This document shows, piece by piece, positions 1 to 64,000 of a DNA stretch of 64,000 nucleotides. The position numbers were made by a program, and so were the translations under genes. The number at the start of each line of letters is the position of its first letter. The stretch's first letter is position 1. The stretch is taken from sequence record NZ_CP070571.1. One strand, given 5' to 3'. Source of the stretch: a plasmid. The notes below the pieces were generated by a model. That model ran no database searches. It worked only from the letters and a program-made list of their open reading frames with translations, and was not told where the DNA came from.

Positions 1-27
1 TGTACAAAAAAACAGTCATAACAAGCC

Positions 28-1041
28 ATGAAAACCGCCACTGCGCCGTTACCACCGCTGCGTTCGGTCAAGGTTCTGGACCAGTTGCGTGAGCGCATAC
101 GCTACTTGCATTACAGTTTACGAACCGAACAGGCTTATGTCCACTGGGTTCGTGCCTTCATCCGTTTCCACGGTGTGCGTCACCCGGCAACCTTGGGCAG
201 CAGCGAAGTCGAGGCATTTCTGTCCTGGCTGGCGAACGAGCGCAAGGTTTCGGTCTCCACGCATCGTCAGGCATTGGCGGCCTTGCTGTTCTTCTACGGC
301 AAGGTGCTGTGCACGGATCTGCCCTGGCTTCAGGAGATCGGAAGACCTCGGCCGTCGCGGCGCTTGCCGGTGGTGCTGACCCCGGATGAAGTGGTTCGCA
401 TCCTCGGTTTTCTGGAAGGCGAGCATCGTTTGTTCGCCCAGCTTCTGTATGGAACGGGCATGCGGATCAGTGAGGGTTTGCAACTGCGGGTCAAGGATCT
501 GGATTTCGATCACGGCACGATCATCGTGCGGGAGGGCAAGGGCTCCAAGGATCGGGCCTTGATGTTACCCGAGAGCTTGGCACCCAGCCTGCGCGAGCAG
601 CTGTCGCGTGCACGGGCATGGTGGCTGAAGGACCAGGCCGAGGGCCGCAGCGGCGTTGCGCTTCCCGACGCCCTTGAGCGGAAGTATCCGCGCGCCGGGC
701 ATTCCTGGCCGTGGTTCTGGGTTTTTGCGCAGCACACGCATTCGACCGATCCACGGAGCGGTGTCGTGCGTCGCCATCACATGTATGACCAGACCTTTCA
801 GCGCGCCTTCAAACGTGCCGTAGAACAAGCAGGCATCACGAAGCCCGCCACACCGCACACCCTCCGCCACTCGTTCGCGACGGCCTTGCTCCGCAGCGGT
901 TACGACATTCGAACCGTGCAGGATCTGCTCGGCCATTCCGACGTCTCTACGACGATGATTTACACGCATGTGCTGAAAGTTGGCGGTGCCGGAGTGCGCT
1001 CACCGCTTGATGCGCTGCCGCCCCTCACTAGTGAGAGGTAG
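28..1041 (+). CDS. intI1: class 1 integron integrase IntI1 (tyrosine recombinase)
   Basis: 337-aa ORF. N-term [29 protein letters not shown] and C-term tyrosine-recombinase motifs (HxLRHSFAT...[13 protein letters not shown]) match canonical IntI1 by recall. Confidence 0.95.
115..143 (-). promoter_or_regulatory. Pc cassette promoter inside intI1, PcH1-like (-35 TGGACA 138-143, -10 TAAACT 115-120, 17-bp spacer), firing toward attI1/cassettes left of the window
   Basis: Minus strand reads TGGACATAAGCCTGTTCGGTTCGTAAACT at the expected place within intI1. Confidence 0.55.
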
Positions 1042-1218
1042 GGCAGCGCAAGTCAATCCTGGCGGATTCACTACCCCTGCGCGAAGGCCATCGGTGCCGC
1101 ATCGAACGGCCGGTTGCGGAAAGTCCTCCCTGCGTCCGCTGATGGCCGGCAGCAGCCCGTCGTTGCCTGATGGATCCAACCCCTCCGCTGCTATAGTGCA
1201 GTCGGCTTCTGACGTTCA

Positions 1219-1243
1219 GTGCAGCCGTCTTCTGAAAACGACA
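1219..1243. repeat. IRi, 25-bp inverted repeat at the intI1 end of the class 1 integron
   Basis: gtgcagccgtcttctgaaaacgaca is the reverse complement of TGTCGTTTTCAGAAGACGGCTGCAC. It directly abuts the tnpM ATG. Confidence 0.8.
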
Positions 1244-1594
1244 ATGGAGGTGGTAGCCGAGGGTGTGGAAACACCCGACTGCCTTGCGTGGTTGCGGCAG
1301 GCGGGTTGCGACACGGTGCAGGGTTTCCTGTTCGCCAGGCCGATGCCGGCGGCGGCCTTCGTCGGCTTCGTCAACCAATGGAGGAACACCACCATGAACG
1401 CCAATGAACCGAGCACCAGTTGCTGCGTGTGCTGCAAGGAAATCCCGCTCGATGCCGCCTTCACGCCGGAAGGGGCCGAGTACGTGGAGCATTTCTGCGG
1501 GCTGGAGTGCTATCAGCGCTTCCAGGCGCGGGCCAGCACTGCGACCGAAACCAGCGTCAAACCGGACGCTTGTGATTCGCCGCCGTCAGGTTGA
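1244..1594 (+). CDS. tnpM: TnpM-like protein (C-terminal remnant of urf2 created by integron insertion)
   Basis: 116 codons from the ATG at 1244, [28 protein letters not shown]..., as in Tn21. The 204-aa ORF 980-1594 is read-through across IRi. Confidence 0.75.
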
Positions 1595-1769
1595 GGCATA
1601 CCCTAACTTGATGTCAGGCAGGGCCGCGCCGCTTCGTCAGAATAGAGTCTGCTTTCCCATTTTTTGACACATGCCCGCGAAGGTTATAGATTTCAGCCTG
1701 ACAGAAATGGGCTTTGAGGCACAACGGAACAGAAAGTGCACTTAAGCCGCCTTCAACCAAGGAGACATC
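1595..1769. promoter_or_regulatory. res (resolution) site region between tnpM and tnpR
   Basis: Positional, by analogy to Tn21-subfamily organisation. Sub-sites not mapped. Confidence 0.45.
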
Positions 1770-2330
1770 GTGCAGGGGCACCGCATCGGCTACGTCCGGG
1801 TCAGCAGCTTTGACCAGAACCCGGAACGCCAGCTGGAACAAACCCAGGTGAGCAAGGTGTTCACCGACAAGGCATCGGGCAAGGACACCCAGCGCCCCCA
1901 GCTCGAAGCGCTGCTGAGCTTCGTCCGCGAAGGCGATACAGTGGTGGTGCACAGCATGGATCGGCTGGCCCGCAACCTCGATGACCTGCGTCGCTTGGTA
2001 CAGAAGCTGACTCAGCGCGGCGTGCGCATCGAGTTCCTGAAGGAGGGCCTGGTGTTCACTGGCGAGGACTCGCCGATGGCCAACCTGATGCTGTCGGTGA
2101 TGGGGGCCTTCGCTGAGTTCGAGCGCGCCCTGATCCGCGAGCGGCAGCGTGAGGGCATCGCCTTGGCCAAGCAGCGTGGCGCGTACCGGGGCCGCAAGAA
2201 AGCCCTGTCCGATGAGCAGGCTGCTACCCTGCGGCAGCGAGCGACGGCCGGCGAGCCCAAGGCGCAGCTTGCCCGCGAGTTCAACATCAGCCGGGAAACC
2301 CTCTACCAGTACCTCCGCACGGACGACTGA
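1770..2330 (+). CDS. tnpR: serine resolvase TnpR (Tn501/Tn1696-like)
   Basis: 186 aa with GTG start, MQGHRIGYVRVSSFDQNPERQ. The N-terminal catalytic Ser and C-terminal HTH are typical of Tn3-family resolvases. Confidence 0.9.
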   Translation: MQGHRIGYVRVSSFDQNPERQLEQTQVSKVFTDKASGKDTQRPQLEALLSFVREGDTVVVHSMDRLARNLDDLRRLVQKLTQRGVRIEFLKEGLVFTGEDSPMANLMLSVMGAFAEFERALIRERQREGIALAKQRGAYRGRKKALSDEQAATLRQRATAGEPKAQLAREFNISRETLYQYLRTDD

Positions 2331-2333
2331 CAC

Positions 2334-5300
2334 ATGCCGCGTCGCTTGATCCTCTCGGCCACGGAGCGGGACACCCTGCTTGCGCTGCCGGAAAGCCAGG
2401 ATGACCTGATCCGCTACTACACCTTCAACGACTCCGACCTGTCGCTGATCCGCCAGCGACGCGGCGACGCCAACCGCCTCGGCTTCGCCGTGCAGCTCTG
2501 CCTGCTGCGCTACCCCGGTTACGCGCTGGGAACCGACAGCGAGCTGCCCGAGCCGGTCATCCTGTGGGTGGCGAAGCAAGTCCAGGCCGAGCCGGCGAGC
2601 TGGGCAAAGTACGGCGAGCGCGACGTGACCCGTCGCGAGCATGCCCAGGAACTGCGCACCTACCTGCAACTGGCCCCGTTCGGCCTGTCCGACTTCCGCG
2701 CCCTGGTGCGCGAGCTAACCGAGCTGGCCCAGCAGACCGACAAAGGCTTGCTGCTGGCCGGTCAGGCCCTGGAGAGCCTACGGCAGAAACGACGCATCCT
2801 GCCGGCGCTGAGCGTGATTGACCGGGCCTGCTCGGAAGCCATTGCGCGAGCCAATCGGCGGGTCTACCGCGCCCTGGTCGAACCACTCACGGACTCGCAT
2901 CGGGCCAAGCTGGACGAGCTGTTGAAGCTCAAGGCCGGCAGCAGCATCACCTGGTTGACCTGGCTGCGCCAGGCACCGCTGAAACCCAACTCTCGGCACA
3001 TGCTGGAACACATCGAGCGGCTGAAGACATTTCAGTTGGTGGACTTGCCCGAAGGCCTGGGCCGGCACATCCACCAGAACCGCCTGCTCAAGCTGGCCCG
3101 CGAGGGTGGGCAGATGACGCCCAAAGACCTCGGTAAGTTCGAGCCGCAGCGCCGCTACGCGACCCTGGCCGCCGTGGTGCTGGAGAGCACCGCGACCGTG
3201 ATCGATGAGCTGGTCGATCTGCATGACCGCATCCTGGTCAAGCTGTTCAGCGGCGCGAAGCACAAGCATCAGCAGCAGTTCCAGAAGCAGGGCAAGGCGA
3301 TCAACGACAAGGTGCGCCTGTACTCCAGGATCGGCCAGGCGCTGCTGGAAGCGAAGGAAAGCGGCAGCGACCCCTATGCCGCCATCGAGGCGGTGATTCC
3401 CTGGGACGAGTTCACCGAGAGCGTCAGCGAGGCCGAGCTGCTGGCCCGGCCGGAAGGCTTCGACCACCTGCACCTGGTCGGCGAGAACTTCGCCACCCTG
3501 CGCCGTTACACGCCGGCCTTGCTGGAGGTGCTGGAACTGCGCGCCGCGCCGGCCGCGCAAGGCGTGCTGGCAGCCGTGCAGACCCTGCGTGAGATGAACG
3601 CCGACAACCTGCGCAAGGTGCCGGCCGATGCACCCACGGCCTTCATCAAGCCGCGCTGGAAGCCGCTGGTGATCACCCCGGAAGGCCTCGACCGGAAATT
3701 CTACGAAATCTGCGCCCTGTCCGAGCTGAAGAACGCCCTGCGCTCCGGCGACATCTGGGTCAAGGGCTCGCGGCAGTTCCGCGACTTCGACGACTACCTG
3801 CTGCCGGCCGAGAAGTTCGCCGCACTCAAGCGCGAGCAGGCCCTGCCCCTGGCGATCAACCCGAACAGCGACCAGTACCTGGAAGAGCGTTTGCAGCTGC
3901 TGGACGAGCAGTTGGCCACCGTCACCCGCCTGGCCAAGGACAACGAGCTGCCCGATGCCATCCTCACCGAGTCAGGGCTGAAAATCACCCCGCTGGATGC
4001 GGCGGTGCCGGATCGGGCGCAGGCGCTGATCGACCAAACCAGCCAGTTACTGCCGCGCATCAAGATCACCGAACTGCTGATGGACGTGGACGACTGGACG
4101 GGCTTCAGCCGCCACTTCACCCACTTGAAGGACGGGGCCGAGGCCAAAGACAGGACGTTGCTGCTGTCCGCAATCCTCGGTGATGCGATCAACCTCGGGC
4201 TGACCAAGATGGCCGAGTCGAGCCCCGGCCTGACCTACGCCAAGCTGTCCTGGCTGCAAGCCTGGCACATCCGCGACGAAACCTATTCGGCGGCCTTGGC
4301 CGAGCTGGTCAACCACCAGTATCGCCACGCCTTTGCCGCCCACTGGGGCGACGGCACGACCTCATCCTCCGATGGCCAGCGCTTCCGCGCGGGTGGCCGG
4401 GGCGAGAGCACCGGGCACGTCAACCCGAAGTACGGTAGCGAGCCGGGACGGCTGTTCTATACCCATATCTCCGACCAGTACGCGCCGTTCAGCACCCGCG
4501 TGGTGAATGTCGGCGTCCGCGATTCCACCTATGTGCTCGACGGCCTGCTGTACCACGAGTCCGACCTGCGGATCGAGGAGCACTACACCGACACGGCCGG
4601 CTTCACCGATCACGTCTTTGCCCTGATGCACCTGCTAGGCTTCCGCTTCGCGCCGCGCATCCGCGACCTCGGCGAAACCAAGCTGTACGTGCCGCAGGGC
4701 GTGCAAGCCTACCCGACGTTGCGCCCGCTGATCGGCGGCACCCTGAACATCAAGCACGTGCGTGCCCACTGGGACGACATCCTGCGCCTGGCCAGCTCGA
4801 TCAAGCAGGGCACCGTCACCGCCTCGCTGATGCTGCGCAAGCTCGGCAGCTACCCGCGCCAGAACGGACTGGCCGTGGCCCTGCGCGAGCTGGGCCGGAT
4901 CGAGCGCACGCTGTTCATCCTGGACTGGCTGCAAAGTGTTGAACTGCGCCGCCGCGTGCATGCCGGCCTGAACAAAGGTGAGGCGCGCAACTCGCTGGCC
5001 AGGGCGGTGTTCTTCAACCGCCTTGGGGAAATCAGGGATCGGAGCTTCGAGCAGCAGCGCTACCGGGCCAGCGGCCTCAACCTGGTGACGGCGGCTATCG
5101 TGCTGTGGAACACGGTGTACCTGGAACGCGCCACCCAGGGGTTGGTCGAGGCCGGCAAGCCGGTGGACGGCGAGCTGCTGCAATTCCTGTCGCCGCTGGG
5201 CTGGGAGCACATCAACCTAACCGGCGATTACGTCTGGCGGCAGAGCCGCAGACTGGAAGACGGGAAGTTTCGGCCCTTACGGATGCCCGGAAAACCTTAG
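2334..5300 (+). CDS. tnpA: Tn3-family transposase TnpA (Tn21 subfamily)
   Basis: 988 aa. C-terminal motifs [35 protein letters not shown] and an ending RMPGKP. The stop TAG lies inside the terminal IR. Confidence 0.9.
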
Positions 5301-5333
5301 CGTACGATTTTTTCCGAATTCTGCGGGCTCCCC
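5296..5333. repeat. 38-bp terminal inverted repeat of the Tn21-subfamily transposon (Tn501/Tn1696-type sequence)
   Basis: cttagcgtacgattttttccgaattctgcgggctcccc is the reverse complement of GGGGAGCCCGCAGAATTCGGAAAAAATCGTACGCTAAG. Confidence 0.8.
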
Positions 5334-5598
5334 TTAATGACCAGCACAGTCGTGATGGCAAGGTCAGAATAGCGCTGAGGTCTGCCTCGTGAAGAAGGTG
5401 TTGCTGACTCATACCAGGCCTGAATAGCTTCATCATCCAGCCAGAAAGTTATGGAGCCACGGTTGATGAGGGCTTTATTGTAGGTGGGCCAGTTGGTTAT
5501 TTTGAACTTTTGCTTTGCCACGGAACGGTCTGCGTTGTCGGGAAGATGCGTGATCTGATCCTTCAACTCAGCAAAAGTTCGATTTATTCAACAAAGCC
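5334..5598 (-). mobile_element. IS903-group (IS5 family) left-end fragment with transposase N-terminus, truncated by the Tn21-like IR
   Basis: Ends ...caacaaagcc at 5598 (IR GGCTTTGTTGAATAAATCG). The ORF MKDQITHLPDNADRSVAKQKFKITNWPTYNKALINRG is near-identical to the first ~83 aa of the 6674-7642 transposase; the last 6 called residues run into the adjacent Tn21-type IR. Confidence 0.8.
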
Positions 5599-5903
5599 CA
5601 TTCAGTCCTCAATTTGTGCATTTTTTAAACGAAAAAAGGGTGTCTAATACGGTGAAATCATAGTATTACCAAAGTAATAAATAAAAAGTTATTTAAATCA
5701 GTAATTTAGATTTGATTTGTAATACCTGGGTAATACCGCAGCATGGCTAAATTTTGTTTTTTTTCTTTTAAATCAGTGCGATAGCGTGATTTATCACGCT
5801 GCGTTAGGTGTATAGCAGGTTAAGGGATAAAAAATCATCTTTTTTTGGTAGGGCGATCTCCGTAGGTTAAGGGGCATTTGGCTAAAAAGCGTCCTATTCT
5901 TTG

Positions 5904-5925
5904 ATGGTCATGCTTGCATGACCAT
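5904..5925. promoter_or_regulatory. perfect palindrome ATGGTCATGC-TT-GCATGACCAT in an oriT-like region (compare backbone palindrome at 30339-30358)
   Basis: Seen directly. Same CATGC-NN-GCATG core as the backbone oriT. Confidence 0.5.
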
Positions 5926-5939
5926 CTGAGCAACCAAAA

Positions 5940-6092
5940 ACTACAGATAAACTACAGATAAACTACAAAAAACGTTTTGCCTTAGTGTTGTAAGACTACA
6001 AATAGACTACAATAAAACTACAAATAAACTACAAAAAAACGTGACAGACTACAAATAGACTACAATAAAACTACAGATAAACTACAAAACTC
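5940..6092. repeat. array of ACTACA(R)ATA(R)ACTACAA direct repeats (putative StbA-binding centromere/oriT repeats)
   Basis: At least 10 ACTACA units, followed by -35 TTGACC and stbA-like gene. Mirrors the repeat array at 30198-30326. Confidence 0.6.
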
Positions 6093-6147
6093 GATTGACC
6101 CCTTCTTACGAGTGTTGTAGAGTCATTTTCATACAACGGAGGGGGTT

Positions 6148-6534
6148 ATGAATAAACCAGCAGATCTGAAACCCCGCAACTTATCGGCTGCTGTCAGATT
6201 GCGCCTAAATGAAATCGAGAACTGGCTGGACAGAGGGCTAACGCGGCATGAAATTGCTGAAATCCTCGACAGCGAATACAGCTTTTCGGTAACAGCCAAA
6301 GGGCTTGAGATGGCACTGTATAGAACGCGGCAAAACCGAAAAAATGTATTGCACAATACGCATGATAAGAGTAGCGCGAAGGGTGCAGCGGAAAGTGTAT
6401 TGCACAATACACAACCGTCTGAGCCTGAAGTGCAGGAAAGTAAAAAAGCAGAGAGTCCCGGCATTATTGATAAAGAATTCTTCAAGAAAATCGGTGAGAA
6501 TTTCGACCCTAAGAAGTTCAACAAAAAATTCTGA
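6148..6534 (+). CDS. StbA-like DNA-binding partition/stability protein (second, divergent paralogue)
   Basis: 128 aa, MNKPADLKPRNLSAAVRLRLNEIENWLDRGLTRHEIAEILDSEYSFSV. About 65% identical over the N-terminal half to the 29705-30139 product. Confidence 0.7.
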   Translation: MNKPADLKPRNLSAAVRLRLNEIENWLDRGLTRHEIAEILDSEYSFSVTAKGLEMALYRTRQNRKNVLHNTHDKSSAKGAAESVLHNTQPSEPEVQESKKAESPGIIDKEFFKKIGENFDPKKFNKKF

Positions 6535-6542
6535 GGTGATTT

Positions 6543-6617
6543 ATGAAAGTAGCGGTAATTAATTACAGTGGCAGTGTTCGTAAAACCTTAATTTCATCTT
6601 ACCTGTTAGCCCCGCGC
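6543..6617 (+). pseudogene. stbB-like ParA-type ATPase gene, first 25 codons only, truncated by IS903B
   Basis: MKVAVINYSGSVRKTLISSYLLAPR parallels the MKIAVMNYSGSVGKTIISSYLLYPR start of the 28982-29692 product. It is cut at the IS903B IR. Confidence 0.7.
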
Positions 6618-7674
6618 GGCTTTGTTGAATAAATCAGATTTCGGGTAAGTCTCCCCCGTAGCGGGTTGTGTTTTCAGGCAATACGCACGCTTTCAGGCAT
6701 ACCTGCTTTCGTCATTTTGTTCAGCGCTCGTACCAGGGCCATAGCCTCTGCAACCTGACCATCGTAGTCACGCAGTGTCAGTGAACCTCCGAACAGCTGT
6801 TTTACCCGGTACATCGCCGTTTCCGCTATCGAGCGACGGTTGTAATCTGTTGTCCATTTCCACCGCGCATTACTCCCGGTCAGCCGCTGATTCGCAACAG
6901 CACGGTTACGGTCTGCATATTCACCGGGCCAGTAACCCGCGCCTTTTCGGGGCGGGATAAGCGCGCTGATTTTCTTACGCCGCAGTTCATCGTGACAGAG
7001 TTGGGTGTCGTAAGCGCCGTCTGCCGATGCTGCCCTGATTTTTCTGTGAGTCTGCCGGATAAGACCCGGGAAGGCTTCTGAGTCCGTCACATTGTTCAGC
7101 GACAGGTTTGCACAGATGATTTCATGTGTGTTGCTGTCAACTGCCAGATGCAACTTTCGCCATATACGACGGCGTTCCTGGCCATGCTTTTTGACTTTCC
7201 ATTCGCCTTCACCAAAGACCTTCAGCCCGGTGGAATCAATCACCAGATGCGCGATTTCACCCCGGGTGAACGTTTTGAAACTGACATTAACCGACTTTGC
7301 GCGCTTGCTGACACTGGTGTAATCCGGGCAGCGCAACGGAACATTCATCAGTGTAAAAATGGAATCAATAAAACCCTGTGCAGCCCGCAGGGTCAACCTG
7401 AACACGCGTTTAATGACCAGAACGGTGGTGATGGCGAGATCAGAATAGCGCTGAGGTCTTCCCCGTGATGAAGGCGTTGCCGACTCATACCAGGCCTGAA
7501 TAGCTTCATCATCCAGCCAGAAAGTTATGGAGCCACGGTTGATGAGGGCTTTATTGTAGGTGGGCCAGTTGGTTATTTTGAACTTTTGCTTTGCCACGGA
7601 ATGGTCTGCGTTGTCGGGAAGATGCGTGATCTGATCCTTCAACTCAGCAAAAGTTCGATTTATTCAACAAAGCC
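6618..7674 (-). mobile_element. IS903B-like insertion sequence (IS5 family), complete at 1057 bp, no flanking 9-bp duplication
   Basis: GGCTTTGTTGAATAAATC inverted ends at both termini. Flanks gccccgcgc and gtctgtgtt differ. Confidence 0.9.
6674..7642 (-). CDS. IS903B transposase (DDE, IS5 family)
   Basis: 322-aa ORF entirely within the IS. Confidence 0.9.
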   Translation of the reverse strand: MKDQITHLPDNADHSVAKQKFKITNWPTYNKALINRGSITFWLDDEAIQAWYESATPSSRGRPQRYSDLAITTVLVIKRVFRLTLRAAQGFIDSIFTLMNVPLRCPDYTSVSKRAKSVNVSFKTFTRGEIAHLVIDSTGLKVFGEGEWKVKKHGQERRRIWRKLHLAVDSNTHEIICANLSLNNVTDSEAFPGLIRQTHRKIRAASADGAYDTQLCHDELRRKKISALIPPRKGAGYWPGEYADRNRAVANQRLTGSNARWKWTTDYNRRSIAETAMYRVKQLFGGSLTLRDYDGQVAEAMALVRALNKMTKAGMPESVRIA

Positions 7675-8165
7675 GTCTGTGTTGTAAAATGGCGCCGAAA
7701 GCCCGGCGTAGCCGGTTGCCGGGCTATAAATTCTGCCACCCTACCCCCTGCCCTGATTAGCCTTAACTCGCGAACAGCAATGAAGAAGTCAAAGTAATCC
7801 CTTTTAACCCCGGTGAGCGGGCTTTACGGCGTTTACGACGTAAAGGGCGTGATTTCCGGGGCCTAAGCGGCGGCAGCTTGCTGCTGACGCTTAGGGGGAT
7901 GTTCATCAACTATTTCAGCGACACCAGGGAACTTAACACGGTAGCTGCAAAGCCCTAATCCCGCTCACCGCCACGCAGCTGCCGTACGTCCCCCACGGGG
8001 GTGCGCAGTGCTGCGCGCGGGAACGGCGGCCCGTCTGCGGGACGCGGCGCCGTACTGCGCGTTAGCGGCCGCACGCGGCCGGTTACGGGGGACACTCCGC
8101 CATACGACCAGCGACCCGCTGAGCTGCACAATCCACAGATAACACAAGCTACATACATGTCGATA

Positions 8166-8996
8166 TGGGAATCGGCCCACCTTGCCGGGCGCCGGTGCCG
8201 TGTGGAAATCCGCCCACCTTGCCGCGCGCCGGTGCCGTGTGGGAATCCGCCCACCTTGCCGCGCGCCGGTGCCGTGTGGGAATCCGCCCACCTTGCCGGG
8301 CGCCGGTGCTGTGTGGAAATCCGCCCACCTTGCCGCGCGCCGGTGCCGTGTGGGAATCCGCCCACCTTGCCGCGCGCCGGTGCCGTGTGGGAATCCGCCC
8401 ACCTTGCCGGGCGCCGGTGCTGTGTGGAAATCCGCCCACCTTACCGGGCGCCGGTGCCGTGTGGGAATCCGCCCACCTTACCGGGCGCCGGTGCCGTGTG
8501 GGAATCCGCCCACCTTACCGGGCGCCGGTGCTGTGTGGAAATCCGCCCACCTTGCCGCGCGCCGGTGCCGTGTGGGAATCCGCCCACCTTGCCGCGCGCC
8601 GGTGCCGTGTGGGAATCCGCCCACCTTGCCGGGCGCCGGTGCTGTGTGGAAATCCGCCCACCTTGCCGCGCGCCGGTGCCGTGTGGGAATCCGCCCACCT
8701 TGCCGCGCGCCGGTGCCGTGTGGGAATCCGCCCACCTTGCCGGGCGCCGGTGCTGTGTGGAAATCCGCCCACCTTACCGGGCGCCGGTGCTGTGTGGAAA
8801 TCCGCCCATCTTGCCGGGCGCCGGTGCCGTGTGGGAATCCGCCCACCTTGCCGGGCGCCGGTGCTGTGTGGAAATCCGCCCACCTTACCGGGCGCCGGTG
8901 CTGTGTGGAAATCCGCCCATCTTGCCGGGCGCCGGTGCCGTGTGGGAATCCGCCCACCTTACCGGGCGCCGGTGCTGTGTGGAAATCCGCCCATCT
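8166..8996. repeat. tandem array of about 22 copies of a 37-bp iteron-like unit (TGGGAATCCGCCCACCTTGCCGSGCGCCGGTGCCGTG)
   Basis: Seen directly. Head-to-tail copies without spacers, with A/G and C/T microvariants. Lies next to a truncated Rep_3 repA fragment. Confidence 0.85.
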
Positions 8997-9044
8997 TCAT
9001 GACAAAAATTTGTCAAATGACAGGCTCATGTGTGCTGATTTATG

Positions 9045-9347
9045 TCAGACGGGATTTTGCTTATCAATTATTGAGAACAGAAATTTTCCTGAATCATCAA
9101 TACTATACTTAGCAAGTAAAGGTGTTTTCTCATTTATCTGCTTGAGTGCAGGATCAAGGAAAGATCGTTTCAACTCTGCCAAGTTCTTCTGCTGGGATTC
9201 CGGTAAGACGAAACGGTCATTTAACCAAGCATGAGTAGTAACCCATAAGCCTGAAGATTTGAATTGAGCAAGACTTTCATAAAGGCGGATCGTCCGGGGA
9301 TTTCGAAGACTGCCACAATCGCGGAGCGAGTAGGTGGTGAACTGGTT
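9045..9347 (-). pseudogene. C-terminal 100 codons of a second Rep_3-family replication initiator (repA-prime), 5-prime truncated by IS1
   Basis: Minus-strand translation NQFTTYSLRDCGSLRNPRTIRLYESLAQFKSSGLWVTTHAWL...INEKTPLLAKYSIDDSGKFLFSIIDKQNPV aligns with the C-terminus of the 16929-17795 RepA (QFTTYSLYDCGQLNSVRVIRLYESL...). Confidence 0.75.
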
Positions 9348-9362
9348 GGTAATGACTCCAAC

Positions 9363-9866
9363 TTACTGATAGTGTTTTATGTTCAGATAATGCCCGATGA
9401 CTTTGTCATGCAGCGCCACCGATTTTGAGAACGACAGTGACTTCCTGCCCAGCCTTGCCAGATGCTGCCTCAGATTCTGGTTATGCCGCTCAATTCGCTG
9501 CGTATATCGCTTGCTGATAACGTGCAGTTCTCCCTTCAGGCGGGATTCATAAAGCGGCCAGCCATCCGTCATCCATACCACGACCTCAAAGGCCGACAGC
9601 AGGCCCGGAAGACGCTCCAGCGTGGCCAGAGTACGCTCACCAAAGACGCGTGCCACCACCGTCCTGCACATCCTGCCATAGGCGTAAAATAACCAGCGCT
9701 GACGTGATTTAGCCCCGACGTAGCCCCACTGTTCGTCCATTTCCGCGCAGACAATGACGTCACTGCCCGGTTGTATGCGTGAGGTTACCGACTGCGGTCT
9801 GAGTTTTTTAAGTGACGTAAAATCGTGTTGAGGCCAACGCCCATAATGCGGGCGGTTGCCCGGCAT
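9363..9866 (-). CDS. insB: IS1 InsB (expressed as an InsAB-prime frameshift product)
   Basis: 167-aa ORF with DDE transposase region, overlapping insA. Confidence 0.85.
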
Positions 9867-10060
9867 CCAACGCCATTCATGGCCATATCAATGATTTTCT
9901 GGTGCGTACCGGGCTGAGAGGCGGTGTAAGTGAACTGTAGCTGCCATGTTTTACGGCAGTGAGAGCAGAGATAGCGCTGATGTCCGGCAGTACTTTTACC
10001 GTTACGCACCACGCCTTCAGTAGCTGAGCAGGAGGGACAACTGATGGAGATGGAAGCCAC
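9785..10060 (-). CDS. insA: IS1 InsA
   Basis: 91 aa, [43 protein letters not shown]. Confidence 0.9.
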
Positions 10061-10115
10061 TGGAGCACCTCAAAGACACCATCGTACACTAAATCAGTAA
10101 GTTGGCACCATTATC

Positions 10116-11700
10116 CGGCAGGCGATCTGGATTATCGTCACGCTGTTAAATATGTCGCGGTAGGGATACCCGTTACCGGATACCCCCCGCACAGATCCCG
10201 GCGTGCGCGATTTACGCACCGGGCTCCTGCCTCGGGTGTCTGGCGGTGAACCGCTCCACAGGCCATGGATGAAGAACCCGAACCCTTGGTAGCCATGCGG
10301 CTGCCAGTTTGTTTGCTTTCGTCCAGGTCGTATCATCCTTCTGGCTCCTGCGCCTGAGCGCCCGGCGCCAGAGGTTTGTTACGTGTGTCCTGAACTTCTG
10401 CATGGTGGGGAAGTTGCCCGGTACCGAGTGATAGTTCAGGTATCCCTGAACCACTCTCCTGAGCCATTTTCCCTGTTCGGGGATTGAGTAATGCCAGCGC
10501 CTTCGCAGACCGTCTTTGATGGCTTTCAGAGTTGCCGTCATCCGATCCCGGCGGGTCTTTCGTATCAGCATGAACCTGCCGTTGCGATCTTTCCCGCTGA
10601 TGTGCGTGAACCCGAGGAAGTTGAACGTTTCTGGTTTGCCTTTTCCCCTGATGGCACGGTTTTCGGCAGCGAAGCGGCCGAACTCCATCAGACGGGTTTT
10701 CTCCGGGTGAACCGTGAGTCCGAACTCCCTCAGTCTGCGCTGCATGGCTATACGGAAGCGCCGGGCATCGTATCGTTTGTCGAACCCGATGACGATGTCA
10801 TCGGCGTATCTGACCATTACCACATTGCCTGTGGCATAGCGACGTCGCCACTGATGCGCCCACAGATCGAAGACGTAGTGGAGGTATATGTTTGCCAGCA
10901 GCGGTGAGATGACCGCACCCTGTGGGGTGCCTTCCTCCGTTGCTCGCCATTGACCCTCCTCCAACGTCCCGGCTGTGAGCCACTTACGTATGAGCCTGAT
11001 TACGCTCCGGTCGCCGATCCGATGCTCTGTGAACCTGATCAGCCATTCGTGGCTCACCCTGTCGAAGAACTGACTGATGTCGGCATCCAGTACCCAGTTT
11101 ACGTTAGTGCGTACCAGCCCTGTGGCCAGTGCGTCCAGTGCATCGTGCTGGCTTCGCCCGGGTCTGAACCCGTATGAGAACCCCATAAAGTCGTTTTCAT
11201 AGACTGCGTTCAGGATTTTCACCAGCGCATACTGGACGATCTTGTCCTCCAGCGAGGCGATGCCGAGCGGGCGTTGTTTTCCATCCGCTTTTGGGATGTA
11301 GTGACGCCTGCCGGGCTGCGCCCTGTAGCTGCCCTAATGTAGCCTCCGGTGCAGATCTGTTATGTTGTTCTTCATGTTTCCGGCGTAGTCCATCCACCTG
11401 ATGCCATCCACTCCGGCGGCCGCTTTCCTGCTCAGGGAGAGGAATGCGGCTTCCAGTGCTTCGACTGTCAGCAGGTGGAACAATGCTGTAAACCGTTCTT
11501 TCTTCCGCTGCTTCGCAGCTTCCCGCACGCGTGACAGCCTCTGTGACATGCTTTCCCGGCTCTGTGTCCGGCGCATGTGTGGCTGTTCCGCGTTCCCCTT
11601 GGCCCCGCTCCTTCGCTCCACTGACTCCGCTCCTTTCGGGTTGTTCGCCTGCTTCGCCGCTACTATGAGCGAGTCCGACTTCTCCTCTCCGTACATCACC
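10116..11700 (-). mobile_element. group II intron remnant. The 3-prime part with a candidate domain V at 10157-10190 is possibly intact; the 5-prime domains I-III appear missing
   Basis: RT/maturase ORF. Minus-strand gcgg-ggggtatccg-GUAA-cgggtatccc-TA-ccgc has domain-V architecture (two helices, 2-nt bulge, GNRA loop). Only about 360 nt lie between the ORF start and the umuD promoter. Confidence 0.5.
10212..11699 (-). pseudogene. group II intron reverse transcriptase/maturase (retA-like) interrupted by an in-frame TAG at 11334-11336
   Basis: ORFs 11334-11699 and 10212-11222 are in the same frame. The sequence continues ...[38 protein letters not shown]. The RT domain has a YADD motif, and maturase/X domains are present. 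Confidence 0.8.
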
Positions 11701-12063
11701 GGCTATGACTCCTCGTCTTCCCGGTGCGGGCCGTCTCCGACACTGGCAGATGGTCAGAGGGGAGATCTCCCGGTTCCCGCGTAGAGATCGTATTGACATG
11801 CCAGGGTCTCAGACCCCGCCGGGTCCATGTGGCACTCGCAGTATCGCACCCTATGATGTTGCCTTCCGTTAACAGTACAACGTCGGCACCCGGTAATTTA
11901 ATATACATTTCGTGGCTCAATGGCTGGCCTGTCAACACCCCTGTCAACGCTTCGCCCCATACCTCGCGGTATGCAACGCATGACTCGGGGACCTTGTGGA
12001 TTGCTGGTCCTTCAATGGTCGGGGACTTTCACCCCTTGATCTCTACCGGTCTCCCGGTGAACA

Positions 12064-12079
12064 CTGTATGTATAACCAG
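12064..12079 (+). promoter_or_regulatory. LexA (SOS) box CTGTATGTATAACCAG upstream of umuD-like gene
   Basis: CTGT-N8-CCAG match to the SOS box consensus, 26 bp upstream of the ATG. Confidence 0.6.
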
Positions 12080-12104
12080 TAAAATTAGAGTGTCAGGAGG
12101 AAAG

Positions 12105-12536
12105 ATGAAACTACAACTTTTCAGCACCGGGAAAGAACTCCCGCCACAGGCCCATCCATTGTTTGCCGATCTGGCCAGCTGCGGTTTTCCCAGCCCTGCT
12201 GCTGACTATGTCGAGTCCGATCTGGATCTCCATGATTACTGCATACGGCATCCGAGCGCGACGTACTACCTGCGTGCCAGCGGAGACAGCATGGCCGACG
12301 GCAGTCTGTACAATGGCGATCTGCTGGTTGTGGACAGTGCTGAAAAGCCGCGGCACGGCGATATCGTTGTCGCCAGCATGCAGGGGGAGTTTACGGTGAA
12401 ACGGCTTCTGCTGACGCCGCGACTGACGCTGCAGCCCATGAATGCCTCCTGGTCGCCGATTTATCCTGATCCCGACGAGCTGGATATCTTTGGCGTCGTC
12501 ACGCATATCATCCACCGCCCGAGGGAGATGTACTGA
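12105..12536 (+). CDS. umuD: UmuD/MucA-like protein (LexA-type S24 self-cleaving peptidase), translesion synthesis accessory
   Basis: 143 aa with a Ser-Lys dyad context (SGDSMADG ... TVKRLL), stop overlapping the umuC start. Start taken at ATG 12105 with an SD. Confidence 0.85.
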
Positions 12537-13807
12537 TGTTTGCCCTGGCCGATGTGAACAGCTTCTATGCCAGCTGTGAACGTGTTTTCCGCCCGGATTT
12601 GAAAGGAAAGCCGATAGTCGTCCTGAGCAACAACGACGGGAATGTAATCGCTCGCAGTGCCGAGGCGAAGCCCTGGATCAAAATGGAAACTCCGTGGTTT
12701 CAGATAAAAAACGAAAGATACCCGGAAAAAATATATGCGTTTTCAAGTAACTATGAACTTTATGCCTCGATGTTGGCGCGCGTGATGAACAGCCTGGAGG
12801 AACTGGCCCCCAGAGTGGAACAGTATTCAATTGATGAGATGTTCCTCGATTTGACCGGCGTGGAGCACTGTATGGAGCTTGAGGACTTCGGCCGGCAGCT
12901 GCGTCAGCACGTGTATGACTGTACCCACCTGACCATTGGCGTGGGCGCCGGACCAACGAAGACCCTCGCAAAATCAGCCCAGTGGGCCTCAAAAGAGTGG
13001 AAACAGTTTCGTGGCGTACTTGCTCTGACCAGGGGAAATCCGCAGAGAACGCGGAAACTGCTTTCACTGCAGCCGGTTGAAGAAATCTGGGGGGTGGGTA
13101 ACCGTATTGCACGCAAGCTGAATGTACTGGGCATTAAGACCGCGCTCGATCTCGCCCTGACGAACCCGGCCTTCATCCGCAAAAATTTTTCTGTGGTCCT
13201 TGAGCGAACGGTACGGGAACTGAACGGGGAAAGCTGCCTTTCGCTTGAGGAAGCCCCTCCGACGAAACAGCAAATTGTCTGCAGCCGCAGTTTTGGCGTG
13301 AAGATCACGGAGTACGAGTCACTCCGTCAGGCTATCTGTCAGCACGCAGAGCGGGCCTCTGAAAAACTGCGTAAAGAGCACCAGTATTGCCGGCATATTT
13401 CCGTTTTCATCAAAACGTCTCCGTTCGCCATTAAAGAGCCTTACTACGGCAACGTGGCTACGGAAAAACTTCTTACACCCACTCAGGACACCAGGGACAT
13501 CATTGCAGCCGCTACAACGGCTCTGGAGCGTATCTGGAGGGATGGGCACCGGTATGCCAAAGCCGGAGTTATGCTGAATGACTTCACCGGCTCCGGCGTT
13601 TCGCAGCTGCAGCTGTTCGACGAACGCCCGCCACGCCCTTACAGTGCTGAGCTGATGAAGGTTCTGGACGGGATCAACAACTCAGGGCTGGGTAAAGTAT
13701 GGTTTGCGGGGCGGGGTATTGCCCCGGAATGGCAGATGAAACGGGAGATGCTTTCTCCTGCTTATACGACACGATGGTCAGATATTCCTTCAGCGAAACT
13801 GGCGTAA
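12536..13807 (+). CDS. umuC: UmuC/MucB-like Y-family DNA polymerase (Pol V catalytic subunit)
   Basis: 423 aa, [41 protein letters not shown]...[11 protein letters not shown]. Confidence 0.9.
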
Positions 13808-13812
13808 AACTT

Positions 13813-13880
13813 TGGCGATTTCACCTTGAAATTCTCAGCCTAAACTGCCTAATTACAATAAGTTAGATGTGAAATCGCCA
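13813..13880. promoter_or_regulatory. inverted repeats GGCGATTTCAC ... GTGAAATCGCC(ATGGCGAAAT), a possible parS-like centromere just downstream of parB
   Basis: Seen directly. Assigned by position after parB. Confidence 0.35.
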
Positions 13881-13888
13881 TGGCGAAA

Positions 13889-14866
13889 TTATTGACTCAA
13901 ATTTCTGTCAAGGACCTCGTTGATAGCCTTGTCCAGTTCATCCTGAATCACTTTTGACATACGGCTAAACTCATAAGTCAGCGTACGCCCTTTCACACGC
14001 TTACGCGCGAACTTGTCCTTTTCTTCAAAAGACCAGAGTGGGGAAACCACTGACTTTTCCTTGGGAGATGGATCTATCAATGCCTGAGATGCCTGAGAAA
14101 TCAGCTTCAGTATACTGGCTTTCTGTTCGTCTTCTGGTCGCTCGCCTTCACTCAAAATTGCATCGAGCTGAGCTGATACAGACTGAATGAGTTCTTCAGG
14201 CGTTAATCCCTTTTCACTGAGTTTTTCATTAACTTCTAAAAGAAGTTTATAGTCACTAAACGATAGCTCCGACTGAACCGGGAACAGAGAAATCAAGTCT
14301 TGCGGTACGGCCGCCGCCTGCAGCGCCCTGGTAACTTTAGCTTGAGATAACCCCTCCAGTTCAGCAATTTCCTTTTGATTAAATCCGGACTCTTTAAGAG
14401 CGATCAATCTCAGGCCAATCTCCCGAAGATTATGTTCTTTAGCTGTCTGGATATCTTTAGCCAGTTGGCGAGCTTCATCAGCTGATAAATGCTCTTCGGT
14501 AACCATTACATCAAGGCCTGTACGGACAAAAATTGCTGAGGCTCGCCGTCTTGAACCATCCAGTATCTCAATCCTTTCACTTTGCTTAATACCAATACAG
14601 GGAAAGAACTGCTGAAACTTAATCGTCTGGATAATGGATTTCAGGGATTCCCTGGTCAGTGCAAGTTGATCTCTTCCGTTGTTTTCCTGGTTTACGAAGG
14701 TCTTACTTTCAACTTCAGATGCAGGCACCCGAACAAACCTGAACGTTACCTTCCTGCCGGTTTTTAAGGTAAATACCTGGCTTCTACCGGTGTCCGTCAT
14801 TTCCGCAATTGACGCCTGGGTATTTAACTGTCTGCCGATGGTTTTTCTTTTCTCATTCGACATCAC
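13889..14866 (-). CDS. parB: ParB/SopB-like partition protein
   Basis: 325 aa. ILDGSRRRASAIF motif (ParB box) and HTH region. Stop overlaps the parA stop region. Confidence 0.8.
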   Translation of the reverse strand: MMSNEKRKTIGRQLNTQASIAEMTDTGRSQVFTLKTGRKVTFRFVRVPASEVESKTFVNQENNGRDQLALTRESLKSIIQTIKFQQFFPCIGIKQSERIEILDGSRRRASAIFVRTGLDVMVTEEHLSADEARQLAKDIQTAKEHNLREIGLRLIALKESGFNQKEIAELEGLSQAKVTRALQAAAVPQDLISLFPVQSELSFSDYKLLLEVNEKLSEKGLTPEELIQSVSAQLDAILSEGERPEDEQKASILKLISQASQALIDPSPKEKSVVSPLWSFEEKDKFARKRVKGRTLTYEFSRMSKVIQDELDKAINEVLDRNLSQ

Positions 14867-16068
14867 ATACCTCCGTTAGTACGAATGAACTCGATGCGAT
14901 CAAAGACTGCCTTCGCAAAGTCTTCCGCTGCTGATTTTGCGCTTTTTAGTGCCTCTGTACTTCCATCATAGGTTGCTGGATTTGCTGAAATAACTGTGTC
15001 AAAAGTCTCCCCACAACGTTCGAAACCATCCAGTCTTGGCAGAACCATGTCTAGCATATCGGCACCGAAAACCTCTTTGGCCTGACTATGGCAAATTTTG
15101 TGATCAGACTTGTTCAGGATCTTGGACATGAAGCCGACATTACCGATGAGATTGCAGGTGTGCCCATCCATTTCGATGGAATCTATGAGGGCAGGGAGGC
15201 TGGCCACAAACTTCAGGGAAGAATGAAAATCAACCGTCGCCGGTGGAAGAGGGGTCAACATCAGGTCTGCCGCCCCAATGCAGTTTTTCAGGAACGCATC
15301 AAGGTGAGGACCACTATCAAGGAAAATAAAGTCGTAGTCATGCTGGAGCTTGTCGATAATGTTCTCTTTAAGCACCGCATGAATATTTTTCCCTGGCAGA
15401 TGTTCTTCACACAATCCCTTCCAGCCTTCAGCAAGGAATGCATCGTCAATGGAAGCGGGGATTACATCAACACCAGGGATAATAGACGGTACTATAAAAT
15501 CGGAAAGTAATTCTTCACGAGACACGTTCTGGAGCATGGCCTGAGCAGCCGTATTTTCAACCAAGCCCACTGAATTCTCATGGCTCAGGAACATTGTCAG
15601 AGATGCCTGCGGATCGAAATCGATGGCCAGAATACGCAGGTCTTCGAACAGAAGCTGAGGATGAGCTCGAAAAGCATGTGATAATGAAGCGGTAGAAACT
15701 GTCTTGGAACCACCACCTTTAAGATTACATACAAAAATCGTAAAGGCTTTATCGAAGCGATCCCTGTACTTCGGTACTTTACGATGGTTATACAGATCGA
15801 TGACATTCTGAATCGTCATCGCGTATTTCATCGTATTACCAGAAGGTTTCTTTTTAAAAATGTAGCCACCGGCTTCCATTTCGGACACAGCATACTCAAC
15901 ACTGCCTTTACTGAGCTTAGGCAGCTTATACAGAGCGGCTTTGCTGTATTCCTGATAGAACTCGGTAAGCTTCAATTCCTCTTTTTGCTGTCGGATACTT
16001 TCGCTCAAAGATGTCAGAAGCTTACCTGCACGTGTAGCGACTTTCCGTAACTGCTCAATATTGTCCAT
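14863..16068 (-). CDS. parA: ParA/SopA-like type Ia partition ATPase
   Basis: 401 aa with N-terminal extension. Deviant Walker A CNLKGGGSKTVST. Confidence 0.8.
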   Translation of the reverse strand: MDNIEQLRKVATRAGKLLTSLSESIRQQKEELKLTEFYQEYSKAALYKLPKLSKGSVEYAVSEMEAGGYIFKKKPSGNTMKYAMTIQNVIDLYNHRKVPKYRDRFDKAFTIFVCNLKGGGSKTVSTASLSHAFRAHPQLLFEDLRILAIDFDPQASLTMFLSHENSVGLVENTAAQAMLQNVSREELLSDFIVPSIIPGVDVIPASIDDAFLAEGWKGLCEEHLPGKNIHAVLKENIIDKLQHDYDFIFLDSGPHLDAFLKNCIGAADLMLTPLPPATVDFHSSLKFVASLPALIDSIEMDGHTCNLIGNVGFMSKILNKSDHKICHSQAKEVFGADMLDMVLPRLDGFERCGETFDTVISANPATYDGSTEALKSAKSAAEDFAKAVFDRIEFIRTNGGM

Positions 16069-16461
16069 TTATCACCTCATGACGTTTTTTGTCATTTTGA
16101 ACAAAAAGTGTCATGTTGCAAGAAAAAAATCATATTGTTTTGATTTCGCTCTCAACAGAAGGGGGATGAAGCTCGACGGGCGTGCTACTAAATCACACTG
16201 CAGCAACACGCAGACGCACTTTTGACCATCAACAGCAACTCATACAAAAGGGCTTTGAGAAAGGTATTCAACTTGCAAGACAGGAGAGTCATTCAGAAGG
16301 ATTCTGATTTTAGTTACGACCAGTGCAATGCTGAGCCTTATGTATCAGCGCTCGCCGCAGCCATGTAACCGAGCGTAGCGAGCGAACTGGCGAGGAAGCG
16401 AAGAGGAACCGTTCCGGCAGATAGCTCTTACGCTCAGCACAAGAAGAGTTTTCCATCCTCT

Positions 16462-16880
16462 GTGGGAAACAGGTCAACTTTAATGGACGCTCCGGACTAT
16501 GGGAAACAGGTCAACTTCGCGGACGGCCCGGACTATGGGAAACAGGTCAACTTCACGGGCGGCCGGGAGTGTGGGGAACAGGTCAACTTCGCGGACGGCC
16601 CGGATTATGGGAAACAGGTCAACTTCGCGGGCGGCCGGGACTGTGGGAAACAGGTCAACTTTGCAGACGGCCCGGACTGTGGGAAACAGGTCAACTTCGC
16701 GGGCGGCCGGGAGTGTGGGGAACAGGTCAACTTCGCGGACGGCCCGGACTAAGGGAAACAGGTCAGCTTCTCGGACGGCCCGGACTATGGGAAACAGGTC
16801 AACTTCTCGGACGGTCGGGAGTGTGGGAAACAGGTCAAGTTAGGCAAGCACTATGGGAAACACAGCAAGTTCAGTATCCC
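16462..16880. repeat. about 11 tandem 37-bp iterons (TGGGAAACAGGTCAACTTCGCGGACGGCCCGGACTAT), origin of the Rep_3 replicon
   Basis: Seen directly, immediately downstream of repA. Unit sequence differs from the 8166-8996 array. Confidence 0.85.
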
Positions 16881-16928
16881 CCCATATGTCAGCAACAAAC
16901 TAAGGGGGGAGGAAATAAAAATTACAGA

Positions 16929-17795
16929 CTATTGTTTTTTATCAAGAAAATTAAACAGCAAGCGACCATCTTCTTCAGTGGTATATGTTACCTTTAATGG
17001 CGTCTTCTCATTAATTTTCTTCAGAGCAGGTTCCAGGAAGGTACGCTTCATTTCAGCAATATTGTTTTTCTGCGAGGCAGGGAGCATAAACCTTTCACAT
17101 AACCAGTCATGTGTGGTGATCCAGACACCAGTGCTCCGGAACTGACACAGGCTTTCATAAAGCCGGATGACACGAACACTATTAAGCTGGCCACAGTCAT
17201 AGAGAGAATAGGTAGTGAACTGGGAGGTTAAGCCGACCAGGAATGGCATGACCTTGTAGTTAAATTCAATCTGCCAGGAACCCCGGCCTCGCTTCATTCC
17301 TGCTTCAGCCAGCCACGGACGTTTAACTTCTTCAAACTCACCTTCTTTTGGATAAAAGGTAACCGTTGATTCGCCCAGAGCATTTACCCCAGCCTTCACA
17401 TCACGACTGGCGACAGACGTAGCGACATTGAAGTATTTGACGTAATCGGAAACGCTGATTTTGAAGAGCGGCAATACGTCAGAGTCATCTTCCTGGCTGT
17501 CATTAAAATAGGCCTGCATGAGGCATAACCACAGCACACGTTTTGCCTGAAGAGGCAGGTAATATGCAGCTTCGGTCAATTCGTTAGATTGCTTTATACT
17601 GGCGCGTTTTTTAAACGTTTTAGTAGCTGGCAAGAGTGCTTGAGTATCCATTTCAATGCCTATGGGTAAATTTTTACCCACCCATAATGACAGTGAAAAC
17701 AGAAATTGCAAGCTATCGCGATACTTATCCACCGGAAAAATCTGCACTTTATCCACAAGTGGATAATTGAGAACTGAACTTGACCTCTTTCCCAT
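16929..17795 (-). CDS. Rep_3-family replication initiator (IncR repB-like by synteny)
   Basis: 288 aa. Lies between iterons and an autoregulatory repeat region. Synteny repA-iterons-parA-parB-umuCD-retA and resD-vagCD resembles IncR plasmids (recall). Confidence 0.75.
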   Translation of the reverse strand: MGKRSSSVLNYPLVDKVQIFPVDKYRDSLQFLFSLSLWVGKNLPIGIEMDTQALLPATKTFKKRASIKQSNELTEAAYYLPLQAKRVLWLCLMQAYFNDSQEDDSDVLPLFKISVSDYVKYFNVATSVASRDVKAGVNALGESTVTFYPKEGEFEEVKRPWLAEAGMKRGRGSWQIEFNYKVMPFLVGLTSQFTTYSLYDCGQLNSVRVIRLYESLCQFRSTGVWITTHDWLCERFMLPASQKNNIAEMKRTFLEPALKKINEKTPLKVTYTTEEDGRLLFNFLDKKQ

Positions 17796-17850
17796 AGCTT
17801 GTTGATGCGTATCCCATAGCTTGTTGACACAAAACCCACTGATACGTGAT
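17796..17850. promoter_or_regulatory. repA promoter/operator with direct repeats ATCCCATAGCTTGTTGA x2
   Basis: Two copies immediately upstream of the repA start. Confidence 0.4.
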
Positions 17851-18557
17851 TAATTTCCCATATTATGTTTACCAGTTGCCCATACAGGCCCCCTCTCAGG
17901 CCGCACTGTACGCGGCTTTCAGGCTCCCTAAAAGATGTAAAATAAAGAAAAAGAATAAAAAAGTACTTTATAAAAATATGCCCGTGGATAAGTGGATAAC
18001 CCCGAGGGGAGGTGATTTTTCAGGCATTGAGCGTAAGCAGAATTTATAAGTTTTGTTCCCTGGTGCTTCCTCGCTCACTCGGGGCTTCGCCCTGTCGCTC
18101 GACTGCGGCGAGCACTGCTGGCTCGATCATATCCGTGGCCGGAAGATACTACTCCTCCCCCGAGTCGCTCTCCAGAGCCGGCTACAGCGAGACAACCCGC
18201 ACGAAGATTTCTATCGTCCCTGCAGACATATTCGAATCGTTTTTATTAACCCTGGCTTCCGTCGTGACAGAACACTACGTCCTGTAAAAGGGGGACTAAG
18301 GCCCCTGAATCACACACCTGAATAATGCGGAGTTTTACGATAATGTCATTGCTGGAAACTTTCCTGACCGCTTCTCAGGGGGCAACAATCCTGTTCCTTG
18401 CCATGCTGATCTACTGGCAAAAGCGATAAATCCAAGCGGGCTGGCCTTTGGCCAGCTTCGCTGTATAAGGGGAAAAATGCGGCATATCCAGACATTTCAC
18501 TAGGCAATTTGAATTCAGATATCTATGCTTGGGATCCGGTCAACAGGAGGTAACAAG

Positions 18558-18815
18558 ATGAAACTTGAAACTATACAGATAGATAATACCGTAAGGAGTG
18601 GTCTTAATTCTTTCACTGACGGGGTGATTATTCGTGATACAAAGGTATTGATCACGCTCAATCTCCCGGATGGACAGAAAACCACTATTGAGGGGGAATG
18701 GCGGCATATGTCGGACGCCAACAGGTTGTCAGAACGTATTACGATGCTTCAGCATGCGATCTATGAGCAGTATGAGGAATACAGAGCAGATATTCCCGTC
18801 AGCTGGTCCAGATAA
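18558..18815 (+). CDS. hypothetical protein (MKLETIQIDNTVRSG...)
   Basis: ORF 18525-18815 with GGAGG 6 nt upstream of the ATG at 18558. No recognisable domain. Confidence 0.4.
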   Translation: MKLETIQIDNTVRSGLNSFTDGVIIRDTKVLITLNLPDGQKTTIEGEWRHMSDANRLSERITMLQHAIYEQYEEYRADIPVSWSR

Positions 18816-18872
18816 CGTCTGACAGACCTCCCCGGCGAGCAGGACGTTCGCCAGCATCATTCTCCTAAGTAC

Positions 18873-19649
18873 TTAAATATTCCCTTTCAGCATGGCTACC
18901 GCATCCGCTTCGGGCATCTGAAACTGAACTCGATGCCGCGCAGCAACATCAAGTGCGAACACCTTCGTATAGACTTCCGTCGAGCTAATCGATTTGTGGC
19001 CCATCAGGCTCTGCAAAACCTTCAGTGGTATGCCGGCATACAGCATATGCATCGCGTAGGAGTGGCGGAACGTATGCGGGGTGACCGGCACCGAGAATGT
19101 CACCCCGTCGACGGCGGCCGCTTCAACCGCTTCGCCAATCCAGGTCCGTACTGTCCGGTCGGTGATGTCCCAGATGCGGGCTTTCTCTGTTCTGCCGGTA
19201 CGCTTGTTGCGTCTTTCCAGCGGAATTTTCAGGGTGGCCACCATCATCTGCAGCTGGCTGACGTAGTGGTGATCGGAAAGCGGAACCAGACGATGAGCCT
19301 GGCTACCGGCGGGAGCTCGGCCGGCTGTCCTGGCCGCTTTTTCGGTGCGCTGCTTAAGCGTGGCCAGCTGCACGAACGGATACGGTGGCACCAGCGAAAA
19401 ATCCCCCCGGGTCAGCGCCAGCGCCTCGTTGATACGTGCGCCGGTGTTCCAGAGGGTTGCCAGCAGCATCTTGCGGTGCAAATCGGGCACATAATGGAGC
19501 AGGGCGCTGACTTCCGGTGCCAGCAGGTATTTCGGTAGTTCATCTTGAACGAGCGCCATCTGGCGCAGGGCCAGCGCGGCGGGATAGTCAATGGCCACCG
19601 GCATTTGCGCCGGCTGCTGCGGGTGAGAATATGATAAGAGGCCGCTCAT
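18873..19649 (-). CDS. resD: tyrosine site-specific recombinase (ResD/XerD-like multimer resolution)
   Basis: 258 aa. C-terminal HTFRHSYAMHMLYAGIPLKVLQSLMGHKSISSTEVYTKV (R..H..R..Y catalytic residues). Confidence 0.8.
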   Translation of the reverse strand: MSGLLSYSHPQQPAQMPVAIDYPAALALRQMALVQDELPKYLLAPEVSALLHYVPDLHRKMLLATLWNTGARINEALALTRGDFSLVPPYPFVQLATLKQRTEKAARTAGRAPAGSQAHRLVPLSDHHYVSQLQMMVATLKIPLERRNKRTGRTEKARIWDITDRTVRTWIGEAVEAAAVDGVTFSVPVTPHTFRHSYAMHMLYAGIPLKVLQSLMGHKSISSTEVYTKVFALDVAARHRVQFQMPEADAVAMLKGNI

Positions 19650-20389
19650 TGGTTTGACATTCCATCAGGTATCACTAATTGATTCCACTCCCTGTTGCGG
19701 GTAGCTTCAGCAGCGCGCAGGGCTCTTTCGCGCCTCCAGACTTTACGAAACACGGAAACTGCAGACCATTCATCATGACCTGTAAGACGTGTTTCGGGCA
19801 TCCCGGTTGCCTTGCGCAGACGGACGGCAAGAATGACAGCGTTGATGCCCAAGCGCGTGAACTGATACTGCCGTTCCCTGAAATAGTCCTTATGCCAAGG
19901 AGGGTCGGAGTATTCGGCGGCATATGCAATTGCCCTGTGGGCCTCATCCTGGAGCACCGGCAGTTCACGGATGCGATACATAAGACGTGGCTCTAAAGTC
20001 CGCCAGTCACCGGAGACATCGATCAGATTCAGTTCAGGGTAATTCGTGACAGCTTTTCTCTCAGGCTGGGGGGCATCATCATCCTGGCCGTCATCCGTCA
20101 CAACCCGGAAACAACCCTCAGCATACCGTTCAAGCATGAATACCAACTCGGTGGCAATGTAATGCAGTTCCTTTTTCATTTTATCTTCTGACGCCTGTCT
20201 CTCACGCTTAAGCGTGAAATAATGTGTCAGCCAGATGCCAGTGAGTGTTATACCCCCAGTAAGCAGGCCAGTGATAAGCCCGGTTGCCACGTTTCCCCAG
20301 ATCCCCGCCCCTTGATTAATCAGCTGTACGGAAACCGGATGGGATGTCGCAGCAACTATACTCTCAGTTGCGGCCTGTATATCAGTCAT
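19646..20389 (-). CDS. hypothetical membrane protein (2 N-terminal TM helices plus a cytoplasmic domain), stop overlaps the resD start
   Basis: 247-aa ORF with a 4-bp overlap with resD. Hydrophobic segments GIWGNVATGLITGLLTGGITLTGIWL. Confidence 0.55.
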   Translation of the reverse strand: MTDIQAATESIVAATSHPVSVQLINQGAGIWGNVATGLITGLLTGGITLTGIWLTHYFTLKRERQASEDKMKKELHYIATELVFMLERYAEGCFRVVTDDGQDDDAPQPERKAVTNYPELNLIDVSGDWRTLEPRLMYRIRELPVLQDEAHRAIAYAAEYSDPPWHKDYFRERQYQFTRLGINAVILAVRLRKATGMPETRLTGHDEWSAVSVFRKVWRRERALRAAEATRNREWNQLVIPDGMSNQ

Positions 20390-20439
20390 TGATCATTTAC
20401 CCCTTTATATTCCTGAGAAATCCCGCCCTCTGTCCGTAG

Positions 20440-20790
20440 TCAGCGGCCGGCAGCCAGCTCTTCAGCCAGTTTCACAAACCTTTTGTGCTCAGTCTGCAGG
20501 TAATGGCTGTAAATCCGGGCATCACGTTCTGTCAGTCCGGATGGATTGCCGGTGAAGTAACGTTGCAGCACCGCAATACAGTGATTGTAGGTATCGAGAT
20601 CATATTCCCAGTTTCCCAGCTCACCGGCCGCATCCAGTTCCTGGCGAAACTGCTCGTATTTACGGAGCAGAATGCCAAGACCTAATTCTGTTGCAGCATA
20701 AAGATTATTTTCTCCTGGCGCGGAAATCGCATTACGGATTTTTTCAAAAGCATAACTGAAATCATTTCTCTCATTGAATGCAGTAAACAT
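20440..20790 (-). CDS. hypothetical protein, 116 aa
   Basis: ORF 50 bp upstream of the membrane-protein gene on the same strand. Confidence 0.5.
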   Translation of the reverse strand: MFTAFNERNDFSYAFEKIRNAISAPGENNLYAATELGLGILLRKYEQFRQELDAAGELGNWEYDLDTYNHCIAVLQRYFTGNPSGLTERDARIYSHYLQTEHKRFVKLAEELAAGR

Positions 20791-21363
20791 GTCCTTTCCT
20801 CAGTTGAATAGTTAGCCGTGCAATTTTACCACACCTCAATCATCGTCAGATGAGTGCCACTCTGTCGCGACAGTGACTTTCACGAGAGTGATTTTCACAT
20901 ACTAAAATAATAAGCAGCCATATAACAACGTAATTAAATTACCTGACGGCCGCTCTGGCCGGATCCGACTTTTATGTTATTCCACAGTTTCCGGAAGTGT
21001 ACCACGCACACGGAATAACCACAGCGCCCTTTCAGGGTGGTGAGCGGCCGGTCACGGGGCAGGGGAGGGGCACAACATATATGGTCACTGACAGCTGGAA
21101 ACACCGCTACATCTTGTGTTTCCGGGCCGCTGCGCGCCGGCGGGGCTGAATCAGATCCGGAACTGCCTTTTTTCGGATCTGAGCGGGAAAAGTGAGAAAC
21201 CAACATAGGTGTAACATATCCATATGCCGGGCATCTGCATAGGCAAAGCATACGCATATACCTACCATCTGCATATGTAACACCTATACAAGCCGGGCTT
21301 GCAGGCATATACTTCACCTATGCGGGAATACTCCCTGGCACACTCAGCATATGAGGAAAAACC

Positions 21364-21594
21364 ATGCGCACAGTTTCGATATTTAAAAACGGCAATAACC
21401 GCGCCATCCGTCTGCCCCGGGACCTGGATTTTGATGGCGTCAGCGAGCTGGAGATCGTCCGGGAAGGGGACAGCATCATTCTGCGTCCCGTCCGGCCGAC
21501 CTGGGGCTCGTTCGCGCAGCTGGACAGGGCCGATCCGGACTTTATGGCGGAGCGTGAGGATGTGGTCAGCGATGAAGGACGCTTTGAGCCATGA
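21364..21594 (+). CDS. vagC: VagC/VapB-like antitoxin (AbrB/SpoVT fold)
   Basis: 76 aa, MRTVSIFKNGNNRAIRLPRDLDFDGVSELEIVREGDSIILRP. The gene overlaps the toxin gene. Confidence 0.8.
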   Translation: MRTVSIFKNGNNRAIRLPRDLDFDGVSELEIVREGDSIILRPVRPTWGSFAQLDRADPDFMAEREDVVSDEGRFEP

Positions 21595-22007
21595 AGAAAA
21601 CCTGGATGCTCGACACCAACATCTGCTCGTTCATCATGCGCGAGCAGCCGGCAGCGGTGCTGAAGCGCCTGGAGCAGGCGGTGCTGCGCGGTGATCGCAT
21701 TGTGGTCTCGGCCGTGACGTATGCCGAGATGCGCTTCGGCGCCACCGGCCCGAAGGCCTCGCCGCGCCATATTCAGCTGGTCGACGCGTTCTGCGCGCGC
21801 CTCGATGCCGTCCTGCCCTGGGACCGCGCCGCGGTGGACGCCACGACGGACATCCGGGTGGCGCTGCGCCTAGCCGGGACGCCGATCGGCCCGAATGACA
21901 CGGCCATTGCCGGGCACGCCATCGCGGCGGGCGCCATCCTGGTGACGAACAATGTGAGAGAGTTTGCGCGGGTCCCGGGCCTGGTGCTGGAAGACTGGGT
22001 GAAATAA
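21591..22007 (+). CDS. vagD: VagD/VapC PIN-domain toxin
   Basis: 138 aa. MLDTNICSF (N-terminal Asp) and other PIN acidic residues. Confidence 0.8.
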   Translation: MKKTWMLDTNICSFIMREQPAAVLKRLEQAVLRGDRIVVSAVTYAEMRFGATGPKASPRHIQLVDAFCARLDAVLPWDRAAVDATTDIRVALRLAGTPIGPNDTAIAGHAIAAGAILVTNNVREFARVPGLVLEDWVK

Positions 22008-22048
22008 TCCCGTAATAATTTCCGTGACGGAGACGACAGACATGAATG

Positions 22049-22112
22049 GGCTTTGTTGAATAAATCGAACTTTTGCTGAGTTGAAGGATCAGATCACGCA
22101 TCCTCCCGACTG
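22049..22112. mobile_element. 64-bp IS903 left-end scar (GGGCTTTGTTGAATAAATCGAACTTTTGCTGAG...)
   Basis: Matches the first ~64 bp of the 5334-5598 fragment. Abuts an IS3-family end. Confidence 0.7.
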
Positions 22113-23070
22113 GATTTGCCCCTATATTTCCAGACACCTGTTATCACTTAATGGAGTGACCCCGAGCCCGTAGACAAATCTGCCCTATAGTTTGAGCATA
22201 GGAGGAGTCTATGGGCACATCACGTTTTACCCCTGAATTTAAGGAAGAGGCCGTCCGCCAGATCACCGAGCGGGGCTATTCTATTGCTGAAGTATCTGAA
22301 CGGCTCGGCGTGTCGGCGCACAGCCTATATAAATGGCTCCGGGCTGTTAAGCCTGACAACAGTGGACAGCAGGCACAGGATTTACTGGATGCCAGAACAG
22401 AAATTCTCAGGCTGAAAGCACAGCTTAAACGCACTGAGGAAGAGCGGGATATTCTGAAAAAGGCAGCGCGGTACTTTGCAAGGGAGCCCGACTGAAGTAT
22501 CGCTTTATCAACGATCACCGTGAAATCTGGTCGATCGTTACAATGTGTCGGGTCCTTAAGGTTGCCCGTGCCGGATTTTATGTCTGGCTCCATAACCCTG
22601 TATCTGCCGGAGAAAAGGATAACCAGCGACTGCTGGAACTCATCCGCGACTCCTATACGCTGAGTGGTGGAGTTTACGGTTATCGCAGGGTTCATGGCGA
22701 TCTTCGCGAAATTGGCGAAGTGTGCAGCAGAAACCGGGTTGCCAAAATCATGAGGAAAAACAGGATTCAGGCTATACATGGTTATAAAGTGCCACGCGGG
22801 AGCCGGGGACGACCGTCACTGATAGCGCCTAATCACGTGCGGCGTGAATTTACTGTAGTGAAGCCCAATCAGGTGTGGGTCACCGACATCACCTACATCC
22901 GCACCTGGCAGGGCTGGCTGTACCTGGCAGTGGTTATCGATCTTTTTGCCCGTAATGTGGTGGGCTGGTCGATGAAGCCGACACTGTCGCGCGAGCTGGC
23001 ACTGGATGCGCTGCTGATGGCGGTCTGGCGACGTAAACCTGAAGAAAACGTCATTGTGCACAGCGATAGT
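22113..23070 (+). mobile_element. IS3-family element, 3-prime truncated (orfA intact, orfB cut after the HSD motif)
   Basis: orfA 22211-22495 (HTH, leucine zipper). orfB in -1 frame with a DDE core, diverging after VIVHSD at about 23070. Confidence 0.65.
22211..22495 (+). CDS. IS3-family OrfA
   Basis: 94 aa, MGTSRFTPEFKEEAVRQITERGYSIAEVSERLGVSAHSLYKW. Confidence 0.75.
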   Translation: MGTSRFTPEFKEEAVRQITERGYSIAEVSERLGVSAHSLYKWLRAVKPDNSGQQAQDLLDARTEILRLKAQLKRTEEERDILKKAARYFAREPD

Positions 23071-23130
23071 AATAATGCCGATGTCAGTCTTTACCACCAC
23101 TTAGTTTGCCGTTTAACCAGATTGGTGTGA
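22492..23130 (+). pseudogene. IS3-family OrfB (integrase core), truncated
   Basis: 195-aa ORF with WVTDITYI...DLFARNVVGW motifs. The normal C-terminal third is missing. Start inferred by -1 frameshift from orfA. Confidence 0.65.
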
Positions 23131-23348
23131 TTACTGATGCAGTGAAGACCTTCCCGCATCCTGACTCACACAGCGATCGACCTTTTGTGTCCTGCCCTGG
23201 ACCCGTCGGTTGCCGGAAGCGCCTTCATGCGAGGCATCTCCTCACCGATGCGCGTGACTCAAGAAGGGCCTGACGGCTTGTCTCGTTACTGTCCTGTCCG
23301 GGTTATCTGTCTGGAGATTCAACTCTGTTTCCTCACAGGAGCTCTGTC

Positions 23349-24425
23349 ATGGTTGATAAAGTTACCGAAGCTGCCGTTGTGGGTGGCGTGGATACACATA
23401 AAGATTTGCACGTTGCCGCTGTCGTAGATCAGAACAATAAAGTCCTTGGGACTCAGTATTTCTCCACAACACGACAAGGTTACCGGCAGATGCTGGCATG
23501 GATGACCTCGTTTGGGACATTAAAGCGAATTGGTGTTGAGTGCACAGGTACCTATGGTTCCGGTTTGCTTCGTTATTTTCAGAACGCCGGGTTAGAAGTT
23601 CTTGAGGTGACTGCTCCAGACCGGATGGAGCGACGCAAACGGGGTAAAAGTGACACAATTGATGCTGAATGTGCCGCTCATGCAGCATTCTCAGGCATCA
23701 GGACAGTTACTCCCAAAACGCGTGATGGCATGATTGAGTCCCTGCGGGTATTAAAAACTTGCCGAAAAACAGCAATATCAGCCCGCAGAGTCGCTCTCCA
23801 GATTATCCATTCAAATATTATCTCTGCCCCGGATGAATTACGTGAACAGCTCAGAAATATGACGCGCATGCAGCTCATCAGGACCCTGGGTTCCTGGAGA
23901 CCTGATGCCAGTGAATACCGCAATGTAACCAACGTTTATCGCATTTCATTAAAGTCCCTTGCCCGACGCTATCTCGAGTTACATGACGAAATCGCTGATC
24001 TGGATGTCATGATTGCGGCAATTGTCGACGAGTTGGCACCTGAGCTGATTAAACGTAATGCTATCGGATACGAAAGCGCTTCACAGTTGCTGATCACTGC
24101 CGGAGACAATCCTCAACGGTTAAGATCAGAATCAGGATTTGCGGCACTGTGTGGTGTCAGCCCGGTCCCCGTTTCTTCTGGAAAAACGAACCGTTACCGA
24201 CTTAATCGTGGTGGAGATCGTGCTGCAAATAGTGCACTTCACATCATCGCCATCGGACGCTTACGAACTGACGCAAAAACAAAGGAATATGTCGCCAGGC
24301 GTGTAGCCGAAGGACATACAAAAATGGAAGCGATACGCTGTCTAAAGCGATATATCTCCCGCGAAGTTTACACGTTACTGCGCAATCAAAACAGGCGGAT
24401 CAACAGTATCCCGATAACAGCTTGA
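23349..24425 (+). CDS. IS110-family transposase (DEDD)
   Basis: 358 aa. N-terminal [15 protein letters not shown] is a typical IS110 start. C-terminal domain. Confidence 0.75.
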
Positions 24426-25065
24426 CTCTTAGAAGGGCGTCAGTTGCTGTCAGCAGCGTCAGTCCACTGGCGCGGTAGCTCTGATTTTCCGGTTTACGAT
24501 CCCTGATTTCACCCAGACGGTGCAGGAATACCGCGCGCGCTAGAGAGAGCTCCCATCGCTGCGCGACGGGCCCCAACCGGAGAACCAAGTTAGTTACAGC
24601 ATTCAAATGAAAATTCATCATAAAACCGGCGCCGGTTTGCCAGCCAGGAGCCCCTCCCCACCACTGAAAAGCGCCGCCGCCCCCGGCCGAAGGCCGGGAG
24701 TAGTGTCGCTTTTAATGATGGGTGTTGTAACTACTCTTCGTCATCTCTGTGAGTAGTGTCGCGGTAAGTTCTGGGATACACGCTCGTAAGCGGCCCTAAC
24801 GGCCCGCTAACGCGGAGATACGCCCCGACTGCGGCTGTCGCCTTGCCGGGACCACTCCGACCGCGTACAGAGGCATCTGAGCCGTTTTTAGCGGGTATAG
24901 CTTTGCAGGGAAGGGGGTGGGTGAGGCAGAACCTGTCAAAACAGCAGCCGGCTGCGCCGGGCGACGGCGCCATTTACCCGCAGTACTCCATTCAACTTCA
25001 GCTGGCGCCTCCATGCCGCTGACGCGGCATTATCTATACTTTAAGTCTGGCCACTGGAGGTAACC

Positions 25066-25150
25066 ATGTGCGGACGTTTTTCTCAGTCTATGACGCGGGA
25101 AGAGTATCTTTCTCTCCTCGCCAATGAAGCCGATCGAAATATTGCCTACG
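25066..25150 (+). pseudogene. yedK: 5-prime 28 codons of a YedK/SRAP-like (SOS-response-associated peptidase) gene, truncated by IS903 fragment
   Basis: MCGRFSQSMTREEYLSLLANEADRNIAY with the catalytic Cys2 start. Cut at the IS903 IR. Confidence 0.6.
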
Positions 25151-25278
25151 GGCTTTGTTGAATAAATCAGATTTCGGGTAAGTCTCCCCCGTAGCGGGTT
25201 GTGTTTTCAGGCAATACGCACGCTTTCAGGCATACCTGCTTTCGTCATTTTGTTCAGCGCTCGTACCAGGGCCATAGC
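25151..25278 (+). mobile_element. IS903 right-end fragment (128 bp)
   Basis: Identical to 6618-6745 of the IS903B copy up to gccatagc. Confidence 0.8.
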
Positions 25279-25359
25279 GGGGTCGTTTGCGGGAGGGGGC
25301 GGAATCCTACGCTAAGGCTTTGGCCAGCGATATTCTCCGGTGAGATTGATGTGTTCCCA
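25279..25359. repeat. Tn5393-type long (81-bp) terminal inverted repeat
   Basis: GGGGTCGTTTGCGGGAGGGGGCGGAATCCTACGCTAAGGCTTTGGCC... matches the Tn5393 IR by recall. Confidence 0.6.
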
Positions 25360-25837
25360 TCCGAGCGGCGAAACATGGGCCAAGAGATCGGGCGATAGCA
25401 GCTTTCCATCGCGTTTCTGGTTTGCAACGACCTCGCCGAGCTTCATGGTGTTCCAGAAGATGATGATGGCGGCGAGCAGATTCATGCCGGCGATGCGGTA
25501 ATGCTGGCCTTCGGCGGAACGGTCGCGGATTTCACCGCGGCGGTGGAAGCTGATTGCCCGCTTCAGCGCATGATGAGCTTCGCCTTTGTTGAGCCCGATC
25601 TGGGCACGCCGTTGGAGTTCGGCATCCAGAATCCAGTCGATCATGAACAGGGTGCGCTCGACGCGACCGACTTCCCGCAGGGCTGTCGCGAGCTCGTTCT
25701 GCCGCGGATAGGAGGCGAGTTTCCGCAGAATCTGGCTTGGCGCGACGGTCCCGGCAGCAATGGTGGCGGCGATGCGCAGGATGTCGGGCCAATTGCGCTC
25801 GATCATGGCTTGGTTGACCTTTCCGCCGATCAACGCT
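25312..25837 (-). pseudogene. Tn3-family (Tn5393-like) transposase, C-terminal 175 codons, 5-prime truncated by IS26
   Basis: ...RGEIRDRSAEGQHYRIAGMNLLAAIIIFWNTMKL...[15 protein letters not shown]. The ORF runs into the IS26 end. Confidence 0.8.
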
Positions 25838-26830
<993 letters not shown>

Positions 26831-26939
26831 CTGTCAGACCAAGTTTACTCATATATACTTTAGATTGATTTAAAACTTCATTTTTAATTTAAAAGGATCT
26901 AGGTGAAGATCCTTTTTGATAATCTCATGACCAAAATCC

Positions 26940-26977
26940 CTTAACGTGAGTTTTCGTTCCACTGAGCGTCAGACCCC
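26940..26977. repeat. Tn1/2/3 38-bp terminal inverted repeat (bla-proximal, IRR)
   Basis: cttaacgtgagttttcgttccactgagcgtcagacccc. Confidence 0.9.
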
Positions 26978-26982
26978 CTTAC
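26978..26982. repeat. 5-bp target-site duplication CTTAC (copy 1) flanking IRR
   Basis: Identical CTTAC immediately outside IRL at 61274-61278. Confidence 0.8.
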
Positions 26983-27063
26983 CAGATGAAATCCTCTCCG
27001 GTTCCGGTGACACCCCGCAAGCTGAAAGCTGAAATGGAGGCTATCGCCAGAACAGCCCGATAA
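26983..27063 (+). pseudogene. 3-prime part of a 51-codon leading-region gene split by the Tn2-like insertion (5-prime part at 61204-61278)
   Basis: Joining 61204-61278 to 26983-27063 gives one ORF MKKFICNRNGKAVFQEGDRELVAAYQMKSSPVPVTPRKLKAEMEAIARTAR. It is preceded by a partial CUP promoter/leader. Confidence 0.6.
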
Positions 27064-27135
27064 TCAATCACCCGCGCCGTTGGCGCGGGTATCCCTCATA
27101 GCGGCGGCAACCGCTTTTTGCGAAGGAGCAACGCG

Positions 27136-27393
27136 ATGTGTATTGATCACGTCCTCACCTTTCCCGTTCCCCTGGAAGATGCCAGCTTGCTGGCAGACTA
27201 CTGCGGGTTTGAAGTGTATCCCACCTACAGCACGAACCGGGCCGATGAAACGCCCCGTTTTTCCGTGGTGGCACTTCATCGCCACAAAGCCAGGCTGGAA
27301 ACGTTAGCCGTGGCCGACACGGAGAAAAGCGCCCATGCTTTCCGCGATATGGCCGAGATTACCGCCGCTTACTACTTACATTTTCGGCGGTAA
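27136..27393 (+). CDS. hypothetical protein (85 aa)
   Basis: ORF MCIDHVLTFPVPLEDASLLADYCGFEVYP... Confidence 0.4.
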   Translation: MCIDHVLTFPVPLEDASLLADYCGFEVYPTYSTNRADETPRFSVVALHRHKARLETLAVADTEKSAHAFRDMAEITAAYYLHFRR

Positions 27394-27397
27394 TACG

Positions 27398-27586
27398 ATG
27401 AACGATTATCTATCCCTCATGGAACAGGCACGACAGGCAGAGGATTTGCGCGACTGGAAAACCGCCGCGCAGCTCTACACTCAGGCAATGGCCGTTAGTC
27501 CAAAAGCCAGAACGATGCGCCAGCGCCGCGAAAGGCTGAACCTACAGCAGCGTATCGACTTTTGCGAGCGTAACGCGAGAACGTAA
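27398..27586 (+). CDS. hypothetical protein (62 aa)
   Basis: ORF MNDYLSLMEQARQAEDLRDWKTAAQLYTQAMA..., followed by a terminator. Confidence 0.4.
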   Translation: MNDYLSLMEQARQAEDLRDWKTAAQLYTQAMAVSPKARTMRQRRERLNLQQRIDFCERNART

Positions 27587-27595
27587 AAACTAAAA

Positions 27596-27626
27596 AAAAC
27601 CGCCTCATACGGCGGTTTTTTTTCTG
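27596..27626. terminator. bidirectional rho-independent terminator (aaccgcc-tcatac-ggcggtt plus T-run)
   Basis: GC hairpin with flanking A-run and T-run, between convergent genes. Confidence 0.6.
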
Positions 27627-27627
27627 G

Positions 27628-28431
27628 TTAGGTTGGCTGGTATTCTGCCTTTCCGCAGTGTTCGCCACCACAGTACAGGATCAGGCCCGGCTTTCCCCAC
27701 ACGTTCGTATGGCATTTCGGGCAGGTGTATTTTGTCCGGTTTGATTTATTCACCGGCGTATCTGGCGGCGGGTTTACCAGCGAAAGGGCTTGTGTGATCT
27801 CATCGTCCAGCTCGCCATCGTCGCCGTATCCCTCGTCCTCATAATCTTCGTCATCAACATACCCTTTACCGTCTGCGCCGGTTGGCGTTGGTGGCGTTGG
27901 TTTGTGTGGCGGGAACCGATCCAGCCAGCTTAGTTTAAACTCCGTGGTAAGCAGCTCCTTGCAGGCGGTATCAAACGCGCCGCCGTCCTCGATGTAATGA
28001 CTCATGGACTCACCGACGCGCTTACCTCCTGGCTGGCCGGTGTCGGATGGTATCAGGCCGATGCGCTCCATCAACGCCGCCCATTCTTTATTGTGGTATC
28101 CACGGCGGCCCGGTTTGCCGGTGTGTTGCTGCAACTGGTGAACCATTTCATGCACAAGTGTGGAAAGCGTGTCGCGTATCGTGCGGATCGAGAAATAGAC
28201 CGGATTCATGGCGATTTCATCAACGATTTGTCCGGTTGAGCGACCAACAAAGCGACCATTCGAGAAATAGCCATACGTTCTTTTTTCGCGCTGAAGGGTG
28301 ATAAGGCAAGGCGGCAGCGCACTTTCAAACAGGCGTTGATTGAAAAATTCGTAGGCGCGTTGAAGCTCGTCGTAAGTTTCCTGGGTAGGGATGATCATAG
28401 CGGCCTCACAATGGGTTTCTGGATTGCACAA
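27628..28431 (-). CDS. SprT-like zinc metallopeptidase domain protein with C-terminal zinc ribbon
   Basis: 267 aa. HEMVHQLQQH (HExxH) motif. C-terminal CPKCH...CGGEHC. Acidic DDEDYEDEGYGDDGELDDE linker. Confidence 0.6.
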   Translation of the reverse strand: MCNPETHCEAAMIIPTQETYDELQRAYEFFNQRLFESALPPCLITLQREKRTYGYFSNGRFVGRSTGQIVDEIAMNPVYFSIRTIRDTLSTLVHEMVHQLQQHTGKPGRRGYHNKEWAALMERIGLIPSDTGQPGGKRVGESMSHYIEDGGAFDTACKELLTTEFKLSWLDRFPPHKPTPPTPTGADGKGYVDDEDYEDEGYGDDGELDDEITQALSLVNPPPDTPVNKSNRTKYTCPKCHTNVWGKPGLILYCGGEHCGKAEYQPT

Positions 28432-28475
28432 ACCATTTTATTGATTATGGATTGTGCAATCCACTTTTATTTTTG

Positions 28476-28557
28476 GGCGTTCCCTGCGGGCGGGCTTTCG
28501 TGCTGCGCATCGAGCCAGGCAAGCTGTCTCGCCCCTTCGGGCTTCAATCCCTAACGC
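28476..28557. repeat. REP2, an 82-bp GC-rich repeat (GGCGTTCCCTGCGGGCGGGCTTTCGTGCTGCGCATCGAGCCAGGCAAGCTGTCTCGCCCCTTCGGGCTTCAATCCCTAACGC), copy 1 of 4
   Basis: Near-identical copies at 57636-57718, 59142-59224 and 59765-59847. Confidence 0.8.
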
Positions 28558-28611
28558 AATCGAGGCCAAAAAAAACGGCCCGGATAGGGCCGCTTCAGGT
28601 CAGGCTTTTTG

Positions 28612-28980
28612 TCAGTGAAGCAGGAACGTTATAGCCGCCGCGCCGAGCGCTCCACCAACGAAGGAACAGACAACCGTGATAATCAGAATCTGCCTGATAA
28701 GCGCTTGCGAAAACCCTGTTTGCGCTCCGGCCAGACGTTCAAAAAATTGGTCGCTAACCTTCTGCTCCTTCTTCAGAGTGTTGACCAGCTCGCGCTGGCT
28801 TGCGATCACTTCTGTTTTCGCCACCTCAGATGATTTCTTTATTTCATCGGAGGCTTTATCCAGCCGTTCTACTGTTTCGGTAACGCTTGTGGTTACGCTT
28901 TCCAGTTTTGAGGTGATTTCTTTCGCATCGCCTAAAAACCAGTCCATCAGGATATCTAATTTATCAGGTTGCTTTTCCAT
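28612..28980 (-). CDS. stbC: StbC-like protein (C-terminal TM helix)
   Basis: 122 aa, last gene of the stbABC-like operon. Confidence 0.55.
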   Translation of the reverse strand: MEKQPDKLDILMDWFLGDAKEITSKLESVTTSVTETVERLDKASDEIKKSSEVAKTEVIASQRELVNTLKKEQKVSDQFFERLAGAQTGFSQALIRQILIITVVCSFVGGALGAAAITFLLH

Positions 28981-28981
28981 A

Positions 28982-29692
28982 TTATTCAGCCGTTAATATT
29001 TCAAAGGTACGATCAAGATTACGTTTAACCGGCAGCGCTAATTTCATCCAGCGATAACGCCGCGCAGCCGCCGCGCGTTCGTCGGCATCAGTGCAGGATT
29101 TAGCTTTCGCTTTAAATGTTTCTGGATCTTCAGCCAGCAGTTCTTCAAACGAAATTTTGTGATACGCGAGGTATTCATAAATTTCACTTTCAAAAACGGC
29201 GGCATCTTTATGAATAGAGGCTTTTTTAGAATCCTTCGCCCATTCATACACTGAAGCAATATCTTCCTGCGGAGTTGCTTTAATGCGGTTAGGCAGAAGA
29301 ACAATTTTGGATTTTGGAACGCCAGCAGCGCTTAACGCGAGAGCGGTCTTAATACTTTCCTGCCATGCTTTATCATCCGGGGTAACAGGAATAAGATATT
29401 TATCAAATTCATCAATTGCACCCTCGTATTTTGTCATGGTAGAAAGAAAACGCTCTACGTTCGACGCGCCAATATCCACGATGGCGTTATCTTCAAATAC
29501 GATTTCTTCAACCAGTTGACCAAAATTATCCCCGGTCAAACTCATTACTTCATCAACACCCAAATCAGCCGCCGACATATTGATTGTCTCGATGGCAAAG
29601 AATTTTGCGCCAGCCATGCGAGGATACAGCAGGTATGACGAAATAATAGTTTTGCCGACACTGCCACTGTAGTTCATTACTGCAATTTTCAT
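28982..29692 (-). CDS. stbB: StbB-like ParA-family ATPase
   Basis: 236 aa. N-terminal deviant Walker A MNYSGSVGKT. Confidence 0.75.
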   Translation of the reverse strand: MKIAVMNYSGSVGKTIISSYLLYPRMAGAKFFAIETINMSAADLGVDEVMSLTGDNFGQLVEEIVFEDNAIVDIGASNVERFLSTMTKYEGAIDEFDKYLIPVTPDDKAWQESIKTALALSAAGVPKSKIVLLPNRIKATPQEDIASVYEWAKDSKKASIHKDAAVFESEIYEYLAYHKISFEELLAEDPETFKAKAKSCTDADERAAAARRYRWMKLALPVKRNLDRTFEILTAE

Positions 29693-29704
29693 CTATTCGC
29701 TCCT

Positions 29705-30139
29705 TTAGAAACCTTTTTTATTACCTACGCTACCTTTGAATGAGGACGCAACTTTTTTTGCCTCATCCCCGATTTTTTTAAAATCGGTATCGGACAGAAA
29801 TTCTTTGTTCCCGCCCATATCCTCAACTAACTTTTCTGATTCTGGATTGTGCAATCCAGTATCTTCCGGTTTTGCTTCTTCCTGCGGTTTTGGATTGTGC
29901 AATCCATTTTTTACCGTACTTTCTGGATTGTGCAATCCACCTTTTTTACGCTTTAACCTGGCCCGGTACAATGCCATTTCCAGCGCTTTCGGTGTTACGG
30001 AAAAGCTATATTCAGCATCAAGCAGTTGAGCAATCTCTTGCCTCGATACACCTTTATCCAGCCAGCCCTCGATCTCATCTAAACGAGTTCGTACTGCTGC
30101 CGAAAGGTTACGAGGTTCTAACTCGGTTGCCTTTTTCAT
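29705..30139 (-). CDS. stbA: StbA-like DNA-binding protein (binds oriT-proximal repeats in R388/IncN-type systems)
   Basis: 144 aa, MKKATELEPRNLSAAVRTRLDEIEGWLDKGVSRQEIAQLL. Three GLHNP peptide repeats. Confidence 0.75.
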   Translation of the reverse strand: MKKATELEPRNLSAAVRTRLDEIEGWLDKGVSRQEIAQLLDAEYSFSVTPKALEMALYRARLKRKKGGLHNPESTVKNGLHNPKPQEEAKPEDTGLHNPESEKLVEDMGGNKEFLSDTDFKKIGDEAKKVASSFKGSVGNKKGF

Positions 30140-30614
30140 ACCCTCTCCTTCGTCTGCATTTGAATGTACGTTAACCCGTTTATCCCGTCAACCCGATTTT
30201 GTAGTTTTTTGGTAGTTTTTTAGTAGTTGGTTGCTTTTGTTTGTAGTCTATATGTAGTTATTCTGTAGTTTTTACCACAATTCAACTATCTAGGTGTGTA
30301 GTCTTTCTGTAGTCTATTTGTAGTGGCTGGTAAAAAAACTTTCATGCAAGCATGAAAGTGGTGAATGTGAACGCTTTTTGAGCGATTCACTTGCACGTAA
30401 CACCGGTTTCTCCCTTAAAAAAGGCGTGGTATGGTATCCCTTAACGGCTATACACCATACGCAATTACGATTTTCATCGTAAATGCTTGAAAACAAAACA
30501 AATTATTCTAATTTGTGTTTTAATGTGTAATACGCAACGTATTACACATGTGGAATTAAGCCGCATATATGCTAGATTTGAATGTATTACATCGGTATTA
30601 CACAAAGGAAACCT
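30140..30614. promoter_or_regulatory. oriT region. It has an ACTACA/TGTAGT repeat array (30198-30326), palindrome CTTTCATGC-AA-GCATGAAAG (30339-30358) and further palindromes (GTGTAATACG-CAA-CGTATTACAC) before the traK-like gene
   Basis: Divergent stbA / relaxosome-gene intergenic region, as in R388 and IncN plasmids. nic not located. Confidence 0.6.
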
Positions 30615-30962
30615 ATGCCATCTATCAGTTTAAGAGTGACCGAAGCGCAAAAAATCGACCTTGAATACCGTTCGGAGGGCAACGTATCGGAGTACATCAA
30701 GCAACAGCTTTTTGGACAAAAAGAGAGTGCCAGTGAAGTGATCGCCCGGCTTGATAAACTGCTGGAACGTTCATCTTCAGAGCAGCAAGCCGCCGGACGA
30801 GATCGATACATCGAGGCAATGTTGATTGAGGTGTTATTGATACTTCGCCAGGTGAGTAAAGCAGATGCGCAGAAAGTTGCCGGTGGTGAAATTCGCCGGT
30901 TAGGGCTGGAGCCGTGGTCAGCAGAGCTGGCCCAGGAGAGAGAGGAACAGAGTCATGAATGA
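30615..30962 (+). CDS. TrwA/TraK-like relaxosome accessory protein (ribbon-helix-helix)
   Basis: MPSISLRVTEAQKIDLEYRSEGNVSEYIKQQLF has an RHH N-terminus. It sits between oriT and the T4CP. Confidence 0.65.
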   Translation: MPSISLRVTEAQKIDLEYRSEGNVSEYIKQQLFGQKESASEVIARLDKLLERSSSEQQAAGRDRYIEAMLIEVLLILRQVSKADAQKVAGGEIRRLGLEPWSAELAQEREEQSHE

Positions 30963-32532
30963 AGCGGATAAGGGCAAAATCTGCCTGGGGGCATTGCTTT
31001 TTACCCCCCTTGTTACGTGGTTTATCGCGGCGAAAGCCTTGTATGGTTTTACGCCAAAAGATGCGCGTGAACGTCTGGTTTTACTTATTCAGCAGACTTT
31101 TGATTTATGGCCTTTATGGGGTGCTTTATTAGTCGGTGAAATTATTGCCATCATAGGCTTAATCATATTTTTCAAATTTAATCACCAGATATTTAAAGGT
31201 GCACCATTTAAGAAAATATATCGTGGTACGCGGCTTGTTTCTCAGCGGGCTTTAGCATCCATAACTAAAGAAAGAGAGCCGCAAATAACAATAGCCGATA
31301 TTCCAATCCCTACAAAAGCGGAAGGTACACATATTTCAATAGCCGGGGCGACCGGTGTTGGTAAATCAACAATCTTTGCTGAAATGATGAAATGTTGCTT
31401 GATGCGTGGAAAAATGCAACGTGTTGCCTCAAATAAAGACCGCATGATAATCCTCGATCCAGATGGCGATTTCCTTTCTCGTTTTTATAAAAAAGGCGAT
31501 AAGATTTTAAATCCCTATGATGCCAGAACAGAAGGGTGGGTATTTTTCAACGAAATAAAAAGTGATTTTGACTTTGAGCGATTCGGTGTTTCTATCGTAC
31601 CTACAGCGAAGGATTCGCAAACAGAAGAATGGAATGGATACGGTCGTCTTTTATTTACCGAGGTATCCCGTAAAGTATTTAACACAAGTCGAAACCCAAC
31701 GATGGAAGAAGTATTCTACTGGACAAATGAAGTACCACTGGAAGAACTTGAAGAATATGTCAGAGGCACTAAAGCACAGGCTTTATTTGCTGGTAGCGGT
31801 CGGGCCGTTGGTAGTGCTCGCTTTGTGCTTAGTAATAAACTTGCCGCTCACCTGAAAATGCCAGCAGGGAACTTCTCAATTCGTGAATGGCTGGAAGATC
31901 CGAAAGGCGGGAATCTGTATATCACCTGGACAGATGAAATGCGTGAAGCCTTGAAATCGCTTATTTCATGCTGGACAGATAGCATATTTTCTATTGTGTT
32001 AGGTATGAGCAAGAGCAACTCCCGTAAAATCTGGACGTTTATAGATGAACTGGAATCCCTTGATTACCTGCCATCATTACGTGATGCGTTAACAAAAGGT
32101 CGTAAAAAAGGACTACGGGTTGTCACCGGCTATCAGTCTTATTCGCAGGTCATTAGCATCTATGGCAGTGATGTAGCTGAAACCCTTCTGTCTAACCATC
32201 GTACATCGGTTGTTATGGCCGCTGGTCGCCTGGGTGAAAGAACCCTCGAATTTGTCTCTAAATCATTGGGGGAGATTGAGGGCGAAAGAGAAAAAACGGG
32301 GATTAGCCGCCGCTTTGGTCAGTTGGGAACCAAAAATACCAATGATGATCACAAGCGCGAGCGGGCTGTAACGCCAACCGAAATCGCCACGCTGGATGAT
32401 CTGACCGGCTACATCGCGTTTCCAGGAAATCTGCCAGTGGCTAAATTTGAGACTCATCACGTTAACTACACTCGTTCTAACCCTGTACCGGGCGTGGTCT
32501 TACGTGAAAGCACCGCATTTGCAGGAATGTAA
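30955..32532 (+). CDS. virD4: type IV coupling protein (VirD4/TrwB/TraJ family)
   Basis: 525 aa. N-terminal TM helices. Walker A GATGVGKST. Confidence 0.9.
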   Translation: MNEADKGKICLGALLFTPLVTWFIAAKALYGFTPKDARERLVLLIQQTFDLWPLWGALLVGEIIAIIGLIIFFKFNHQIFKGAPFKKIYRGTRLVSQRALASITKEREPQITIADIPIPTKAEGTHISIAGATGVGKSTIFAEMMKCCLMRGKMQRVASNKDRMIILDPDGDFLSRFYKKGDKILNPYDARTEGWVFFNEIKSDFDFERFGVSIVPTAKDSQTEEWNGYGRLLFTEVSRKVFNTSRNPTMEEVFYWTNEVPLEELEEYVRGTKAQALFAGSGRAVGSARFVLSNKLAAHLKMPAGNFSIREWLEDPKGGNLYITWTDEMREALKSLISCWTDSIFSIVLGMSKSNSRKIWTFIDELESLDYLPSLRDALTKGRKKGLRVVTGYQSYSQVISIYGSDVAETLLSNHRTSVVMAAGRLGERTLEFVSKSLGEIEGEREKTGISRRFGQLGTKNTNDDHKRERAVTPTEIATLDDLTGYIAFPGNLPVAKFETHHVNYTRSNPVPGVVLRESTAFAGM

Positions 32533-32534
32533 AT

Positions 32535-35444
32535 ATGCTGAACATTACGACGATTACCCGCCAGCGTGTCGATAAGGTTGTTGATTACTATGCTGATGGC
32601 GCAGACGATTACTATGCGAAAGACGGTAACGCGATGCAGTGGCAAGGCGCTGGCGCGGAAGAACTGGGCTTAACCGGCGAGGTAGAACAAAAACGGTTTG
32701 CGAAATTGCTTGATGGCAAAGTAACGGATGACATTTCCGTGATGCGTAAAACGGCCAACAGCGAAAGCAAAGAACGATTGGGATACGATCTTACGTTTTC
32801 CGCGCCGAAAGGCGTTACGCTTCAGGCACTGGTCAACGGTGATAAACGTATCATTGAAGCGCACGATCGGGCGGTCACTAAAGCCATCGAGGAAGCGGAA
32901 CGGCTGGCACTAGGCCGCTTTACCGTCAATAAAAAAACGCACGTTGAAAACACGAATAAGCTGATTGTCGGCAAATTTCGACACGAAACGTCACGCGAGC
33001 TAGACCCGGATTTGCACACCCATGCCTTTGTAATGAACCTCACCAAAACCAGCGATGGTAAATGGCGTTCGCTCACGAATGACGGCATTGTGAATTCGCT
33101 TACGTTATTGGGTAACGTTTACAAATCCGAGCTGGCAAGAGAGCTGGAGCTGGCCGGTTACAACCTGCGTTATGATCGGAATGGTACGTTTGATTTGGCG
33201 CATTTCAGCCAGGAGCAGATAGCCCAATTCAGCCAGCGCAGCCAGCAGATTGAGGCCGAGTTAGCAAAGAATGGTTTAAGCCGTGAAACGGCCAGCCATG
33301 AGCAAAAAAATGCGGCCGCTCTGAAAACTCGTAAAAGCAAAGGCGAAGTAGATCGCGATGTACTCTATGAGGGCTGGAAAAACCGCGCCAAAGAGCTTCA
33401 GATTGATTTTGATAGCCGGGAGTGGAAAGGTGCGGCCAACGACGATATAGCGCGGAATACGCAGCCAGCGGCGCTGGAAAAGCCTATCGAGTACCAGGCT
33501 GACAAGGTAATGACCTTTGCCATTCGTTCACTTACCGAACGTCAATCGGTGATTACCGAGCGGGAGCTGATGGACGTGGCGATGAAGCATGGCTATGGCC
33601 GCTTAACCCTCGATGATATTCGGGCTGCGAGAGAACGGGCCATAACCTCCGGCAACCTCATCAAAGAAGAAGCAACATACGCAGCGGCCACGACCAATAA
33701 AAAACAGCAGAACGTAGCAATGACCCGCGAACAATGGGTAACGGAACTGGTGAAAGCTGGCCGCAATAAAGATGAGGCCCGTAAACTCGTAGATAAGGGC
33801 ATCACAAACGGGCGGCTGGTACAGCAAAAGCCGCGTTTTACCACACAGTTAGCTCAACAACGCGAACGCAACATACTGAAGATGGAGCGGGAAGGGCGCG
33901 GAAAGATCCAGACCCCATACACTCGCGAGTTTAGCGAGGGCTGGTTAGCCAGCAGAACGTTAAAACCCGAACAGTTAAAAGCGGTTATGGGAATTATTCA
34001 TACCCCCAACCAGTTTATTTCTGTACATGGGTTTGCCGGTACTGGCAAAAGTTATATGACCAAATCGGCAGCGGATTTTCTAAAAGAGCAGGGCGTACAC
34101 GTCACCAGTCTTGCCCCCTACGGTAGCCAGGTTAAAGCGCTTCAGGCTGAAGGGCTGGAATCTCGCACACTCCAGTCTTTCCTCCGGGCCTCAGATAAAA
34201 AAATTGGCCCCGGCTCAGTAGTTTTTATTGACGAAGCAGGGGTAATCCCGGCCCGCCAGATGGAGGAAACCATGCGCGTGATCCGCGATGCGGGCGCACG
34301 AGCGGTATTCCTGGGCGATACTAAACAGACTAAAGCCGTCGAAGCGGGTAAACCTTTCGAGCAGCTTATTAAAGCCGGTATGGAAACGGCCTATATGAAA
34401 GATATTCAGCGCCAGAAAGACCCGGAATTGCTGAAAGCCGCGCTAAATGCAGCAGAAGGGAAAATAAAGGCGTCGTTGACCCACGTAACCAGCATCGTAG
34501 AGGAAAAAAATCATGATCAGCGCTACCGCCGCATTGTCGGGGATTACGTGGCAATGCCGCCGACAGACCGGGCTAACGCCCTGATCATCACCGGCACGAA
34601 CGACAGCCGGAAAAAAATTAATGAGTACATTCAGGCCGAGCTGGGGCTAAAAGGCCAGGGTATCAATTACCCGCTTCTGAACCGTCTTGATACCACTCAG
34701 GCCCAGCGGCAGCACAGCAAATATTACGAAAAAGGAGCCGTGATTATCCCGGAACGGGATTACAGCAACGGGCTGAAACGCGGGGCCGTTTATACCGTTC
34801 TCGATACCGGCCCCGGCAATAAACTTACGGTAAGCGACGGCAGCGGCGACACAATCGCATTTTCACCGGCGCGATTTTCCAAATTATCCGTGTACTCAGT
34901 TGAAAAAACGGAGCTGGCCGTAGGCGACCAGGTAAGGATCACCCGTAACGATGCGCATCTGGATTTAGCGAACGGCGACCGTTTTAAGGTAAAAGGCGTC
35001 CAGAGTGGTGAGGTACTGCTGGAGAACGAGAAAGGGCGACTGGTAAAAATTGATGCCAACAAACCTATGTATTTAGGGCTGGCTTACGCTTCGACCGTTC
35101 ATAGCGCTCAGGGGCTAACCTGCGACAAGGTTTTTATCAATATGGATACCCGATCACTCACAACGGCCAAAGATGTTTATTACGTGGCTGTCACCCGCGC
35201 TAAACACGAAGCCGTCATTTACACAGACGATGAGAAGAAGCTGGATAAAGCGGCCAGCCGTGAAGGGTTCAAAACCGCCGCGCTTGAGCTGGAACAACTC
35301 AAACGCTATGCCAAAGAGCAGCAGCATGATGCCCGCGAAAAAGGCCGAGACAAAACCGAGCCGACGCAGGAAAAAGACAATTCCAAGCGTAAAGGCAAAG
35401 GTCATGACAAAAATAACGACGAGAGAGCATTTACCTCGCTCTAA
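32535..35444 (+). CDS. traI: MOBF relaxase-helicase (TrwC/TraI family)
   Basis: 969 aa. N-terminal relaxase with histidine triad HTHAFVMN. C-terminal helicase Walker A GFAGTGKS. Confidence 0.9.
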   Translation: MLNITTITRQRVDKVVDYYADGADDYYAKDGNAMQWQGAGAEELGLTGEVEQKRFAKLLDGKVTDDISVMRKTANSESKERLGYDLTFSAPKGVTLQALVNGDKRIIEAHDRAVTKAIEEAERLALGRFTVNKKTHVENTNKLIVGKFRHETSRELDPDLHTHAFVMNLTKTSDGKWRSLTNDGIVNSLTLLGNVYKSELARELELAGYNLRYDRNGTFDLAHFSQEQIAQFSQRSQQIEAELAKNGLSRETASHEQKNAAALKTRKSKGEVDRDVLYEGWKNRAKELQIDFDSREWKGAANDDIARNTQPAALEKPIEYQADKVMTFAIRSLTERQSVITERELMDVAMKHGYGRLTLDDIRAARERAITSGNLIKEEATYAAATTNKKQQNVAMTREQWVTELVKAGRNKDEARKLVDKGITNGRLVQQKPRFTTQLAQQRERNILKMEREGRGKIQTPYTREFSEGWLASRTLKPEQLKAVMGIIHTPNQFISVHGFAGTGKSYMTKSAADFLKEQGVHVTSLAPYGSQVKALQAEGLESRTLQSFLRASDKKIGPGSVVFIDEAGVIPARQMEETMRVIRDAGARAVFLGDTKQTKAVEAGKPFEQLIKAGMETAYMKDIQRQKDPELLKAALNAAEGKIKASLTHVTSIVEEKNHDQRYRRIVGDYVAMPPTDRANALIITGTNDSRKKINEYIQAELGLKGQGINYPLLNRLDTTQAQRQHSKYYEKGAVIIPERDYSNGLKRGAVYTVLDTGPGNKLTVSDGSGDTIAFSPARFSKLSVYSVEKTELAVGDQVRITRNDAHLDLANGDRFKVKGVQSGEVLLENEKGRLVKIDANKPMYLGLAYASTVHSAQGLTCDKVFINMDTRSLTTAKDVYYVAVTRAKHEAVIYTDDEKKLDKAASREGFKTAALELEQLKRYAKEQQHDAREKGRDKTEPTQEKDNSKRKGKGHDKNNDERAFTSL

Positions 35445-35721
35445 CTGACTAATCCCCCGAACAGCACCGGCAGAACAAACCCACCCCGGATTATTGGGAG
35501 CCGGTATTGTCCGGGGGGCATTATCGTAGCATTTGTGTTGCATACAGCCCGTAAAAACTCATTCAGTGAACTTGAACAACCGTTTGTGTGGCCACGTCGC
35601 CGGCAGCAGCTGGCCAACGCCGGCGCCGAAAACGAGAAGTGAATAAAAACATAAAGTTATGAGGGGAGGGGATAAGAAAAGGGCATTCAAAAATTTCGAT
35701 GCCCTTTTGTGGAAACCTGCG

Positions 35722-35916
35722 CTATCGCGGGGAAAAACCTTCTTCGGCCATTGCCCTCTGTAATTTATCGACGGCATCCTTGATGACATACGCCTCGTCA
35801 TCATCAACAGCACACCCCCGTAAATCACTCCACGTCAACCGCTTAACAAACTGCGCCAGCGCCAGCGCTTCTTTGTCATCCAGCTCTAAAGACAACGTGT
35901 TGATACCTTGACCCAT
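35722..35916 (-). CDS. hypothetical protein (64 aa)
   Basis: ORF 12 nt downstream of the GNAT gene. Confidence 0.35.
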   Translation of the reverse strand: MGQGINTLSLELDDKEALALAQFVKRLTWSDLRGCAVDDDEAYVIKDAVDKLQRAMAEEGFSPR

Positions 35917-35927
35917 AACCCACCTCG

Positions 35928-36422
35928 TTAGTCTGTAAAACGGTACGTTTTCTTACCGCCCTGCGTTTCATGAATCAGCTTAAACCCGCTTCCGGCCAGC
36001 AGTCTCATCATTTTTGTGGCCGGGGGGAGACAGGAGGCTTCCAGCCGGTGTCCGGGCGTGGCTTCGATGATTGAGGCAAGCATACTCTTTCCAATGCCTT
36101 TACCCTGCTCATCAGCCGCAACAGCGAACATACGGATCTCAAGATGAGATGCCCGGCCCGCAAAATCATTGCGGCCGGTTAACAGCGAAAATCCCACCGG
36201 CTGCCGCGTTAACTTCTCGGCAAAGACAAAGAGATAATCCCCTACGGGGATATTATCTCTGTATTGTTGGGTGACACTTTGTAGCTCAGATCTCACTGTT
36301 TCAAGACCGTTGCCCTCGGCATAGAAAAATGCGCCAGATGTTATCCCATCGCGCACCAGGTTCATGATGAAAGGAATATCGCCGCTGTTTCCTAATCGCA
36401 TATCAAGCATATCGTTCTCCAT
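35928..36422 (-). CDS. GNAT-family N-acetyltransferase
   Basis: Start taken at Met30 of ORF 35928-36509, whose ATG overlaps the nuc stop by 1 nt (translational coupling). AcCoA motif QGKGIGKSML. Confidence 0.65.
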   Translation of the reverse strand: MENDMLDMRLGNSGDIPFIMNLVRDGITSGAFFYAEGNGLETVRSELQSVTQQYRDNIPVGDYLFVFAEKLTRQPVGFSLLTGRNDFAGRASHLEIRMFAVAADEQGKGIGKSMLASIIEATPGHRLEASCLPPATKMMRLLAGSGFKLIHETQGGKKTYRFTD

Positions 36423-36976
36423 CAATAAGACGGGGTAAAATCCCGGCCCTGATTCCAGCGTGATTGCCAGTGCTTCAGGTACTGCCCGGCCAGTTCTGGC
36501 GCGTCCCACATCACAATCGCGTTTTCAGAGTTATATTTCTCGGCACTGGCCGTGTAGTTAAAACTGCCAGTTTCCACATGACGGCCATCAACGATGATCA
36601 CCTTGTCATGCTGGATTTTGTAGTTACTGTTAACCCGCAGCGGAATACCCGCGTTCGTAACAAGATTCATTGCCGCACGACTTGCGCGGCCCGTATTGCC
36701 ATTCTCATCAACGACAATTTTCACGTCTACACCGCGGCGTTTGGCCGCAATCAGCGCTTTCATAATATCGGGGGCGGTAAAGCTGTAGGCCATCATTCTG
36801 ATGTTATCTTTTGCCGAGCCGATTACGTTGATAACGAGCTGCTGCGCGGTTCCTTCCGGCGAGAAACCTACTTGCGCCGATGCAGCAAAAAGAGACGGGG
36901 CCGAAGCCCCGTAAAGTACGGCGGCAACCAGTGCCGCTTTAAAGAGAAAGTTGCGCTTTTTTAAACGCTGGATCAT
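36422..36976 (-). CDS. nuc: Nuc-like phospholipase-D-family periplasmic endonuclease
   Basis: Signal peptide [43 protein letters not shown] motif. Start chosen downstream of the virB11 stop. Confidence 0.8.
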   Translation of the reverse strand: MIQRLKKRNFLFKAALVAAVLYGASAPSLFAASAQVGFSPEGTAQQLVINVIGSAKDNIRMMAYSFTAPDIMKALIAAKRRGVDVKIVVDENGNTGRASRAAMNLVTNAGIPLRVNSNYKIQHDKVIIVDGRHVETGSFNYTASAEKYNSENAIVMWDAPELAGQYLKHWQSRWNQGRDFTPSY

Positions 36977-37970
36977 AAAGAACCTCAACAATCTGGCGGT
37001 GTTCCATGTACACCACAACATCTATCGTGGTGTACAGCGTTTTCATAATCACGTCATAATCCAGCGTCTGGCCGACGCCGGTTTGCTTGATAAGCAGCGC
37101 AATACGGCTGAAAGTGGATTTTGCATCGTCGGCGTGGGTGGATGTGATCCCGCCCGGATGCCCGGTATTCAGCGAGTTTATGTAATCCCATGCTGCATCA
37201 TCCCTAAGCTCTGTCATCATGATACGGTCGGGAGAAAGACGCATACACGCTTTCAGGCTGACCGCCGGGGCCAGACGGCCATCCTGATCGCCGTACAGCA
37301 TATAAACCATTTCGTGATGCAGATCAGACCCAATTTCGTGAACGTCCTCTGAAACTACAATGCGCTCGGTATAAGGCACTTCCCGAAGCAGGGAGCGGGT
37401 AAACGTTGATTTACCCGAACCGGTAGACCCTGATACAACGATGTTCAGCTTGTTGCGTACCGCAATTTTAAAAAACGAAACGAGGTCGTCTTTATCGAGC
37501 AACTCCAGCAATTCTTGCTCGAATGGCTGAAGGGCTACTTCACCCTGAACCTTTCGTTTCCAGCCAGTGAAACGGCCCTCATCGCGGAGTTGTTCAAGAG
37601 ACTTATCAACGGGCAGATGCTTACGAAACGCGATGGCTACTGTTCCCTCCAGTACGGCAGGGGGTAAGCAAATAATTCCCCTTGAGCCGTCCGGCAGAAG
37701 CACGTTATTAACGGACTCTTTCGGTAGTCCGTTATAACCACAAAGCGTGTCGGTTAAGCGTGATATATATTCAGCCGTAATTTTCTCATCGTCGTGGAAA
37801 ATACGACCTTTCGACGTTTCACAGACAACCTGCTGATACTTGTTAATTCTCAGCTCCCACACATCGGGATCACTCAGGTAGCGCTGAAGTGGTTCGAGCG
37901 TCAGCCATACCCCCTGCTCACGGCGGGGGCGTTGGCGAATATCTTGAATATTACTGGTTAACTCAGTCAT
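36939..37970 (-). CDS. virB11: VirB11-family T4SS ATPase
   Basis: 343 aa. Walker [10 protein letters not shown]. Confidence 0.9.
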
Positions 37971-39117
37971 TCATTTCTAACCCATATACAGTGCTGAAAT
38001 CCAGATCGCGGGCTACGTAGATAGATACGGCATCGCCCTGCGCAGCGTAGAGCGTTGGCGGGATATTAATCTTCGCCCGTAATGCTTCAGTAGCAAGCTG
38101 GTCGGTACTGTTTTCCGTTGTGTTAAACGACACATCAGAGTTGTTGTTGTTAATCGACGCGATACCGGCTTTCATGCCATCAGTCAGCACAGAGAAGAAA
38201 ATGGCATCGCCCATTCGTTCCCAAAAGTGAGAGTTGACCTGACCAGGTACGCCCGCACTACCTAAAGCGTTAGTGCCGCTGCTGTCGAGGTTAACAATGG
38301 TCTGATCCGGGTTACGCAAGCGTGACCAGAGAACGAACACACGATTCTGGCCGTTCTGGATACCGCTATTCTGCTCGCCAGTGACCACAGCCCCTTTATC
38401 AATCAGTTTTACAGTACCATCAGCAGAGTACACATCACGGCTTACAGTACATTTCACCTGGCCCGGAACCGTGGTATCCAGTTCCGTATTTGTACCGCAA
38501 GGAATCATTGTTCCCTGCGCAATGGTCAGATTTGGATGCGGCATTACAGATGCCTGGGCAACAGCCATACGCGCCGGTTTCATTCGGCTCGCCAGTGCCT
38601 GGCTGTTTGAGCTGGTTTCTGTATTGTCCTGACCTGACCGGCGTTCCTGTTCTTTCGCAGTCGTAGCCTGTTTCTCAGGATCAACACCGTTGAAGGACAC
38701 CCCTAACCGGGCGCGCATAATTTTTTCTTCCGGTGATAATTCCTTTTTCTGGTTATTCAATGTTTGACGCGCAACCTGCTGCTGCGGCTCCTGCGTTGTC
38801 TGCAACGGAGGAACAACGCTATTTTTCGGCGTGTTGTCGATGGTCGGCGGCACATCATCAAAAGACTGGCGCGGTAAGGAGCTGGTCATAACCTGCTCTT
38901 TATCCTTTTTGGGATCGTCGGCCAGCTTCTTAACGTGCATCTGGTTATAGATGAACCACCCCACCATTGCCGAACCGATCAACACCATCAGCCCGACAAA
39001 GGCCCGCGCACCGGCAATACGTTTTTTGGGGGAACCACTGAAGCCCTGACGCTCATCCTCAATGCCGGTATCTTCTTCATCGAGGTAATCTAAATTTTCC
39101 TCTCTGTCTTTTCTCAT
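37963..39117 (-). CDS. virB10: VirB10-family T4SS protein
   Basis: 384 aa, Pro-rich region after the TM. Confidence 0.85.
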
Positions 39118-40001
39118 GATTTATCCCCCTCACCCTTTTTCACGCGCTTAACGTCTGGTGACGTAGTGCCGGTACTGATCGCCCCAAGATTTGGGTTGTA
39201 ATTCATATTCAGGACACCCACGACTTTATTTCCGTAACGAATACGCCATTCTTTCGCTACCGTTTCAGCCACAACAATGTTGTTATATTCCCCGGCTGGA
39301 TGCTGGTTAACGGTATGCTCTTTACCATCATCACCAATATAGAAAACAACGGGTAAATCTGCGTTTGCAGGGAACTTGAAGTAAGTGAAACGGAAATTAT
39401 CCCAAACGTTTACCGGGGCCACAGTCCGATATTCATCTTCATCTGACATTTTATAAAGCAGGTTGTAAGGCCCGTTCTGAAGGTCTTTCAACGCCTTTTT
39501 CACGCGGTTACTTTCCAGCGTTTTATTAGCCTTTTTCATATCCTCAAATGGATAGAGGTAAGTAAGCTGGAGCGTGGCATTTTTCATGCTCCACGGCGTC
39601 TTGATAAAGTTGGCTTTAACGTTACCCTGCGCGTCTTTCGTGGTGTAGTCACCTACATAGTGCAACACAATGTTATAGGTGCGTTTGTTCGTGACCAGAA
39701 CAAGGTTAGTATCGCTAGGAACTTCCCCTTTCGGCTTGATAAACATGTTGTTTTCAACATGGGTAAACGCATAACTATTGCTGTCACCAAAAGCGTGTGT
39801 CACATAGCTTTCATCTGGCGCAACCACGATATGAGTGGCAACACCGGCAACGGAATCAATACGCACCACGTCAACCGGGTTATACACCACGGATTTAATA
39901 CGGTAGTCGTATGGGCTACCTTTTCCCACTTCCAGCGCCAGCGCCTGACCAGAGAGGCCGAGGCTGACCAGAATTAAACCGGCGATTAATTGTTTTTTCA
40001 T
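39114..40001 (-). CDS. virB9: VirB9-family T4SS protein
   Basis: 295 aa, signal peptide. Confidence 0.85.
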
Positions 40002-40003
40002 GA

Positions 40004-40720
40004 TCAGCCTCCCACTGCGCCAACGTTCTCAGCGTTCTTACGGTAACTCGTTACACGGAAGCCAAGCGGGTTGATATAGCGCTGCTGCGCGGTCATTGGT
40101 AACGCTTTGTACTCGTACGCAATCGTGGCAATCCAGTAGCGCGGCGGCTCAGGGTTCGGACGCTGGCGAATGCGCTGCTGCGTGGTAAAGCGAACGGTGG
40201 CAACACCGTGTTCGCGGTCGGTGATCACCGAGTTGATATGAACGGTCGTTCTTTCAGAGTCACCCAACCGCTTATCAATACGGTTCGGGCCTTTGAACAT
40301 GGAGAGATATTCATCAGCTACATCACCGGAAGCCATCAGGCTCATGGCGTCATAATCAACCTGAATGCTGTTGTAGTCGTAGGATTCACGGTGAATAACA
40401 AATTGTGAAATCCAGTATTGGTCTATCACGTCGCCATAAGTCGCTTCATCGCGGGTAATTTTCACCTGCGAAACTTCGCCCGTATCTTTGTTAATCGTGG
40501 TGAGGTATGCCGGTAACGGCTGCGCAAAGCGGATAATGACGCCGACCGCAGTAACCATACTCACCACGGCAAAGACGAAAAAGGCCGTGGCAATCTTCCA
40601 GGCACGAGAGCGGGAATTAAGGATCTCATTAACCATATCGCGCTCAAGCCCTTGAGTTTCCTCATGGTACTTATTCAGATCTTCCCGCGATATCGCTTGA
40701 TTTTTGTTCTTCTTCAACAT
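40004..40720 (-). CDS. virB8: VirB8-family T4SS protein
   Basis: 238 aa, single N-terminal TM. Confidence 0.85.
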   Translation of the reverse strand: MLKKNKNQAISREDLNKYHEETQGLERDMVNEILNSRSRAWKIATAFFVFAVVSMVTAVGVIIRFAQPLPAYLTTINKDTGEVSQVKITRDEATYGDVIDQYWISQFVIHRESYDYNSIQVDYDAMSLMASGDVADEYLSMFKGPNRIDKRLGDSERTTVHINSVITDREHGVATVRFTTQQRIRQRPNPEPPRYWIATIAYEYKALPMTAQQRYINPLGFRVTSYRKNAENVGAVGG

Positions 40721-40722
40721 TG

Positions 40723-40893
40723 TTACTCTCCGTTGTTAGCGGCATCTGCACGATACAGCTCGGCGGGATACGTCTTATTAACATCAACCAGCTTTTTCAT
40801 GTTGGGTTCTGGCGGCGGCGTCGGGCTACTGGAACAGGCGGCCAACAGCAGCCCGATAAGTGCCATTGCCGTGTATTTGAAGAAATGCACCAT
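40723..40893 (-). CDS. virB7: VirB7-like small lipoprotein
   Basis: Start at internal Met giving MVHFFKYTAMALIGLLLAACSS lipobox. Lies between virB8 and virB6. Confidence 0.6.
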   Translation of the reverse strand: MVHFFKYTAMALIGLLLAACSSSPTPPPEPNMKKLVDVNKTYPAELYRADAANNGE

Positions 40894-40987
40894 CTTTGTC
40901 ACTCCCTTTGAGTCAATCACAAAAAAATAATAAGTCATCGAAATTACAATTTCAATGACTTATTAGAAATTAATTTCTACTCCCTTT

Positions 40988-42031
40988 TTAGCGCCGTGAC
41001 CCCTTTGCAAAACCCTGCATTTGGGAACCCGCAGCGGTGGCCGCTCCCGCGCCGGGGCCACCGGCAGCCGTAGCCGCCGCAGTCTTAGCGCCAGTACCGC
41101 CCCCGGCACCTGTAGCGCCTTTTTGACCACCAGGCTGATTGCCACCACCGCCAGCTCCACGGCCACCGCCACCGGCGTTAGGTATCAGTTCCTGAATACC
41201 CGCAGAAATACCATCCCCCCAACGGGAGGCTATTTCAGGAATGCGCATCAGGATCAGGTAAGAGACAATCATTATCAGCAGACACGCGAACACCGGCCCT
41301 AACAGGCTACTGTCAGCCCCGGAAGCGGTGACGGCATCGAGCGCTTTTTGATAGAACTTAATCATCAGGCCAAACAGCATCGACAGCAGAATTGTTACCA
41401 GTGCATAGTTAACCATCGAGCCAAGCCATTTATTGAACATGCCATACAGCGGCTTGAACAACAGGCAGAAGATGAAGATAGGCCCAAAGCAGACAGTGAT
41501 TGCCAGCAGTAACTTCGCCATCAGTACCAGCCCGGCCCCGATACCACAGATCAACACCGTGGAAATAATGACCGCGCAAGCCAGGAATAATGACGCCAGC
41601 CCGGAACCGCTATAAATATCGGCGTTATCAAATGCAGTACGCGCTACTTGCATCCCGTCATGGATGGCCTTGTCGATGTTGTTACCCATTGCATCTTCAG
41701 TGCCACCGGACGAACCGTTAATAACCAGTACAGAGGAAAACTCATCCGGGATCTTCATGGCCGCATCAGCCAGTTGGGTTTGATACAGCCCGCCCGCGCT
41801 GGCAAAGCTGATTATCATCGACCACACAATGAATTTTTTTATCAACGATGAGAGTGGCTCACCGTGTGGCCGGGCTAATGTAAACAGCCCGTCCAGGGTG
41901 AGTTTGCAAATCAACGCCAACCCAATTACCGGTGAAATAGTGGATATAACAACTCCGAGATTAGAGGCCACAAATTCCTTTGTGACCGTATCCATGTAAT
42001 TGAAAATATCCGTTGTAAATGAAAAGGCCAT
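40988..42031 (-). CDS. virB6: VirB6-family polytopic inner-membrane T4SS protein
   Basis: 347 aa, multiple TM helices, Gly/Ala-rich C-terminal tail. Confidence 0.85.
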   Translation of the reverse strand: MAFSFTTDIFNYMDTVTKEFVASNLGVVISTISPVIGLALICKLTLDGLFTLARPHGEPLSSLIKKFIVWSMIISFASAGGLYQTQLADAAMKIPDEFSSVLVINGSSGGTEDAMGNNIDKAIHDGMQVARTAFDNADIYSGSGLASLFLACAVIISTVLICGIGAGLVLMAKLLLAITVCFGPIFIFCLLFKPLYGMFNKWLGSMVNYALVTILLSMLFGLMIKFYQKALDAVTASGADSSLLGPVFACLLIMIVSYLILMRIPEIASRWGDGISAGIQELIPNAGGGGRGAGGGGNQPGGQKGATGAGGGTGAKTAAATAAGGPGAGAATAAGSQMQGFAKGSRR

Positions 42032-42049
42032 GCTTTCCCCCTACCCTAA

Positions 42050-42286
42050 TCAGGGCGTGACTTTTGGCATTGAGAGGCCATCATCACTTTTGCCAAACAC
42101 TTTCAAATCTTTCTCTGCTTCCAGCGCGTTCTGACAATCCGGCTTCACTTTAAGCGCCGCATCATCACGACATTTTTCCACCATCGCTTTACGCTCCTGA
42201 TCGTGTTCCTTGTACCAGGAAACAGGATGTTCAGAATCACAACCGGCCAGCAGGAAAAGAGCTAAAGGTAAAATCAGTTTTTTCAT
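42050..42286 (-). CDS. eex: entry-exclusion lipoprotein (Eex-like)
   Basis: 78 aa, MKKLILPLALFLLAGCDSE lipobox. Lies between virB5 and virB6 as in IncN/IncW. Confidence 0.7.
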   Translation of the reverse strand: MKKLILPLALFLLAGCDSEHPVSWYKEHDQERKAMVEKCRDDAALKVKPDCQNALEAEKDLKVFGKSDDGLSMPKVTP

Positions 42287-42289
42287 GGT

Positions 42290-42997
42290 TTATTCCGTTA
42301 CGTTAGGCATGGAAAGATCTTCACCGTCAGCGCCGAGGACAAAGCGCTTCTGGGCGTATTGTTTTTGTTCCTGCAAAATCTTGTCTTGCGAGGTTTGCAG
42401 CATCGCCATCAGTTGCAGCTTCGTTTGCTCCCCCTGAATAGCACCTTGCGCGGTCTGGATACGCGCCTGAAGGTCAGCGATTTGTTTCATGTCCGTGGTT
42501 GAGTCAATCTGATTGGTCAGCTCCTGAATGTTATTCAGCTCCGCCATTTCATTGTTGTAAGCGTTCTGCGCCATCACACGGTCATACGCCCCTTTCTCCG
42601 CCAGCTTCTGCTTGATGAAACTCATCGCTTCGGTACGGTTCATACCGTCGATCTGCGACTGAAAGTCCTTCAGCATGGATTGAGCAGATGAGGTGATACC
42701 TGAACTGCTGTTCATGGCATCGCTGTACACCTGCGTCCAGTCAGACGGTAAATTGCCTTTCAGCGTACTAATATCGCCATTCAGCAAATTACCAATGCCA
42801 GAGCTGCCGGTTAAGGAGGCCAGCGTTTGCTCCTGCTTCAGCAATTGAGATTTGAGCTGTTCAATTTGCTGCGTCATTAATGTGACCTGCTGAAGCGCCT
42901 GGGCCAGATTTGCAGGATCGTTAACTACCAGTTGCGCATTAACTGCAACCGGCGAAATAGCCAGAGCTAAAACAAGGCTTGCAAGTGTCTTTTTCAT
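42290..42997 (-). CDS. virB5: VirB5-family minor pilin
   Basis: 235 aa, signal peptide, coiled-coil. Confidence 0.8.
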
Positions 42998-43006
42998 GTC
43001 GTTACC

Positions 43007-45637
43007 TCACGCTGCGAGTACAGATTTCCAGTAGGGTTCGAGCCATTTATCAGGATTATCATCCCCAATTTGCTCAATAATTTTCGCCAGTGTTTCGGCG
43101 TTTTGGGTTTCCCCTGACAGGATGCTAAGGATCTTATCCAGCTTCCTGAAGTTCTCCGGCGTCTTAACGCGCGGGGCCAGATTGAATTGCGCCATCGCGC
43201 TTTGACTGCCTTGTTTCACCAGGAACTGGCGGGAGTTCTCAGGAATAGACAGCAGCGCTTCAAACTCTGCCGGTGTCAGTTTGAGGCGAGTAACGTAGTC
43301 CTCATAATCCGCATCCGGGTTTTCCAGAAGAATTTTCGTTACGCACTGCTGCATGATGGTTTTACCAATGGAGCTATCCAGCGCATCGTTCGGCTCTTGC
43401 GTGGAGAATACGTAAACCGCATCTTTCTTACGGTCTGTTTTAAGGCCACGTTTGACTTCCACGCTCATAATTGGGTCGTCAAGGTACTGGTGAAACTCAT
43501 CGAATACCTGAATCACCCGGCGACGGCCATCAATAGACTGACGCACACGGAAATTGAGATACATCAGGAGCGGAGTACGTGTTGCAGGAGGGATCTCATT
43601 ATCTGCAACAATGAAATCTGTCAGGTCAAAGCCGTAGACATCGTATTCACCGAGATTCAGTGAATCCGAATCGTTATCGAACAACCAACCGTTTTCATGG
43701 CCGCGAGTCCACGGAACAAGCAATGAGGCCAGTGTTTGCTTACTGCCCGCTGTTTGATATGGATTCGGCATCTGCTGAATTAACATATCCACGGTGCGTA
43801 AATCTGTCGGAATGAGGGAGTTCTCATCCATCAAAGCATCGACGGCGCGGTTAAGGTCATTAACCTGATCAGCATCGAGTACGCTGCCTTTGGTAATTTC
43901 GGCGCACAGGCGCATCAGGCGCTTACAAAATGCAATGTTAACTTTGGTGCCAAGCATCTGTAGAGGTGCCCACCCGGAAGCAACACCTTCTTTCAGAACC
44001 GTGTAGTGACCGTGTAACGCTTTAATCATCGGCATCATGCCCTGATCGCGGTCAAAGGCAAAAATGCGCGGGTTATACTTCATCGCTTGCGTCAGCAGGA
44101 AGTTAAGCAGCGTAGTTTTACCTGCCCCCGAACGGCCAAGCATTAACGTATGCGCCAGCGGTCGCTTACCGAAAGACATTTCATCTTCTGGCGTTACATG
44201 CAAGTTCATATACAGCGGCGTATTTGCCACCGTTTTGAACAGCGTCAGCGCTGGCCCCCACGGGTTATTATTTGCTTTCCCGGACATAAAATTATGGAAG
44301 GGGGAGAAGCAAAGAAAATTCCAGCTATTCAGCGGGCAAGGTCGTGGCGACAGGTGTTGATTAGCCGGAAGTTTTGCATAATATGCCGCTTCTGAAGCTA
44401 ACCCTACCTGGCTGGCAATCAGCCCGCAGTTGTTCAGCATATTTCTGGCAACACCAGCGTTTGAACGGGCCTCTTTAAGAGTCTTGCCAAAGGTGTGAAC
44501 CGTCAGGTGATGCCAGCCCATGATAAAGGTACGTGAAACAACGCCATCAACGGCGTCACTCATCTGGTTTATCTGCGTAAAGGATGGATCGCCTGTTTCC
44601 AGCAGTGCTTTTTGCTGGTTAGTGAGATAAGTTCTTGCCGCTTGCTGGGACATACAGCAATACGTTTGCGTTAACACAAACTCAAACGGTGCTTCCATCA
44701 GGATATTGATCTGACCCGGCTCAGTATCGGAATCGTAATCCCGGATTTCAACGGCAGACGTATAGCGGCGTTCGTCAGTACCGCGAATCTCGATACCATC
44801 CCCCCAAAATGAAGAAGTTGGGCGAGTAGTAGCCAAATATTCACGGATTCGGCCACGACAAACCGGCACTGGTGCCCACTCGCCATTGACGAGGTAATAG
44901 AGCCACTCCAGCGCTTTAGAATAGGTGTGTTGAGTACCACTAAAGACTTCTTTATCTTCCTGAACGTCCTGATATTCCACATCGGCCAGCAAATCTTCAC
45001 GCAGATCGATAATATCCTCATCATCTTCTGCATCATCTTTTTTCTGTTCAGGAATGACGTTCCCCCGTTTGTCACGGAAGTAGTAGCCTAAGCGGTCAAT
45101 GCCATAAGGACGCAGGGAGTTCATGACCTGCTCACAAATATCTTCCAGCGCACTAATAGCATCAGTCTGCATTTCGCGCAGCTCGTTAGCCGATGGCTTA
45201 TCAAACTTTGCCAGCATCTTTTGAGCCGCATCCCCCACAGGGTTATAAACAACCGTCAGGTACAGGTCATTGACCATCATGGGAGTATCATCAAACTGAT
45301 CACGATAATATTCATTCACCATGCGCGGGAACGTCATATTGTAATGCGTATCAGGATAATTATTAATTTCGCGGTGGTGTAAGTGAGTCCATAATTTCAC
45401 ATGCTCACTACCAATCCCTTTTAAAAGTTGGTTCAAATCAGCATGCCACTTAATCAGTTCTGCATCAGAGGCACAATCATGGGTTCGCCCACGAATTTTA
45501 AATATAGAAAGGTATTCCCCATTTACCGTACTGATAACATGGGGCGTTACATGGTAGGAGTAAGGAATATATTTCAAAGAGGAAGGTTCTTTTTTAAAAT
45601 CTTTCACCCCCCTTTTTTTCATTTCCGCTACGGCCAT
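43007..45637 (-). CDS. virB4: VirB4-family T4SS ATPase
   Basis: 876 aa. Walker A GRSGAGKTTLL. Confidence 0.9.
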   Translation of the reverse strand: MAVAEMKKRGVKDFKKEPSSLKYIPYSYHVTPHVISTVNGEYLSIFKIRGRTHDCASDAELIKWHADLNQLLKGIGSEHVKLWTHLHHREINNYPDTHYNMTFPRMVNEYYRDQFDDTPMMVNDLYLTVVYNPVGDAAQKMLAKFDKPSANELREMQTDAISALEDICEQVMNSLRPYGIDRLGYYFRDKRGNVIPEQKKDDAEDDEDIIDLREDLLADVEYQDVQEDKEVFSGTQHTYSKALEWLYYLVNGEWAPVPVCRGRIREYLATTRPTSSFWGDGIEIRGTDERRYTSAVEIRDYDSDTEPGQINILMEAPFEFVLTQTYCCMSQQAARTYLTNQQKALLETGDPSFTQINQMSDAVDGVVSRTFIMGWHHLTVHTFGKTLKEARSNAGVARNMLNNCGLIASQVGLASEAAYYAKLPANQHLSPRPCPLNSWNFLCFSPFHNFMSGKANNNPWGPALTLFKTVANTPLYMNLHVTPEDEMSFGKRPLAHTLMLGRSGAGKTTLLNFLLTQAMKYNPRIFAFDRDQGMMPMIKALHGHYTVLKEGVASGWAPLQMLGTKVNIAFCKRLMRLCAEITKGSVLDADQVNDLNRAVDALMDENSLIPTDLRTVDMLIQQMPNPYQTAGSKQTLASLLVPWTRGHENGWLFDNDSDSLNLGEYDVYGFDLTDFIVADNEIPPATRTPLLMYLNFRVRQSIDGRRRVIQVFDEFHQYLDDPIMSVEVKRGLKTDRKKDAVYVFSTQEPNDALDSSIGKTIMQQCVTKILLENPDADYEDYVTRLKLTPAEFEALLSIPENSRQFLVKQGSQSAMAQFNLAPRVKTPENFRKLDKILSILSGETQNAETLAKIIEQIGDDNPDKWLEPYWKSVLAA

Positions 45638-45951
45638 TATTTTTTATCTCCATAATCAGTAGGTGAGTAACTAGAGCCGCCCCATAACTTAGTAAACGGG
45701 GAGTTAATCATATTTAGCCCTTTCGTCATGATAGCCAGCCATATAATACGAAACATACGGTCATCATGTTTGCTGATACAAAACTCAATAAACCACAGCA
45801 AGCCAAAAAGAACTACGGCCCAAAGATGGATCGTCATAAATAACGTCGCACAAAATATGAAGGTGGCAATAATTACTGTTCGCGGAACACCGGCAAATGT
45901 CGGCAGTCGCGTAGCGCCTTTAAATAACGGATATTTACCGGATAAATTCAT
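45637..45951 (-). CDS. virB3: VirB3-family T4SS protein
   Basis: 104 aa, 2 TM. Confidence 0.8.
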   Translation of the reverse strand: MNLSGKYPLFKGATRLPTFAGVPRTVIIATFIFCATLFMTIHLWAVVLFGLLWFIEFCISKHDDRMFRIIWLAIMTKGLNMINSPFTKLWGGSSYSPTDYGDKK

Positions 45952-46000
45952 CGTTTCCTCCCGTCAGATACGGGCCGGGGGATACCCCCGGCGAACCTTC

Positions 46001-46291
46001 TTAACTCAGCCCGAACAGGCCAACAAGATAAGACGCGGAACCGACAACAATCAGACCGACAACAATACGAACCGCCCAGCTCGCCGGGAGCATATGAGCG
46101 ATCCATGCGATAGCACTCACGATGATAAGAACGGTGGCCGCAATTGGAATCCACGTCATCATCCAAGACTGAACAGAACTCAGGGATGATTCACCGGTAT
46201 CTGCACCGGCGGCCAGCGCCAGCTCAGGAACACACAGAGCAACCATCATGAACATTGCCACCGGGAAAAAACGTTTAATCGCTGTATTCAT
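46001..46291 (-). CDS. virB2: VirB2-family pilin
   Basis: 96 aa, signal-like N-terminus, two hydrophobic helices. Confidence 0.8.
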   Translation of the reverse strand: MNTAIKRFFPVAMFMMVALCVPELALAAGADTGESSLSSVQSWMMTWIPIAATVLIIVSAIAWIAHMLPASWAVRIVVGLIVVGSASYLVGLFGLS

Positions 46292-46592
46292 CTTTTTCTA
46301 ACACTCCATCATCAGGAAAAATAAAATCAGGCTCATCCAGGAAAAGCCCCACTTCTCTTGCATTAAAATCGTCTCTCAGCATGTCGGCCAGTATCCTCAG
46401 ATCGGCCCACGTTCTAACCCCCTCTCCAGACTGAACTCGCAGGGAGCAAGTGATTACCCCCCCTTCACTATTTTTCACATCAAAAAGCGGTATCCATTTC
46501 TTTTTATCCATCCGTTGAATAGCGATCCGAACAACTTTATTTTGATTGAATACTTCTTCTAACTGCTTCAACAAGATGAGATAAACGCGCAT
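46275..46592 (-). CDS. hypothetical protein in the korA position of IncN-type tra operons
   Basis: 105-aa ORF between virB1 and virB2. Function not recognisable from sequence. Confidence 0.45.
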   Translation of the reverse strand: MRVYLILLKQLEEVFNQNKVVRIAIQRMDKKKWIPLFDVKNSEGGVITCSLRVQSGEGVRTWADLRILADMLRDDFNAREVGLFLDEPDFIFPDDGVLEKDEYSD

Positions 46593-46614
46593 CTAAACTG
46601 ACTCCTGTTACTCC

Positions 46615-47355
46615 CTACTTCTGCCGAAAAGCGTCACCATCAGATGCACCAAAAGCGTCTTTATCCGAGCCACCAAAGGCATCAGTCATACCGGCGTCTT
46701 TTGGTTGTTCTTCACCATCAGCAGCATCTACCGGCACAGCATCTATAGCTGTATCAACACTTTCCACATCAGTGGAGCCATCATCGGCTTTCAGAGCAGG
46801 GATTACGGGTTTTGATTGCCCAATTTGAGCAACCACCTTTGAAACATAACCGTTTGTAAATCCGGCGGTTAGTGAACCCGTATTATAACAAGATAAAGCG
46901 TGTCTCAAAGCTGACTGCCCCGGCGCATATTCTTTTGTTGCGAGCTGGTAGCAGTAATTAAGAACGTATTGAGCAGCTTCGAGATTTTTACAACCGTTAA
47001 ACAAATCTGCGGCAGAAACATTCAATTTTGGGAAATTCGCAGAGTTGATTTGCCCTAAACCTACGTCAAAGTTATAACCATGAGCCGTTAGCCATTTTGT
47101 CGTTTTAACAGCTTCATCCAGGGAGCGCGGTTGTCTGGCTAACGGTGATTTTGTTCCTTTAGGAACGTTGACGTTTATCGCGTATGGGTTGTTGCGCGAT
47201 TCATGGCTAACCAGGTACCCAATAGTTAAAGGATGCACTTCTGGCGCACAACGTTTTGCCAGAGCCATAACCGGCGCAGACAGTTCCGCATTTGCGGGTG
47301 TGGCATCCAAAAGGCCAGCAATCAACAGTGGGAAAAGGGCAACAACCTGCTTCAT
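46615..47355 (-). CDS. virB1: VirB1-family lytic transglycosylase
   Basis: 246 aa. Signal peptide. SLT motif HESRNNPYAINVN. Confidence 0.85.
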   Translation of the reverse strand: MKQVVALFPLLIAGLLDATPANAELSAPVMALAKRCAPEVHPLTIGYLVSHESRNNPYAINVNVPKGTKSPLARQPRSLDEAVKTTKWLTAHGYNFDVGLGQINSANFPKLNVSAADLFNGCKNLEAAQYVLNYCYQLATKEYAPGQSALRHALSCYNTGSLTAGFTNGYVSKVVAQIGQSKPVIPALKADDGSTDVESVDTAIDAVPVDAADGEEQPKDAGMTDAFGGSDKDAFGASDGDAFRQK

Positions 47356-47417
47356 CTCTTTTTTCCTTGAAATTGCAATTTCAATGATTAACTAGTATAG
47401 TAAAGGTAAATTCGAAC

Positions 47418-47654
47418 ATGTCAAGACAAGATGAAAAGAAGCACAAAACAGAGCAGGAGCGCGAAACATCAGTGCCTAAAAGAAAAATCATATTCGTACC
47501 CTTGCAGTCAGAAAAGAGCCCCAAAGGGGAGCCTCGCTACCGAGATCCAGCCAATCCATTTAACACATGGGTTGGAAGGGGAAAGCGCCCTGACTGGCTA
47601 AAAAAATATCTTGACGAAGGCCGCGAGCTTTCGGAGTTTGAGATCGTAGAATAA
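47418..47654 (+). CDS. small H-NS C-terminal-domain-like DNA-binding protein (korB-position regulator)
   Basis: 78 aa. NTWVGRGKRPDWLKKY resembles the H-NS TWTGQGRTPKW DNA-binding motif. Divergent from the tra operon. Confidence 0.5.
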   Translation: MSRQDEKKHKTEQERETSVPKRKIIFVPLQSEKSPKGEPRYRDPANPFNTWVGRGKRPDWLKKYLDEGRELSEFEIVE

Positions 47655-47665
47655 GGAGCTGACGG

Positions 47666-48103
47666 ATGAGTAAAATTATTGATTTTCCTACCGGAAAAAA
47701 GAGGGAGAAAAGGGCCAAAGCGATCCGAGCGCGTCGTAATAAAGAAGCGCAGCAGCGGAGCGAAATAACCCCCTCCCAATTTTGGTGGGTTAAGAAAATA
47801 AAGTTACTCACCGTGATTAAACAGTCGGCACGTTTTCTCTTAATATATTTAGGGTTATTAACTGCCGACATCCTTATCTATCTCCTTTTTATTCTAGGAA
47901 AATTCCTAAAATTCTTTACGATGATTGGTATCATCGCGGTGCTTCTGTTTCTGGTCGTGGAATATAGGAATGATTGGCATTATACGCAATCTGCATTCCA
48001 TGCCGCAGCAATATTTGTTGGCCTGATCGCCCTGCGCATCGGGCATGACAAACTACTGAATGGCCTAATAAGGCTTAAATCCTATCTATCCAGAAAAGGG
48101 TGA
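47666..48103 (+). CDS. hypothetical inner-membrane protein with basic N-terminus
   Basis: 145 aa, 3 predicted TM. Confidence 0.5.
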   Translation: MSKIIDFPTGKKREKRAKAIRARRNKEAQQRSEITPSQFWWVKKIKLLTVIKQSARFLLIYLGLLTADILIYLLFILGKFLKFFTMIGIIAVLLFLVVEYRNDWHYTQSAFHAAAIFVGLIALRIGHDKLLNGLIRLKSYLSRKG

Positions 48104-48426
48104 TAACAATGCGGAAGATAATAATTGCATCCGTGGTGATACTGGCATCGTCTTATTCAGTTGCCAGCTTCGCAAAAGATCCTTGCAAGACATTAGCTTG
48201 CATGGCTGCGAAATCAGGTGGTGAATTTGGGAGTATTGGCGATAGTGATTGCTCTGGTGCTATCGCTGACTTCTTCAATATCGTGAAGAAAAACAAGCAT
48301 GGTTTCCTTCCTAATCACACAGCAGATGCGCGTAAAGAATTTCTTATGGAATGCTCAGGCGCGGAGCAAAACACCGCCGCTGTTAGCAGGGTTATTTCAA
48401 TGTTTGGACGTATCAGGAAAGGTTAA
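48100..48426 (+). CDS. hypothetical exported Cys-containing protein
   Basis: 108 aa. Signal peptide MRKIIIASVVILASSYSVASFA. Confidence 0.5.
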   Translation: MITMRKIIIASVVILASSYSVASFAKDPCKTLACMAAKSGGEFGSIGDSDCSGAIADFFNIVKKNKHGFLPNHTADARKEFLMECSGAEQNTAAVSRVISMFGRIRKG

Positions 48427-48428
48427 AT

Positions 48429-48743
48429 ATGAAAACTAAAAGCATCATCTTCACCGCAGCCCTCTTACTGACCGGCTGCGCCAGCCAGTCACAAGTTGAC
48501 CAGTTAACCAAGCAGGTGAATACGCTTAAAACAGATTTGTACAACCTACAGATTCAACAGCGTAATGATACACAGGCACTTCAGCGCGAAGTACAGAAAT
48601 CGCGCCCCATCGGGGTTTGCTATCTTGACGGCCAACCCTACTCACAAGGAGCGGTTATTGCTGGCCGCATTTGTGCCAGCAATGGCGTTATCGTCAATGG
48701 CAAACCTACAGAAGTTTCATGGCAGGTTTATCACCGCCGCTAA
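48429..48743 (+). CDS. 104-aa lipoprotein with coiled-coil (possible kikA ORF104-like)
   Basis: MKTKSIIFTAALLLTGCASQ lipobox. The size matches my memory of the IncN kikA ORF104 (unverified). Confidence 0.45.
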   Translation: MKTKSIIFTAALLLTGCASQSQVDQLTKQVNTLKTDLYNLQIQQRNDTQALQREVQKSRPIGVCYLDGQPYSQGAVIAGRICASNGVIVNGKPTEVSWQVYHRR

Positions 48744-48790
48744 CAACGCGCGTTCGGGGCTTCGGCCCCGTTTTTTATGGTACAGGTAGC

Positions 48791-49444
48791 ATGGATATAC
48801 TTTCCCTTTTCCCTTCTAACGTAATCGCATTGTGGGCCGTGTCATTTGGTTTTCTGGCCGTCCTGTATTGGTGGAAGATCACCGCCAGAAAACGCAGACA
48901 CAAACGCAAGCAGCAACAAGCCCGGCGTGTACTCGCAAAAATTCAGACCCTACCGGCGTTCGGCTACAAGATCGCGTATCTCAGGAAGATAGACCCTTTC
49001 ACCTTTGAAGAACTGTTAATGGAGGGCTTCGAATCGCATGGCTTCAGAACTATCAGAAACAAACGCTATACCGGTGATGGAGGCATTGACGGCCAGGTAA
49101 TAATCGGCAAGCATCGTTATCTCATCCAGGCCAAACGCTATCGCGGCCACATTGCTTTACAGCACGTTCAAGAGTTCGATAAGTTGCTTAAACGACATAA
49201 CTGTCGCGGTTTGTTTTGCCATACCGGAAAAACCGGCGCAGGTTCAAAAGCTGTTAGCTTCGCCAGTGATCGGATGGAGATTATCAGCGGCCAGCGCCTG
49301 ATTGATTTACTCACGCCCGGCAGCTCCTTTACCATCGCGACCGCACCGCAGACAATGATGAGGCGTACCGCAGCAACGCGAGGAACGAACACCATTGTCG
49401 AGGAAGCGGATAAAAAGACAACCGATAGCATGAGAGTTAATTAA
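48791..49444 (+). CDS. Mrr-cat (PD-(D/E)xK) restriction-endonuclease-like domain protein with N-terminal TM anchor
   Basis: Start at MDILSLFPSNVIALWAVSFGFLAVLYWW. Motif GDGGIDGQVIIG...LIQAKRY. Confidence 0.6.
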   Translation: MDILSLFPSNVIALWAVSFGFLAVLYWWKITARKRRHKRKQQQARRVLAKIQTLPAFGYKIAYLRKIDPFTFEELLMEGFESHGFRTIRNKRYTGDGGIDGQVIIGKHRYLIQAKRYRGHIALQHVQEFDKLLKRHNCRGLFCHTGKTGAGSKAVSFASDRMEIISGQRLIDLLTPGSSFTIATAPQTMMRRTAATRGTNTIVEEADKKTTDSMRVN

Positions 49445-49846
49445 ATGAAGTCAGTAACTATAGAAGCAAAAACTTTTGCTGAAATGTTGGGGATAACAGA
49501 AGGAGAGTTAATTTTCGCTATTAAAACAACTGGCACATTTAAAAACAAAACCATTCCACAACCTTATGAACCACATAAATCAAAGAATAGGTTTCTATAT
49601 TCTGACGTTATGAAATTCATCGAATCAACAAAAGAAAAAGAAAACCTTCAGAAAAGGTATTTGATGCACTTTCGTCGGTGCAGAACATTAGATACTCTTG
49701 AAAAGGTTTTCGAAAACTTACGCGACAAATTAGCAGGAAAAGAACTAGATGCAATGATGAGCGCCTCAGACCATCGCAGAGCCGAAATCACTCACAATAC
49801 TTTATGGGATAAAGTCCCCGCATCTGCATGGAAAAATGTAAAATAA
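49445..49846 (+). CDS. hypothetical protein, possible HTH (excisionase/MerR-like) partner, translationally coupled to the Mrr-like gene
   Basis: TAAATG overlap. N-terminal FAEMLGITEGELIFAIKTTGTF. AT-rich. Confidence 0.45.
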   Translation: MKSVTIEAKTFAEMLGITEGELIFAIKTTGTFKNKTIPQPYEPHKSKNRFLYSDVMKFIESTKEKENLQKRYLMHFRRCRTLDTLEKVFENLRDKLAGKELDAMMSASDHRRAEITHNTLWDKVPASAWKNVK

Positions 49847-49873
49847 AAAAAGCCCGCTAACGGGCTTTTTTTA
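49846..49873. terminator. bidirectional rho-independent terminator (aaaaaaagcccgctaacgggcttttttt)
   Basis: Perfect hairpin flanked by A-run and T-run, between convergent operons. Confidence 0.75.
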
Positions 49874-50308
49874 CTCACCACGACCATTCATACCATGAGT
49901 GATAGTTTCTATTTTTTTCAACTCTTCAAACTTCTTATCTTGCTTATAAAGATAAGCATTAATTTTCTTGCGATCATCCCGAACGGTAAGAAAACTTTTG
50001 CTGTTAAATAACCCCATAAAAAAGCTTCTAAAACCCTCATCATCAGCACTACGTTCGAAATAATCAAATATTAACGACGATGGAATAACCATCTTGCACT
50101 TCAAATACACACCGGTTAGTACAAAAAAAACCACGAAAGCAATCGCACACATAACCAGTTCGTTAAACTTATCTCCAATAGCAAAAAGAATAGTGAACGC
50201 AACTACATTTAAAATTTTAATCTTAAATCGCAATTTAGAATTAAAACGATCATGATTATTTATCTTTTCAAGTATCTGCTTCCCTAGAGATAATTCGCTA
50301 ATAGCCAT
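49871..50308 (-). CDS. hypothetical 2-TM membrane protein (145 aa), last gene of the mazEF-containing operon
   Basis: Start 8 nt after the mazF stop. AT-rich. Confidence 0.5.
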   Translation of the reverse strand: MAISELSLGKQILEKINNHDRFNSKLRFKIKILNVVAFTILFAIGDKFNELVMCAIAFVVFFVLTGVYLKCKMVIPSSLIFDYFERSADDEGFRSFFMGLFNSKSFLTVRDDRKKINAYLYKQDKKFEELKKIETITHGMNGRGE

Positions 50309-50316
50309 AATAGTAC

Positions 50317-50643
50317 CTATCCAATCAATACTTTTAATTTAGACCTGACCTCAGCCAACACAGCAGCAGACACTTTTCCTTTCTTAACTGCCCCCCGTTC
50401 ACGCCAATCAAGACTTTTCACCTGGTCAGCGAGTACAGCGCTCCCCTCTCCGTTCCGCACCTCGAATGGATAACCTTTTATTTTTGTTGTCATAGGGCAG
50501 CACAACAACAGCCCTATTCTTCCGTTATATACCGCAGGACTTAACACTAAAGCTGGTCTATGGCCCGCTTGTTCATGCCCGGCTTGCGGATCAAAATCCA
50601 TCCATACAATATCACCGGCATCAGGAATATAATCACGTTTCAT
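50317..50643 (-). CDS. mazF: MazF/PemK-family endoribonuclease toxin
   Basis: 108 aa, MKRDYIPDAGDIVWMDFDPQAGHEQAGHRPALVLSP...LADQVKSLDWRERGA. Alignable residue-for-residue with E. coli MazF by recall. Confidence 0.85.
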   Translation of the reverse strand: MKRDYIPDAGDIVWMDFDPQAGHEQAGHRPALVLSPAVYNGRIGLLLCCPMTTKIKGYPFEVRNGEGSAVLADQVKSLDWRERGAVKKGKVSAAVLAEVRSKLKVLIG

Positions 50644-50890
50644 TTTTTAGTCTCTTGCTGATATACCCAACCCATATAAATGTAATGATAAGCACCCCAC
50701 AAAAAATGAACATTATTGCAAACGGAGTTGTGTCAAGAAGAGATACAGCCTCAATACCACCAATAGAGATTGAGTTATCTTTAAATAATTTACTAAACCC
50801 TAACCAGATGGAATACAACCCAACACCAACCCAAATAAGAGCGCCTAAAAACTCCAGGTAGCTATAAATTTTTTTCAAAAAATTCAGCAT
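50633..50890 (-). CDS. hypothetical 2-TM small membrane protein (85 aa) encoded between mazE and mazF
   Basis: ORF starts 11 nt after the mazE stop and overlaps the mazF start by 11 nt. Two 20-aa hydrophobic helices. AT-rich, so chance ORF not excluded. Confidence 0.45.
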   Translation of the reverse strand: MLNFLKKIYSYLEFLGALIWVGVGLYSIWLGFSKLFKDNSISIGGIEAVSLLDTTPFAIMFIFCGVLIITFIWVGYISKRLKNET

Positions 50891-50901
50891 AACCCCTCCA
50901 A

Positions 50902-51147
50902 TTATAAAAGTTCTTTACCCACTGGAGATCCGAAAGAGATTTCCTCATGAATATTTTCGTTAGTAACACCGGCCATCAGAGCATCCAGTGAATACTCCTT
51001 CGTTTTAACGGGCACGATAGTAATTGCGCCATCCTCTACCGACAGCTCCACTACATCATCAACGTTCAACGAAGCAGCTTTGACAATCGCAGAAGGGAGG
51101 CGAACAGACGGGCTATTACCCCATTTTTTAATGATTACTTGAGTCAT
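50902..51147 (-). CDS. mazE: MazE/PemI-family antitoxin (AbrB/SpoVT fold)
   Basis: 81 aa, MTQVIIKKWGNSPSVRLPSAIVKAASLNVDDVVEL. Similar to E. coli MazE (VKRWGNSPAVRIPA). Confidence 0.85.
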   Translation of the reverse strand: MTQVIIKKWGNSPSVRLPSAIVKAASLNVDDVVELSVEDGAITIVPVKTKEYSLDALMAGVTNENIHEEISFGSPVGKELL

Positions 51148-51178
51148 GACATACCTCTCAATAAAAAAAGAAAACTAA

Positions 51179-51385
51179 TTAGCGACTCTTTAGGATGTAC
51201 CAGGCTTCTTTAGCTTCTGAAAGCGCCCAAACCCACGCCAGAGCCGATGCGATACACAATGCGGTCATATTCCCAAAGTGTCCCGGCGTGTATTCATGGC
51301 CGTGTAAAACAAGCCCAACCAGAGAAGCCACACTCATCACTATGAAAACAAGCCCAAACATGATGTGAAACATAAGGCCAAACAC
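51179..51385 (-). CDS. hypothetical small 2-TM membrane protein (68 aa), first gene of the operon
   Basis: ORF 31 nt upstream of mazE. The direct repeat CATTGTTGATAC x2 lies upstream. Confidence 0.45.
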   Translation of the reverse strand: MFGLMFHIMFGLVFIVMSVASLVGLVLHGHEYTPGHFGNMTALCIASALAWVWALSEAKEAWYILKSR

Positions 51386-51598
51386 TCATCACCTCTCGTA
51401 TCATCATTGTTGATACACCCAGTGTAGAGCCATCTCTTTAGCGTGTCAACATTGTTGATACGGATAGTGTCTCACAAACGATGATTTTTGTTACACCGCC
51501 CCCACCCCATCCAAAAATATCAAAATGGATGTTGTCAGTGTAACAAAACTCGTTACAATACTATGTGTAACAAAAACGGTGTAACAAAAGCAGGGCAT

Positions 51599-52183
51599 AT
51601 GAAAATAGGCTACGCCAGAAAGTCAACCAAAGAGCAAGACACATCCCTTGAGTATCAGATCGAGGCTTTACAAAAAGCTGGCTGCGAAAAATGGTATGCA
51701 GAGCAGGTATCGAGGGGCGGTAATAAGCGCCTGAAAACAGGTACACCAGAGTTGGAAAACTGTCTGAAAGCGCTTCGCGCCGGTGACACACTGGTAGTAT
51801 GGGCGCTAGACCGATTAGGTGGCACTCTCTTGCAGCTCTTGCAGCTCATGAATGAGCTACGCAGCAAAGGTATTCACTTTGAGAGCCTCAAAGAGCGCAT
51901 AGACACACAAAGCCCAATGGGTGAAATGTACTATTCCCTCATCGCTATTTTTTCCAATTTCGAGGTAGCCAGAAACCACGAAAGGACAATGGCCGGGCTT
52001 GCGGCCGCAAAGAAGAAAGGACGCATTGGCGGCAGAAAACCAAAGCTATCCCCACAGGACATTAAAGAAATTAACGCGCTTGTTAAATCGCCAGAAATTA
52101 CGGTAAAAGAGATCGCGGCACGTTTTAACGTTTCACGTCCAACGATTTACAGACATATTACCCCCGACAGCAATACTGATTAA
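51599..52183 (+). CDS. serine recombinase/resolvase (ResP-like)
   Basis: 194 aa from MKIGYARKSTKEQDTS (catalytic Ser). Upstream TGTAACAAAA repeats x4 suggest a res site. Confidence 0.8.
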   Translation: MKIGYARKSTKEQDTSLEYQIEALQKAGCEKWYAEQVSRGGNKRLKTGTPELENCLKALRAGDTLVVWALDRLGGTLLQLLQLMNELRSKGIHFESLKERIDTQSPMGEMYYSLIAIFSNFEVARNHERTMAGLAAAKKKGRIGGRKPKLSPQDIKEINALVKSPEITVKEIAARFNVSRPTIYRHITPDSNTD

Positions 52184-52215
52184 CCGGCGGCAAACGGTAG
52201 CGAAGGAGCGAAAAA

Positions 52216-53100
52216 GTGACAGATAAACCAGTACCAGCGAAGCAAATAAAAACGGTAAATACCGGCATCGCAATTAAAGAGAATCCCCCAAAAGGGGATG
52301 ATATGGCATTTACTCACTCGATATTGTGTCAGGTTGGCCTACCCCGTTCTAAGGTGGATGGCCGCGAGTTTATGAGGAAATCAGGTGATGCCTGGCTGGT
52401 CGTCCAAGCTGGCTGGCTTGATGAAGGGAGCGGGCCTGTAGAACAACCGATCCCCTATGGTTCAATGCCTCGTTTAGCGCTCGCATGGGTATCCTCTTAT
52501 GCTCTCCGCAAAAAGACCCGCGAAATACCGATCGGTAAGAGTGCAAACGAGTTTCTGCAATTAATGGGCTTATCAGGCGGCGGCAGACAATACAAGACGT
52601 TGCGCGAACAAATGCACGCGCTGGCCGCTTGCCGCTTGCAGCTCGGATTTAAAGGACGTTCTTTCAACGGTCAGCCGGTAGAACAATTCGATGCCTGGCA
52701 GAAAGACGACCAAAGCGGCCAGCTAAGTTTATGGCCGGGCGTGATGACGCTATCAGAAGGGTATTTTAATGGGCTAATTGATAGCGCCGTTCCTCTCGAT
52801 AACCGCGCTCTGTACGCGCTAAAAGGTTCGGCATTGTCGTTAGATGTTTATACGTGGCTGGCACATCGCTTACACCGCATCGAGGGCCGCCCGATTAAAC
52901 TTCACTGGATGAATTTACGGGAACAGTTCGCCCAAGAGTACATGGGTAAAGACCCTGACAAGGATTTCAAAAAGAAATTTCTTCCAGCTCTGCGCGACGT
53001 TCTGACCGTATATCCACAGGCGAAGGTAGAAAAAGTTACCGGGGGAATATTACTTTTCCCTTCCCCGCCTCCCATCCCATTCAAGGAAGCAAAAAAATAG
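52216..53100 (+). CDS. repA: replication initiator RepA of the conjugative backbone (GTG start)
   Basis: 294 aa. AAGGAG SD 6 nt upstream. Followed by iterons. resolvase-repA-oriV order as in IncW/IncN-type replicons. Confidence 0.65.
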   Translation: MTDKPVPAKQIKTVNTGIAIKENPPKGDDMAFTHSILCQVGLPRSKVDGREFMRKSGDAWLVVQAGWLDEGSGPVEQPIPYGSMPRLALAWVSSYALRKKTREIPIGKSANEFLQLMGLSGGGRQYKTLREQMHALAACRLQLGFKGRSFNGQPVEQFDAWQKDDQSGQLSLWPGVMTLSEGYFNGLIDSAVPLDNRALYALKGSALSLDVYTWLAHRLHRIEGRPIKLHWMNLREQFAQEYMGKDPDKDFKKKFLPALRDVLTVYPQAKVEKVTGGILLFPSPPPIPFKEAKK

Positions 53101-53202
53101 GCCCATACGGGCCTTTTTTATTTTTGGTTAATGCCGCCCCCTCTCTTTGAGTAAAGTTAGGGATAAGGTGAACAACCCTGTAAAAAAGCTGTTGAAACAT
53201 AA

Positions 53203-53211
53203 AGTTATCCA
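53203..53211 (+). promoter_or_regulatory. DnaA-box-like TTATCCACG adjacent to iterons
   Basis: 8/9 match to TTATNCACA. Confidence 0.35.
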
Positions 53212-53395
53212 CGTACATCCGACCCCCCCAATGATCGTACATGCGACCCCCTAGCTCGTACATCCGACCCCCTAGCTTTGTACATCCGACCCCCTAGCTC
53301 GTACATCCGACCCCCTTTTTTTGTACATCCGACCCCCTTTTTTTGTACATCCGACCCCCTAAAAACACGTACATCAGACCCCCCCTAAACCTATA
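53212..53395. repeat. oriV iterons: about 8 direct repeats of GTACATCCGACCCCC at about 22-bp spacing
   Basis: Seen directly downstream of repA. Confidence 0.8.
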
Positions 53396-53868
53396 AGGTG
53401 ATCTCCTGTAAGTTTCCTGTAGTTTGACCGATAGCACTTAGCCTATAAGTTTATGCTTTTAAGAGATCAGCCTATAAAAAAAGGCCCGATAATTTATTCA
53501 ATAAAATCAGTGGATAAAAAATAAATCGAATAATTTTAGTTCAGTGTGTACGTGCCAAAATCAGCAACGGCAGCCTTTGCGCTTCCTCGCTTTTGCTGTT
53601 CGTTCCTCGCGTTGCTGCGGTACGCCTCAGCAAAAGACTGCGGCGAGCGCTGCGATCTCTTAGGTAAGCGATTAGGTTTGATGCAGGGATGCAGGGATGC
53701 AGGGGGGATAAAAAGAGTGAGGCCCATCACCGGCAAGTAATGGGCCTCTGTCTTTCCTGCGAAGGAGCAGATTAGACGTTGTAAGAAGTATAGACGAAAG
53801 CAGCGTGATATTGAAAGAGGATTCATAGCGCCTTATATTTAACCTCAATATTTAAATTTTGGTGAATT

Positions 53869-54288
53869 ATGAAGAAATCTCTATTCAGTATCATCCTGCT
53901 GGCTATCACGTACCAGGCAAGCGCCGAACCTTGCATGGTGATCTTTGAACATGGCCAGTTAATTACGTTACCTGCGGCTGTCACACAGGCTGACCAGGTG
54001 AAAGGTATGTCAGGTGAAAATCACAGCACCGGCTTAATCCTCGCATGGAAAACAGCAGAACCCCGCGCAGTCTGGATGAAAAATACGCCAACCCCACTTA
54101 CAGCCGCGTTCATCGGTGCTGATGGTGTTATCCAGAGTATTCAGGATATGCAGCCCAACAGCGACACAGCGCATTCATCACTACATCCCACGATAGCAAT
54201 CATCGAGATGAGAACGGAAAAATTTAAACAGTTCAGGCTATCCAAAGGAGACAAAATTATATCCAGCCAATGTTTCCCCCTCAAATAA
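53869..54288 (+). CDS. hypothetical exported protein (139 aa)
   Basis: Signal peptide MKKSLFSIILLAITYQASA. Confidence 0.5.
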   Translation: MKKSLFSIILLAITYQASAEPCMVIFEHGQLITLPAAVTQADQVKGMSGENHSTGLILAWKTAEPRAVWMKNTPTPLTAAFIGADGVIQSIQDMQPNSDTAHSSLHPTIAIIEMRTEKFKQFRLSKGDKIISSQCFPLK

Positions 54289-54421
54289 CGCCTCACAGCC
54301 CCATAGAGCTGCCTCAACAAGAAAAACTAACTCAGGTATGGCCCGAACCAAGATAACCTCTTACAAAGCCATACAGGGCCATTCAACCAATATCACGCCA
54401 GTAATCCAGTTGTCATCGTGC

Positions 54422-54903
54422 CTGTAGGGGCGCTGGCCGCTACGCGGCCAACCCCCCAACACCCGGATAAATCACGCCCGGCCCGTCGCTACGCGCCAGC
54501 CCGCCCGCTCAACCGGGCCGTTGTGACGGGCCACTTTTCCGGCGGTGGTATCGTCTGACAGCCCGCCAAAACCGGCTTTGCAGGGAGGGGGTGGGTGCTT
54601 CGCCCTGGTCGGCGTCACCGGCGACGTAATGCCCTGCCCCGTTCAGCTCCGGGGAAGTGGGCGCGTCGCCCAGCTCGATGCCGTAAGGCCCGGCAATTTG
54701 ACCGCGCCGCCCAGGTGGAGATCGGCGCAGTTGCCTTTCATTTGTCGGCAGCGGTGCAAAATTTAAGTATCTTTATCGTACTATATAATGATACTAAAAG
54801 TTGACTTTTAAAGGGGGAAAGCCTATACTGTATTTATCGGTTAGCAATGGTGCTGACCGGCCCGGAACCAGCGGCGGCAACCGCTCCGGGTAAACTGCGA
54901 AGG
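54422..54903 (+). repeat. CUP-like conserved upstream element copy A (about 482 bp) with strong sigma70 promoter (-35 TTGACT 54801-54806, -10 TATACT 54824-54829) and structured leader
   Basis: Near-identical copies at 57770-58252 and 59973-60453. Partial copies at 55186-55257, 55546-55665, 58596-58640 and 61104-61193. Confidence 0.85.
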
Positions 54904-54911
54904 GGTGAAAA

Positions 54912-55181
54912 ATGAAATTAACCACGCTGCTGAAAAAACATTTTGATATTGAGGAATGTACCGATGTGGATAGCACCGTAAACCGGGAGGTGTATGCCAT
55001 TTGGGTTTATGAAAAAGGCGAAGATTGCGAGCCGCTATTAATTCTCAAAGATGCACAGGATTTTATGGGCGTGGATGGCTGGCTTGTCGGGAATATCTAT
55101 TCCACGTTGCAACATGGCTTATTGCTACAGCATGAAGAACTGAAAACGATGATCCGAAACGGCGAGATTAAGAGCCGTTAA
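54912..55181 (+). CDS. hypothetical protein (89 aa), first gene after CUP copy A
   Basis: ATG 8 nt after the leader end GCGAAGG. Confidence 0.5.
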   Translation: MKLTTLLKKHFDIEECTDVDSTVNREVYAIWVYEKGEDCEPLLILKDAQDFMGVDGWLVGNIYSTLQHGLLLQHEELKTMIRNGEIKSR

Positions 55182-55269
55182 ATCTATACGCGGTCGGCAA
55201 TAGTGCCGACCGGCCCGGACACAGCGGCGGCAACCGCTCCGGGTAAACTGCGAAGGTACAGAGGCTACT

Positions 55270-55485
55270 ATGTCAGTAAAAGATTTCACCCCTACCCTGG
55301 AAATTAAATTCCATCGTCGCCGCTGGCGTATCATGGTCGGGCGTTCAAGCCTGGCCTCTTTCCGCTCCGAACAGGACGCAATTGATGCTCTCAATAAGCG
55401 CCGCTCATTCTATGAGTATTGGGCCGGTTCTGCCGGTGTACAGGCAGAAAACACAGAGCCGGTGATTGTCCACGTAACATATTGA
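55270..55485 (+). CDS. hypothetical protein (71 aa) preceded by a leader-only CUP fragment
   Basis: ORF MSVKDFTPTLEIKFHRRRWRIMVGR... Confidence 0.45.
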   Translation: MSVKDFTPTLEIKFHRRRWRIMVGRSSLASFRSEQDAIDALNKRRSFYEYWAGSAGVQAENTEPVIVHVTY

Positions 55486-55674
55486 ACACCTGCAAAGCCC
55501 GGTTTCCGGGCTTTTTCACATCGGTGAGTACAATAATAAGTAAAATATAATGATACTTTTAGTTGACTTTATGGAGGGGAAAACCTATACTGTATTCATC
55601 GGTTAGCAATGGTGCTGACCGGCCCGGAACCAGCGGCGGCAACCGCTCCGGGTAAATAGCGAAGGAGTATGATT

Positions 55675-56499
55675 ATGTTATCTAGCCGTTTTCGTTCTGC
55701 AAATATCCTGCGTTCTGACCGCCCTCTTAACGATGATCAGATCATGCGTTATGCCCCGTCTATTTTTGCCACTGAAGCGCATGAAAGCCGCTCCGACCGT
55801 TACGCCTATATTGCGACCAGCGAAGTATTAAATGGTTTGCGTGATAACGGTTTTCATCCATTCATGGTTTGCCAGACTCGCGTTCGCAACCTGGATAAAC
55901 GCGAACACACCAAGCACATGATCCGTCTGCGCCATGCCGGGCAAATTAACGGCACCGAAGCGAAAGAAATCATCCTGCTTAACTCTCATGATGGCAGCAG
56001 CAGCTATCAAATGCTGGCCGGTGTATTCCGTTTCGTCTGCCATAACGGTTTAGTCTGCGGTGATACCGTTGCTGATATTCGTATCCCGCACAAAGGAAAC
56101 GTTACCGAGCGTGTTATTGAGGGCGCTTTTGAAGTGCTGGATCAGTTTGATAACGTTGAAAACCATATGGATGCTATGAAGTCTGTCACACTGAATGCGC
56201 TGGAAAAGCGTATTTTCGCTGACGCGGCGTTAGCACTGCGTTATGACGAGAAAGACGGCCCCGCACCAATCGCCGCGAGCCAGCTCCTTGAGGCGCGTCG
56301 TTTCGAAGATCGCAAAGATGATTTGTGGACAACGTTTAACCGTGTACAGGAAAACATCATCCGTGGCGGTTTGAGTGCCAGAACTAAGCAGGGCAAATCA
56401 ACTCGTACCCGCGCCGTTACCGGCATGGATAAGGATACTTCTTTAAACCGCGCTTTATGGATTCTCAGCGAGCGCATGAATGAACTCAAAGCCGCTTAA
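55675..56499 (+). CDS. DUF932-like plasmid leading-region protein
   Basis: About 274 aa from [12 protein letters not shown] with AAGGAG 7 nt upstream. Family assignment by recall. Confidence 0.5.
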
Positions 56500-56555
56500 T
56501 GGCAAACGCCCCGCTTGTTCGCGGGGCTTTTATCAACCCGAAAAAGGTGATTATC

Positions 56556-57035
56556 ATGGCTTCAAGAGGTGTTAACAAAGTAATTCTGGTCGGCAATTTA
56601 GGCCAAGATCCTGAAGTGCGTTATATGCCGAACGGCGGCGCGGTTGCCAATATTACGTTAGCCACGTCTGAAAGTTGGCGTGACAAGCAAACCGGCGAGA
56701 TGAAAGAGCAGACTGAATGGCATCGCGTGGTATTGTTCGGCAAGCTGGCTGAAGTCGCCGGTGAATATCTGCGTAAAGGCTCGCAGGTGTACATTGAAGG
56801 CCAGCTCAGAACTCGTAAATGGACTGATCAAGCGGGCGTGGAGAAGTACACCACAGAGGTTGTGGTCAACGTCGGCGGTACTATGCAGATGTTAGGCGGG
56901 CGCTCACAGAACGCTTCTCAGACTGGTAATCAGCCGCAAGGGGGCCAGCAGTTCAGCGGCCAGCCACAAACCACCGGCACAGCGGCAGCGGCAGGAAACG
57001 AACCACCACCGTTCGACGATGATATACCGTTTTGA
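56556..57035 (+). CDS. ssb: single-stranded DNA-binding protein
   Basis: [48 protein letters not shown]..., Gly/Gln-rich tail, C-terminal DDDIPF. Confidence 0.9.
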
Positions 57036-57099
57036 ATGACGTAAGTATTTGTAATAAATTAATAAATCGGCCCGTAACCGGGCCGTAATGAGGTAAAAA

Positions 57100-57396
57100 A
57101 TGGCAGTAGAACGCATTTCCCCTGAAGAATGGCAGCGTATCGCACCGGCATTACGCACATGCAGCCAGGTAACGATCGATATGGCATACGCCGTACTGGT
57201 TGACGGTCGCAAACAAGTCGATGTGGCTAAAGAGTTCGACCGGTCAAAGCAAACTGTCAATGCTGCAATCAGGCGCGTTACTGCGATTTTTAACGAAGTT
57301 ATCCCGGAAGATGAGCAGTTAGAATTTGTGCAAGTCTGGTTGCCGCCAGAGCTGGCGAAGCAGGTTAAAGAAATGGCTAAACCATATACTAAGTGA
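57100..57396 (+). CDS. KorA/ArdK-like HTH transcriptional repressor
   Basis: 98 aa. HTH QVDVAKEFDRSKQTVNAAIRRV. Lies in the leading-region regulon. Confidence 0.55.
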   Translation: MAVERISPEEWQRIAPALRTCSQVTIDMAYAVLVDGRKQVDVAKEFDRSKQTVNAAIRRVTAIFNEVIPEDEQLEFVQVWLPPELAKQVKEMAKPYTK

Positions 57397-57403
57397 GATA
57401 TAT

Positions 57404-57619
57404 ATGAAGGATATTTCAAATTTTATGCGTGGTACTGTAACGCGGGTTTATATAGCTGAAAATAAATCTGGTTGCCCTGCATTTCTGGATTGGTGCAGAA
57501 AACTAAATAAAAAAGAAAAATTACCACAGGGGAAGTTCTTTAGAAAATATGAAAAATTCCAGCAATTTGATTCATTGAATACTGATAACAAAAAAATAGT
57601 CAGCATCGACTTTGATTAA
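57404..57619 (+). CDS. hypothetical protein (71 aa)
   Basis: ORF MKDISNFMRGTVTRVYIAENKSGCPAF... Confidence 0.4.
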   Translation: MKDISNFMRGTVTRVYIAENKSGCPAFLDWCRKLNKKEKLPQGKFFRKYEKFQQFDSLNTDNKKIVSIDFD

Positions 57620-57769
57620 CAGCAAAATTACTTATGGCGTTCCCTCCGGGGCGGGCTTTCGTGCTGCGCATCGAGCCAGGCAAGCTGTCTCGCCCCTCCG
57701 GGCTTCAATCCCTAACGCAATCAACTGCGCTCATCCTGATCTTGCCGGTTTTCTCCGGTGCCATCGTGC

Positions 57770-58252
57770 CTGTAGGGGCGCTGGCCGCTGCGCGGCCAAC
57801 CCCCCAACACCCGGATAAATCACGCCCGGCCCGTCGCTACGCGCCAGCCCGCCCGCTCAACCGGGCCGTTGTGACGGGCCACTTTTCCGGCGGTGGTATC
57901 GTCTGACAGCCCGCCAAAACCGGCTTTGCAGGGAGGGGGTGGGTGCTTCGCCCTGGTCGGCGTCACCGGCGACGTAACGCCCTGCCCCGTTCGGCTCCGG
58001 GGAAGTGGGCGCGTCGCCCAGCTCGATGCCGTAAGGCCCGGCAATTTGACCACGCCGCCCAGGTGGAGATCGGCGCAGTTGCCTTTTATTTGTCGGCAGC
58101 GGTGCAAAATTTAAGTATCTTTATCGTACTATATAATGATACTAAAAGTTGACTTTTAAGGGGGGAAAGCCTATACTGTATTTATCGGTTAGCAATGGTG
58201 CTGACCGGCCCGGAACCAGCGGCGGCAACCGCTCCGGGAAAACTGCGAAGGG
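57770..58252 (+). repeat. CUP-like element copy B
   Basis: Same sequence family as 54422-54903. Confidence 0.85.
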
Positions 58253-58259
58253 ATTAATT

Positions 58260-58568
58260 ATGAATACTTTCAACGCTGACAAATTCCGCTCTGAACTGGA
58301 TGTTTTATCGAAAACAACGATGCCCGGTTGTGGTCTTGTTTATGAGCTATACCAGCGTCGTTTGAGTGCTGCCATTGATAATTTGGTGGCTACATTGCCA
58401 GCAGAACAACACGCCCAGGCATTTGAACTGGCCCGCGAGGAATTTGATTACCTCTCTGCGGAAGATATTGCTGAAGAAATTCGCCGCGACTCAGAAAACG
58501 GCTATTGCAGCCACGGCCTTGATCGCAATTGCTGCCCTCTCGGTTGTGGGGATTTGGACGAGTATTAA
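58260..58568 (+). CDS. hypothetical protein (102 aa) driven by CUP copy B
   Basis: ATG 8 nt after the leader. C-terminal Cys cluster CSHGLDRNCCPLGCG. Confidence 0.5.
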   Translation: MNTFNADKFRSELDVLSKTTMPGCGLVYELYQRRLSAAIDNLVATLPAEQHAQAFELAREEFDYLSAEDIAEEIRRDSENGYCSHGLDRNCCPLGCGDLDEY

Positions 58569-58650
58569 CAGGTAGGGGGCAATAGCCCCCTACAAAAAAA
58601 CAGGCGGCGGCAACCGCTCCTATTCAAACAATCTGCGAAGGATATAAATC

Positions 58651-59073
58651 ATGAGCGCATACGTAGTATCTGATAAAGCCATTTCTACTATCGTTAAAAC
58701 TCTGGTACTGACCGGCACACTTCAGCCTGTCGAGGCTGTTTCATTTGGTCAGATGATGCTTAATCTGAATACCCATTCTGTTAATGTTCGCTATCAAGAA
58801 AGTAGCCCGGCGCACGCTTTTGAATACAGTGAACCGGAGCTAAATATTAACGACCCAAAAACACAAATTCAGGTGATTGTCTGCATTGATGAGTATGAAT
58901 ATCAGTCCTGCGAGTTTGCCGAATACTATGAAACGATGGTGCATACAGTCCTCAAAGCCATAAAATCAGCGTTACATGAGGCTTATACTGAAACATTGCC
59001 TAATCCCGCCCGGTGGAAAGCTAAAAAATCCTATGAACTGCCGGGCTACTCAGAAGCTGAATGGAGTTTATGA
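58651..59073 (+). CDS. ardB: ArdB/KlcA-family antirestriction protein
   Basis: 140 aa, MSAYVVSDKAISTIVKTLVLTGTL... Family assignment by recall. Leader-only CUP fragment upstream. Confidence 0.6.
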   Translation: MSAYVVSDKAISTIVKTLVLTGTLQPVEAVSFGQMMLNLNTHSVNVRYQESSPAHAFEYSEPELNINDPKTQIQVIVCIDEYEYQSCEFAEYYETMVHTVLKAIKSALHEAYTETLPNPARWKAKKSYELPGYSEAEWSL

Positions 59074-59527
59074 TCGCGCGGGGGTAAATCCCCCGCTCTA
59101 CCTGTAGGGGCGTTGCCCCTTTTTTTGCGCCGGTGATCTCTGGCGTTCCCTGCGGGCCGGGCTTTCGTGCTGCGCATCGAGCCAGGCAAGCTGTCTCGCC
59201 CCTTCGGGCTTCAATCCCTAACGCCTCCGGGCTTCGCCCTCCGCACTCCGCTTGGCCTCCGGGCTTTGCCCTCCGCGCTTCGCTTGGCTTTTTCAGCCGG
59301 TGCCAACTCCGGGCCGCGAGGATAACCGGCGGGAGGCGAACTGTCCTCCACAGCTCCCCGTTCCGTTGGATGGTCTGCCGTTCCTCCATTACCGGTATTC
59401 CACACTAGCGCGGTGTGGCGTCAATAGTTCGCTTCGCCGCTTCGCGCTATTGACCCCACCCCTTGCGCCAGTGTTACACACCGGTTGTCGGAAACGACAA
59501 ACCCTCCAACTACCCTACAGGTGCTTT

Positions 59528-59632
59528 ATGGCCGAAATTCTCCAACTCCTCCCGCCGGTTATCCTCGCTATCGCAGCCCTCATCACAGCCATCACCGGTC
59601 TGATAAAAGTCCTGAAAAGCAAGAAGAAGTAA
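59528..59632 (+). CDS. 34-aa hydrophobic peptide with C-terminal KSKKK
   Basis: Own -35 TTGACC, an operator-like inverted repeat GTCAATAG-N22-CTATTGAC, an AGGTG SD and a strong terminator (59637-59664). Confidence 0.45.
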   Translation: MAEILQLLPPVILAIAALITAITGLIKVLKSKKK

Positions 59633-59636
59633 CGGA

Positions 59637-59664
59637 AAGGGGCGGCAAGCCGCCCCTTTCCCCT
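59637..59664 (+). terminator. rho-independent terminator (aaaggggcgg-caag-ccgcccctttcccc)
   Basis: Perfect 10-bp stem. Confidence 0.6.
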
Positions 59665-59972
59665 GCTCCCCTGGCTTACCCTGCTGTACGATCCGTGGAT
59701 TTCACAGCAGGGTTATTTTGGGTGATCGCCGTGATTGGCCCCGCTGCGGCCGCCGGTTACTCAGGGCGTTCCCTGCGGGCCGGGCTTTCGTGCTGCGCAT
59801 CGAGCCAGGCAAGCTGTCTCGCCCCTTCGGGCTTCAATCCCTAACGCCTCCGGGCTTTGCCCTCCGCGCTCCGCTTGGCCCCCACGCCCTGCGCCGGACT
59901 TGCCCCGCCTCCGGCGGCCCCGCCCCTTCGGGGTGGCTTCGCCATCCTCTGCCAGCAACGGCGCAATCGTGC

Positions 59973-60453
59973 CTGTAGGGGCGCTGGCCGCTGCGCGGCC
60001 ATCCCCCCAACACCCGGATAAATCACGCCCGGCCCGTCGCTACGCGCCAGCCCGCCCGCTCAACCGGGCCGTTGTGACGGGCCACTGTTCCGGCGGTGGT
60101 ATCGTCTGACAGCCCGCCAAAACCGGCTTTGCAGGGAGGGGGTGGGCGCTTCGTCCTGGTCGGCGTCACCGGCGACGTAATGCCCTGCCCCGTTCAGCTC
60201 CGGGGAAGTGGGCGCGTCGCCCAGCTCGATGCCGTAAGGCCCGGCAATTTGACCGCGCCGCCCAGGTGGAGATCGGCGCAGTTGCCTTTCATTTGTCGGC
60301 AGCGGTGCAAAATTTAAGTATCTTTATCGTACTATATAATGATACTAAAAGTTGACTTTTAAAGGGGGAAAGCCTATACTTTATTTACGGTTAGCAATGG
60401 TGCTGACCGGCCCGGAACCAGCGGCGGCAACCGCTCCGGGCAACCTGCGAAGG
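59973..60453 (+). repeat. CUP-like element copy C
   Basis: Same sequence family as 54422-54903. Confidence 0.85.
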
Positions 60454-60460
60454 AAAATGT

Positions 60461-60748
60461 ATGAATACGACTCTTGTTGTTTTAGTCCTCGCCATAACAG
60501 GCGCGTTATATCTCCCCTGGCGTCTTGTGCGCGACGGTTACAAAGAACTGGTGCAAATGTGCCTGTTTTGCTCCTGTATCGTCACGCTGGCCGCTGTATA
60601 CGCCGTGTTAGTTAATCTCGATACTCCACACCCGTTTATGCCAATGTTTATCGCGGTAACGGCGTTCGGTGCGGCATTCGTGGCTGACTGCGCTTTATCT
60701 CTCTGGCTCTATCAGCGTAAAGCTAACGCTAAGACGGCTAACCACTAA
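60461..60748 (+). CDS. hypothetical 3-TM membrane protein (95 aa) driven by CUP copy C
   Basis: ATG 8 nt after the leader. Confidence 0.5.
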   Translation: MNTTLVVLVLAITGALYLPWRLVRDGYKELVQMCLFCSCIVTLAAVYAVLVNLDTPHPFMPMFIAVTAFGAAFVADCALSLWLYQRKANAKTANH

Positions 60749-60808
60749 CCACTAACCACTAATTAAACCGCCCTGCGGGGCGGTTTCTAACCATGATACG
60801 GGGGAAAT

Positions 60809-61051
60809 ATGGGAAACATCATCCTGATGGCCGAGAAAACAAAAGGCGCGGTTTCTGAAGAAGCTGAAGTGTATGAATTTGAGGGAATGGATGATTTGAT
60901 CCGGTTTCGTAAGCGATTCCCTGAACAGATGAAATATGAATACCATTACCTGCTTTCCGGTGGCACGAAAAATTTTCAGCATATCGCGCTCGTTGAAGCC
61001 AACCATTTTAAGCAGTTCAAAAAGCTGGTTAATCTGTACCAGAATCGCTAA
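60809..61051 (+). CDS. hypothetical protein (80 aa)
   Basis: ORF MGNIILMAEKTKGAVSEEAEVYEFEGMDD... Confidence 0.4.
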   Translation: MGNIILMAEKTKGAVSEEAEVYEFEGMDDLIRFRKRFPEQMKYEYHYLLSGGTKNFQHIALVEANHFKQFKKLVNLYQNR

Positions 61052-61203
61052 CAACGCTGAACAGCGCGGCAATGCCGCGCTGCTGTATGACGTATTCTTT
61101 CGGTATTATATAATGATACTATAAGTTGACTTTTTAGGGCGGGGAAATTATACTGTATTTATCGGTTAGCAATGGTGCTGACCGTAAGCGAAGGAGCAAG
61201 GTT

Positions 61204-61278
61204 ATGAAAAAATTTATCTGCAACCGCAACGGCAAGGCGGTTTTTCAGGAAGGTGATCGGGAGCTGGTAGCCGCTTAC
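61204..61278 (+). pseudogene. 5-prime part (25 codons) of the leading-region gene split by the Tn2-like insertion
   Basis: MKKFICNRNGKAVFQEGDRELVAAY, then CTTAC and the IRL. Continues at 26983. Confidence 0.6.
61274..61278. repeat. 5-bp target-site duplication CTTAC (copy 2) flanking IRL
   Basis: Matches 26978-26982. Confidence 0.8.
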
Positions 61279-61316
61279 GGGGTCTGACGCTCAGTGGAAC
61301 GAAAACTCACGTTAAG
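61279..61316. repeat. Tn1/2/3 38-bp terminal inverted repeat (tnpA-proximal, IRL)
   Basis: ggggtctgacgctcagtggaacgaaaactcacgttaag. Confidence 0.9.
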
Positions 61317-64000
61317 CAACGTTTTCTGCCTCTGACGCCTCTTTTAATGGTCTCAGATGACCTTTGGTCACCAGTTCTGCCAGCGTGAAGGAATAATGGC
61401 CGAGCATATTGATATGTCCGTGGCAAAGCGGGGAGAGGCGTGCGATATCTTCATCATTCAGTGTTTCACCCTGCGCCCGGAGATGATCCAGAGCTGCCTG
61501 CATATAAATAGTGTTCCATAACACGACGGCGTTAGTGACCAGCCCCAGAGCTCCCAACTGATCTTCCTGACCGTCGGTATATCGTTTTCTTATCTCACCT
61601 TTTTGACCGTGACAGATGGCTCTGGCAACTGCATGACGGCTTTCTCCCCGATTAAGCTGGGTCAGAATGCGCCGGCGGTAATCTTCATCATCAATATAAT
61701 TAAGCAGATACAGCGTTTTGTTGATGCGCCCCACTTCAATGATTGCCTGAGTCAGTCCGGAGGGACGTTCACTTTTCAGCAATGAACGGACCAGCACTGA
61801 GGCCTGTACTTTGCCCAGCTTCAGGGAGCCTGCGGTCCGGATCATTTCGTCCCACTGAAGGACTATTTTTCGGGGATCTGATTGCCCTCTGGCAATATCA
61901 TTCAGCACGCCATAGTCGGCATCATGGTCCATTCGCCAGAAAACCGAAGCACCGGCATCAGCCAGGCGTGGAGAAAACTGGTATCCCAGCAGCCAGAAAA
62001 GGCCAAAGACAAGATCGCTGGCACCTGCCGTATCGGTCATAATTTCGGTTGGATTCAGCCCGGTCTCCTGTTCCAGAAGGCCTTCCAGCACAAAGATAGA
62101 GTCCCTCAGCGTCCCCGGTATAACGATGCCATGAAAGCCGGAATACTGATCGGACACAAAGTTGTACCAGGTGATCCCTCTGTTATTACCAAAGTATTTG
62201 CGGTTCGGTCCGGCATTGATTGTTCTGACTGGCGTAACAAAGCGCATTCCATCTGCAGATGCCACTTCTCCTCCACCCCATATCTGTGCCAGTGGCAGCG
62301 TTGCCTGAAAATCAACCAGTCTGGCATTAGCGCTGGTGATAGTTTCAGCCCGCAGATAGTTCGCTTTTGTCCAGTTCAGCCGGTGTCGGGTCAGTGCAGG
62401 AACATTTGATCTGATCAGTGGTTCCAGACCGATATTGCAGGCTTCAGCCATCAGCACGGCGCTGATGCTGACGGGCAGATCATCAACTCTGGCACTGGCT
62501 TCACTGGCATGGAAAAACTCATCAGCAAATCCGGTATGGGCGTTAATTTCGAGCAGCAACTCCGTTAAATCCACCGGAGGGAGCAGATCACTGATCATTT
62601 TGCTCAGTCGTTTCAGACTGTCCGGCTCATCAAGACTGGCGAGGGGAGAAATTGTCAACCGGGGCTTCGGGCCAGAAACATCGAGTTCGACAGCCTCATT
62701 TTCGCCAAGACGTGCAGCAACCTGTCTGTAACGACTATCAAGCTGATGGCCCAGAGATTTTATTGCTTCCTGCGGGTCTGTCGGGTGCCCCAAAGAACGA
62801 TAAACCTTAATCCGATTTGCCTGCCAGTCAGCACCCTGTAGTAATCTTGCACGAGGATCTCCCCACCGGTTACTGCCGGTAACGTAGACATCCCTCCGTC
62901 TCAGACTATCCTGCAGTTTACTGAGAAAGCAGAGCGTGTATCCCCTTCGGGTGATATGTTTTTCCTTGTTAATCACCAGCCGTTTCCATGACTGACTGAT
63001 GATTTCCGTTGGTGCGTCGTCAAAAAACTGCCGCCGTGAGCTGAACTCCCGGCTGAGGTAGTCACAGGCATTCAGAGTGGTAACCCCGGCAGGTGCGGAT
63101 GAAAATTTAACGGTATTCAGCAGATGGGGCAGGAAACGACGAACGCGCCCGTACTGCTCCACCATTTCGTCATGAAAATTATCGTCTGAGGGCCGGGCAA
63201 TTTCACGGACAAGCGTGATGATTTCAGCCAGCTTTTGCCTAGGGATGTAGCTGAACACCTCAGCACGAATCGATTCGTCCGGTGTTTCTTCTTTCAGCAA
63301 GTACGAACATGCGCTGGCGAGCGCCAATGCAGATTTATCCAGATCCTTCAGCGAGCGGAGCCGTTTTTTCTGCCCAATCTTTCTGGCGTCACGGATGATA
63401 ACGGCCAGCATGGCGTCCAGAACGTCCAGTGCATCATCCAGCGCCAGCGTTTCCCATGCAAGGACAAAGGCAACCAGAACCGCCATCCTTTTCTGCGGTG
63501 ACATCCTGGCAATATTGAACACCGAAGTCATACCAGCATAACGTGCGAGATTTTTCAGGCGCACAGCCGGGAGTGTACTCAGGTTTTCAGCATGCAGGCC
63601 AAAATCGTTCAGAGTTTTCCAGCGTTCAATTGCTTCATTAAACGCCGGACCACTGATGGTCACAGGGCCTTTTTTCAGTGATTCCAGTAAAGACAGGCGG
63701 CTGCAATCAGTTGGCCCCAGCAGCATCTCCAGCTGTGAACGCTGTTCGGCTGACGGTATCAGTGCCAGTTTGTTCCACAGGCGCAACGTCGCCTTTTCCC
63801 TTACCTCTGAAATCAACCGGGTCAGCGTGGTGGCTCCGGGGAGAATAATACGATGTTGCATAAGCCACCCTGTCGCCAGGTCGAAAAGCAGGCCAGGACG
63901 TTCGTTGCTTATCCAGCTCCGGGTATATAAAAGACGGGTAAGGCGAAATGTCCAGGGCCAGGCAAATTCACGATACTGATAGTGCTGACGTATCAGCGCT
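61312..64000 (-). CDS. tnpA: Tn3-family transposase TnpA of the TEM transposon (Tn1/Tn2/Tn3 type), N-terminus beyond window end
   Basis: The frame is open from the window end. ...PGLLFDLATGWLMQHRIILPGATTL... matches Tn3 TnpA by recall. Stop lies at the IRL. Confidence 0.9.
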   Translation of the reverse strand, partial: ALIRQHYQYREFAWPWTFRLTRLLYTRSWISNERPGLLFDLATGWLMQHRIILPGATTLTRLISEVREKATLRLWNKLALIPSAEQRSQLEMLLGPTDCSRLSLLESLKKGPVTISGPAFNEAIERWKTLNDFGLHAENLSTLPAVRLKNLARYAGMTSVFNIARMSPQKRMAVLVAFVLAWETLALDDALDVLDAMLAVIIRDARKIGQKKRLRSLKDLDKSALALASACSYLLKEETPDESIRAEVFSYIPRQKLAEIITLVREIARPSDDNFHDEMVEQYGRVRRFLPHLLNTVKFSSAPAGVTTLNACDYLSREFSSRRQFFDDAPTEIISQSWKRLVINKEKHITRRGYTLCFLSKLQDSLRRRDVYVTGSNRWGDPRARLLQGADWQANRIKVYRSLGHPTDPQEAIKSLGHQLDSRYRQVAARLGENEAVELDVSGPKPRLTISPLASLDEPDSLKRLSKMISDLLPPVDLTELLLEINAHTGFADEFFHASEASARVDDLPVSISAVLMAEACNIGLEPLIRSNVPALTRHRLNWTKANYLRAETITSANARLVDFQATLPLAQIWGGGEVASADGMRFVTPVRTINAGPNRKYFGNNRGITWYNFVSDQYSGFHGIVIPGTLRDSIFVLEGLLEQETGLNPTEIMTDTAGASDLVFGLFWLLGYQFSPRLADAGASVFWRMDHDADYGVLNDIARGQSDPRKIVLQWDEMIRTAGSLKLGKVQASVLVRSLLKSERPSGLTQAIIEVGRINKTLYLLNYIDDEDYRRRILTQLNRGESRHAVARAICHGQKGEIRKRYTDGQEDQLGALGLVTNAVVLWNTIYMQAALDHLRAQGETLNDEDIARLSPLCHGHINMLGHYSFTLAELVTKGHLRPLKEASEAENVA

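Follow-up and report, generated by a model that had tools for sequence, protein, structure and literature searches.

The identical CTTAC pentamers that lie outside the two ends of a Tn3-family transposon in the window, the 64,000-nucleotide stretch of plasmid DNA analysed here, are confirmed as a true footprint left by transposition into a conjugative plasmid of the IncN type. Judged by its identity to described copies, the inserted element appears to be Tn1331Δ::IS26, a known Tn3-family transposon of about 6 kb, the left arm of which lies outside the window and is seen in relatives. The history that we consider the probable one is a single insertion of Tn1331Δ::IS26 at CTTAC, followed by IS26-mediated uptake of a whole IncR plasmid.

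Both transposon ends are intact. The 38-bp right inverted repeat (IRR; 26940–26977; CTTAACGTGAGTTTTCGTTCCACTGAGCGTCAGACCCC) has the same sequence as the Tn1331/Tn3 IRR in pJHCMW1 (100% identity) and is directly followed by CTTAC (26978–26982, plus strand). The 38-bp left repeat (IRL; 61279–61316), also identical to the pJHCMW1 repeat, is the exact reverse complement of IRR (0 of 38 mismatches) and is directly preceded by CTTAC (61274–61278, plus strand). Beyond these two, the window contains no copy of the repeat with up to 8 mismatches allowed. CTTAC is not enriched in the window (47 observed vs 62.5 expected), and the chance of five bases agreeing at one fixed pair of positions is 1/1024.

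We rejoined the target as a 1000-bp sequence, comprising 500 bp per side and a single CTTAC, and found it aligned end to end without gaps in 71 plasmid records, with 100% identity in three (NZ_CP056638, NZ_MF497781, and NZ_MG557999). The initial annotation had taken the matching flanks as the mark of one insertion of a Tn2-like element and had proposed joining them for comparison with related backbones; the perfect repeats and the uninterrupted target recovered in this way bear out a single Tn3-family insertion. The entire backbone, rejoined with one CTTAC, forms a 34,296-bp circle that is collinear all round with the bare IncN plasmid NZ_CP083002 (34,058 bp), in which the join falls at the adjacent bases 33277/33278.

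This collinearity over its complete length identifies the segment at 26978–61278 (34,301 bp with the two CTTAC copies counted) as an IncN (N3-like) conjugative backbone, with 97–99.7% identity to IncN plasmids of 34–35 kb. It encodes a MOBF relaxase (32535–35444), a VirB-type T4SS (~36939–47355), and RepA (52216–53100, with iterons at 53212–53361), and also contains stbABC, T4CP, ssb, ccgAII, and CUP repeats. A search for a MOBF nic-like motif, by which oriT and the leading region would be placed, gave no match. The label leading region is therefore based on the genes present (ssb, ccgAII, CUP repeats, and stbABC) and on what is known of pKM101.

The insertion split a small gene of this backbone. 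Joining 61204–61278 to 26983–27063 gives a 156-nt reading frame for a protein of 51 residues, MKKFICNRNGKAVFQEGDRELVAAYQMKSSPVPVTPRKLKAEMEAIARTAR (WP_021536821.1 in relatives), followed by a stop codon. Its 5′ 25 codons (61204–61278, plus strand) lie downstream of an AGGAG ribosome-binding site, and the 3′ portion (26983–27063, plus strand) supplies 26 codons and the stop. As it now stands, the frame ends after 27 codons, within IRL, and the gene is inactivated. Upstream lies an 82-bp partial CUP repeat (61103–61184, plus strand) that matches the 3′ part of the full-length CUPs (54411–54916, 57756–58267, and 59959–60468; about 500 bp each) with 87–90% identity and contains a promoter-like TTGACT-17-TATACT at 61126–61154. 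Removal of the element and one CTTAC thus restores a 51-codon frame behind a partial CUP promoter, just as had been predicted initially. The 51-residue protein matched no significant family in Pfam. Conjugative transfer has been reported for 89-kb IncR-IncN3 KPC plasmids (PMC8333104), which shows the 51-codon ORF to be dispensable for it.

The structure is that of a Tn3-family transposon and fits Tn1331Δ::IS26 in particular: alongside the 38-bp inverted repeats and the 5-bp duplication with its empty target, there is an inward-reading tnpA and a joint between IS26 and blaTEM. The tnpA gene (61312–64000, minus strand) reads inward from IRL and runs off the end of the window; its C-terminal 896 codons are open, with no stop, and the N-terminus lies beyond. 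The IRL-tnpA segment is identical to Tn1331 of pJHCMW1 at 2722 of 2722 positions, as is the ΔblaTEM-IRR arm at 320 of 320. Within this arm, IS26 has cut blaTEM at nt 688, leaving the 3′ 174 nt (26658–26831, plus strand), and this is the junction of the right arm of Tn1331Δ::IS26. The left arm (res-tnpR-aac(6′)-Ib-ΔaadA1/IS26) is present in p48659_KPC, a relative that shares the insertion junction. Reconstructed, the 5,973-bp element is identical to that of pBIC-1c at 5972 of 5973 positions; the complete unit is present in pBIC-1c and in no fewer than 259 plasmid records (coverage of at least 80%), and its ΔaadA1/IS26/Δbla core is contiguous at 100% identity in many ST258-type plasmids. The res and tnpR bases diagnostic of Tn2 lie outside the window, and the visible parts equal Tn1331/Tn3; the 320-bp arm has been labelled Tn2# (PMC6764390), so that label does not discriminate, and the element is not shown to be Tn2. 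Tn1331Δ::IS26 has been named and described (PMC5142620; PMC6764390), and is reported to make a 5-bp duplication on insertion, to produce deletions that abut its ends, and to have gained 44 kb through its IS26 (PMC5142620).

The interior at 1–25837 is part of an IncR plasmid, a second replicon with its own repB, iterons, parAB, umuDC, and vapBC. It comprises intI1 (28–1041), a TnAs1/Tn21-family tnpR-tnpA pair (1770–5300), IS903 (6618–7674), umuDC (12105–13807), parBA (13889–16068), iterons (16463–16838), repB (16929–17795), vapBC (21364–22007), and an IS110-family element (23349–24425), as well as stbA, IS1, and a resD-like gene. The repB gene with its iterons and parAB is 100% identical to plasmids typed as IncR. 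Positions 1–25841 differ from the free IncR plasmid NZ_CP069829 by one mismatch, and 1–26246 covers 25.7 kb of pCfr-31816cz. As the match to NZ_CP069829 shows, the IncR plasmid already contained the Tn21-family and IS903 pieces. The earlier proposal that the interior was enlarged after insertion is therefore upheld as regards IS26, but in place of serial IS26, Tn21-like, and IS903 events in situ, a whole IncR plasmid would have been gained.

The window itself does not close into a circle: its first base lies 27 bp upstream of intI1, its last falls within tnpA, and approximately 23.6 kb is left between positions 64000 and 1. The initial annotation had the interior run from 61279 around through 1 to 26977; this link is seen solely in p48659_KPC, which bridges 64000 to 1 and shares the exact ORF/CTTAC/IRL junction, while the window remains open at this point. 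The missing segment would carry the Tn1331 tnpR-aac(6′)-Ib region, Tn4401a with blaKPC-2, mph(A), and integron cassettes.

The fusion point is an 820-bp IS26 (25838–26657, plus strand), bordered by IncR DNA to the left and by ΔblaTEM to the right. Its flanks (ATCAACGCT and CTGATAAA) lack the 8-bp target duplication of the copy-in route, which indicates a conservative or homologous route. Two parental junctions are known, ΔaadA1/IS26/Δbla in pBIC-1c and IncR/IS26(1–408)/Tn4401 in pCfr-31816cz. The fused junction IncR/IS26/Δbla occurs in the window, p48659_KPC, pCfr-36049cz, and p46903_KPC, and the other fused junction, ΔaadA1/IS26(1–408)/Tn4401, in relatives. The window holds one IS26; a further, truncated copy and the junction with ΔaadA1 are seen in relatives, which together display the full reciprocal pattern. 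The IncR/IS26/Δbla recombinant is confined to five Czech-lineage records, whereas each parental form is widespread. The sizes 46,826, 5,973, and 28,549 sum to 81,348, the exact size of pCfr-36049cz. Taken together, the junctions in relatives demonstrate a reciprocal exchange between the transposon IS26 and the Tn4401a-interrupted IS26 of the 46.8-kb IncR blaKPC-2 plasmid pCfr-31816cz.

We propose the following mechanism. Tn1331Δ::IS26 (~6 kb; IRL-tnpA-res-tnpR-aac(6′)-Ib-ΔaadA1-IS26-ΔblaTEM-IRR) transposed once into the 51-codon ORF of an IncN3-like conjugative plasmid, duplicating CTTAC, and the footprint and the empty site show this step. Its IS26 would then have recombined with the left 404–408 bp of the Tn4401a-interrupted IS26 on a ~47-kb IncR blaKPC-2 plasmid of the pCfr-31816cz type, through either a RecA-dependent or a Tnp26 targeted conservative reaction at like ends. 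This would place the entire IncR plasmid between the transposon arms in a two-replicon plasmid of ~87.6 kb, in which both transposon ends keep the original duplication, and would put a non-conjugative KPC plasmid onto a conjugative backbone. Transposition first and fusion second is the order that we favour, and infer, for this plasmid.

The window plasmid matches the published Czech IncR-IncN3 blaKPC-2 fusions (pCfr-36049cz, the 89-kb p52810_KPC group, and p48659_KPC), with which it has in common the IncR multidrug resistance part and, at 4 mismatches in 28.5 kb, the IncN3 backbone. Its junction with ORF, CTTAC, and IRL is identical to that of p48659_KPC, with 100% identity across 10,972 bp. 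The account in PMC8333104 describes the fusions themselves, and contains neither the 5-bp duplication nor the IS26 exchange. Unlike in the window, the transposon ends of pCfr-36049cz lie at another site, inverted, between mobF and virB8 of the same IncN3 backbone and with a 5.7-kb deletion. We rejected the idea that intramolecular transposition turned pCfr-36049cz into the window plasmid or vice versa: the backbone there is inverted relative to the transposon and the 51-codon ORF is intact. An unfused IncN3::Tn1331Δ::IS26 at the CTTAC site was absent from the plasmid collection, in which p48659_KPC alone has the junction; nor did complete E. coli genomes, GTDB species-representative genomes (queried with both junctions), or JGI metagenomes contain a second record with the right-hand junction. 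Those isolate studies sequenced KPC plasmids only, such that unfused intermediates would stay hidden.

The main rival holds that a pre-fused, IR-bounded unit of ~53 kb with the IncR replicon and blaKPC-2 moved whole into CTTAC as a giant Tn3-family transposon, by replicative transposition and then resolution at res. We regard this as possible but unlikely, and are equally doubtful of its extension, that the unit (IncR replicon, Tn4401a-blaKPC-2, class 1 integron, and mph(A)) is an active transposon that moved between at least three plasmid targets. The same IR pair and internal junctions do occur in three contexts, namely the 51-codon ORF with its duplication, the inverted site in pCfr-36049cz, and p46903_KPC, where the pair encloses a segment of exactly 4,079 bp from a 25.7-kb plasmid (by comparison with NZ_CP026759); this recurrence of the IR pair and IncR interior counts against the single-insertion history, being also explicable by one mobile 53-kb unit. 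In addition, tnpA, tnpR, and both repeats are intact in relatives. The ends are also shown to be active in p48659_KPC, where IRR adjoins window position 46285 and a deletion begins exactly at the IR tip; and pCfr-36049cz (2014–16) is older than the 89-kb plasmids (2018–19; PMC8333104). Yet the 6-kb element is common by itself and is known both to transpose and to make such deletions, fusions through IS26 arise often and can be reversed, unfused intermediates would be concealed where KPC plasmids alone were sampled, and no sequence feature demands movement of the whole. Three findings, namely the truncated IS26, the occurrence of the 6-kb element by itself in at least 259 records, and the set of reciprocal junctions, led us to rank the 53-kb unit below insertion followed by IS26 fusion.

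Improbable, in our assessment, is that a Tn1331-type insertion at CTTAC later had its interior swapped by double homologous recombination with an already fused plasmid, with one crossover in tnpA-tnpR-aac(6′)-Ib and a second within either IS26 or the ΔblaTEM-IRR arm of 320 bp. There is identity enough, at several kb on the left arm and 0.3–1.1 kb on the right, but two crossovers and a co-resident fused plasmid would be needed, and nothing is explained beyond what a single IS26 exchange explains; no differences were seen that would set the transposon arms in the window apart from those of other fused plasmids, the arms being 100% identical. An unresolved Tn3-type cointegrate with two transposon copies fits the geometry at first sight, with repeats on both sides of the backbone and a second replicon between. 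However, the window and the bridging relative each have a single IRL and a single IRR, and a chance 5-bp match of two unrelated insertions is opposed by the 1/1024 figure and by the 71 related plasmids in which the flanks are adjacent. Both readings are refuted by the presence of just one IR pair and by the exact match of the empty site, and we give them almost no weight.

The insertion followed by IS26 fusion gives a base-pair account of how, in a lineage from a hospital outbreak, a non-conjugative IncR blaKPC-2 plasmid would have reached a self-transmissible IncN3 backbone, and the CTTAC junctions offer a precise marker by which that lineage can be followed. Every mechanism is already described, with published precedents for each step (PMC5142620; PMC7885326), and the plasmid lineage is itself published; this is molecular epidemiology rather than new biology. 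Were the 53-kb unit to move whole, it would be a plasmid-sized transposon delivering a replicon and a carbapenemase in one step.

Large Tn3-family transposons, of the size of Tn4651/Tn4653, and Tn3-type cointegrate intermediates are known. The 53-kb segment resembles these in its functional-looking Tn3-type ends and 5-bp duplication, but differs in that nothing here points to movement of the large unit in its entirety and in that the transposon is present in a single copy. With Tn1331Δ::IS26 of pAAC154 (alias ISSwi1-m2) and ST258-type K. pneumoniae plasmids, the window shares identical repeats, tnpA, and IS26/ΔblaTEM junction, and its relatives share the tnpR-aac(6′)-Ib-ΔaadA1/IS26 segment; in contrast to most copies, which are without a duplication (PMC6764390), the one in the window keeps its 5-bp duplication intact, and its two arms are parted by a whole IncR plasmid. 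The fusion step is akin to IS26 cointegration, by the targeted conservative reaction of Harmer and Hall or by IS26-IS26 homologous recombination, an example being pKPN-294 to pKPN-819: directly oriented IS26 copies, one in the window and the truncated second in relatives, bound the gained DNA, no new 8-bp duplication is found, and the junctions across these relatives are reciprocal to those of the parents. Such reactions take place at like ends with shared identity (PMC7885326). The present case differs in that one partner IS26 is split by Tn4401a at nt 404–408, so that the left end alone can react, and in that a complete replicon was gained rather than a fragment.

Inspection of the window sequence confirms that CTTAC flanks both transposon ends on their outer sides. 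The right terminal inverted repeat (IRR; CTTAACGTGAGTTTTCGTTCCACTGAGCGTCAGACCCC at 26940–26977) is followed by CTTAC, and the left repeat (IRL; 61279–61316), its exact reverse complement, is directly preceded by CTTAC (61274–61278). No further copies of this 38-bp repeat were found in the window, even with eight mismatches allowed. The 3′ 174 nt of blaTEM lie ahead of IRR, the gene being cut by IS26 (25838–26657); beyond IRL, tnpA runs on the minus strand with 896 codons open up to the window end.

Joining 61204–61278 to 26983–27063 produces a 51-aa ORF (ORF51), in agreement with the proposal in the initial annotation that removing the element and one CTTAC restores a small gene. The uninterrupted target that it anticipated in related backbones is present: the rejoined 1000-bp sequence, with one CTTAC, aligned end-to-end and gap-free in 71 plasmid records and was 100% identical in NZ_CP056638, NZ_MF497781, and NZ_MG557999. 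Together, the single repeat pair in the window and the empty site in relatives support a single transposon insertion with a 5-bp duplication. In those relatives, ORF51 is annotated as a 156-bp hypothetical gene (WP_021536821.1). Of 87 plasmid records, 85 contained 80% or more of ORF51 and 83 matched it with at least 99% identity; a Pfam search of the 51-aa protein returned no family. Across its 156 bp, there were no DNA differences from plasmid CP056935 (1927–2082), where approximately five were expected; the surrounding 1 kb contained 31 differing positions and one gap (3.2%). This pattern suggests that ORF51 may be constrained at the DNA as well as the protein level, or may reflect a recent mosaic.

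The rejoined 34,296-bp segment is collinear around the full circle with the bare IncN plasmid p2-6712.08 (34,058 bp), in which the joined positions are adjacent bases. Three repeats of approximately 500 bp (54411–54916, 57756–58267, and 59959–60468) are CUP elements, known from the leading regions of IncN plasmids such as pKM101/R46. An 82-bp partial copy (61103–61184) containing TTGACT-17-TATACT lies upstream of ORF51, matching the earlier description of a partial CUP ahead of the split ORF. A nic site was not located in the window. In the IncN part, TGTAGT-rich repeats (30190–30330) that separate stbA from the T4CP operon are probably StbA-binding or oriT-associated sequences. A 104-kb Citrobacter freundii plasmid from UK wastewater (NZ_CP056638) is 100% identical to window 28483–51977, i.e., 23.5 kb of the same IncN3 backbone, and has an empty ORF51 site. 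Its backbone is apparently interrupted near window position 28480 by approximately 70 kb of other DNA, which would represent another fusion at a different site.

Both visible arms of the inserted element are identical to Tn1331 of pJHCMW1 (left arm, 2722/2722; right arm, 320/320). In relatives with the same structure, the left arm reads tnpA-tnpR-aac(6')-Ib-ΔaadA1 and then enters the left end of IS26. The left arm, one IS26, and the right arm sum to 5,973 bp, and this unit matches the 13.8-kb ColE-type plasmid pBIC-1c at 5972 of 5973 positions. The ΔaadA1–IS26–Δbla core is unbroken at 100% identity in many plasmids (259 records at ≥80% coverage). Judged by sequence, we identify the element as the published Tn1331Δ::IS26 of pAAC154 (PMC6764390; PMC5142620). 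The initial annotation called it Tn2-like, but Tn2 is not demonstrable.

The interior of the transposon corresponds to an IncR plasmid: window 1–25841 differs from a free 39.7-kb IncR plasmid (NZ_CP069829) by one mismatch. It carries a complete IncR maintenance set, comprising repB (16929–17795) with ten 36-bp iterons (16463–16838), parAB, umuDC, a resD-like gene, and vapBC. The interior had been thought to be enlarged by IS26, Tn21-like, and IS903 events; the role of IS26 stands, but the Tn21-family tnpR/tnpA, intI1, and IS903 pieces already belong to the IncR plasmid and were not acquired in situ. What enlarged the interior was an entire IncR KPC plasmid, taken up through IS26.

Several repeats were observed in the IncR part. 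A 37-bp unit is repeated 22.5 times between IS903 and IS1 (8166–8997); its copy number differs in pCfr-36049cz and pCfr-31816cz, with the alignment breaking at 8479–8684. Two identical 128-bp direct repeats (6618–6745 and 25151–25278) are both IS903 left ends, and the IncR backbone between them is lost from p48659_KPC, consistent with recombination across them. Further IS903 fragments occur at 5334–5598 and 22043–22110. A set of short ACTACAAATAA-type tandem repeats (5916–6100) precedes the stbA gene of the IncR part on its upstream side; these, too, are probably StbA-binding or oriT-associated sequences.

The likely precursor arrangement is seen in pCfr-31816cz, a 46,826-bp IncR KPC plasmid in which Tn1331 sequence is absent and IncR DNA is followed by IS26 (nt 1–408) and then the Tn4401a inverted repeat. 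The remainder of this IS26 (from nt 404) lies at the far end of Tn4401a, adjoining mph(A); the position of the two pieces at opposite ends indicates that Tn4401a inserted inside IS26 with its own 5-bp duplication. In p46903_KPC, outside the window, IS26 is split by Tn4401a (blaKPC-2) upstream of mph(A) (16518–16926 and 26833–27249), with IS26 nt 404–408 duplicated on either side. This split IS26 is the partner that recombined with the transposon's IS26. The parental junctions, ΔaadA1–IS26–Δbla and IncR–IS26(1–408)–Tn4401, are reciprocal to the fusion junctions, IncR–IS26–Δbla (contained in the window) and ΔaadA1–IS26(1–408)–Tn4401. Both parental junctions are widespread and the recombinant IncR–IS26–Δbla occurs in only five records, all of the Czech lineage, which fixes the direction of exchange. 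For the earlier fusion, pCfr-36049cz, the sizes sum exactly (46,826 + 5,973 + 28,549 = 81,348). An 8-bp duplication is absent at the window IS26; this fits either homologous recombination or the Tnp26 targeted conservative reaction, which acts at like ends sharing identity (PMC7885326).

The same repeat pair with an IncR interior occurs in three flanking contexts, the first being ORF51 with its duplication. In pCfr-36049cz, it has mobF (window 34326) on one side and virB8 (window 40074) on the other, with the backbone inverted relative to the transposon, unmatched flanks (ATATA vs TAAAC), 5.7 kb deleted, and ORF51 intact. In p46903_KPC, the two repeats enclose exactly 4,079 bp from a 25.7-kb plasmid, which is what is left of a third target for these transposon ends. 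This piece (7606–11684; ssb-ccdAB-repA) corresponds to 3001–7079 of the Klebsiella aerogenes plasmid NZ_CP026759, where both boundaries are intragenic, and sits between IRR and IRL in 54-kb IncR plasmids. In p48659_KPC, IRR (26911–26948) adjoins window position 46285, and 19.3 kb of IncN backbone (26978–46284) is gone from the repeat tip on. End-abutting deletions are a known product of Tn1331Δ::IS26 intramolecular transposition (PMC5142620), and this signature indicates that the transposase is still active on these ends.

Two histories are compatible with the sequence, and their order of events is one that we infer. The 6-kb Tn1331Δ::IS26 may have hopped three times, with each host fusing afterwards with an IncR plasmid; alternatively, a 53-kb unit, already fused, may have hopped as a whole. 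We moderately favor three hops followed by fusions, because the 6-kb element occurs widely and its mobility is proven, and because fusion through IS26 is frequent and reversible. Sequencing was also limited to KPC-bearing plasmids, which would have hidden unfused intermediates. These same points count against transposition of the 53-kb unit, which we regard as possible but rather unlikely.

The window is a slice and not, as had been assumed, a circle with linked ends: its first base lies 27 bp ahead of intI1, and its last falls within tnpA. Its ends are bridged in p48659_KPC, whose ORF–CTTAC–IRL junction is the same and which matches the window at 100% identity for 10,972 bp. Within the bridge are the remainder of the Tn1331 arm, Tn4401a with blaKPC-2, mph(A), IS6100, chrA, sul1, and aac(6')-Ib-cr/blaOXA-1/catB3/arr-3 cassettes; based on relatives, two independent counts place the missing stretch at 23,618 bases. 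Overall, the evidence supports the initial annotation with four refinements: the element's identity, IncR uptake, the non-circular window, and the inferred order.

The window matches the 89-kb IncR-IncN3 blaKPC plasmids of Czech hospitals, which are described as conjugative and as fusions that carry the full IncN3 transfer system (PMC8333104); the text of that report makes no mention of Tn1331 or target sites. All components and mechanisms involved are already described.

Follow-up and report, generated by a model that had tools for sequence, protein, structure and literature searches.

A 16-bp palindrome linked to the plasmid protease gene mpr recurs within the stbA coding sequence, where selection appears to act on the DNA

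Within a stretch of 64,000 nucleotides of plasmid DNA (in the following the window), a 16-bp palindrome is repeated in the coding sequence of stbA and again upstream of mpr, the gene of a SprT/Spartan-like zinc metalloprotease. Judged from its occurrence in other replicons, the palindrome (in the following the mpr box) belongs to mpr and not to stbA. We observe a family of such sites, its linkage to mpr and, within stbA, the marks of selection at the DNA level; that the palindrome is kept inside stbA by selection on the DNA itself is strongly supported by our sequence comparisons. We consider it moderately probable that the mpr box serves as an operator for a dimeric protein that controls mpr, with auxiliary copies in stbA and with Mpr as the likeliest binder.

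Copies of the palindrome in the window

The 81-kb IncN+IncR plasmid pCrf-36049cz is a 100% match to the window, and IncN plasmids of ~35 kb are 98-99.6% identical to its stb-mpr region. Homologues of the ORF annotated here as stbA match the Pfam family PF28167 (StbA-like), and the operon order is stbA-stbB-stbC. All features are listed in Table 1. The hairpin with its T8 run 3' of stbC forms the boundary between stbABC and the mpr boxes; it is not among the output of our terminator scan of this region.

Table 1. Features of the window, with positions given for the window as a whole
Feature	Position	Strand	Remarks
mpr	27628-28398	-	SprT/Spartan-like zinc metalloprotease; acidic linker, C-terminal zinc ribbon
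Proximal mpr box	28420-28435		TGGTTTGTGCAATCCA on the mpr strand; one mismatch
Distal mpr box, 5' of mpr	28448-28463		exact match to TGGATTGTGCAATCCA
Hairpin CGGCCC-TATCC-GGGCCG, then T8	28568-28592	-	3' of stbC; read by eye in the sequence
stbC	28612-28980	-	between the two box clusters
stbB	28982-29692	-	between the two box clusters
stbA, 144 aa	29705-30139	-	N-terminal DNA-binding domain, low-complexity C-terminal tail with boxes
mpr box, stbA copy 1	29843-29858		exact match; coding strand TGGATTGCACAATCCA, GLHNP
mpr box, stbA copy 2	29891-29906		exact match
mpr box, stbA copy 3	29924-29939		exact match
Direct repeats, 11-bp period, upstream of stbA	30197-30324		ACTACA on the stbA strand; likely StbA sites, not the palindrome
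Direct repeats, 11-bp period, upstream of second stbA	5938-6088		such repeats also upstream of stbA in loci L005, L006, L013, L016, L075
Second stbA, 128 aa	6148-6534	+	remnant
GT-type box in truncated IncN1-type stbA	6345-6360		TGTATTGCACAATACG; VLHNT
GT-type box in truncated IncN1-type stbA	6396-6411		TGTATTGCACAATACA; VLHNT

The 16-mer TGGATTGTGCAATCCA is found in three exact copies within stbA, each of which codes for GLHNP, just as an earlier note on this DNA had read it from the sequence. The count and the first two positions given there (29843 and 29891) stand, while the third copy starts at 29924 and not at 29934. The same note had placed a palindrome and a half-variant at 28430-28464, upstream of the SprT-like gene. 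Here, the exact copy is present, the half-variant turns out to be a full 16-mer with one mismatch, and the limits are slightly off (Table 1). The end of this proximal box is 21 nt from the mpr ATG, and the box lies immediately 5' of the Shine-Dalgarno (SD) sequence. Both VLHNT-coding palindromes reported for the second stbA were recovered as well, at 6345 and 6396 instead of about 6344 and 6400; they read TGTATTGCACAATAC(G/A).

When up to 3 mismatches are allowed, the window holds 13 matches to the 16-mer (0.62 expected); the core ATTGYRCAAT is found 6 times (0.48 expected), and no shuffle yielded as many in either case. A chance origin of the copies in the window is excluded. A further site at 8120-8135 (TGAGCTGCACAATCCA) matches one box arm, has 3 mismatches and is probably due to chance. 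It precedes an array of 22.5 tandem copies of a 37-bp unit (TGGGAATCCGCCCACCTTGCCGGGCGCCGGTGCCGTG, 93% matching) at 8166-8997, which overlaps several mechanical ORFs.

The second stbA is a remnant of an IncN1-type operon, the downstream stbB being interrupted by an IS903-like element at about 6620. Only about 25 codons of stbB are left by this element (6620-7676), and IS903-like ends are found on both sides of the stbA fragment (5560-5598 and 6620-7676); the flanking inverted repeat GGCTTTGTTGAATAAATC is presumably the IS903-like end. The fragment is present in >1,000 plasmid records, IncR plasmids being frequent among them.

Selection on the DNA within stbA

We compared 75 stbA-like ORFs (42 distinct as DNA) from complete plasmids, assemblies and metagenomes. 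Nearly all copies that encode VLHNT read TGTATTGCACAATACA, and nearly all that encode GLHNP read TGGATTGCACAATCCA. This near-uniformity extends to the base preceding the first codon and to every third position, and synonymous deviants are singletons only. For diverged stbA pairs, codon identity at identical residues is about 100% in the motif versus 35-50% outside. In four disjoint pairs, the codons are identical at 42/42 such residues in the motif versus 83/191 elsewhere (Fisher p=9e-14), which is the outcome of the stbA alignment for synonymous-site conservation that had been proposed in the earlier note.

The arms of the palindrome do not vary, while its centre varies freely (CA, TG, CG, TA). 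This also holds for the recurrent His-to-Tyr variant VLYNT, in which the central dinucleotide alone is altered and the arms are intact at 7/7 positions. Furthermore, Pseudomonas MOBF plasmids carry the same palindrome in the stbA tail in a different reading frame. That is, the single copy in p918607-IMP is read as DVDCAIQ, the four copies in a P. syringae plasmid give a (V)DCAIQ repeat, and the two copies in pGLE121P3 use two frames (VDCAIQ and NVLCNT). For a short linear motif, the peptide would be kept and the codons would drift; here, the codons are frozen and the peptide shifts with the frame. Since the arms are fixed, the centre is free and the same DNA is read in other frames, the peptide repeats are by-products.

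Between 1 and 4 boxes are found among near-identical StbA proteins of 117-160 aa. The tail region of R388 StbA is described as unstructured and poorly conserved (bioRxiv 10.1101/2022.04.29.490116), and the variable copy number fits recombination between repeats in such a region.

The frozen synonymous sites, the intact arms of VLYNT copies and the unrelated peptides from other frames bear out the earlier suggestion that DNA-level sites are selected within this coding region, as does the observation that stbA-internal and mpr-upstream copies carry the same variant within a plasmid.

Association of the box with mpr

The SprT-like gene product of pKM101 has been named Mpr (PMC7783346). We find this family in 2,464 proteins (E<=1e-10) and 2,626 plasmid records. 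In 18/20 diverse mpr loci (GC 32-65%; IncX3 counted by its variant box), the end of a box is located 10-37 nt (mostly 13-21) from the start codon. Per locus, one to five boxes lie immediately 5' of the mpr SD; in this comparison, the proximal box is just 5' of the SD, and a -10-like hexamer is usually found 0-6 nt further upstream. In the P. syringae plasmid pPK_601A (L178, 18774-18900), the mpr upstream region holds a tandem array of five boxes or half-boxes with a period of about 22 nt. Every box of this plasmid is a G/T hybrid, and stbA has to use the rare Ile codon ATA as a result; the Ile codons of its mobF are ATT (12), ATC (33) and ATA (6).

The association holds where stb and mpr are apart. 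In R46 (IncN1), mpr lies beside mucAB, 9 kb distant from stb, with a single TGTATTGCACAATACA 17 nt before its start, and the stbA of R46 has the same variant. One box type is shared by stbA and the mpr upstream region in IncN2-like, IncN3-like, metagenomic and Pseudomonas plasmids. A box also precedes mpr in replicons without stb genes, i.e., in an IncU (RA3-like) plasmid, a Xanthomonas PromA-like plasmid (where it overlaps TATAAT), an Acinetobacter plasmid with a Rep3-family replication gene, a Pseudodesulfovibrio contig and five IMG/VR contigs, the Mpr proteins of the latter being 40-47% identical to that of the window. Of the 99 matches from our IMG/VR pattern scans, most consist of a single box with no mpr and may have arisen by chance, and the scan of a genome-contig collection contributed 3 loci only. 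In IncX3, a symmetric variant box (TGTATCGTACGATACA) precedes an ORF of 59 aa that is coupled to mpr; in pSCKLB138-2 (L177, 6650-6866), the stop of this ORF overlaps the mpr start. The 59-aa protein is a candidate for an alternative regulator.

Conversely, we found no box in the stbA genes of R388, of a Burkholderia plasmid locus (L180) and of a small E. coli plasmid (L009), and mpr was not detected in R388, L180 (searched within 12 kb) or L009. R388 as a whole has neither mpr nor the mpr box. BLAST matches that span IncU, IncN1-3 and a Pseudomonas plasmid comprise, besides parts of the T4SS, only Mpr and a resolvase.

In the plasmids that were scanned completely, boxes occur only at mpr, in stbA and beside adjacent terminators, bar two extra copies. 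These are remote from mpr, namely at the resolvase/replication border of the IncU plasmid pMBUI3 (L076, 2316) and about 200 nt upstream of korA in the Xanthomonas plasmid (L182, 6329). As regards terminators, single boxes sit beside terminator-like hairpins at the 3' end of the stb operon (L013, 11584; L015, 11581) or by such hairpins in convergent gaps after the stb operon or mpr (L007, 9192; L075, 10770); no gene start lies downstream of the boxes in these two convergent gaps.

The protein itself matches Pfam PF10263 (E=3e-10) with an invariant HEMVH, i.e., it has the HExxH zincin core of the SprT fold. The closest folds to its AF2 model (pLDDT 81.6) are those of Spartan (6mdx/6mdw), and the model predicts a Spartan-like protease core, a disordered acidic linker and a confidently folded C-terminal zinc ribbon. 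The zinc-ribbon module (NKSNRxKYxCxxC...WGKP) is conserved throughout the Mpr family.

Proposed role of the mpr box

From the above we infer repression of mpr, the identity of the binder and a role for the internal copies. The consensus TGKATTG-NN-CAATMCA would be bound as DNA by a protein and would belong in the first place to the mpr promoter or leader. Since boxes lie immediately 5' of the SD and usually right after a -10-like hexamer, a bound dimer would repress mpr, i.e., a symmetric dimer would cover the transcript start and block initiation or early elongation. The best candidate is Mpr itself, since the binder would be expected to travel with mpr. Mpr may bind through its conserved C-terminal zinc ribbon, which would result in autoregulation. 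We count against Mpr as binder that no helix-turn-helix is found in Mpr (its closest folds are proteases), leaving the zinc ribbon as the sole candidate DNA reader, and that no Mpr residues were found to track the G/T box variants.

Further copies lie where the disordered C-terminal tail of StbA is encoded and, in some cases, near terminators after stbC or mpr, and are kept there by selection at the DNA level. The GLHNP, VLHNT and DCAIQ repeats would be passengers of this DNA-level selection, tolerated because the StbA tail is unstructured. The stbA-internal and terminator-side boxes bracket stbB-stbC; in the window, the putative nic region is about 0.5 kb away from them. The copies within stbA could be auxiliary operators that work through looping or as a roadblock across stbB-stbC, and/or could tether the protease about 0.5 kb from oriT.

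Some observations count against the operator proposal. Two of the 20 mpr loci are without a box (one mpr is operon-internal, one chromosomal), and no good sigma-70 promoter could be placed upstream of the window's mpr. In addition, a C. freundii plasmid locus has an mpr box at mpr and a different palindrome in stbA. The stbA tail of this locus (L181; NZ_OW967266.1, 1711 and 4252) carries GTTTTGCATGCAAAAG, read as VLHAK, and in the convergent gap that follows the mpr operon the same palindrome is seen again as TTTTTGCATGCAAAAA. Either a second family of sites or a variant with +2 spacing could account for it.

Alternative explanations

Rather unlikely, in our assessment, is a conserved host DNA-binding protein that reads the box and ties the expression of mpr (and stb) to host physiology. 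Such a reader would suit a 16-mer that stays nearly identical beside Mpr proteins only 40-50% identical to that of the window, a position 3/14 that accepts G or T even in one plasmid, and a protease without a classical DNA-binding fold. However, the box tracks mpr across Acinetobacter (GC 32%), Pseudodesulfovibrio, Xanthomonas and Pseudomonas, such that a host binder would have to be almost universal, and the confinement of the box in fully scanned plasmids to mpr, stbA and adjacent terminators (bar the two extra copies) also speaks against it. To our knowledge, the box matches no host operator. We also considered whether a uniform GG or GT type per plasmid reveals a co-evolving plasmid-encoded binder, but the boxes of L178 (P. 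syringae) are hybrid and those of L179, a Pseudomonas plasmid, are mixed; given these, the position is merely tolerant.

A variant with Mpr as binder, which we regard as unlikely, takes Mpr as a sequence-targeted, Spartan-like DNA-dependent protease for which the boxes are landing pads of the zinc ribbon as well as an autoregulatory operator. Since the coding region of the StbA tail would be the only 'free' DNA near oriT, pads would have been written there in any tolerated frame. If so, Mpr would be kept by the boxes near oriT and the partition complex of StbA, in a position to remove relaxase that is covalently attached or to remodel the StbA/relaxosome nucleoprotein.

Another plasmid regulator, i.e., StbA, a KorA/ArdK (TrfB-family) repressor or KorB/ParB, is quite unlikely to bind the box. 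In its favour, the analogous protease gene of R388, ardC, is under repression by StbA and ArdK (PMC3937220), 7/9 positions agree between the half-site TTGCACAAT and the R388 stbDR TTGCATCAT (PMC3098194), and most of these plasmids carry a TrfB-family gene. Against StbA, its N-terminal domain follows the direct repeats upstream of stbA and is uncoupled from the box type. That is, the units of these repeats (ACTACA, TACATCA, AGACA, TACGACA or GAGACA, at a period of 11 bp) co-vary with the type of the N-terminal domain, in line with the R388 StbA-stbDR paradigm (PMC3098194). The element studied here is not such a set of short upstream direct repeats; it is a 7-2-7 palindrome within the ORF. Its type shows no co-variation with the domain: a Klebsiella contig (L016) combines an R46-like N-terminal domain with a GG box, and the second stbA of the window an IncN3-like one with a GT box. 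The pairing of repeats and domain is, in its own right, a clean case of StbA specificity co-variation that is independent of the palindrome. Furthermore, replicons without stbA still carry the box.

As to the other regulators, the operators of R388 ArdK are TTGACA direct repeats next to the -35 element of several leading-region promoters (PMC9723621), to which the box sequence is unrelated. In the IncU plasmid, a palindrome other than the box is located at the korA promoter, and KorB has the operator ATTTCGTACGTACGAAAT, found in three places, none of which is a box; the respective site IR-SnaBI (TTCGTACGTACGAA; PMC4175270) is located at 11754, 25578 and 33095. No ParB-family protein is annotated in the 34.6-kb IncN plasmid or in R46. 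StbA and a KorA/ArdK-like repressor, suggested earlier as proteins to test on the palindrome, are not supported as binders by these comparisons, and neither is an extra centromere site. We rejected two further identities of the box. It is not the KorB parS of RA3, which adjoins mpR, as the KorB palindrome has a different sequence, and it is not a relaxase site, the nic regions (GCGTATGGTGT/ATAGC and GCGTTAGGTGT/ATAGC) being unrelated to it.

We find it improbable that the palindrome acts as a nucleic-acid structure, be it a hairpin of the mRNA leader, RNA pairing between copies or a hairpin of the transferred strand, instead of a duplex protein site. The boxes would be transcribed within the mpr leader and the stbA mRNA, regions with multiple copies fold far better than their shuffles (z -4.6 and -5.0), and the G..C to T..A changes at positions 3/14 appear compensatory. 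Nevertheless, the fold of the single R46 box (-7.4 kcal/mol, z 0.03) does not surpass that of shuffles, a hairpin would leave the invariant G7 and C10 in its loop, the hybrid TGGATTG..CAATACA in every copy of one plasmid breaks the supposed 3/14 pair, and some boxes lie in convergent gaps by terminators. Pairing of the stbA mRNA with the mpr leader RNA was rejected, as the centres of the R46 boxes are not complementary.

Very improbable, and already refuted as the main driver, is selection of the peptide repeat (G/V)LHN(P/T) itself, e.g., as a linear motif for StbB or a host partner with incidental DNA symmetry: GLHNP/VLHNT-type motifs do persist in StbA homologues as low as 46% identity, but all synonymous positions are fixed, Pseudomonas plasmids encode DCAIQ or LCNT from the same DNA, the DNA arms survive the His-to-Tyr change, and identical DNA is found in non-coding mpr leaders.

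Comparison with known systems

Operators inside coding sequences are familiar from lacO2 in lacZ and the internal gal operator in galE. As in these systems, a promoter-proximal recognition sequence is repeated in a translated ORF hundreds of bp away, where the DNA site restricts the choice of codons; for the mpr box, the putative recognition sequence upstream of mpr is also found within the translated stbA ORF. In contrast to lacO2 and the galE operator, the copies in stbA sit outside the operon of the regulated gene (9 kb off in R46), number 1 to 4 and yield visible peptide repeats in different frames.

Another in-coding site is parS inside the spo0J/parB coding sequence, which likewise is a 16-bp palindromic protein-binding site (a putative one in case of the mpr box) within the gene of a partition protein. 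Here, the differences are that the IncN backbone has no ParB-family protein, that the mpr box tracks mpr and not partition genes, and that IncU KorB binds a different palindrome.

The NrdR boxes are 16-bp palindromes read by a zinc-ribbon domain. They share with mpr boxes the size, the palindromic form and the location close to a promoter, and provide a precedent for a hypothetical reading by the Mpr zinc ribbon, while there is no sequence relation between the two.

The network of R388 StbA and ArdK resembles the present case in its oriT-stbABC-leading region architecture and in a zincin protease gene (ardC) that is tightly repressed by plasmid-encoded factors, the repression via mpr boxes being our inference. 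It differs in that its operators are direct repeats (TTGCATCAT, TTGACA) and that it is without mpr or mpr box.

For RA3, the respective paper describes two direct repeats overlapped by inverted repeats in the parS-oriT-mobCp region and gives the role of the region's remaining motifs as unknown (PMC4175270). In the RA3-like IncU plasmid pMBUI3, two copies of TGGATTGTGCAATCCAA are located between the KorB site and mpR (25677 and 25715). Equated from the text of that paper, the RA3 repeats DR1(IR)/DR2(IR) are probably mpr boxes (PMC4175270). In the literature searched, DR1(IR)/DR2(IR) are not linked to mpr, to the stbA coding sequence or to other plasmid groups.

Significance

As a kind, operators or centromere sites within coding sequences are already known (lacO2, parS in spo0J). 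A literature search by the core sequences gave only unrelated eukaryotic C/EBP and primer matches. The pKM101 stb/leading region is reportedly covered by Paterson et al. (1999). Within the literature searched, from whose scope older IncN work is excepted, what appears to be new is a box family tied to the gene of a Spartan-like plasmid protease, its presence in stbA in several frames with frozen synonymous sites, and the dependence of the peptide repeats on the frame.

The mpr box presents a clear natural case of a putative protein-binding DNA site that dictates protein sequence: depending on the reading frame, one 16-mer gives rise to GLHNP, VLHNT, DCAIQ or LCNT repeats. Repeats in disordered tails can therefore reflect the function of the DNA instead of that of the protein. 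As a cis-element that accompanies a widespread plasmid protease gene across many replicon types, the box also offers an experimental handle on mpr, whose role is unknown, in resistance plasmids of the IncN, IncU, IncX3 and Pseudomonas groups. Finally, it suggests that mpr is tied by regulation to the stb/oriT region, where plasmid stability is balanced against transfer, a link that has gone unrecognised.

Follow-up and report, generated by a model that had tools for sequence, protein, structure and literature searches.

A mazEF operon of an IncN3-type plasmid, with genes for small predicted membrane proteins at its junctions

The mazEF operon of the analysed window (64,000 nucleotides of plasmid record NZ_CP070571.1) carries a gene for a small predicted membrane protein, ORF85, between the antitoxin and the toxin gene, and this layout of mazE, membrane gene and mazF is real and conserved. 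The explanation that we prefer, and to which we would give an even chance of being correct, is that a type II MazEF addiction (plasmid-maintenance) module is used as a landing pad, and as a platform for expression, by fast-evolving genes of small membrane proteins, translation of mazF being coupled to the gene that precedes it; the addiction role is suggested by homology and plasmid location. The locus would be a lineage-specific variant that derives from a canonical two-gene mazEF and retains its promoter and two palindromic operators. In an IncN2/N3-type plasmid lineage it would have become the landing pad of small, AT-rich genes for orphan inner-membrane proteins, inserted at the junctions between operator and mazE (ORF68), mazE and mazF (ORF85), and mazF and terminator (ORF145).

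The operon and its plasmid setting

The operon lies on the minus strand, with five tightly packed genes in the order ORF68 (51179-51385, GTG start), mazE (50902-51147, 81 aa), ORF85 (50633-50890), mazF (50317-50643, 108 aa) and ORF145 (49871-50308). From 5' to 3', 31 nt separate ORF68 from mazE and 11 nt separate mazE from ORF85, which overlaps mazF by 11 nt, and ORF145 follows after a further 8 nt; the coordinates, spacings and five-gene layout described in an earlier note on this DNA were exact to the base. The genes were assigned from Pfam and PDB matches (mazE, an antitoxin of AbrB/MazE fold), from Pfam, NCBIfam and PDB matches (mazF, an endoribonuclease toxin), from ORF and junction analysis (ORF85, a predicted orphan two-pass inner-membrane protein) and from ORF and transmembrane (TM) predictions (ORF145, a predicted facultative hairpin-anchored protein), while ORF68 is a facultative cassette for a small inner-membrane protein with approximately two predicted TM helices.

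A sigma-70-type promoter (51421-51449, minus strand; -35 hexamer TTGACA at 51449-51444, 17-nt spacer, -10 hexamer TACACT at 51426-51421) matches the consensus at 10 of 12 positions, was the sole promoter-like site on the minus strand in a consensus scan of positions 49300-51800, and is kept in related loci. At the other end is the perfect bidirectional intrinsic terminator that the earlier note had pointed out (49844-49873; 13-nt arms, 100% complementary, 4-nt loop, an A-run and a T-run at its sides), which is common to the operon and the convergent hha-like gene and on which searches of Rfam gave sub-threshold matches only. By sequence, the single promoter and single terminator make the five genes one transcription unit. 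Two 19-bp palindromes, detected by inverted/direct repeat search on the same strand, are putative operators: operator 1 (51443-51461; GTATCAACAATGTTGACAC in mRNA sense) overlaps the -35 hexamer, and operator 2 (51398-51416; GTATCAACAATGATGATAC) lies in the 5' leader, 5 nt past the -10 hexamer. The columns of operator 1 are invariant across five architectures, and its palindrome was also found in canonical sister loci of Dickeya and Serratia and in locus L107. Promoter and operators are common to minimal three-gene loci and the canonical Dickeya and Serratia loci, and the minimal loci have homologous hairpins directly 3' of mazF. By likeness to the autoregulation of E. coli mazEF, the palindromes are probably bound by MazE or the MazE-MazF complex, which would thereby repress the promoter.

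The earlier note's view that mazE and mazF are clear homologues of the E. coli pair was borne out by PDB matches of 1e-17 for MazE (1mvf/1ub4, residues 5-80) and 5e-37 for MazF, the latter with the EQAGHRP and TT motifs aligned; residues R29 and T52 are established as catalytic. MazE matched Pfam MazE_antitoxin (PF04014, 5.8e-12) and scored 68 on the NCBIfam MazE equivalog, under the cut-off of 113, and is therefore a divergent MazE. MazF matched Pfam PemK_toxin (PF02452, 3.3e-26), exceeded the cut-off of the NCBIfam MazF equivalog (169 bits against 120) and also matched Kid (2e-9). The dN/dS values are 0.03-0.12 for mazE and 0.02-0.12 for mazF. The locus thus has what defines the MazEF family, namely a toxin of PemK/MazF fold with a conserved catalytic motif and an AbrB/MazE-type antitoxin upstream on the same strand, under one promoter and one terminator, except that antitoxin and toxin genes neither adjoin nor overlap: the 258-bp ORF85 intervenes and, as the earlier note had it, this is not the canonical two-gene mazEF.

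In common with E. coli mazEF (chpA), the operon has an AbrB-fold MazE, a MazF of the ACA-type endoribonuclease family, the antitoxin upstream and a palindromic operator-like promoter. In E. coli, however, mazE and mazF have a one-base overlap and translation of MazF follows that of MazE, whereas here mazF is probably coupled to ORF85; the present operon also differs in having membrane-protein genes before mazE and after mazF and in being plasmid-borne only. PemI/PemK (R100 and the IncL/M plasmid pOXA-48) and Kis/Kid (R1) likewise place a MazF/PemK-family toxin on a conjugative resistance plasmid, and from this setting, adjoining replication and resolution genes, a role in post-segregational killing is presumed, in which MazF would arrest or kill plasmid-losing cells. 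Unlike the ORF85-split mazEF, PemIK and Kis/Kid are strict two-gene operons (pemIK of pOXA-48 is adjacent and overlapping), and no intercalated gene was reported for either in the literature searched.

The plasmid has an IncN3 (pN-Cit-type) backbone: a stretch of 2.1 kb is 100% identical to IncN-typed plasmids, and the assignment rests on such identity and on synteny with them (RepA, ResP, KikA, VirB-type T4SS, MobF), pN-Cit being the IncN3 reference plasmid (PMC9430514). In Enterobacterales, plasmids of the IncN2 and IncN3 groups disseminate carbapenemase genes and also mobilise other plasmids (PMC9430514, PMC5371602); mazEF is their sole recognisable toxin-antitoxin (TA) module and is built unlike its close non-plasmid relatives. 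The backbone order is H-NS, KikA, Mrr, Hha, mazEF operon, ResP, RepA. The block had been placed between an Mrr-like gene and resP, which holds on the resP side; its immediate neighbour on the other side is the Hha-domain gene (49445-49846, plus strand), convergent with the operon, and the Mrr-like gene lies just beyond. The AT-richer island noticed earlier is real, although it comes from ORF85 (GC 0.345), ORF145 (0.326) and the adjoining hha-like gene; mazE (0.435), mazF (0.465) and ORF68 (0.483) are near the backbone value (0.45-0.52). When proteins were compared with PADLOC-DB 2.0, none of the five operon proteins had a match at E <= 1, and the neighbouring Mrr-like nuclease alone matched models (type IV restriction/PDC-S02).

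Turnover of cassettes at the gene junctions

The question of whether the order mazE-TM-mazF is kept elsewhere was answered by its recurrence in 107 PLSDB plasmids, with ORF85 in the same position, so that it is no chance arrangement. Among complete E. coli genomes the layout was present in 55 of 5426, always on a plasmid and in no chromosomal place. By comparison, mazE directly adjoins mazF in 78 of the 79 informative nearest non-IncN relatives of MazF, as it does in the sister loci of Dickeya and Serratia, and the intercalated forms were monophyletic in 83% of neighbour-joining bootstraps. The intervening ORFs are not discussed in the literature searched, where IncN papers give mazE and mazF as list items only.

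Approximately 12 architectures were identified in all (E and F standing for mazE and mazF, numbers for the ORFs). Those with ORF85 are 68-E-85-F-145, 68-E-180-85-F-104, 93-68-E-85-F-145 (L002), the L002 order with ORF180 before ORF85 (L003), 93-E-180-85-F-145, 68-E-85-F and E-85-F, and those without it are 93-E-180-F-145, 92-E-188-F, E-124-F, 68-E-124-188-F-112 and E-141-F. The five genes are therefore not one fixed module, as had been proposed: ORF68 and ORF145 are missing in the minimal homologous loci L010 and L012, and sister plasmids carry other cassettes. Where ORF85 is replaced, the slot is filled by two-pass membrane proteins of 124, 141 or 180/188 aa (X141 and ORF188 gave a marginal pairwise E of 0.012), and every filler gene examined encodes a predicted membrane protein. 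No empty mazE-mazF slot was found among the sampled loci of the intercalated clade, despite frequent turnover of cassettes.

The ORF68, ORF180 and ORF104 families also occur in other conjugative plasmids, either without an intact MazEF or without MazEF altogether. Homologues of ORF68 (55% identity) were found in more than 1000 IncL/M pOXA-48-type plasmids in no TA context. In the present operon ORF68 is sited between operator 2 and the ribosome-binding site of mazE. ORF145, on the other hand, was detected in 65 plasmids at a coverage of at least 80% and is confined to the mazEF operon; in other loci its place is taken by ORF104/112 or by nothing.

The small membrane-protein genes and translation of mazF

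On the evidence of their conservation, ORF68, ORF85 and ORF145 are real genes, under selection, of membrane type. The plain spacer with neither conserved frames nor purifying selection, against which the earlier note had set its proposal, was not what was found: frames were conserved, and dN/dS was 0.07-0.27 for ORF68, 0.15-0.59 for ORF85 and 0.14-0.25 for ORF145. That ORF68, ORF85 and ORF145 are no genes and are open merely by chance, within AT-rich spacer DNA, is consequently extremely improbable; identical RefSeq records do leave ORF68 unannotated and none of the three has a family match, but dN/dS is well under 1 in each, the frames remain open although synonymous divergence is saturated, the starts are preceded by Shine-Dalgarno (SD) sequences, and the opposite-strand frame within ORF85 is broken in several variants, on which ground an antisense gene there was also rejected. 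Searches of Pfam, NCBIfam, PADLOC and PHROGs placed ORF68, ORF85 and ORF145 in no family, and profiles of all cassette proteins gave nothing significant in the same four databases.

Two TM helices had been ascribed to each small ORF, which holds for ORF85 and ORF145, while ORF68 has one strong and one moderate hydrophobic helix and a conserved LHGHEYTPGHFGNMT loop. ORF145 has, besides the predicted TM segments (residues 26-44 and 51-69), an N-terminal helix that is conserved, and its C-terminal domain (approximately 70 aa) is predicted to be cytoplasmic. ORF85 is predicted to be N-in/C-in, with a conserved, predicted periplasmic loop (F-x-D-x-S...S-L-L-D-T-T-P) and only about 12 and 9 cytoplasmic residues for contact with soluble MazE or MazF. 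The AlphaFold2 models, an all-helical one of low confidence for ORF145 (pLDDT 56) and a plain two-helix hairpin for ORF85 (helices 2-37 and 54-84; pLDDT 68), are too poor or too generic for structure-based annotation.

At 90% identity the ORF85 family falls into only 19 clusters among 1.8 billion proteins, and at 50% it has 5 representatives. Every genomic context examined was an IncN-type mazE-X-mazF, and no copy outside the mazE-mazF junction was found among approximately 15 billion proteins. The rate of evolution is 3-4 times higher in the membrane genes than in MazE and MazF, neither of which shows a matching change; for ORF85, identity is 31-88% (against 73-100% for MazE/MazF) and nucleotide divergence is 7-10% in loci whose flanks differ by 0-4%. 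ORF85 is strictly linked to mazEF, but it is missing in L113, L109 and L111, which rules out that it is indispensable. ORF85 is dispensable for retention of MazEF, because L113, a close relative (MazF 89% identical), lacks it and keeps MazEF intact.

The start codon of mazF lies inside the ORF85 stop region, and mazF has almost no SD sequence of its own (pairing energy -2.9 kcal/mol, compared with -9.8 kcal/mol for ORF85, the strongest in the operon). These features suggest that translation of mazF is coupled to ORF85, such that MazF synthesis would depend on ribosomes finishing ORF85 rather than mazE. Every locus with ORF85 retains a stop-start overlap (11, 8 or 4 nt), and where ORF85 is missing the upstream gene ends at or near the mazF start: ORF180 overlaps the mazF ATG (L113), X188 ends there (L109 and L022; in L022 an SD of -8.0 also precedes mazF), and X124 stops 9 nt and X141 14 nt short of it. 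All this would also be expected if ORF85 acted only in cis, as a translated spacer that sets the MazF:MazE ratio by coupling and whose protein product has no function. We consider that improbable, as amino acids of ORF85 are under purifying selection down to 31% identity, 27 columns (mostly in the loop and TM2) are invariant and indels come in multiples of three; a conserved peptide motif disfavours a pure spacer.

Two other arrangements at this junction were rejected. A 10-bp stem could mask the mazF start, but the fold is no better than that of shuffled sequences (z = +1.2) and the pairing sequence, judged by eye, is not conserved. A frameshift fusion of ORF85 and MazF at an A-run would have mazF in the wrong frame for a -1 slip (by eye), and the A-run is not conserved in L010 or L012.

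Possible roles of the membrane proteins

A rival to the landing-pad explanation, which we think possible although we do not expect it to hold, is a membrane-gated tripartite TA or abortive infection (Abi) system, in which the intercalated protein is an interchangeable input module that releases or activates MazF. The trigger would be an envelope event (entry of phage DNA, for example from IncN-pilus phages, conjugative entry, or membrane damage), the route might be sequestration or destabilisation of MazE, and ORF68 and ORF145 would be further accessory sensors. The exclusive linkage of ORF85 to mazEF fits such gating, as does a slot that is never empty in the plasmid clade and whose occupants come from at least three apparently unrelated two-TM families. 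Other points for it are that conservation in ORF85 is highest in the predicted periplasmic loop, that ORF85 is a hot spot of local divergence (dN/dS up to 0.59), as in an arms race, and that tight adjacency and coupling favour co-assembly. Set against this, no operon protein matches a PADLOC defence model, L113 lost ORF85 with MazEF intact, ORF85 changes without correlated change in MazE or MazF, its cytoplasmic parts are tiny, and several other cassettes also occur without MazEF. We consider it unlikely that the IncN2/N3 mazE-mazF junction is a dedicated slot for two-pass 'input' proteins (ORF85, X124, X141, ORF180/188) which tie MazF release to an envelope event; were it so, the locus would be a modular membrane-gated MazEF Abi/addiction system, a TA architecture absent from the literature searched. 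Should the membrane genes modulate MazF, the locus would be the first example of a membrane-linked MazEF and, being modular by nature, would lend itself to the question of how type II toxins are set off.

A third gene co-transcribed with a type II TA pair is also found in TAC (HigBA with a SecB-like chaperone), omega-epsilon-zeta and PaaR-PaaA-ParE. There, the third component is a soluble chaperone or regulator with defined domains, encoded at an operon end, whereas the extra genes here encode orphan membrane proteins, are interchangeable, and include one between antitoxin and toxin. No SecB-like chaperone or DNA-binding regulator domain was found in ORF68, ORF85 or ORF145 in Pfam or NCBIfam.

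The small membrane proteins could instead be toxic effectors of holin or type I toxin kind, kept low by MazE repression, so that loss of MazE would de-repress the operon and add membrane damage to RNA cleavage by MazF. ORF85 does resemble a class II holin (85 aa, two TM, N-in/C-in, charged C-terminus), all the genes lie behind MazE-type operators, and the ORF85 SD is the strongest of the operon. We nevertheless regard this as highly improbable: there was no Pfam match to holin, Hok, Ldr or TisB and the best PHROGs matches (E = 0.06-0.19) were to families of unknown function, plasmid loss would remove the template for de-repressed transcription, and the ORF68-family genes of IncL/M plasmids have no antitoxin next to them. 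There is no depletion of ACA sites, and so no sign of transcripts built to survive MazF; mazE has none and ORF145 has 1, but this is not significant against the window, where as few occur in 7% and 5%, respectively, of equal-sized pieces, and the scarcity is not conserved in homologues, so that MazF-resistant transcripts were rejected.

Under the landing-pad explanation, the membrane proteins may act independently of MazEF at the envelope, in the manner of prophage morons, for example by excluding phage or foreign DNA or by modulating conjugation, although we hold this with low confidence. Equally tentatively, their genes may owe a low, constant expression to the tightly autoregulated TA promoter, and would not be obligatory partners of MazEF. 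By analogy only, T4 Imm, P22 SieA and lambda RexB are likewise small, AT-rich, fast-evolving orphan membrane cassettes that use a resident promoter; no sequence or profile similarity to prophage moron or superinfection-exclusion genes was observed. Modular gain, loss and replacement, cassette families outside MazEF, fast evolution, the tiny cytoplasmic parts of ORF85 and plasmid-only copies are all points for a landing pad. In the other direction, an independent passenger might be expected elsewhere too, while ORF85 is confined to mazE-mazF; a slot that is always filled in the sampled clade could mean that some membrane protein is required; and mere hitch-hiking does not explain why all examined fillers are predicted membrane proteins.

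If they are passengers, the locus clearly exemplifies a TA operon that orphan membrane genes use as a platform for integration and expression, and several unannotated or 'hypothetical' small proteins, one of them common to pOXA-48 plasmids, merit functional study. On either reading, the locus is under-described by two-gene TA finders and RefSeq annotation.

Operon structure and its three small genes

The products of the genes at 50902-51147 and 50317-50643 (minus strand, as for the whole operon) had been described as clearly alignable with E. coli MazE and MazF, and this was borne out: both were matched by Pfam (MazE 5.8e-12, MazF 3.3e-26), the window MazF scored 169 bits against the NCBIfam MazF equivalog (cut-off 120), and the solved E. 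coli structures were matched (MazE 1e-17, MazF 5e-37) with the EQAGHRP and TT motifs aligned. Its proteins place the locus in the MazEF family; it departs from the usual layout of two adjacent genes.

The ORF list and the sequence gave the order ORF68 (51179-51385, GTG start), mazE, ORF85 (50633-50890), mazF and ORF145 (49871-50308), with ORF68 and mazE 31 nt apart, mazE and ORF85 11 nt apart, ORF85 and mazF overlapping by 11 nt, and ORF145 starting 8 nt after mazF. All coordinates and spacings of the earlier note were thereby reproduced, as was its perfect bidirectional terminator at the block end (13-bp stem, 49844-49873), which is common to the operon and the convergent Hha-domain gene. The sole promoter-like site on the operon's strand is upstream of ORF68 (-35 TTGACA, 51449-51444; -10 TACACT, 51426-51421; minus strand) and is bracketed by two 19-bp palindromes, one overlapping the -35 hexamer and the other in the leader. 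That the membrane proteins are effectors placed under MazE control appeared quite improbable. The AT-richness noted by eye is real, but only ORF85 (GC 0.345), ORF145 (0.326) and the hha-like gene, also low, contribute to it, with mazE, mazF and ORF68 at 0.435-0.483.

Loss of frame and of purifying selection, which the earlier note had set against ORF85, ORF68 and ORF145, was not observed: the frames remain open across diverged loci and pairwise dN/dS does not exceed 0.59 (ORF85 0.15-0.59, ORF145 0.14-0.25, ORF68 0.07-0.27; mazE and mazF 0.02-0.12). Indels in ORF85 are in-frame, its antisense frame is interrupted in several variants, and an SD-like sequence lies ahead of each ORF, that of ORF85 being the operon's strongest. 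The three ORFs are real genes, and the alternative that they are spurious is scarcely credible. Hydropathy supported the two helices claimed for each of ORF85 and ORF145, while ORF68 had one strong and only one moderate segment; an AF2 model of ORF85 consisted of two long helices and a connecting loop. The proposed HMM search came back empty, as none of the three had a family match in Pfam, NCBIfam, PADLOC or PHROG, and ORF68 is without RefSeq annotation in identical records. The anatomy is well established: the IncN3 plasmid carries a MazEF operon of the autoregulated type, with three extra membrane-protein genes.

Exchangeable cassettes around mazE and mazF

The five genes did not prove to be a fixed module on comparison with homologous loci, since minimal loci (L010, L012) consist of promoter and operators, mazE, an ORF85 homologue, mazF and terminator, without ORF68 or ORF145, and the slots hold alternative cassettes. 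DNA alignment identified ORF68 as an insertion of ~230 nt lying between operator 2 (one of the palindromes) and the mazE ribosome-binding site; this upstream slot contained ORF68, a 93-aa protein with three TM segments, or the two together. The position downstream of mazF was either empty or occupied by ORF145, ORF104/112 or soluble ORFs (83 and 160 aa). Between mazE and mazF, the slot was filled by ORF85, by ORF180 with ORF85, by ORF180 alone (L113, MazF 89% identical), by a 188-aa ORF180 relative, by a 124-aa protein, by the 124-aa and 188-aa proteins together, or by a 141-aa protein, all fillers having at least two predicted TM segments. ORF85 holds this position, and no other, in 107 plasmids (versus 108 plasmids with MazF at least 80% identical); other membrane proteins replace it elsewhere.

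Clustering at 90% identity put ORF85 into only 19 clusters, a profile search across 1.8 billion representatives returned five, and all genomic contexts examined were IncN-type mazE-X-mazF loci; ORF145 was similarly restricted. More than 1000 IncL/M (pOXA-48-type) plasmids carry ORF68 homologues (55% identity) in an operon without MazEF; the family is an uncharacterised small membrane protein that is widespread in clinical plasmids. Its members (51179-51385, minus strand; L017:3001-3219) share a His-rich loop that is invariant (LHxHEYTxGHFxNMT) and have an AKEAWYI tail. A distant ORF180 family member lies beside an SprT-like gene in a plasmid bearing H-NS/topoisomerase, and in a Cronobacter IncN plasmid an ORF104-family membrane gene follows a degenerate mazEF whose two genes are directly adjacent. 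That adjacent pair (L020:2428-2913) occupies the same backbone position as the operon, and its MazF is truncated to 84 aa with the EQAGHRP catalytic region gone, a decaying toxin.

Because each cassette can be lost singly or exchanged for another, because several occur without intact MazEF or without any MazEF and they evolve independently of MazE and MazF, and because ORF85 has almost no cytoplasmic surface, the locus may be an addiction module that has come to serve small, moron-like envelope proteins as a landing pad and expression platform; this is the preferred reading, with about an even chance of being correct. Its main rival, a tripartite TA or Abi system gated at the membrane, is kept in play by the exclusivity of ORF85 to the mazE-mazF slot, by the slot never being empty in the sampled intercalated clade (loci with genes between mazE and mazF) and by every filler being a predicted membrane protein; it was nevertheless judged doubtful. 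Known three-component TA systems have a chaperone or regulator domain in the third protein, and the locus is set apart from them because its extra proteins have neither. The operon fits no defence system in PADLOC. In the IncN plasmid literature found, mazE and mazF appear only as gene-list entries, and general TA surveys take the absence of TM domains as typical or leave out operons of more than two genes.

Translation of mazF and divergence of ORF85

SD energies in the window's operon were best for ORF85 (-9.8 kcal/mol) and worst for mazF (-2.9), whose ATG is overlapped by the ORF85 stop. This stop-start overlap was 11, 8 or 4 nt in all ORF85-bearing loci, even at 31-40% ORF85 identity. Where ORF85 is missing, ORF180 overlaps the mazF start (L113) or the 188-aa protein ends at it (L109 and L022, the latter with an SD of its own for mazF, -8.0); the 124-aa and 141-aa genes end 9 and 14 nt upstream. 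Given these SD strengths and upstream genes that overlap, abut or nearly abut the mazF start, MazF synthesis would be slaved to translation of whichever gene precedes it, with ORF85 predicted to be translationally coupled to mazF in the window, and toxin output would be held below that of the upstream genes. That ORF85 is purely a cis-acting translated spacer was considered unlikely.

Among loci, identity was 73-100% for MazE and MazF and 31-88% for ORF85, which was best conserved in its predicted periplasmic loop and where TM2 begins (F-x-D-x-S...S-L-L-D-T-T-P). Across three almost identical IncN2-like loci (L006-L008; ORF85 homologues at 2501-2758), nucleotide difference was 7-10% for ORF85, 0-0.4% for mazE, 0.2-1.1% for ORF145 and 1.2-3.4% for mazF. 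This sharp local peak (ORF85 dN/dS 0.46-0.59) may reflect allele exchange by recombination or diversifying selection.

Origin of the layout and plasmid neighbours

Of the MazF relatives in species-representative genomes, the 80 nearest (62-73% identity) had mazE directly adjacent in 78 cases, separated by 47 nt in one and cut off by a contig end in one. Relatives in Dickeya and Serratia (MazF 77-80% identity) are canonical overlapping pairs with the same palindromic operators. In a neighbour-joining tree of concatenated MazE and MazF rooted on E. coli K-12, which could be blurred by recombination, the intercalated loci were monophyletic in 83% of bootstraps and the canonical trio in 92%. With canonical relatives sharing the operators and with these clades, the simplest history starts from a canonical mazEF that already had this promoter, followed by a single intercalation in a plasmid lineage and then by repeated replacement, gain and loss of membrane cassettes. 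The chromosomal MazEF nearest the plasmid clade, in Xenorhabdus bovienii (MazF 80% identical), has in place of the usual overlap a non-coding mazE-mazF spacer of 101 nt (L105:2400-2500), which may be the scar of a lost intercalated gene.

The 2.1-kb region showed 100% identity to conjugative, IncN-typed plasmids from Citrobacter, Morganella and E. coli, and the gene order (H-NS, KikA, Mrr, Hha, operon, ResP, RepA) matches the pN-Cit (IncN3) backbone, which also carries a VirB-type T4SS, EexN, MobF and StbABC. R46 (IncN1) has no mazEF at the corresponding position. The mazE-ORF85-mazF core was found in 55 of 5426 complete E. coli genomes, plasmid-borne every time.

The 133-aa 'Hha' ORF (49445-49846, plus strand), inconsistently annotated in RefSeq as 78 or 133 aa, is a fusion-like protein with its Hha domain at residues 74-130 only; its N-terminal ~65 aa match a separate 65-aa ORF beside mrr in R46 (L016:830-1027). 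By eye only, this N-terminal domain loosely resembles an 83-aa ORF (starting MRINVDVF) downstream of mazF in three IncN-type loci (L022, L109, L111). The Mrr_cat restriction-endonuclease homologue (48671-49444, plus strand) was the sole neighbourhood protein matching PADLOC (E about 5e-9, to PDC-S02 and type IV REase models), and may be membrane-anchored, as a hydrophobic segment (residues ~50-75) precedes its nuclease domain (104-214). Three direct copies of GTGTAACAAAA and inverted copies (TTTTGTTACAC) separate the promoter of the mazE operon from the start of resP (51483-51589); kept in L010 and L012, they are probably the res site or the resP operator.
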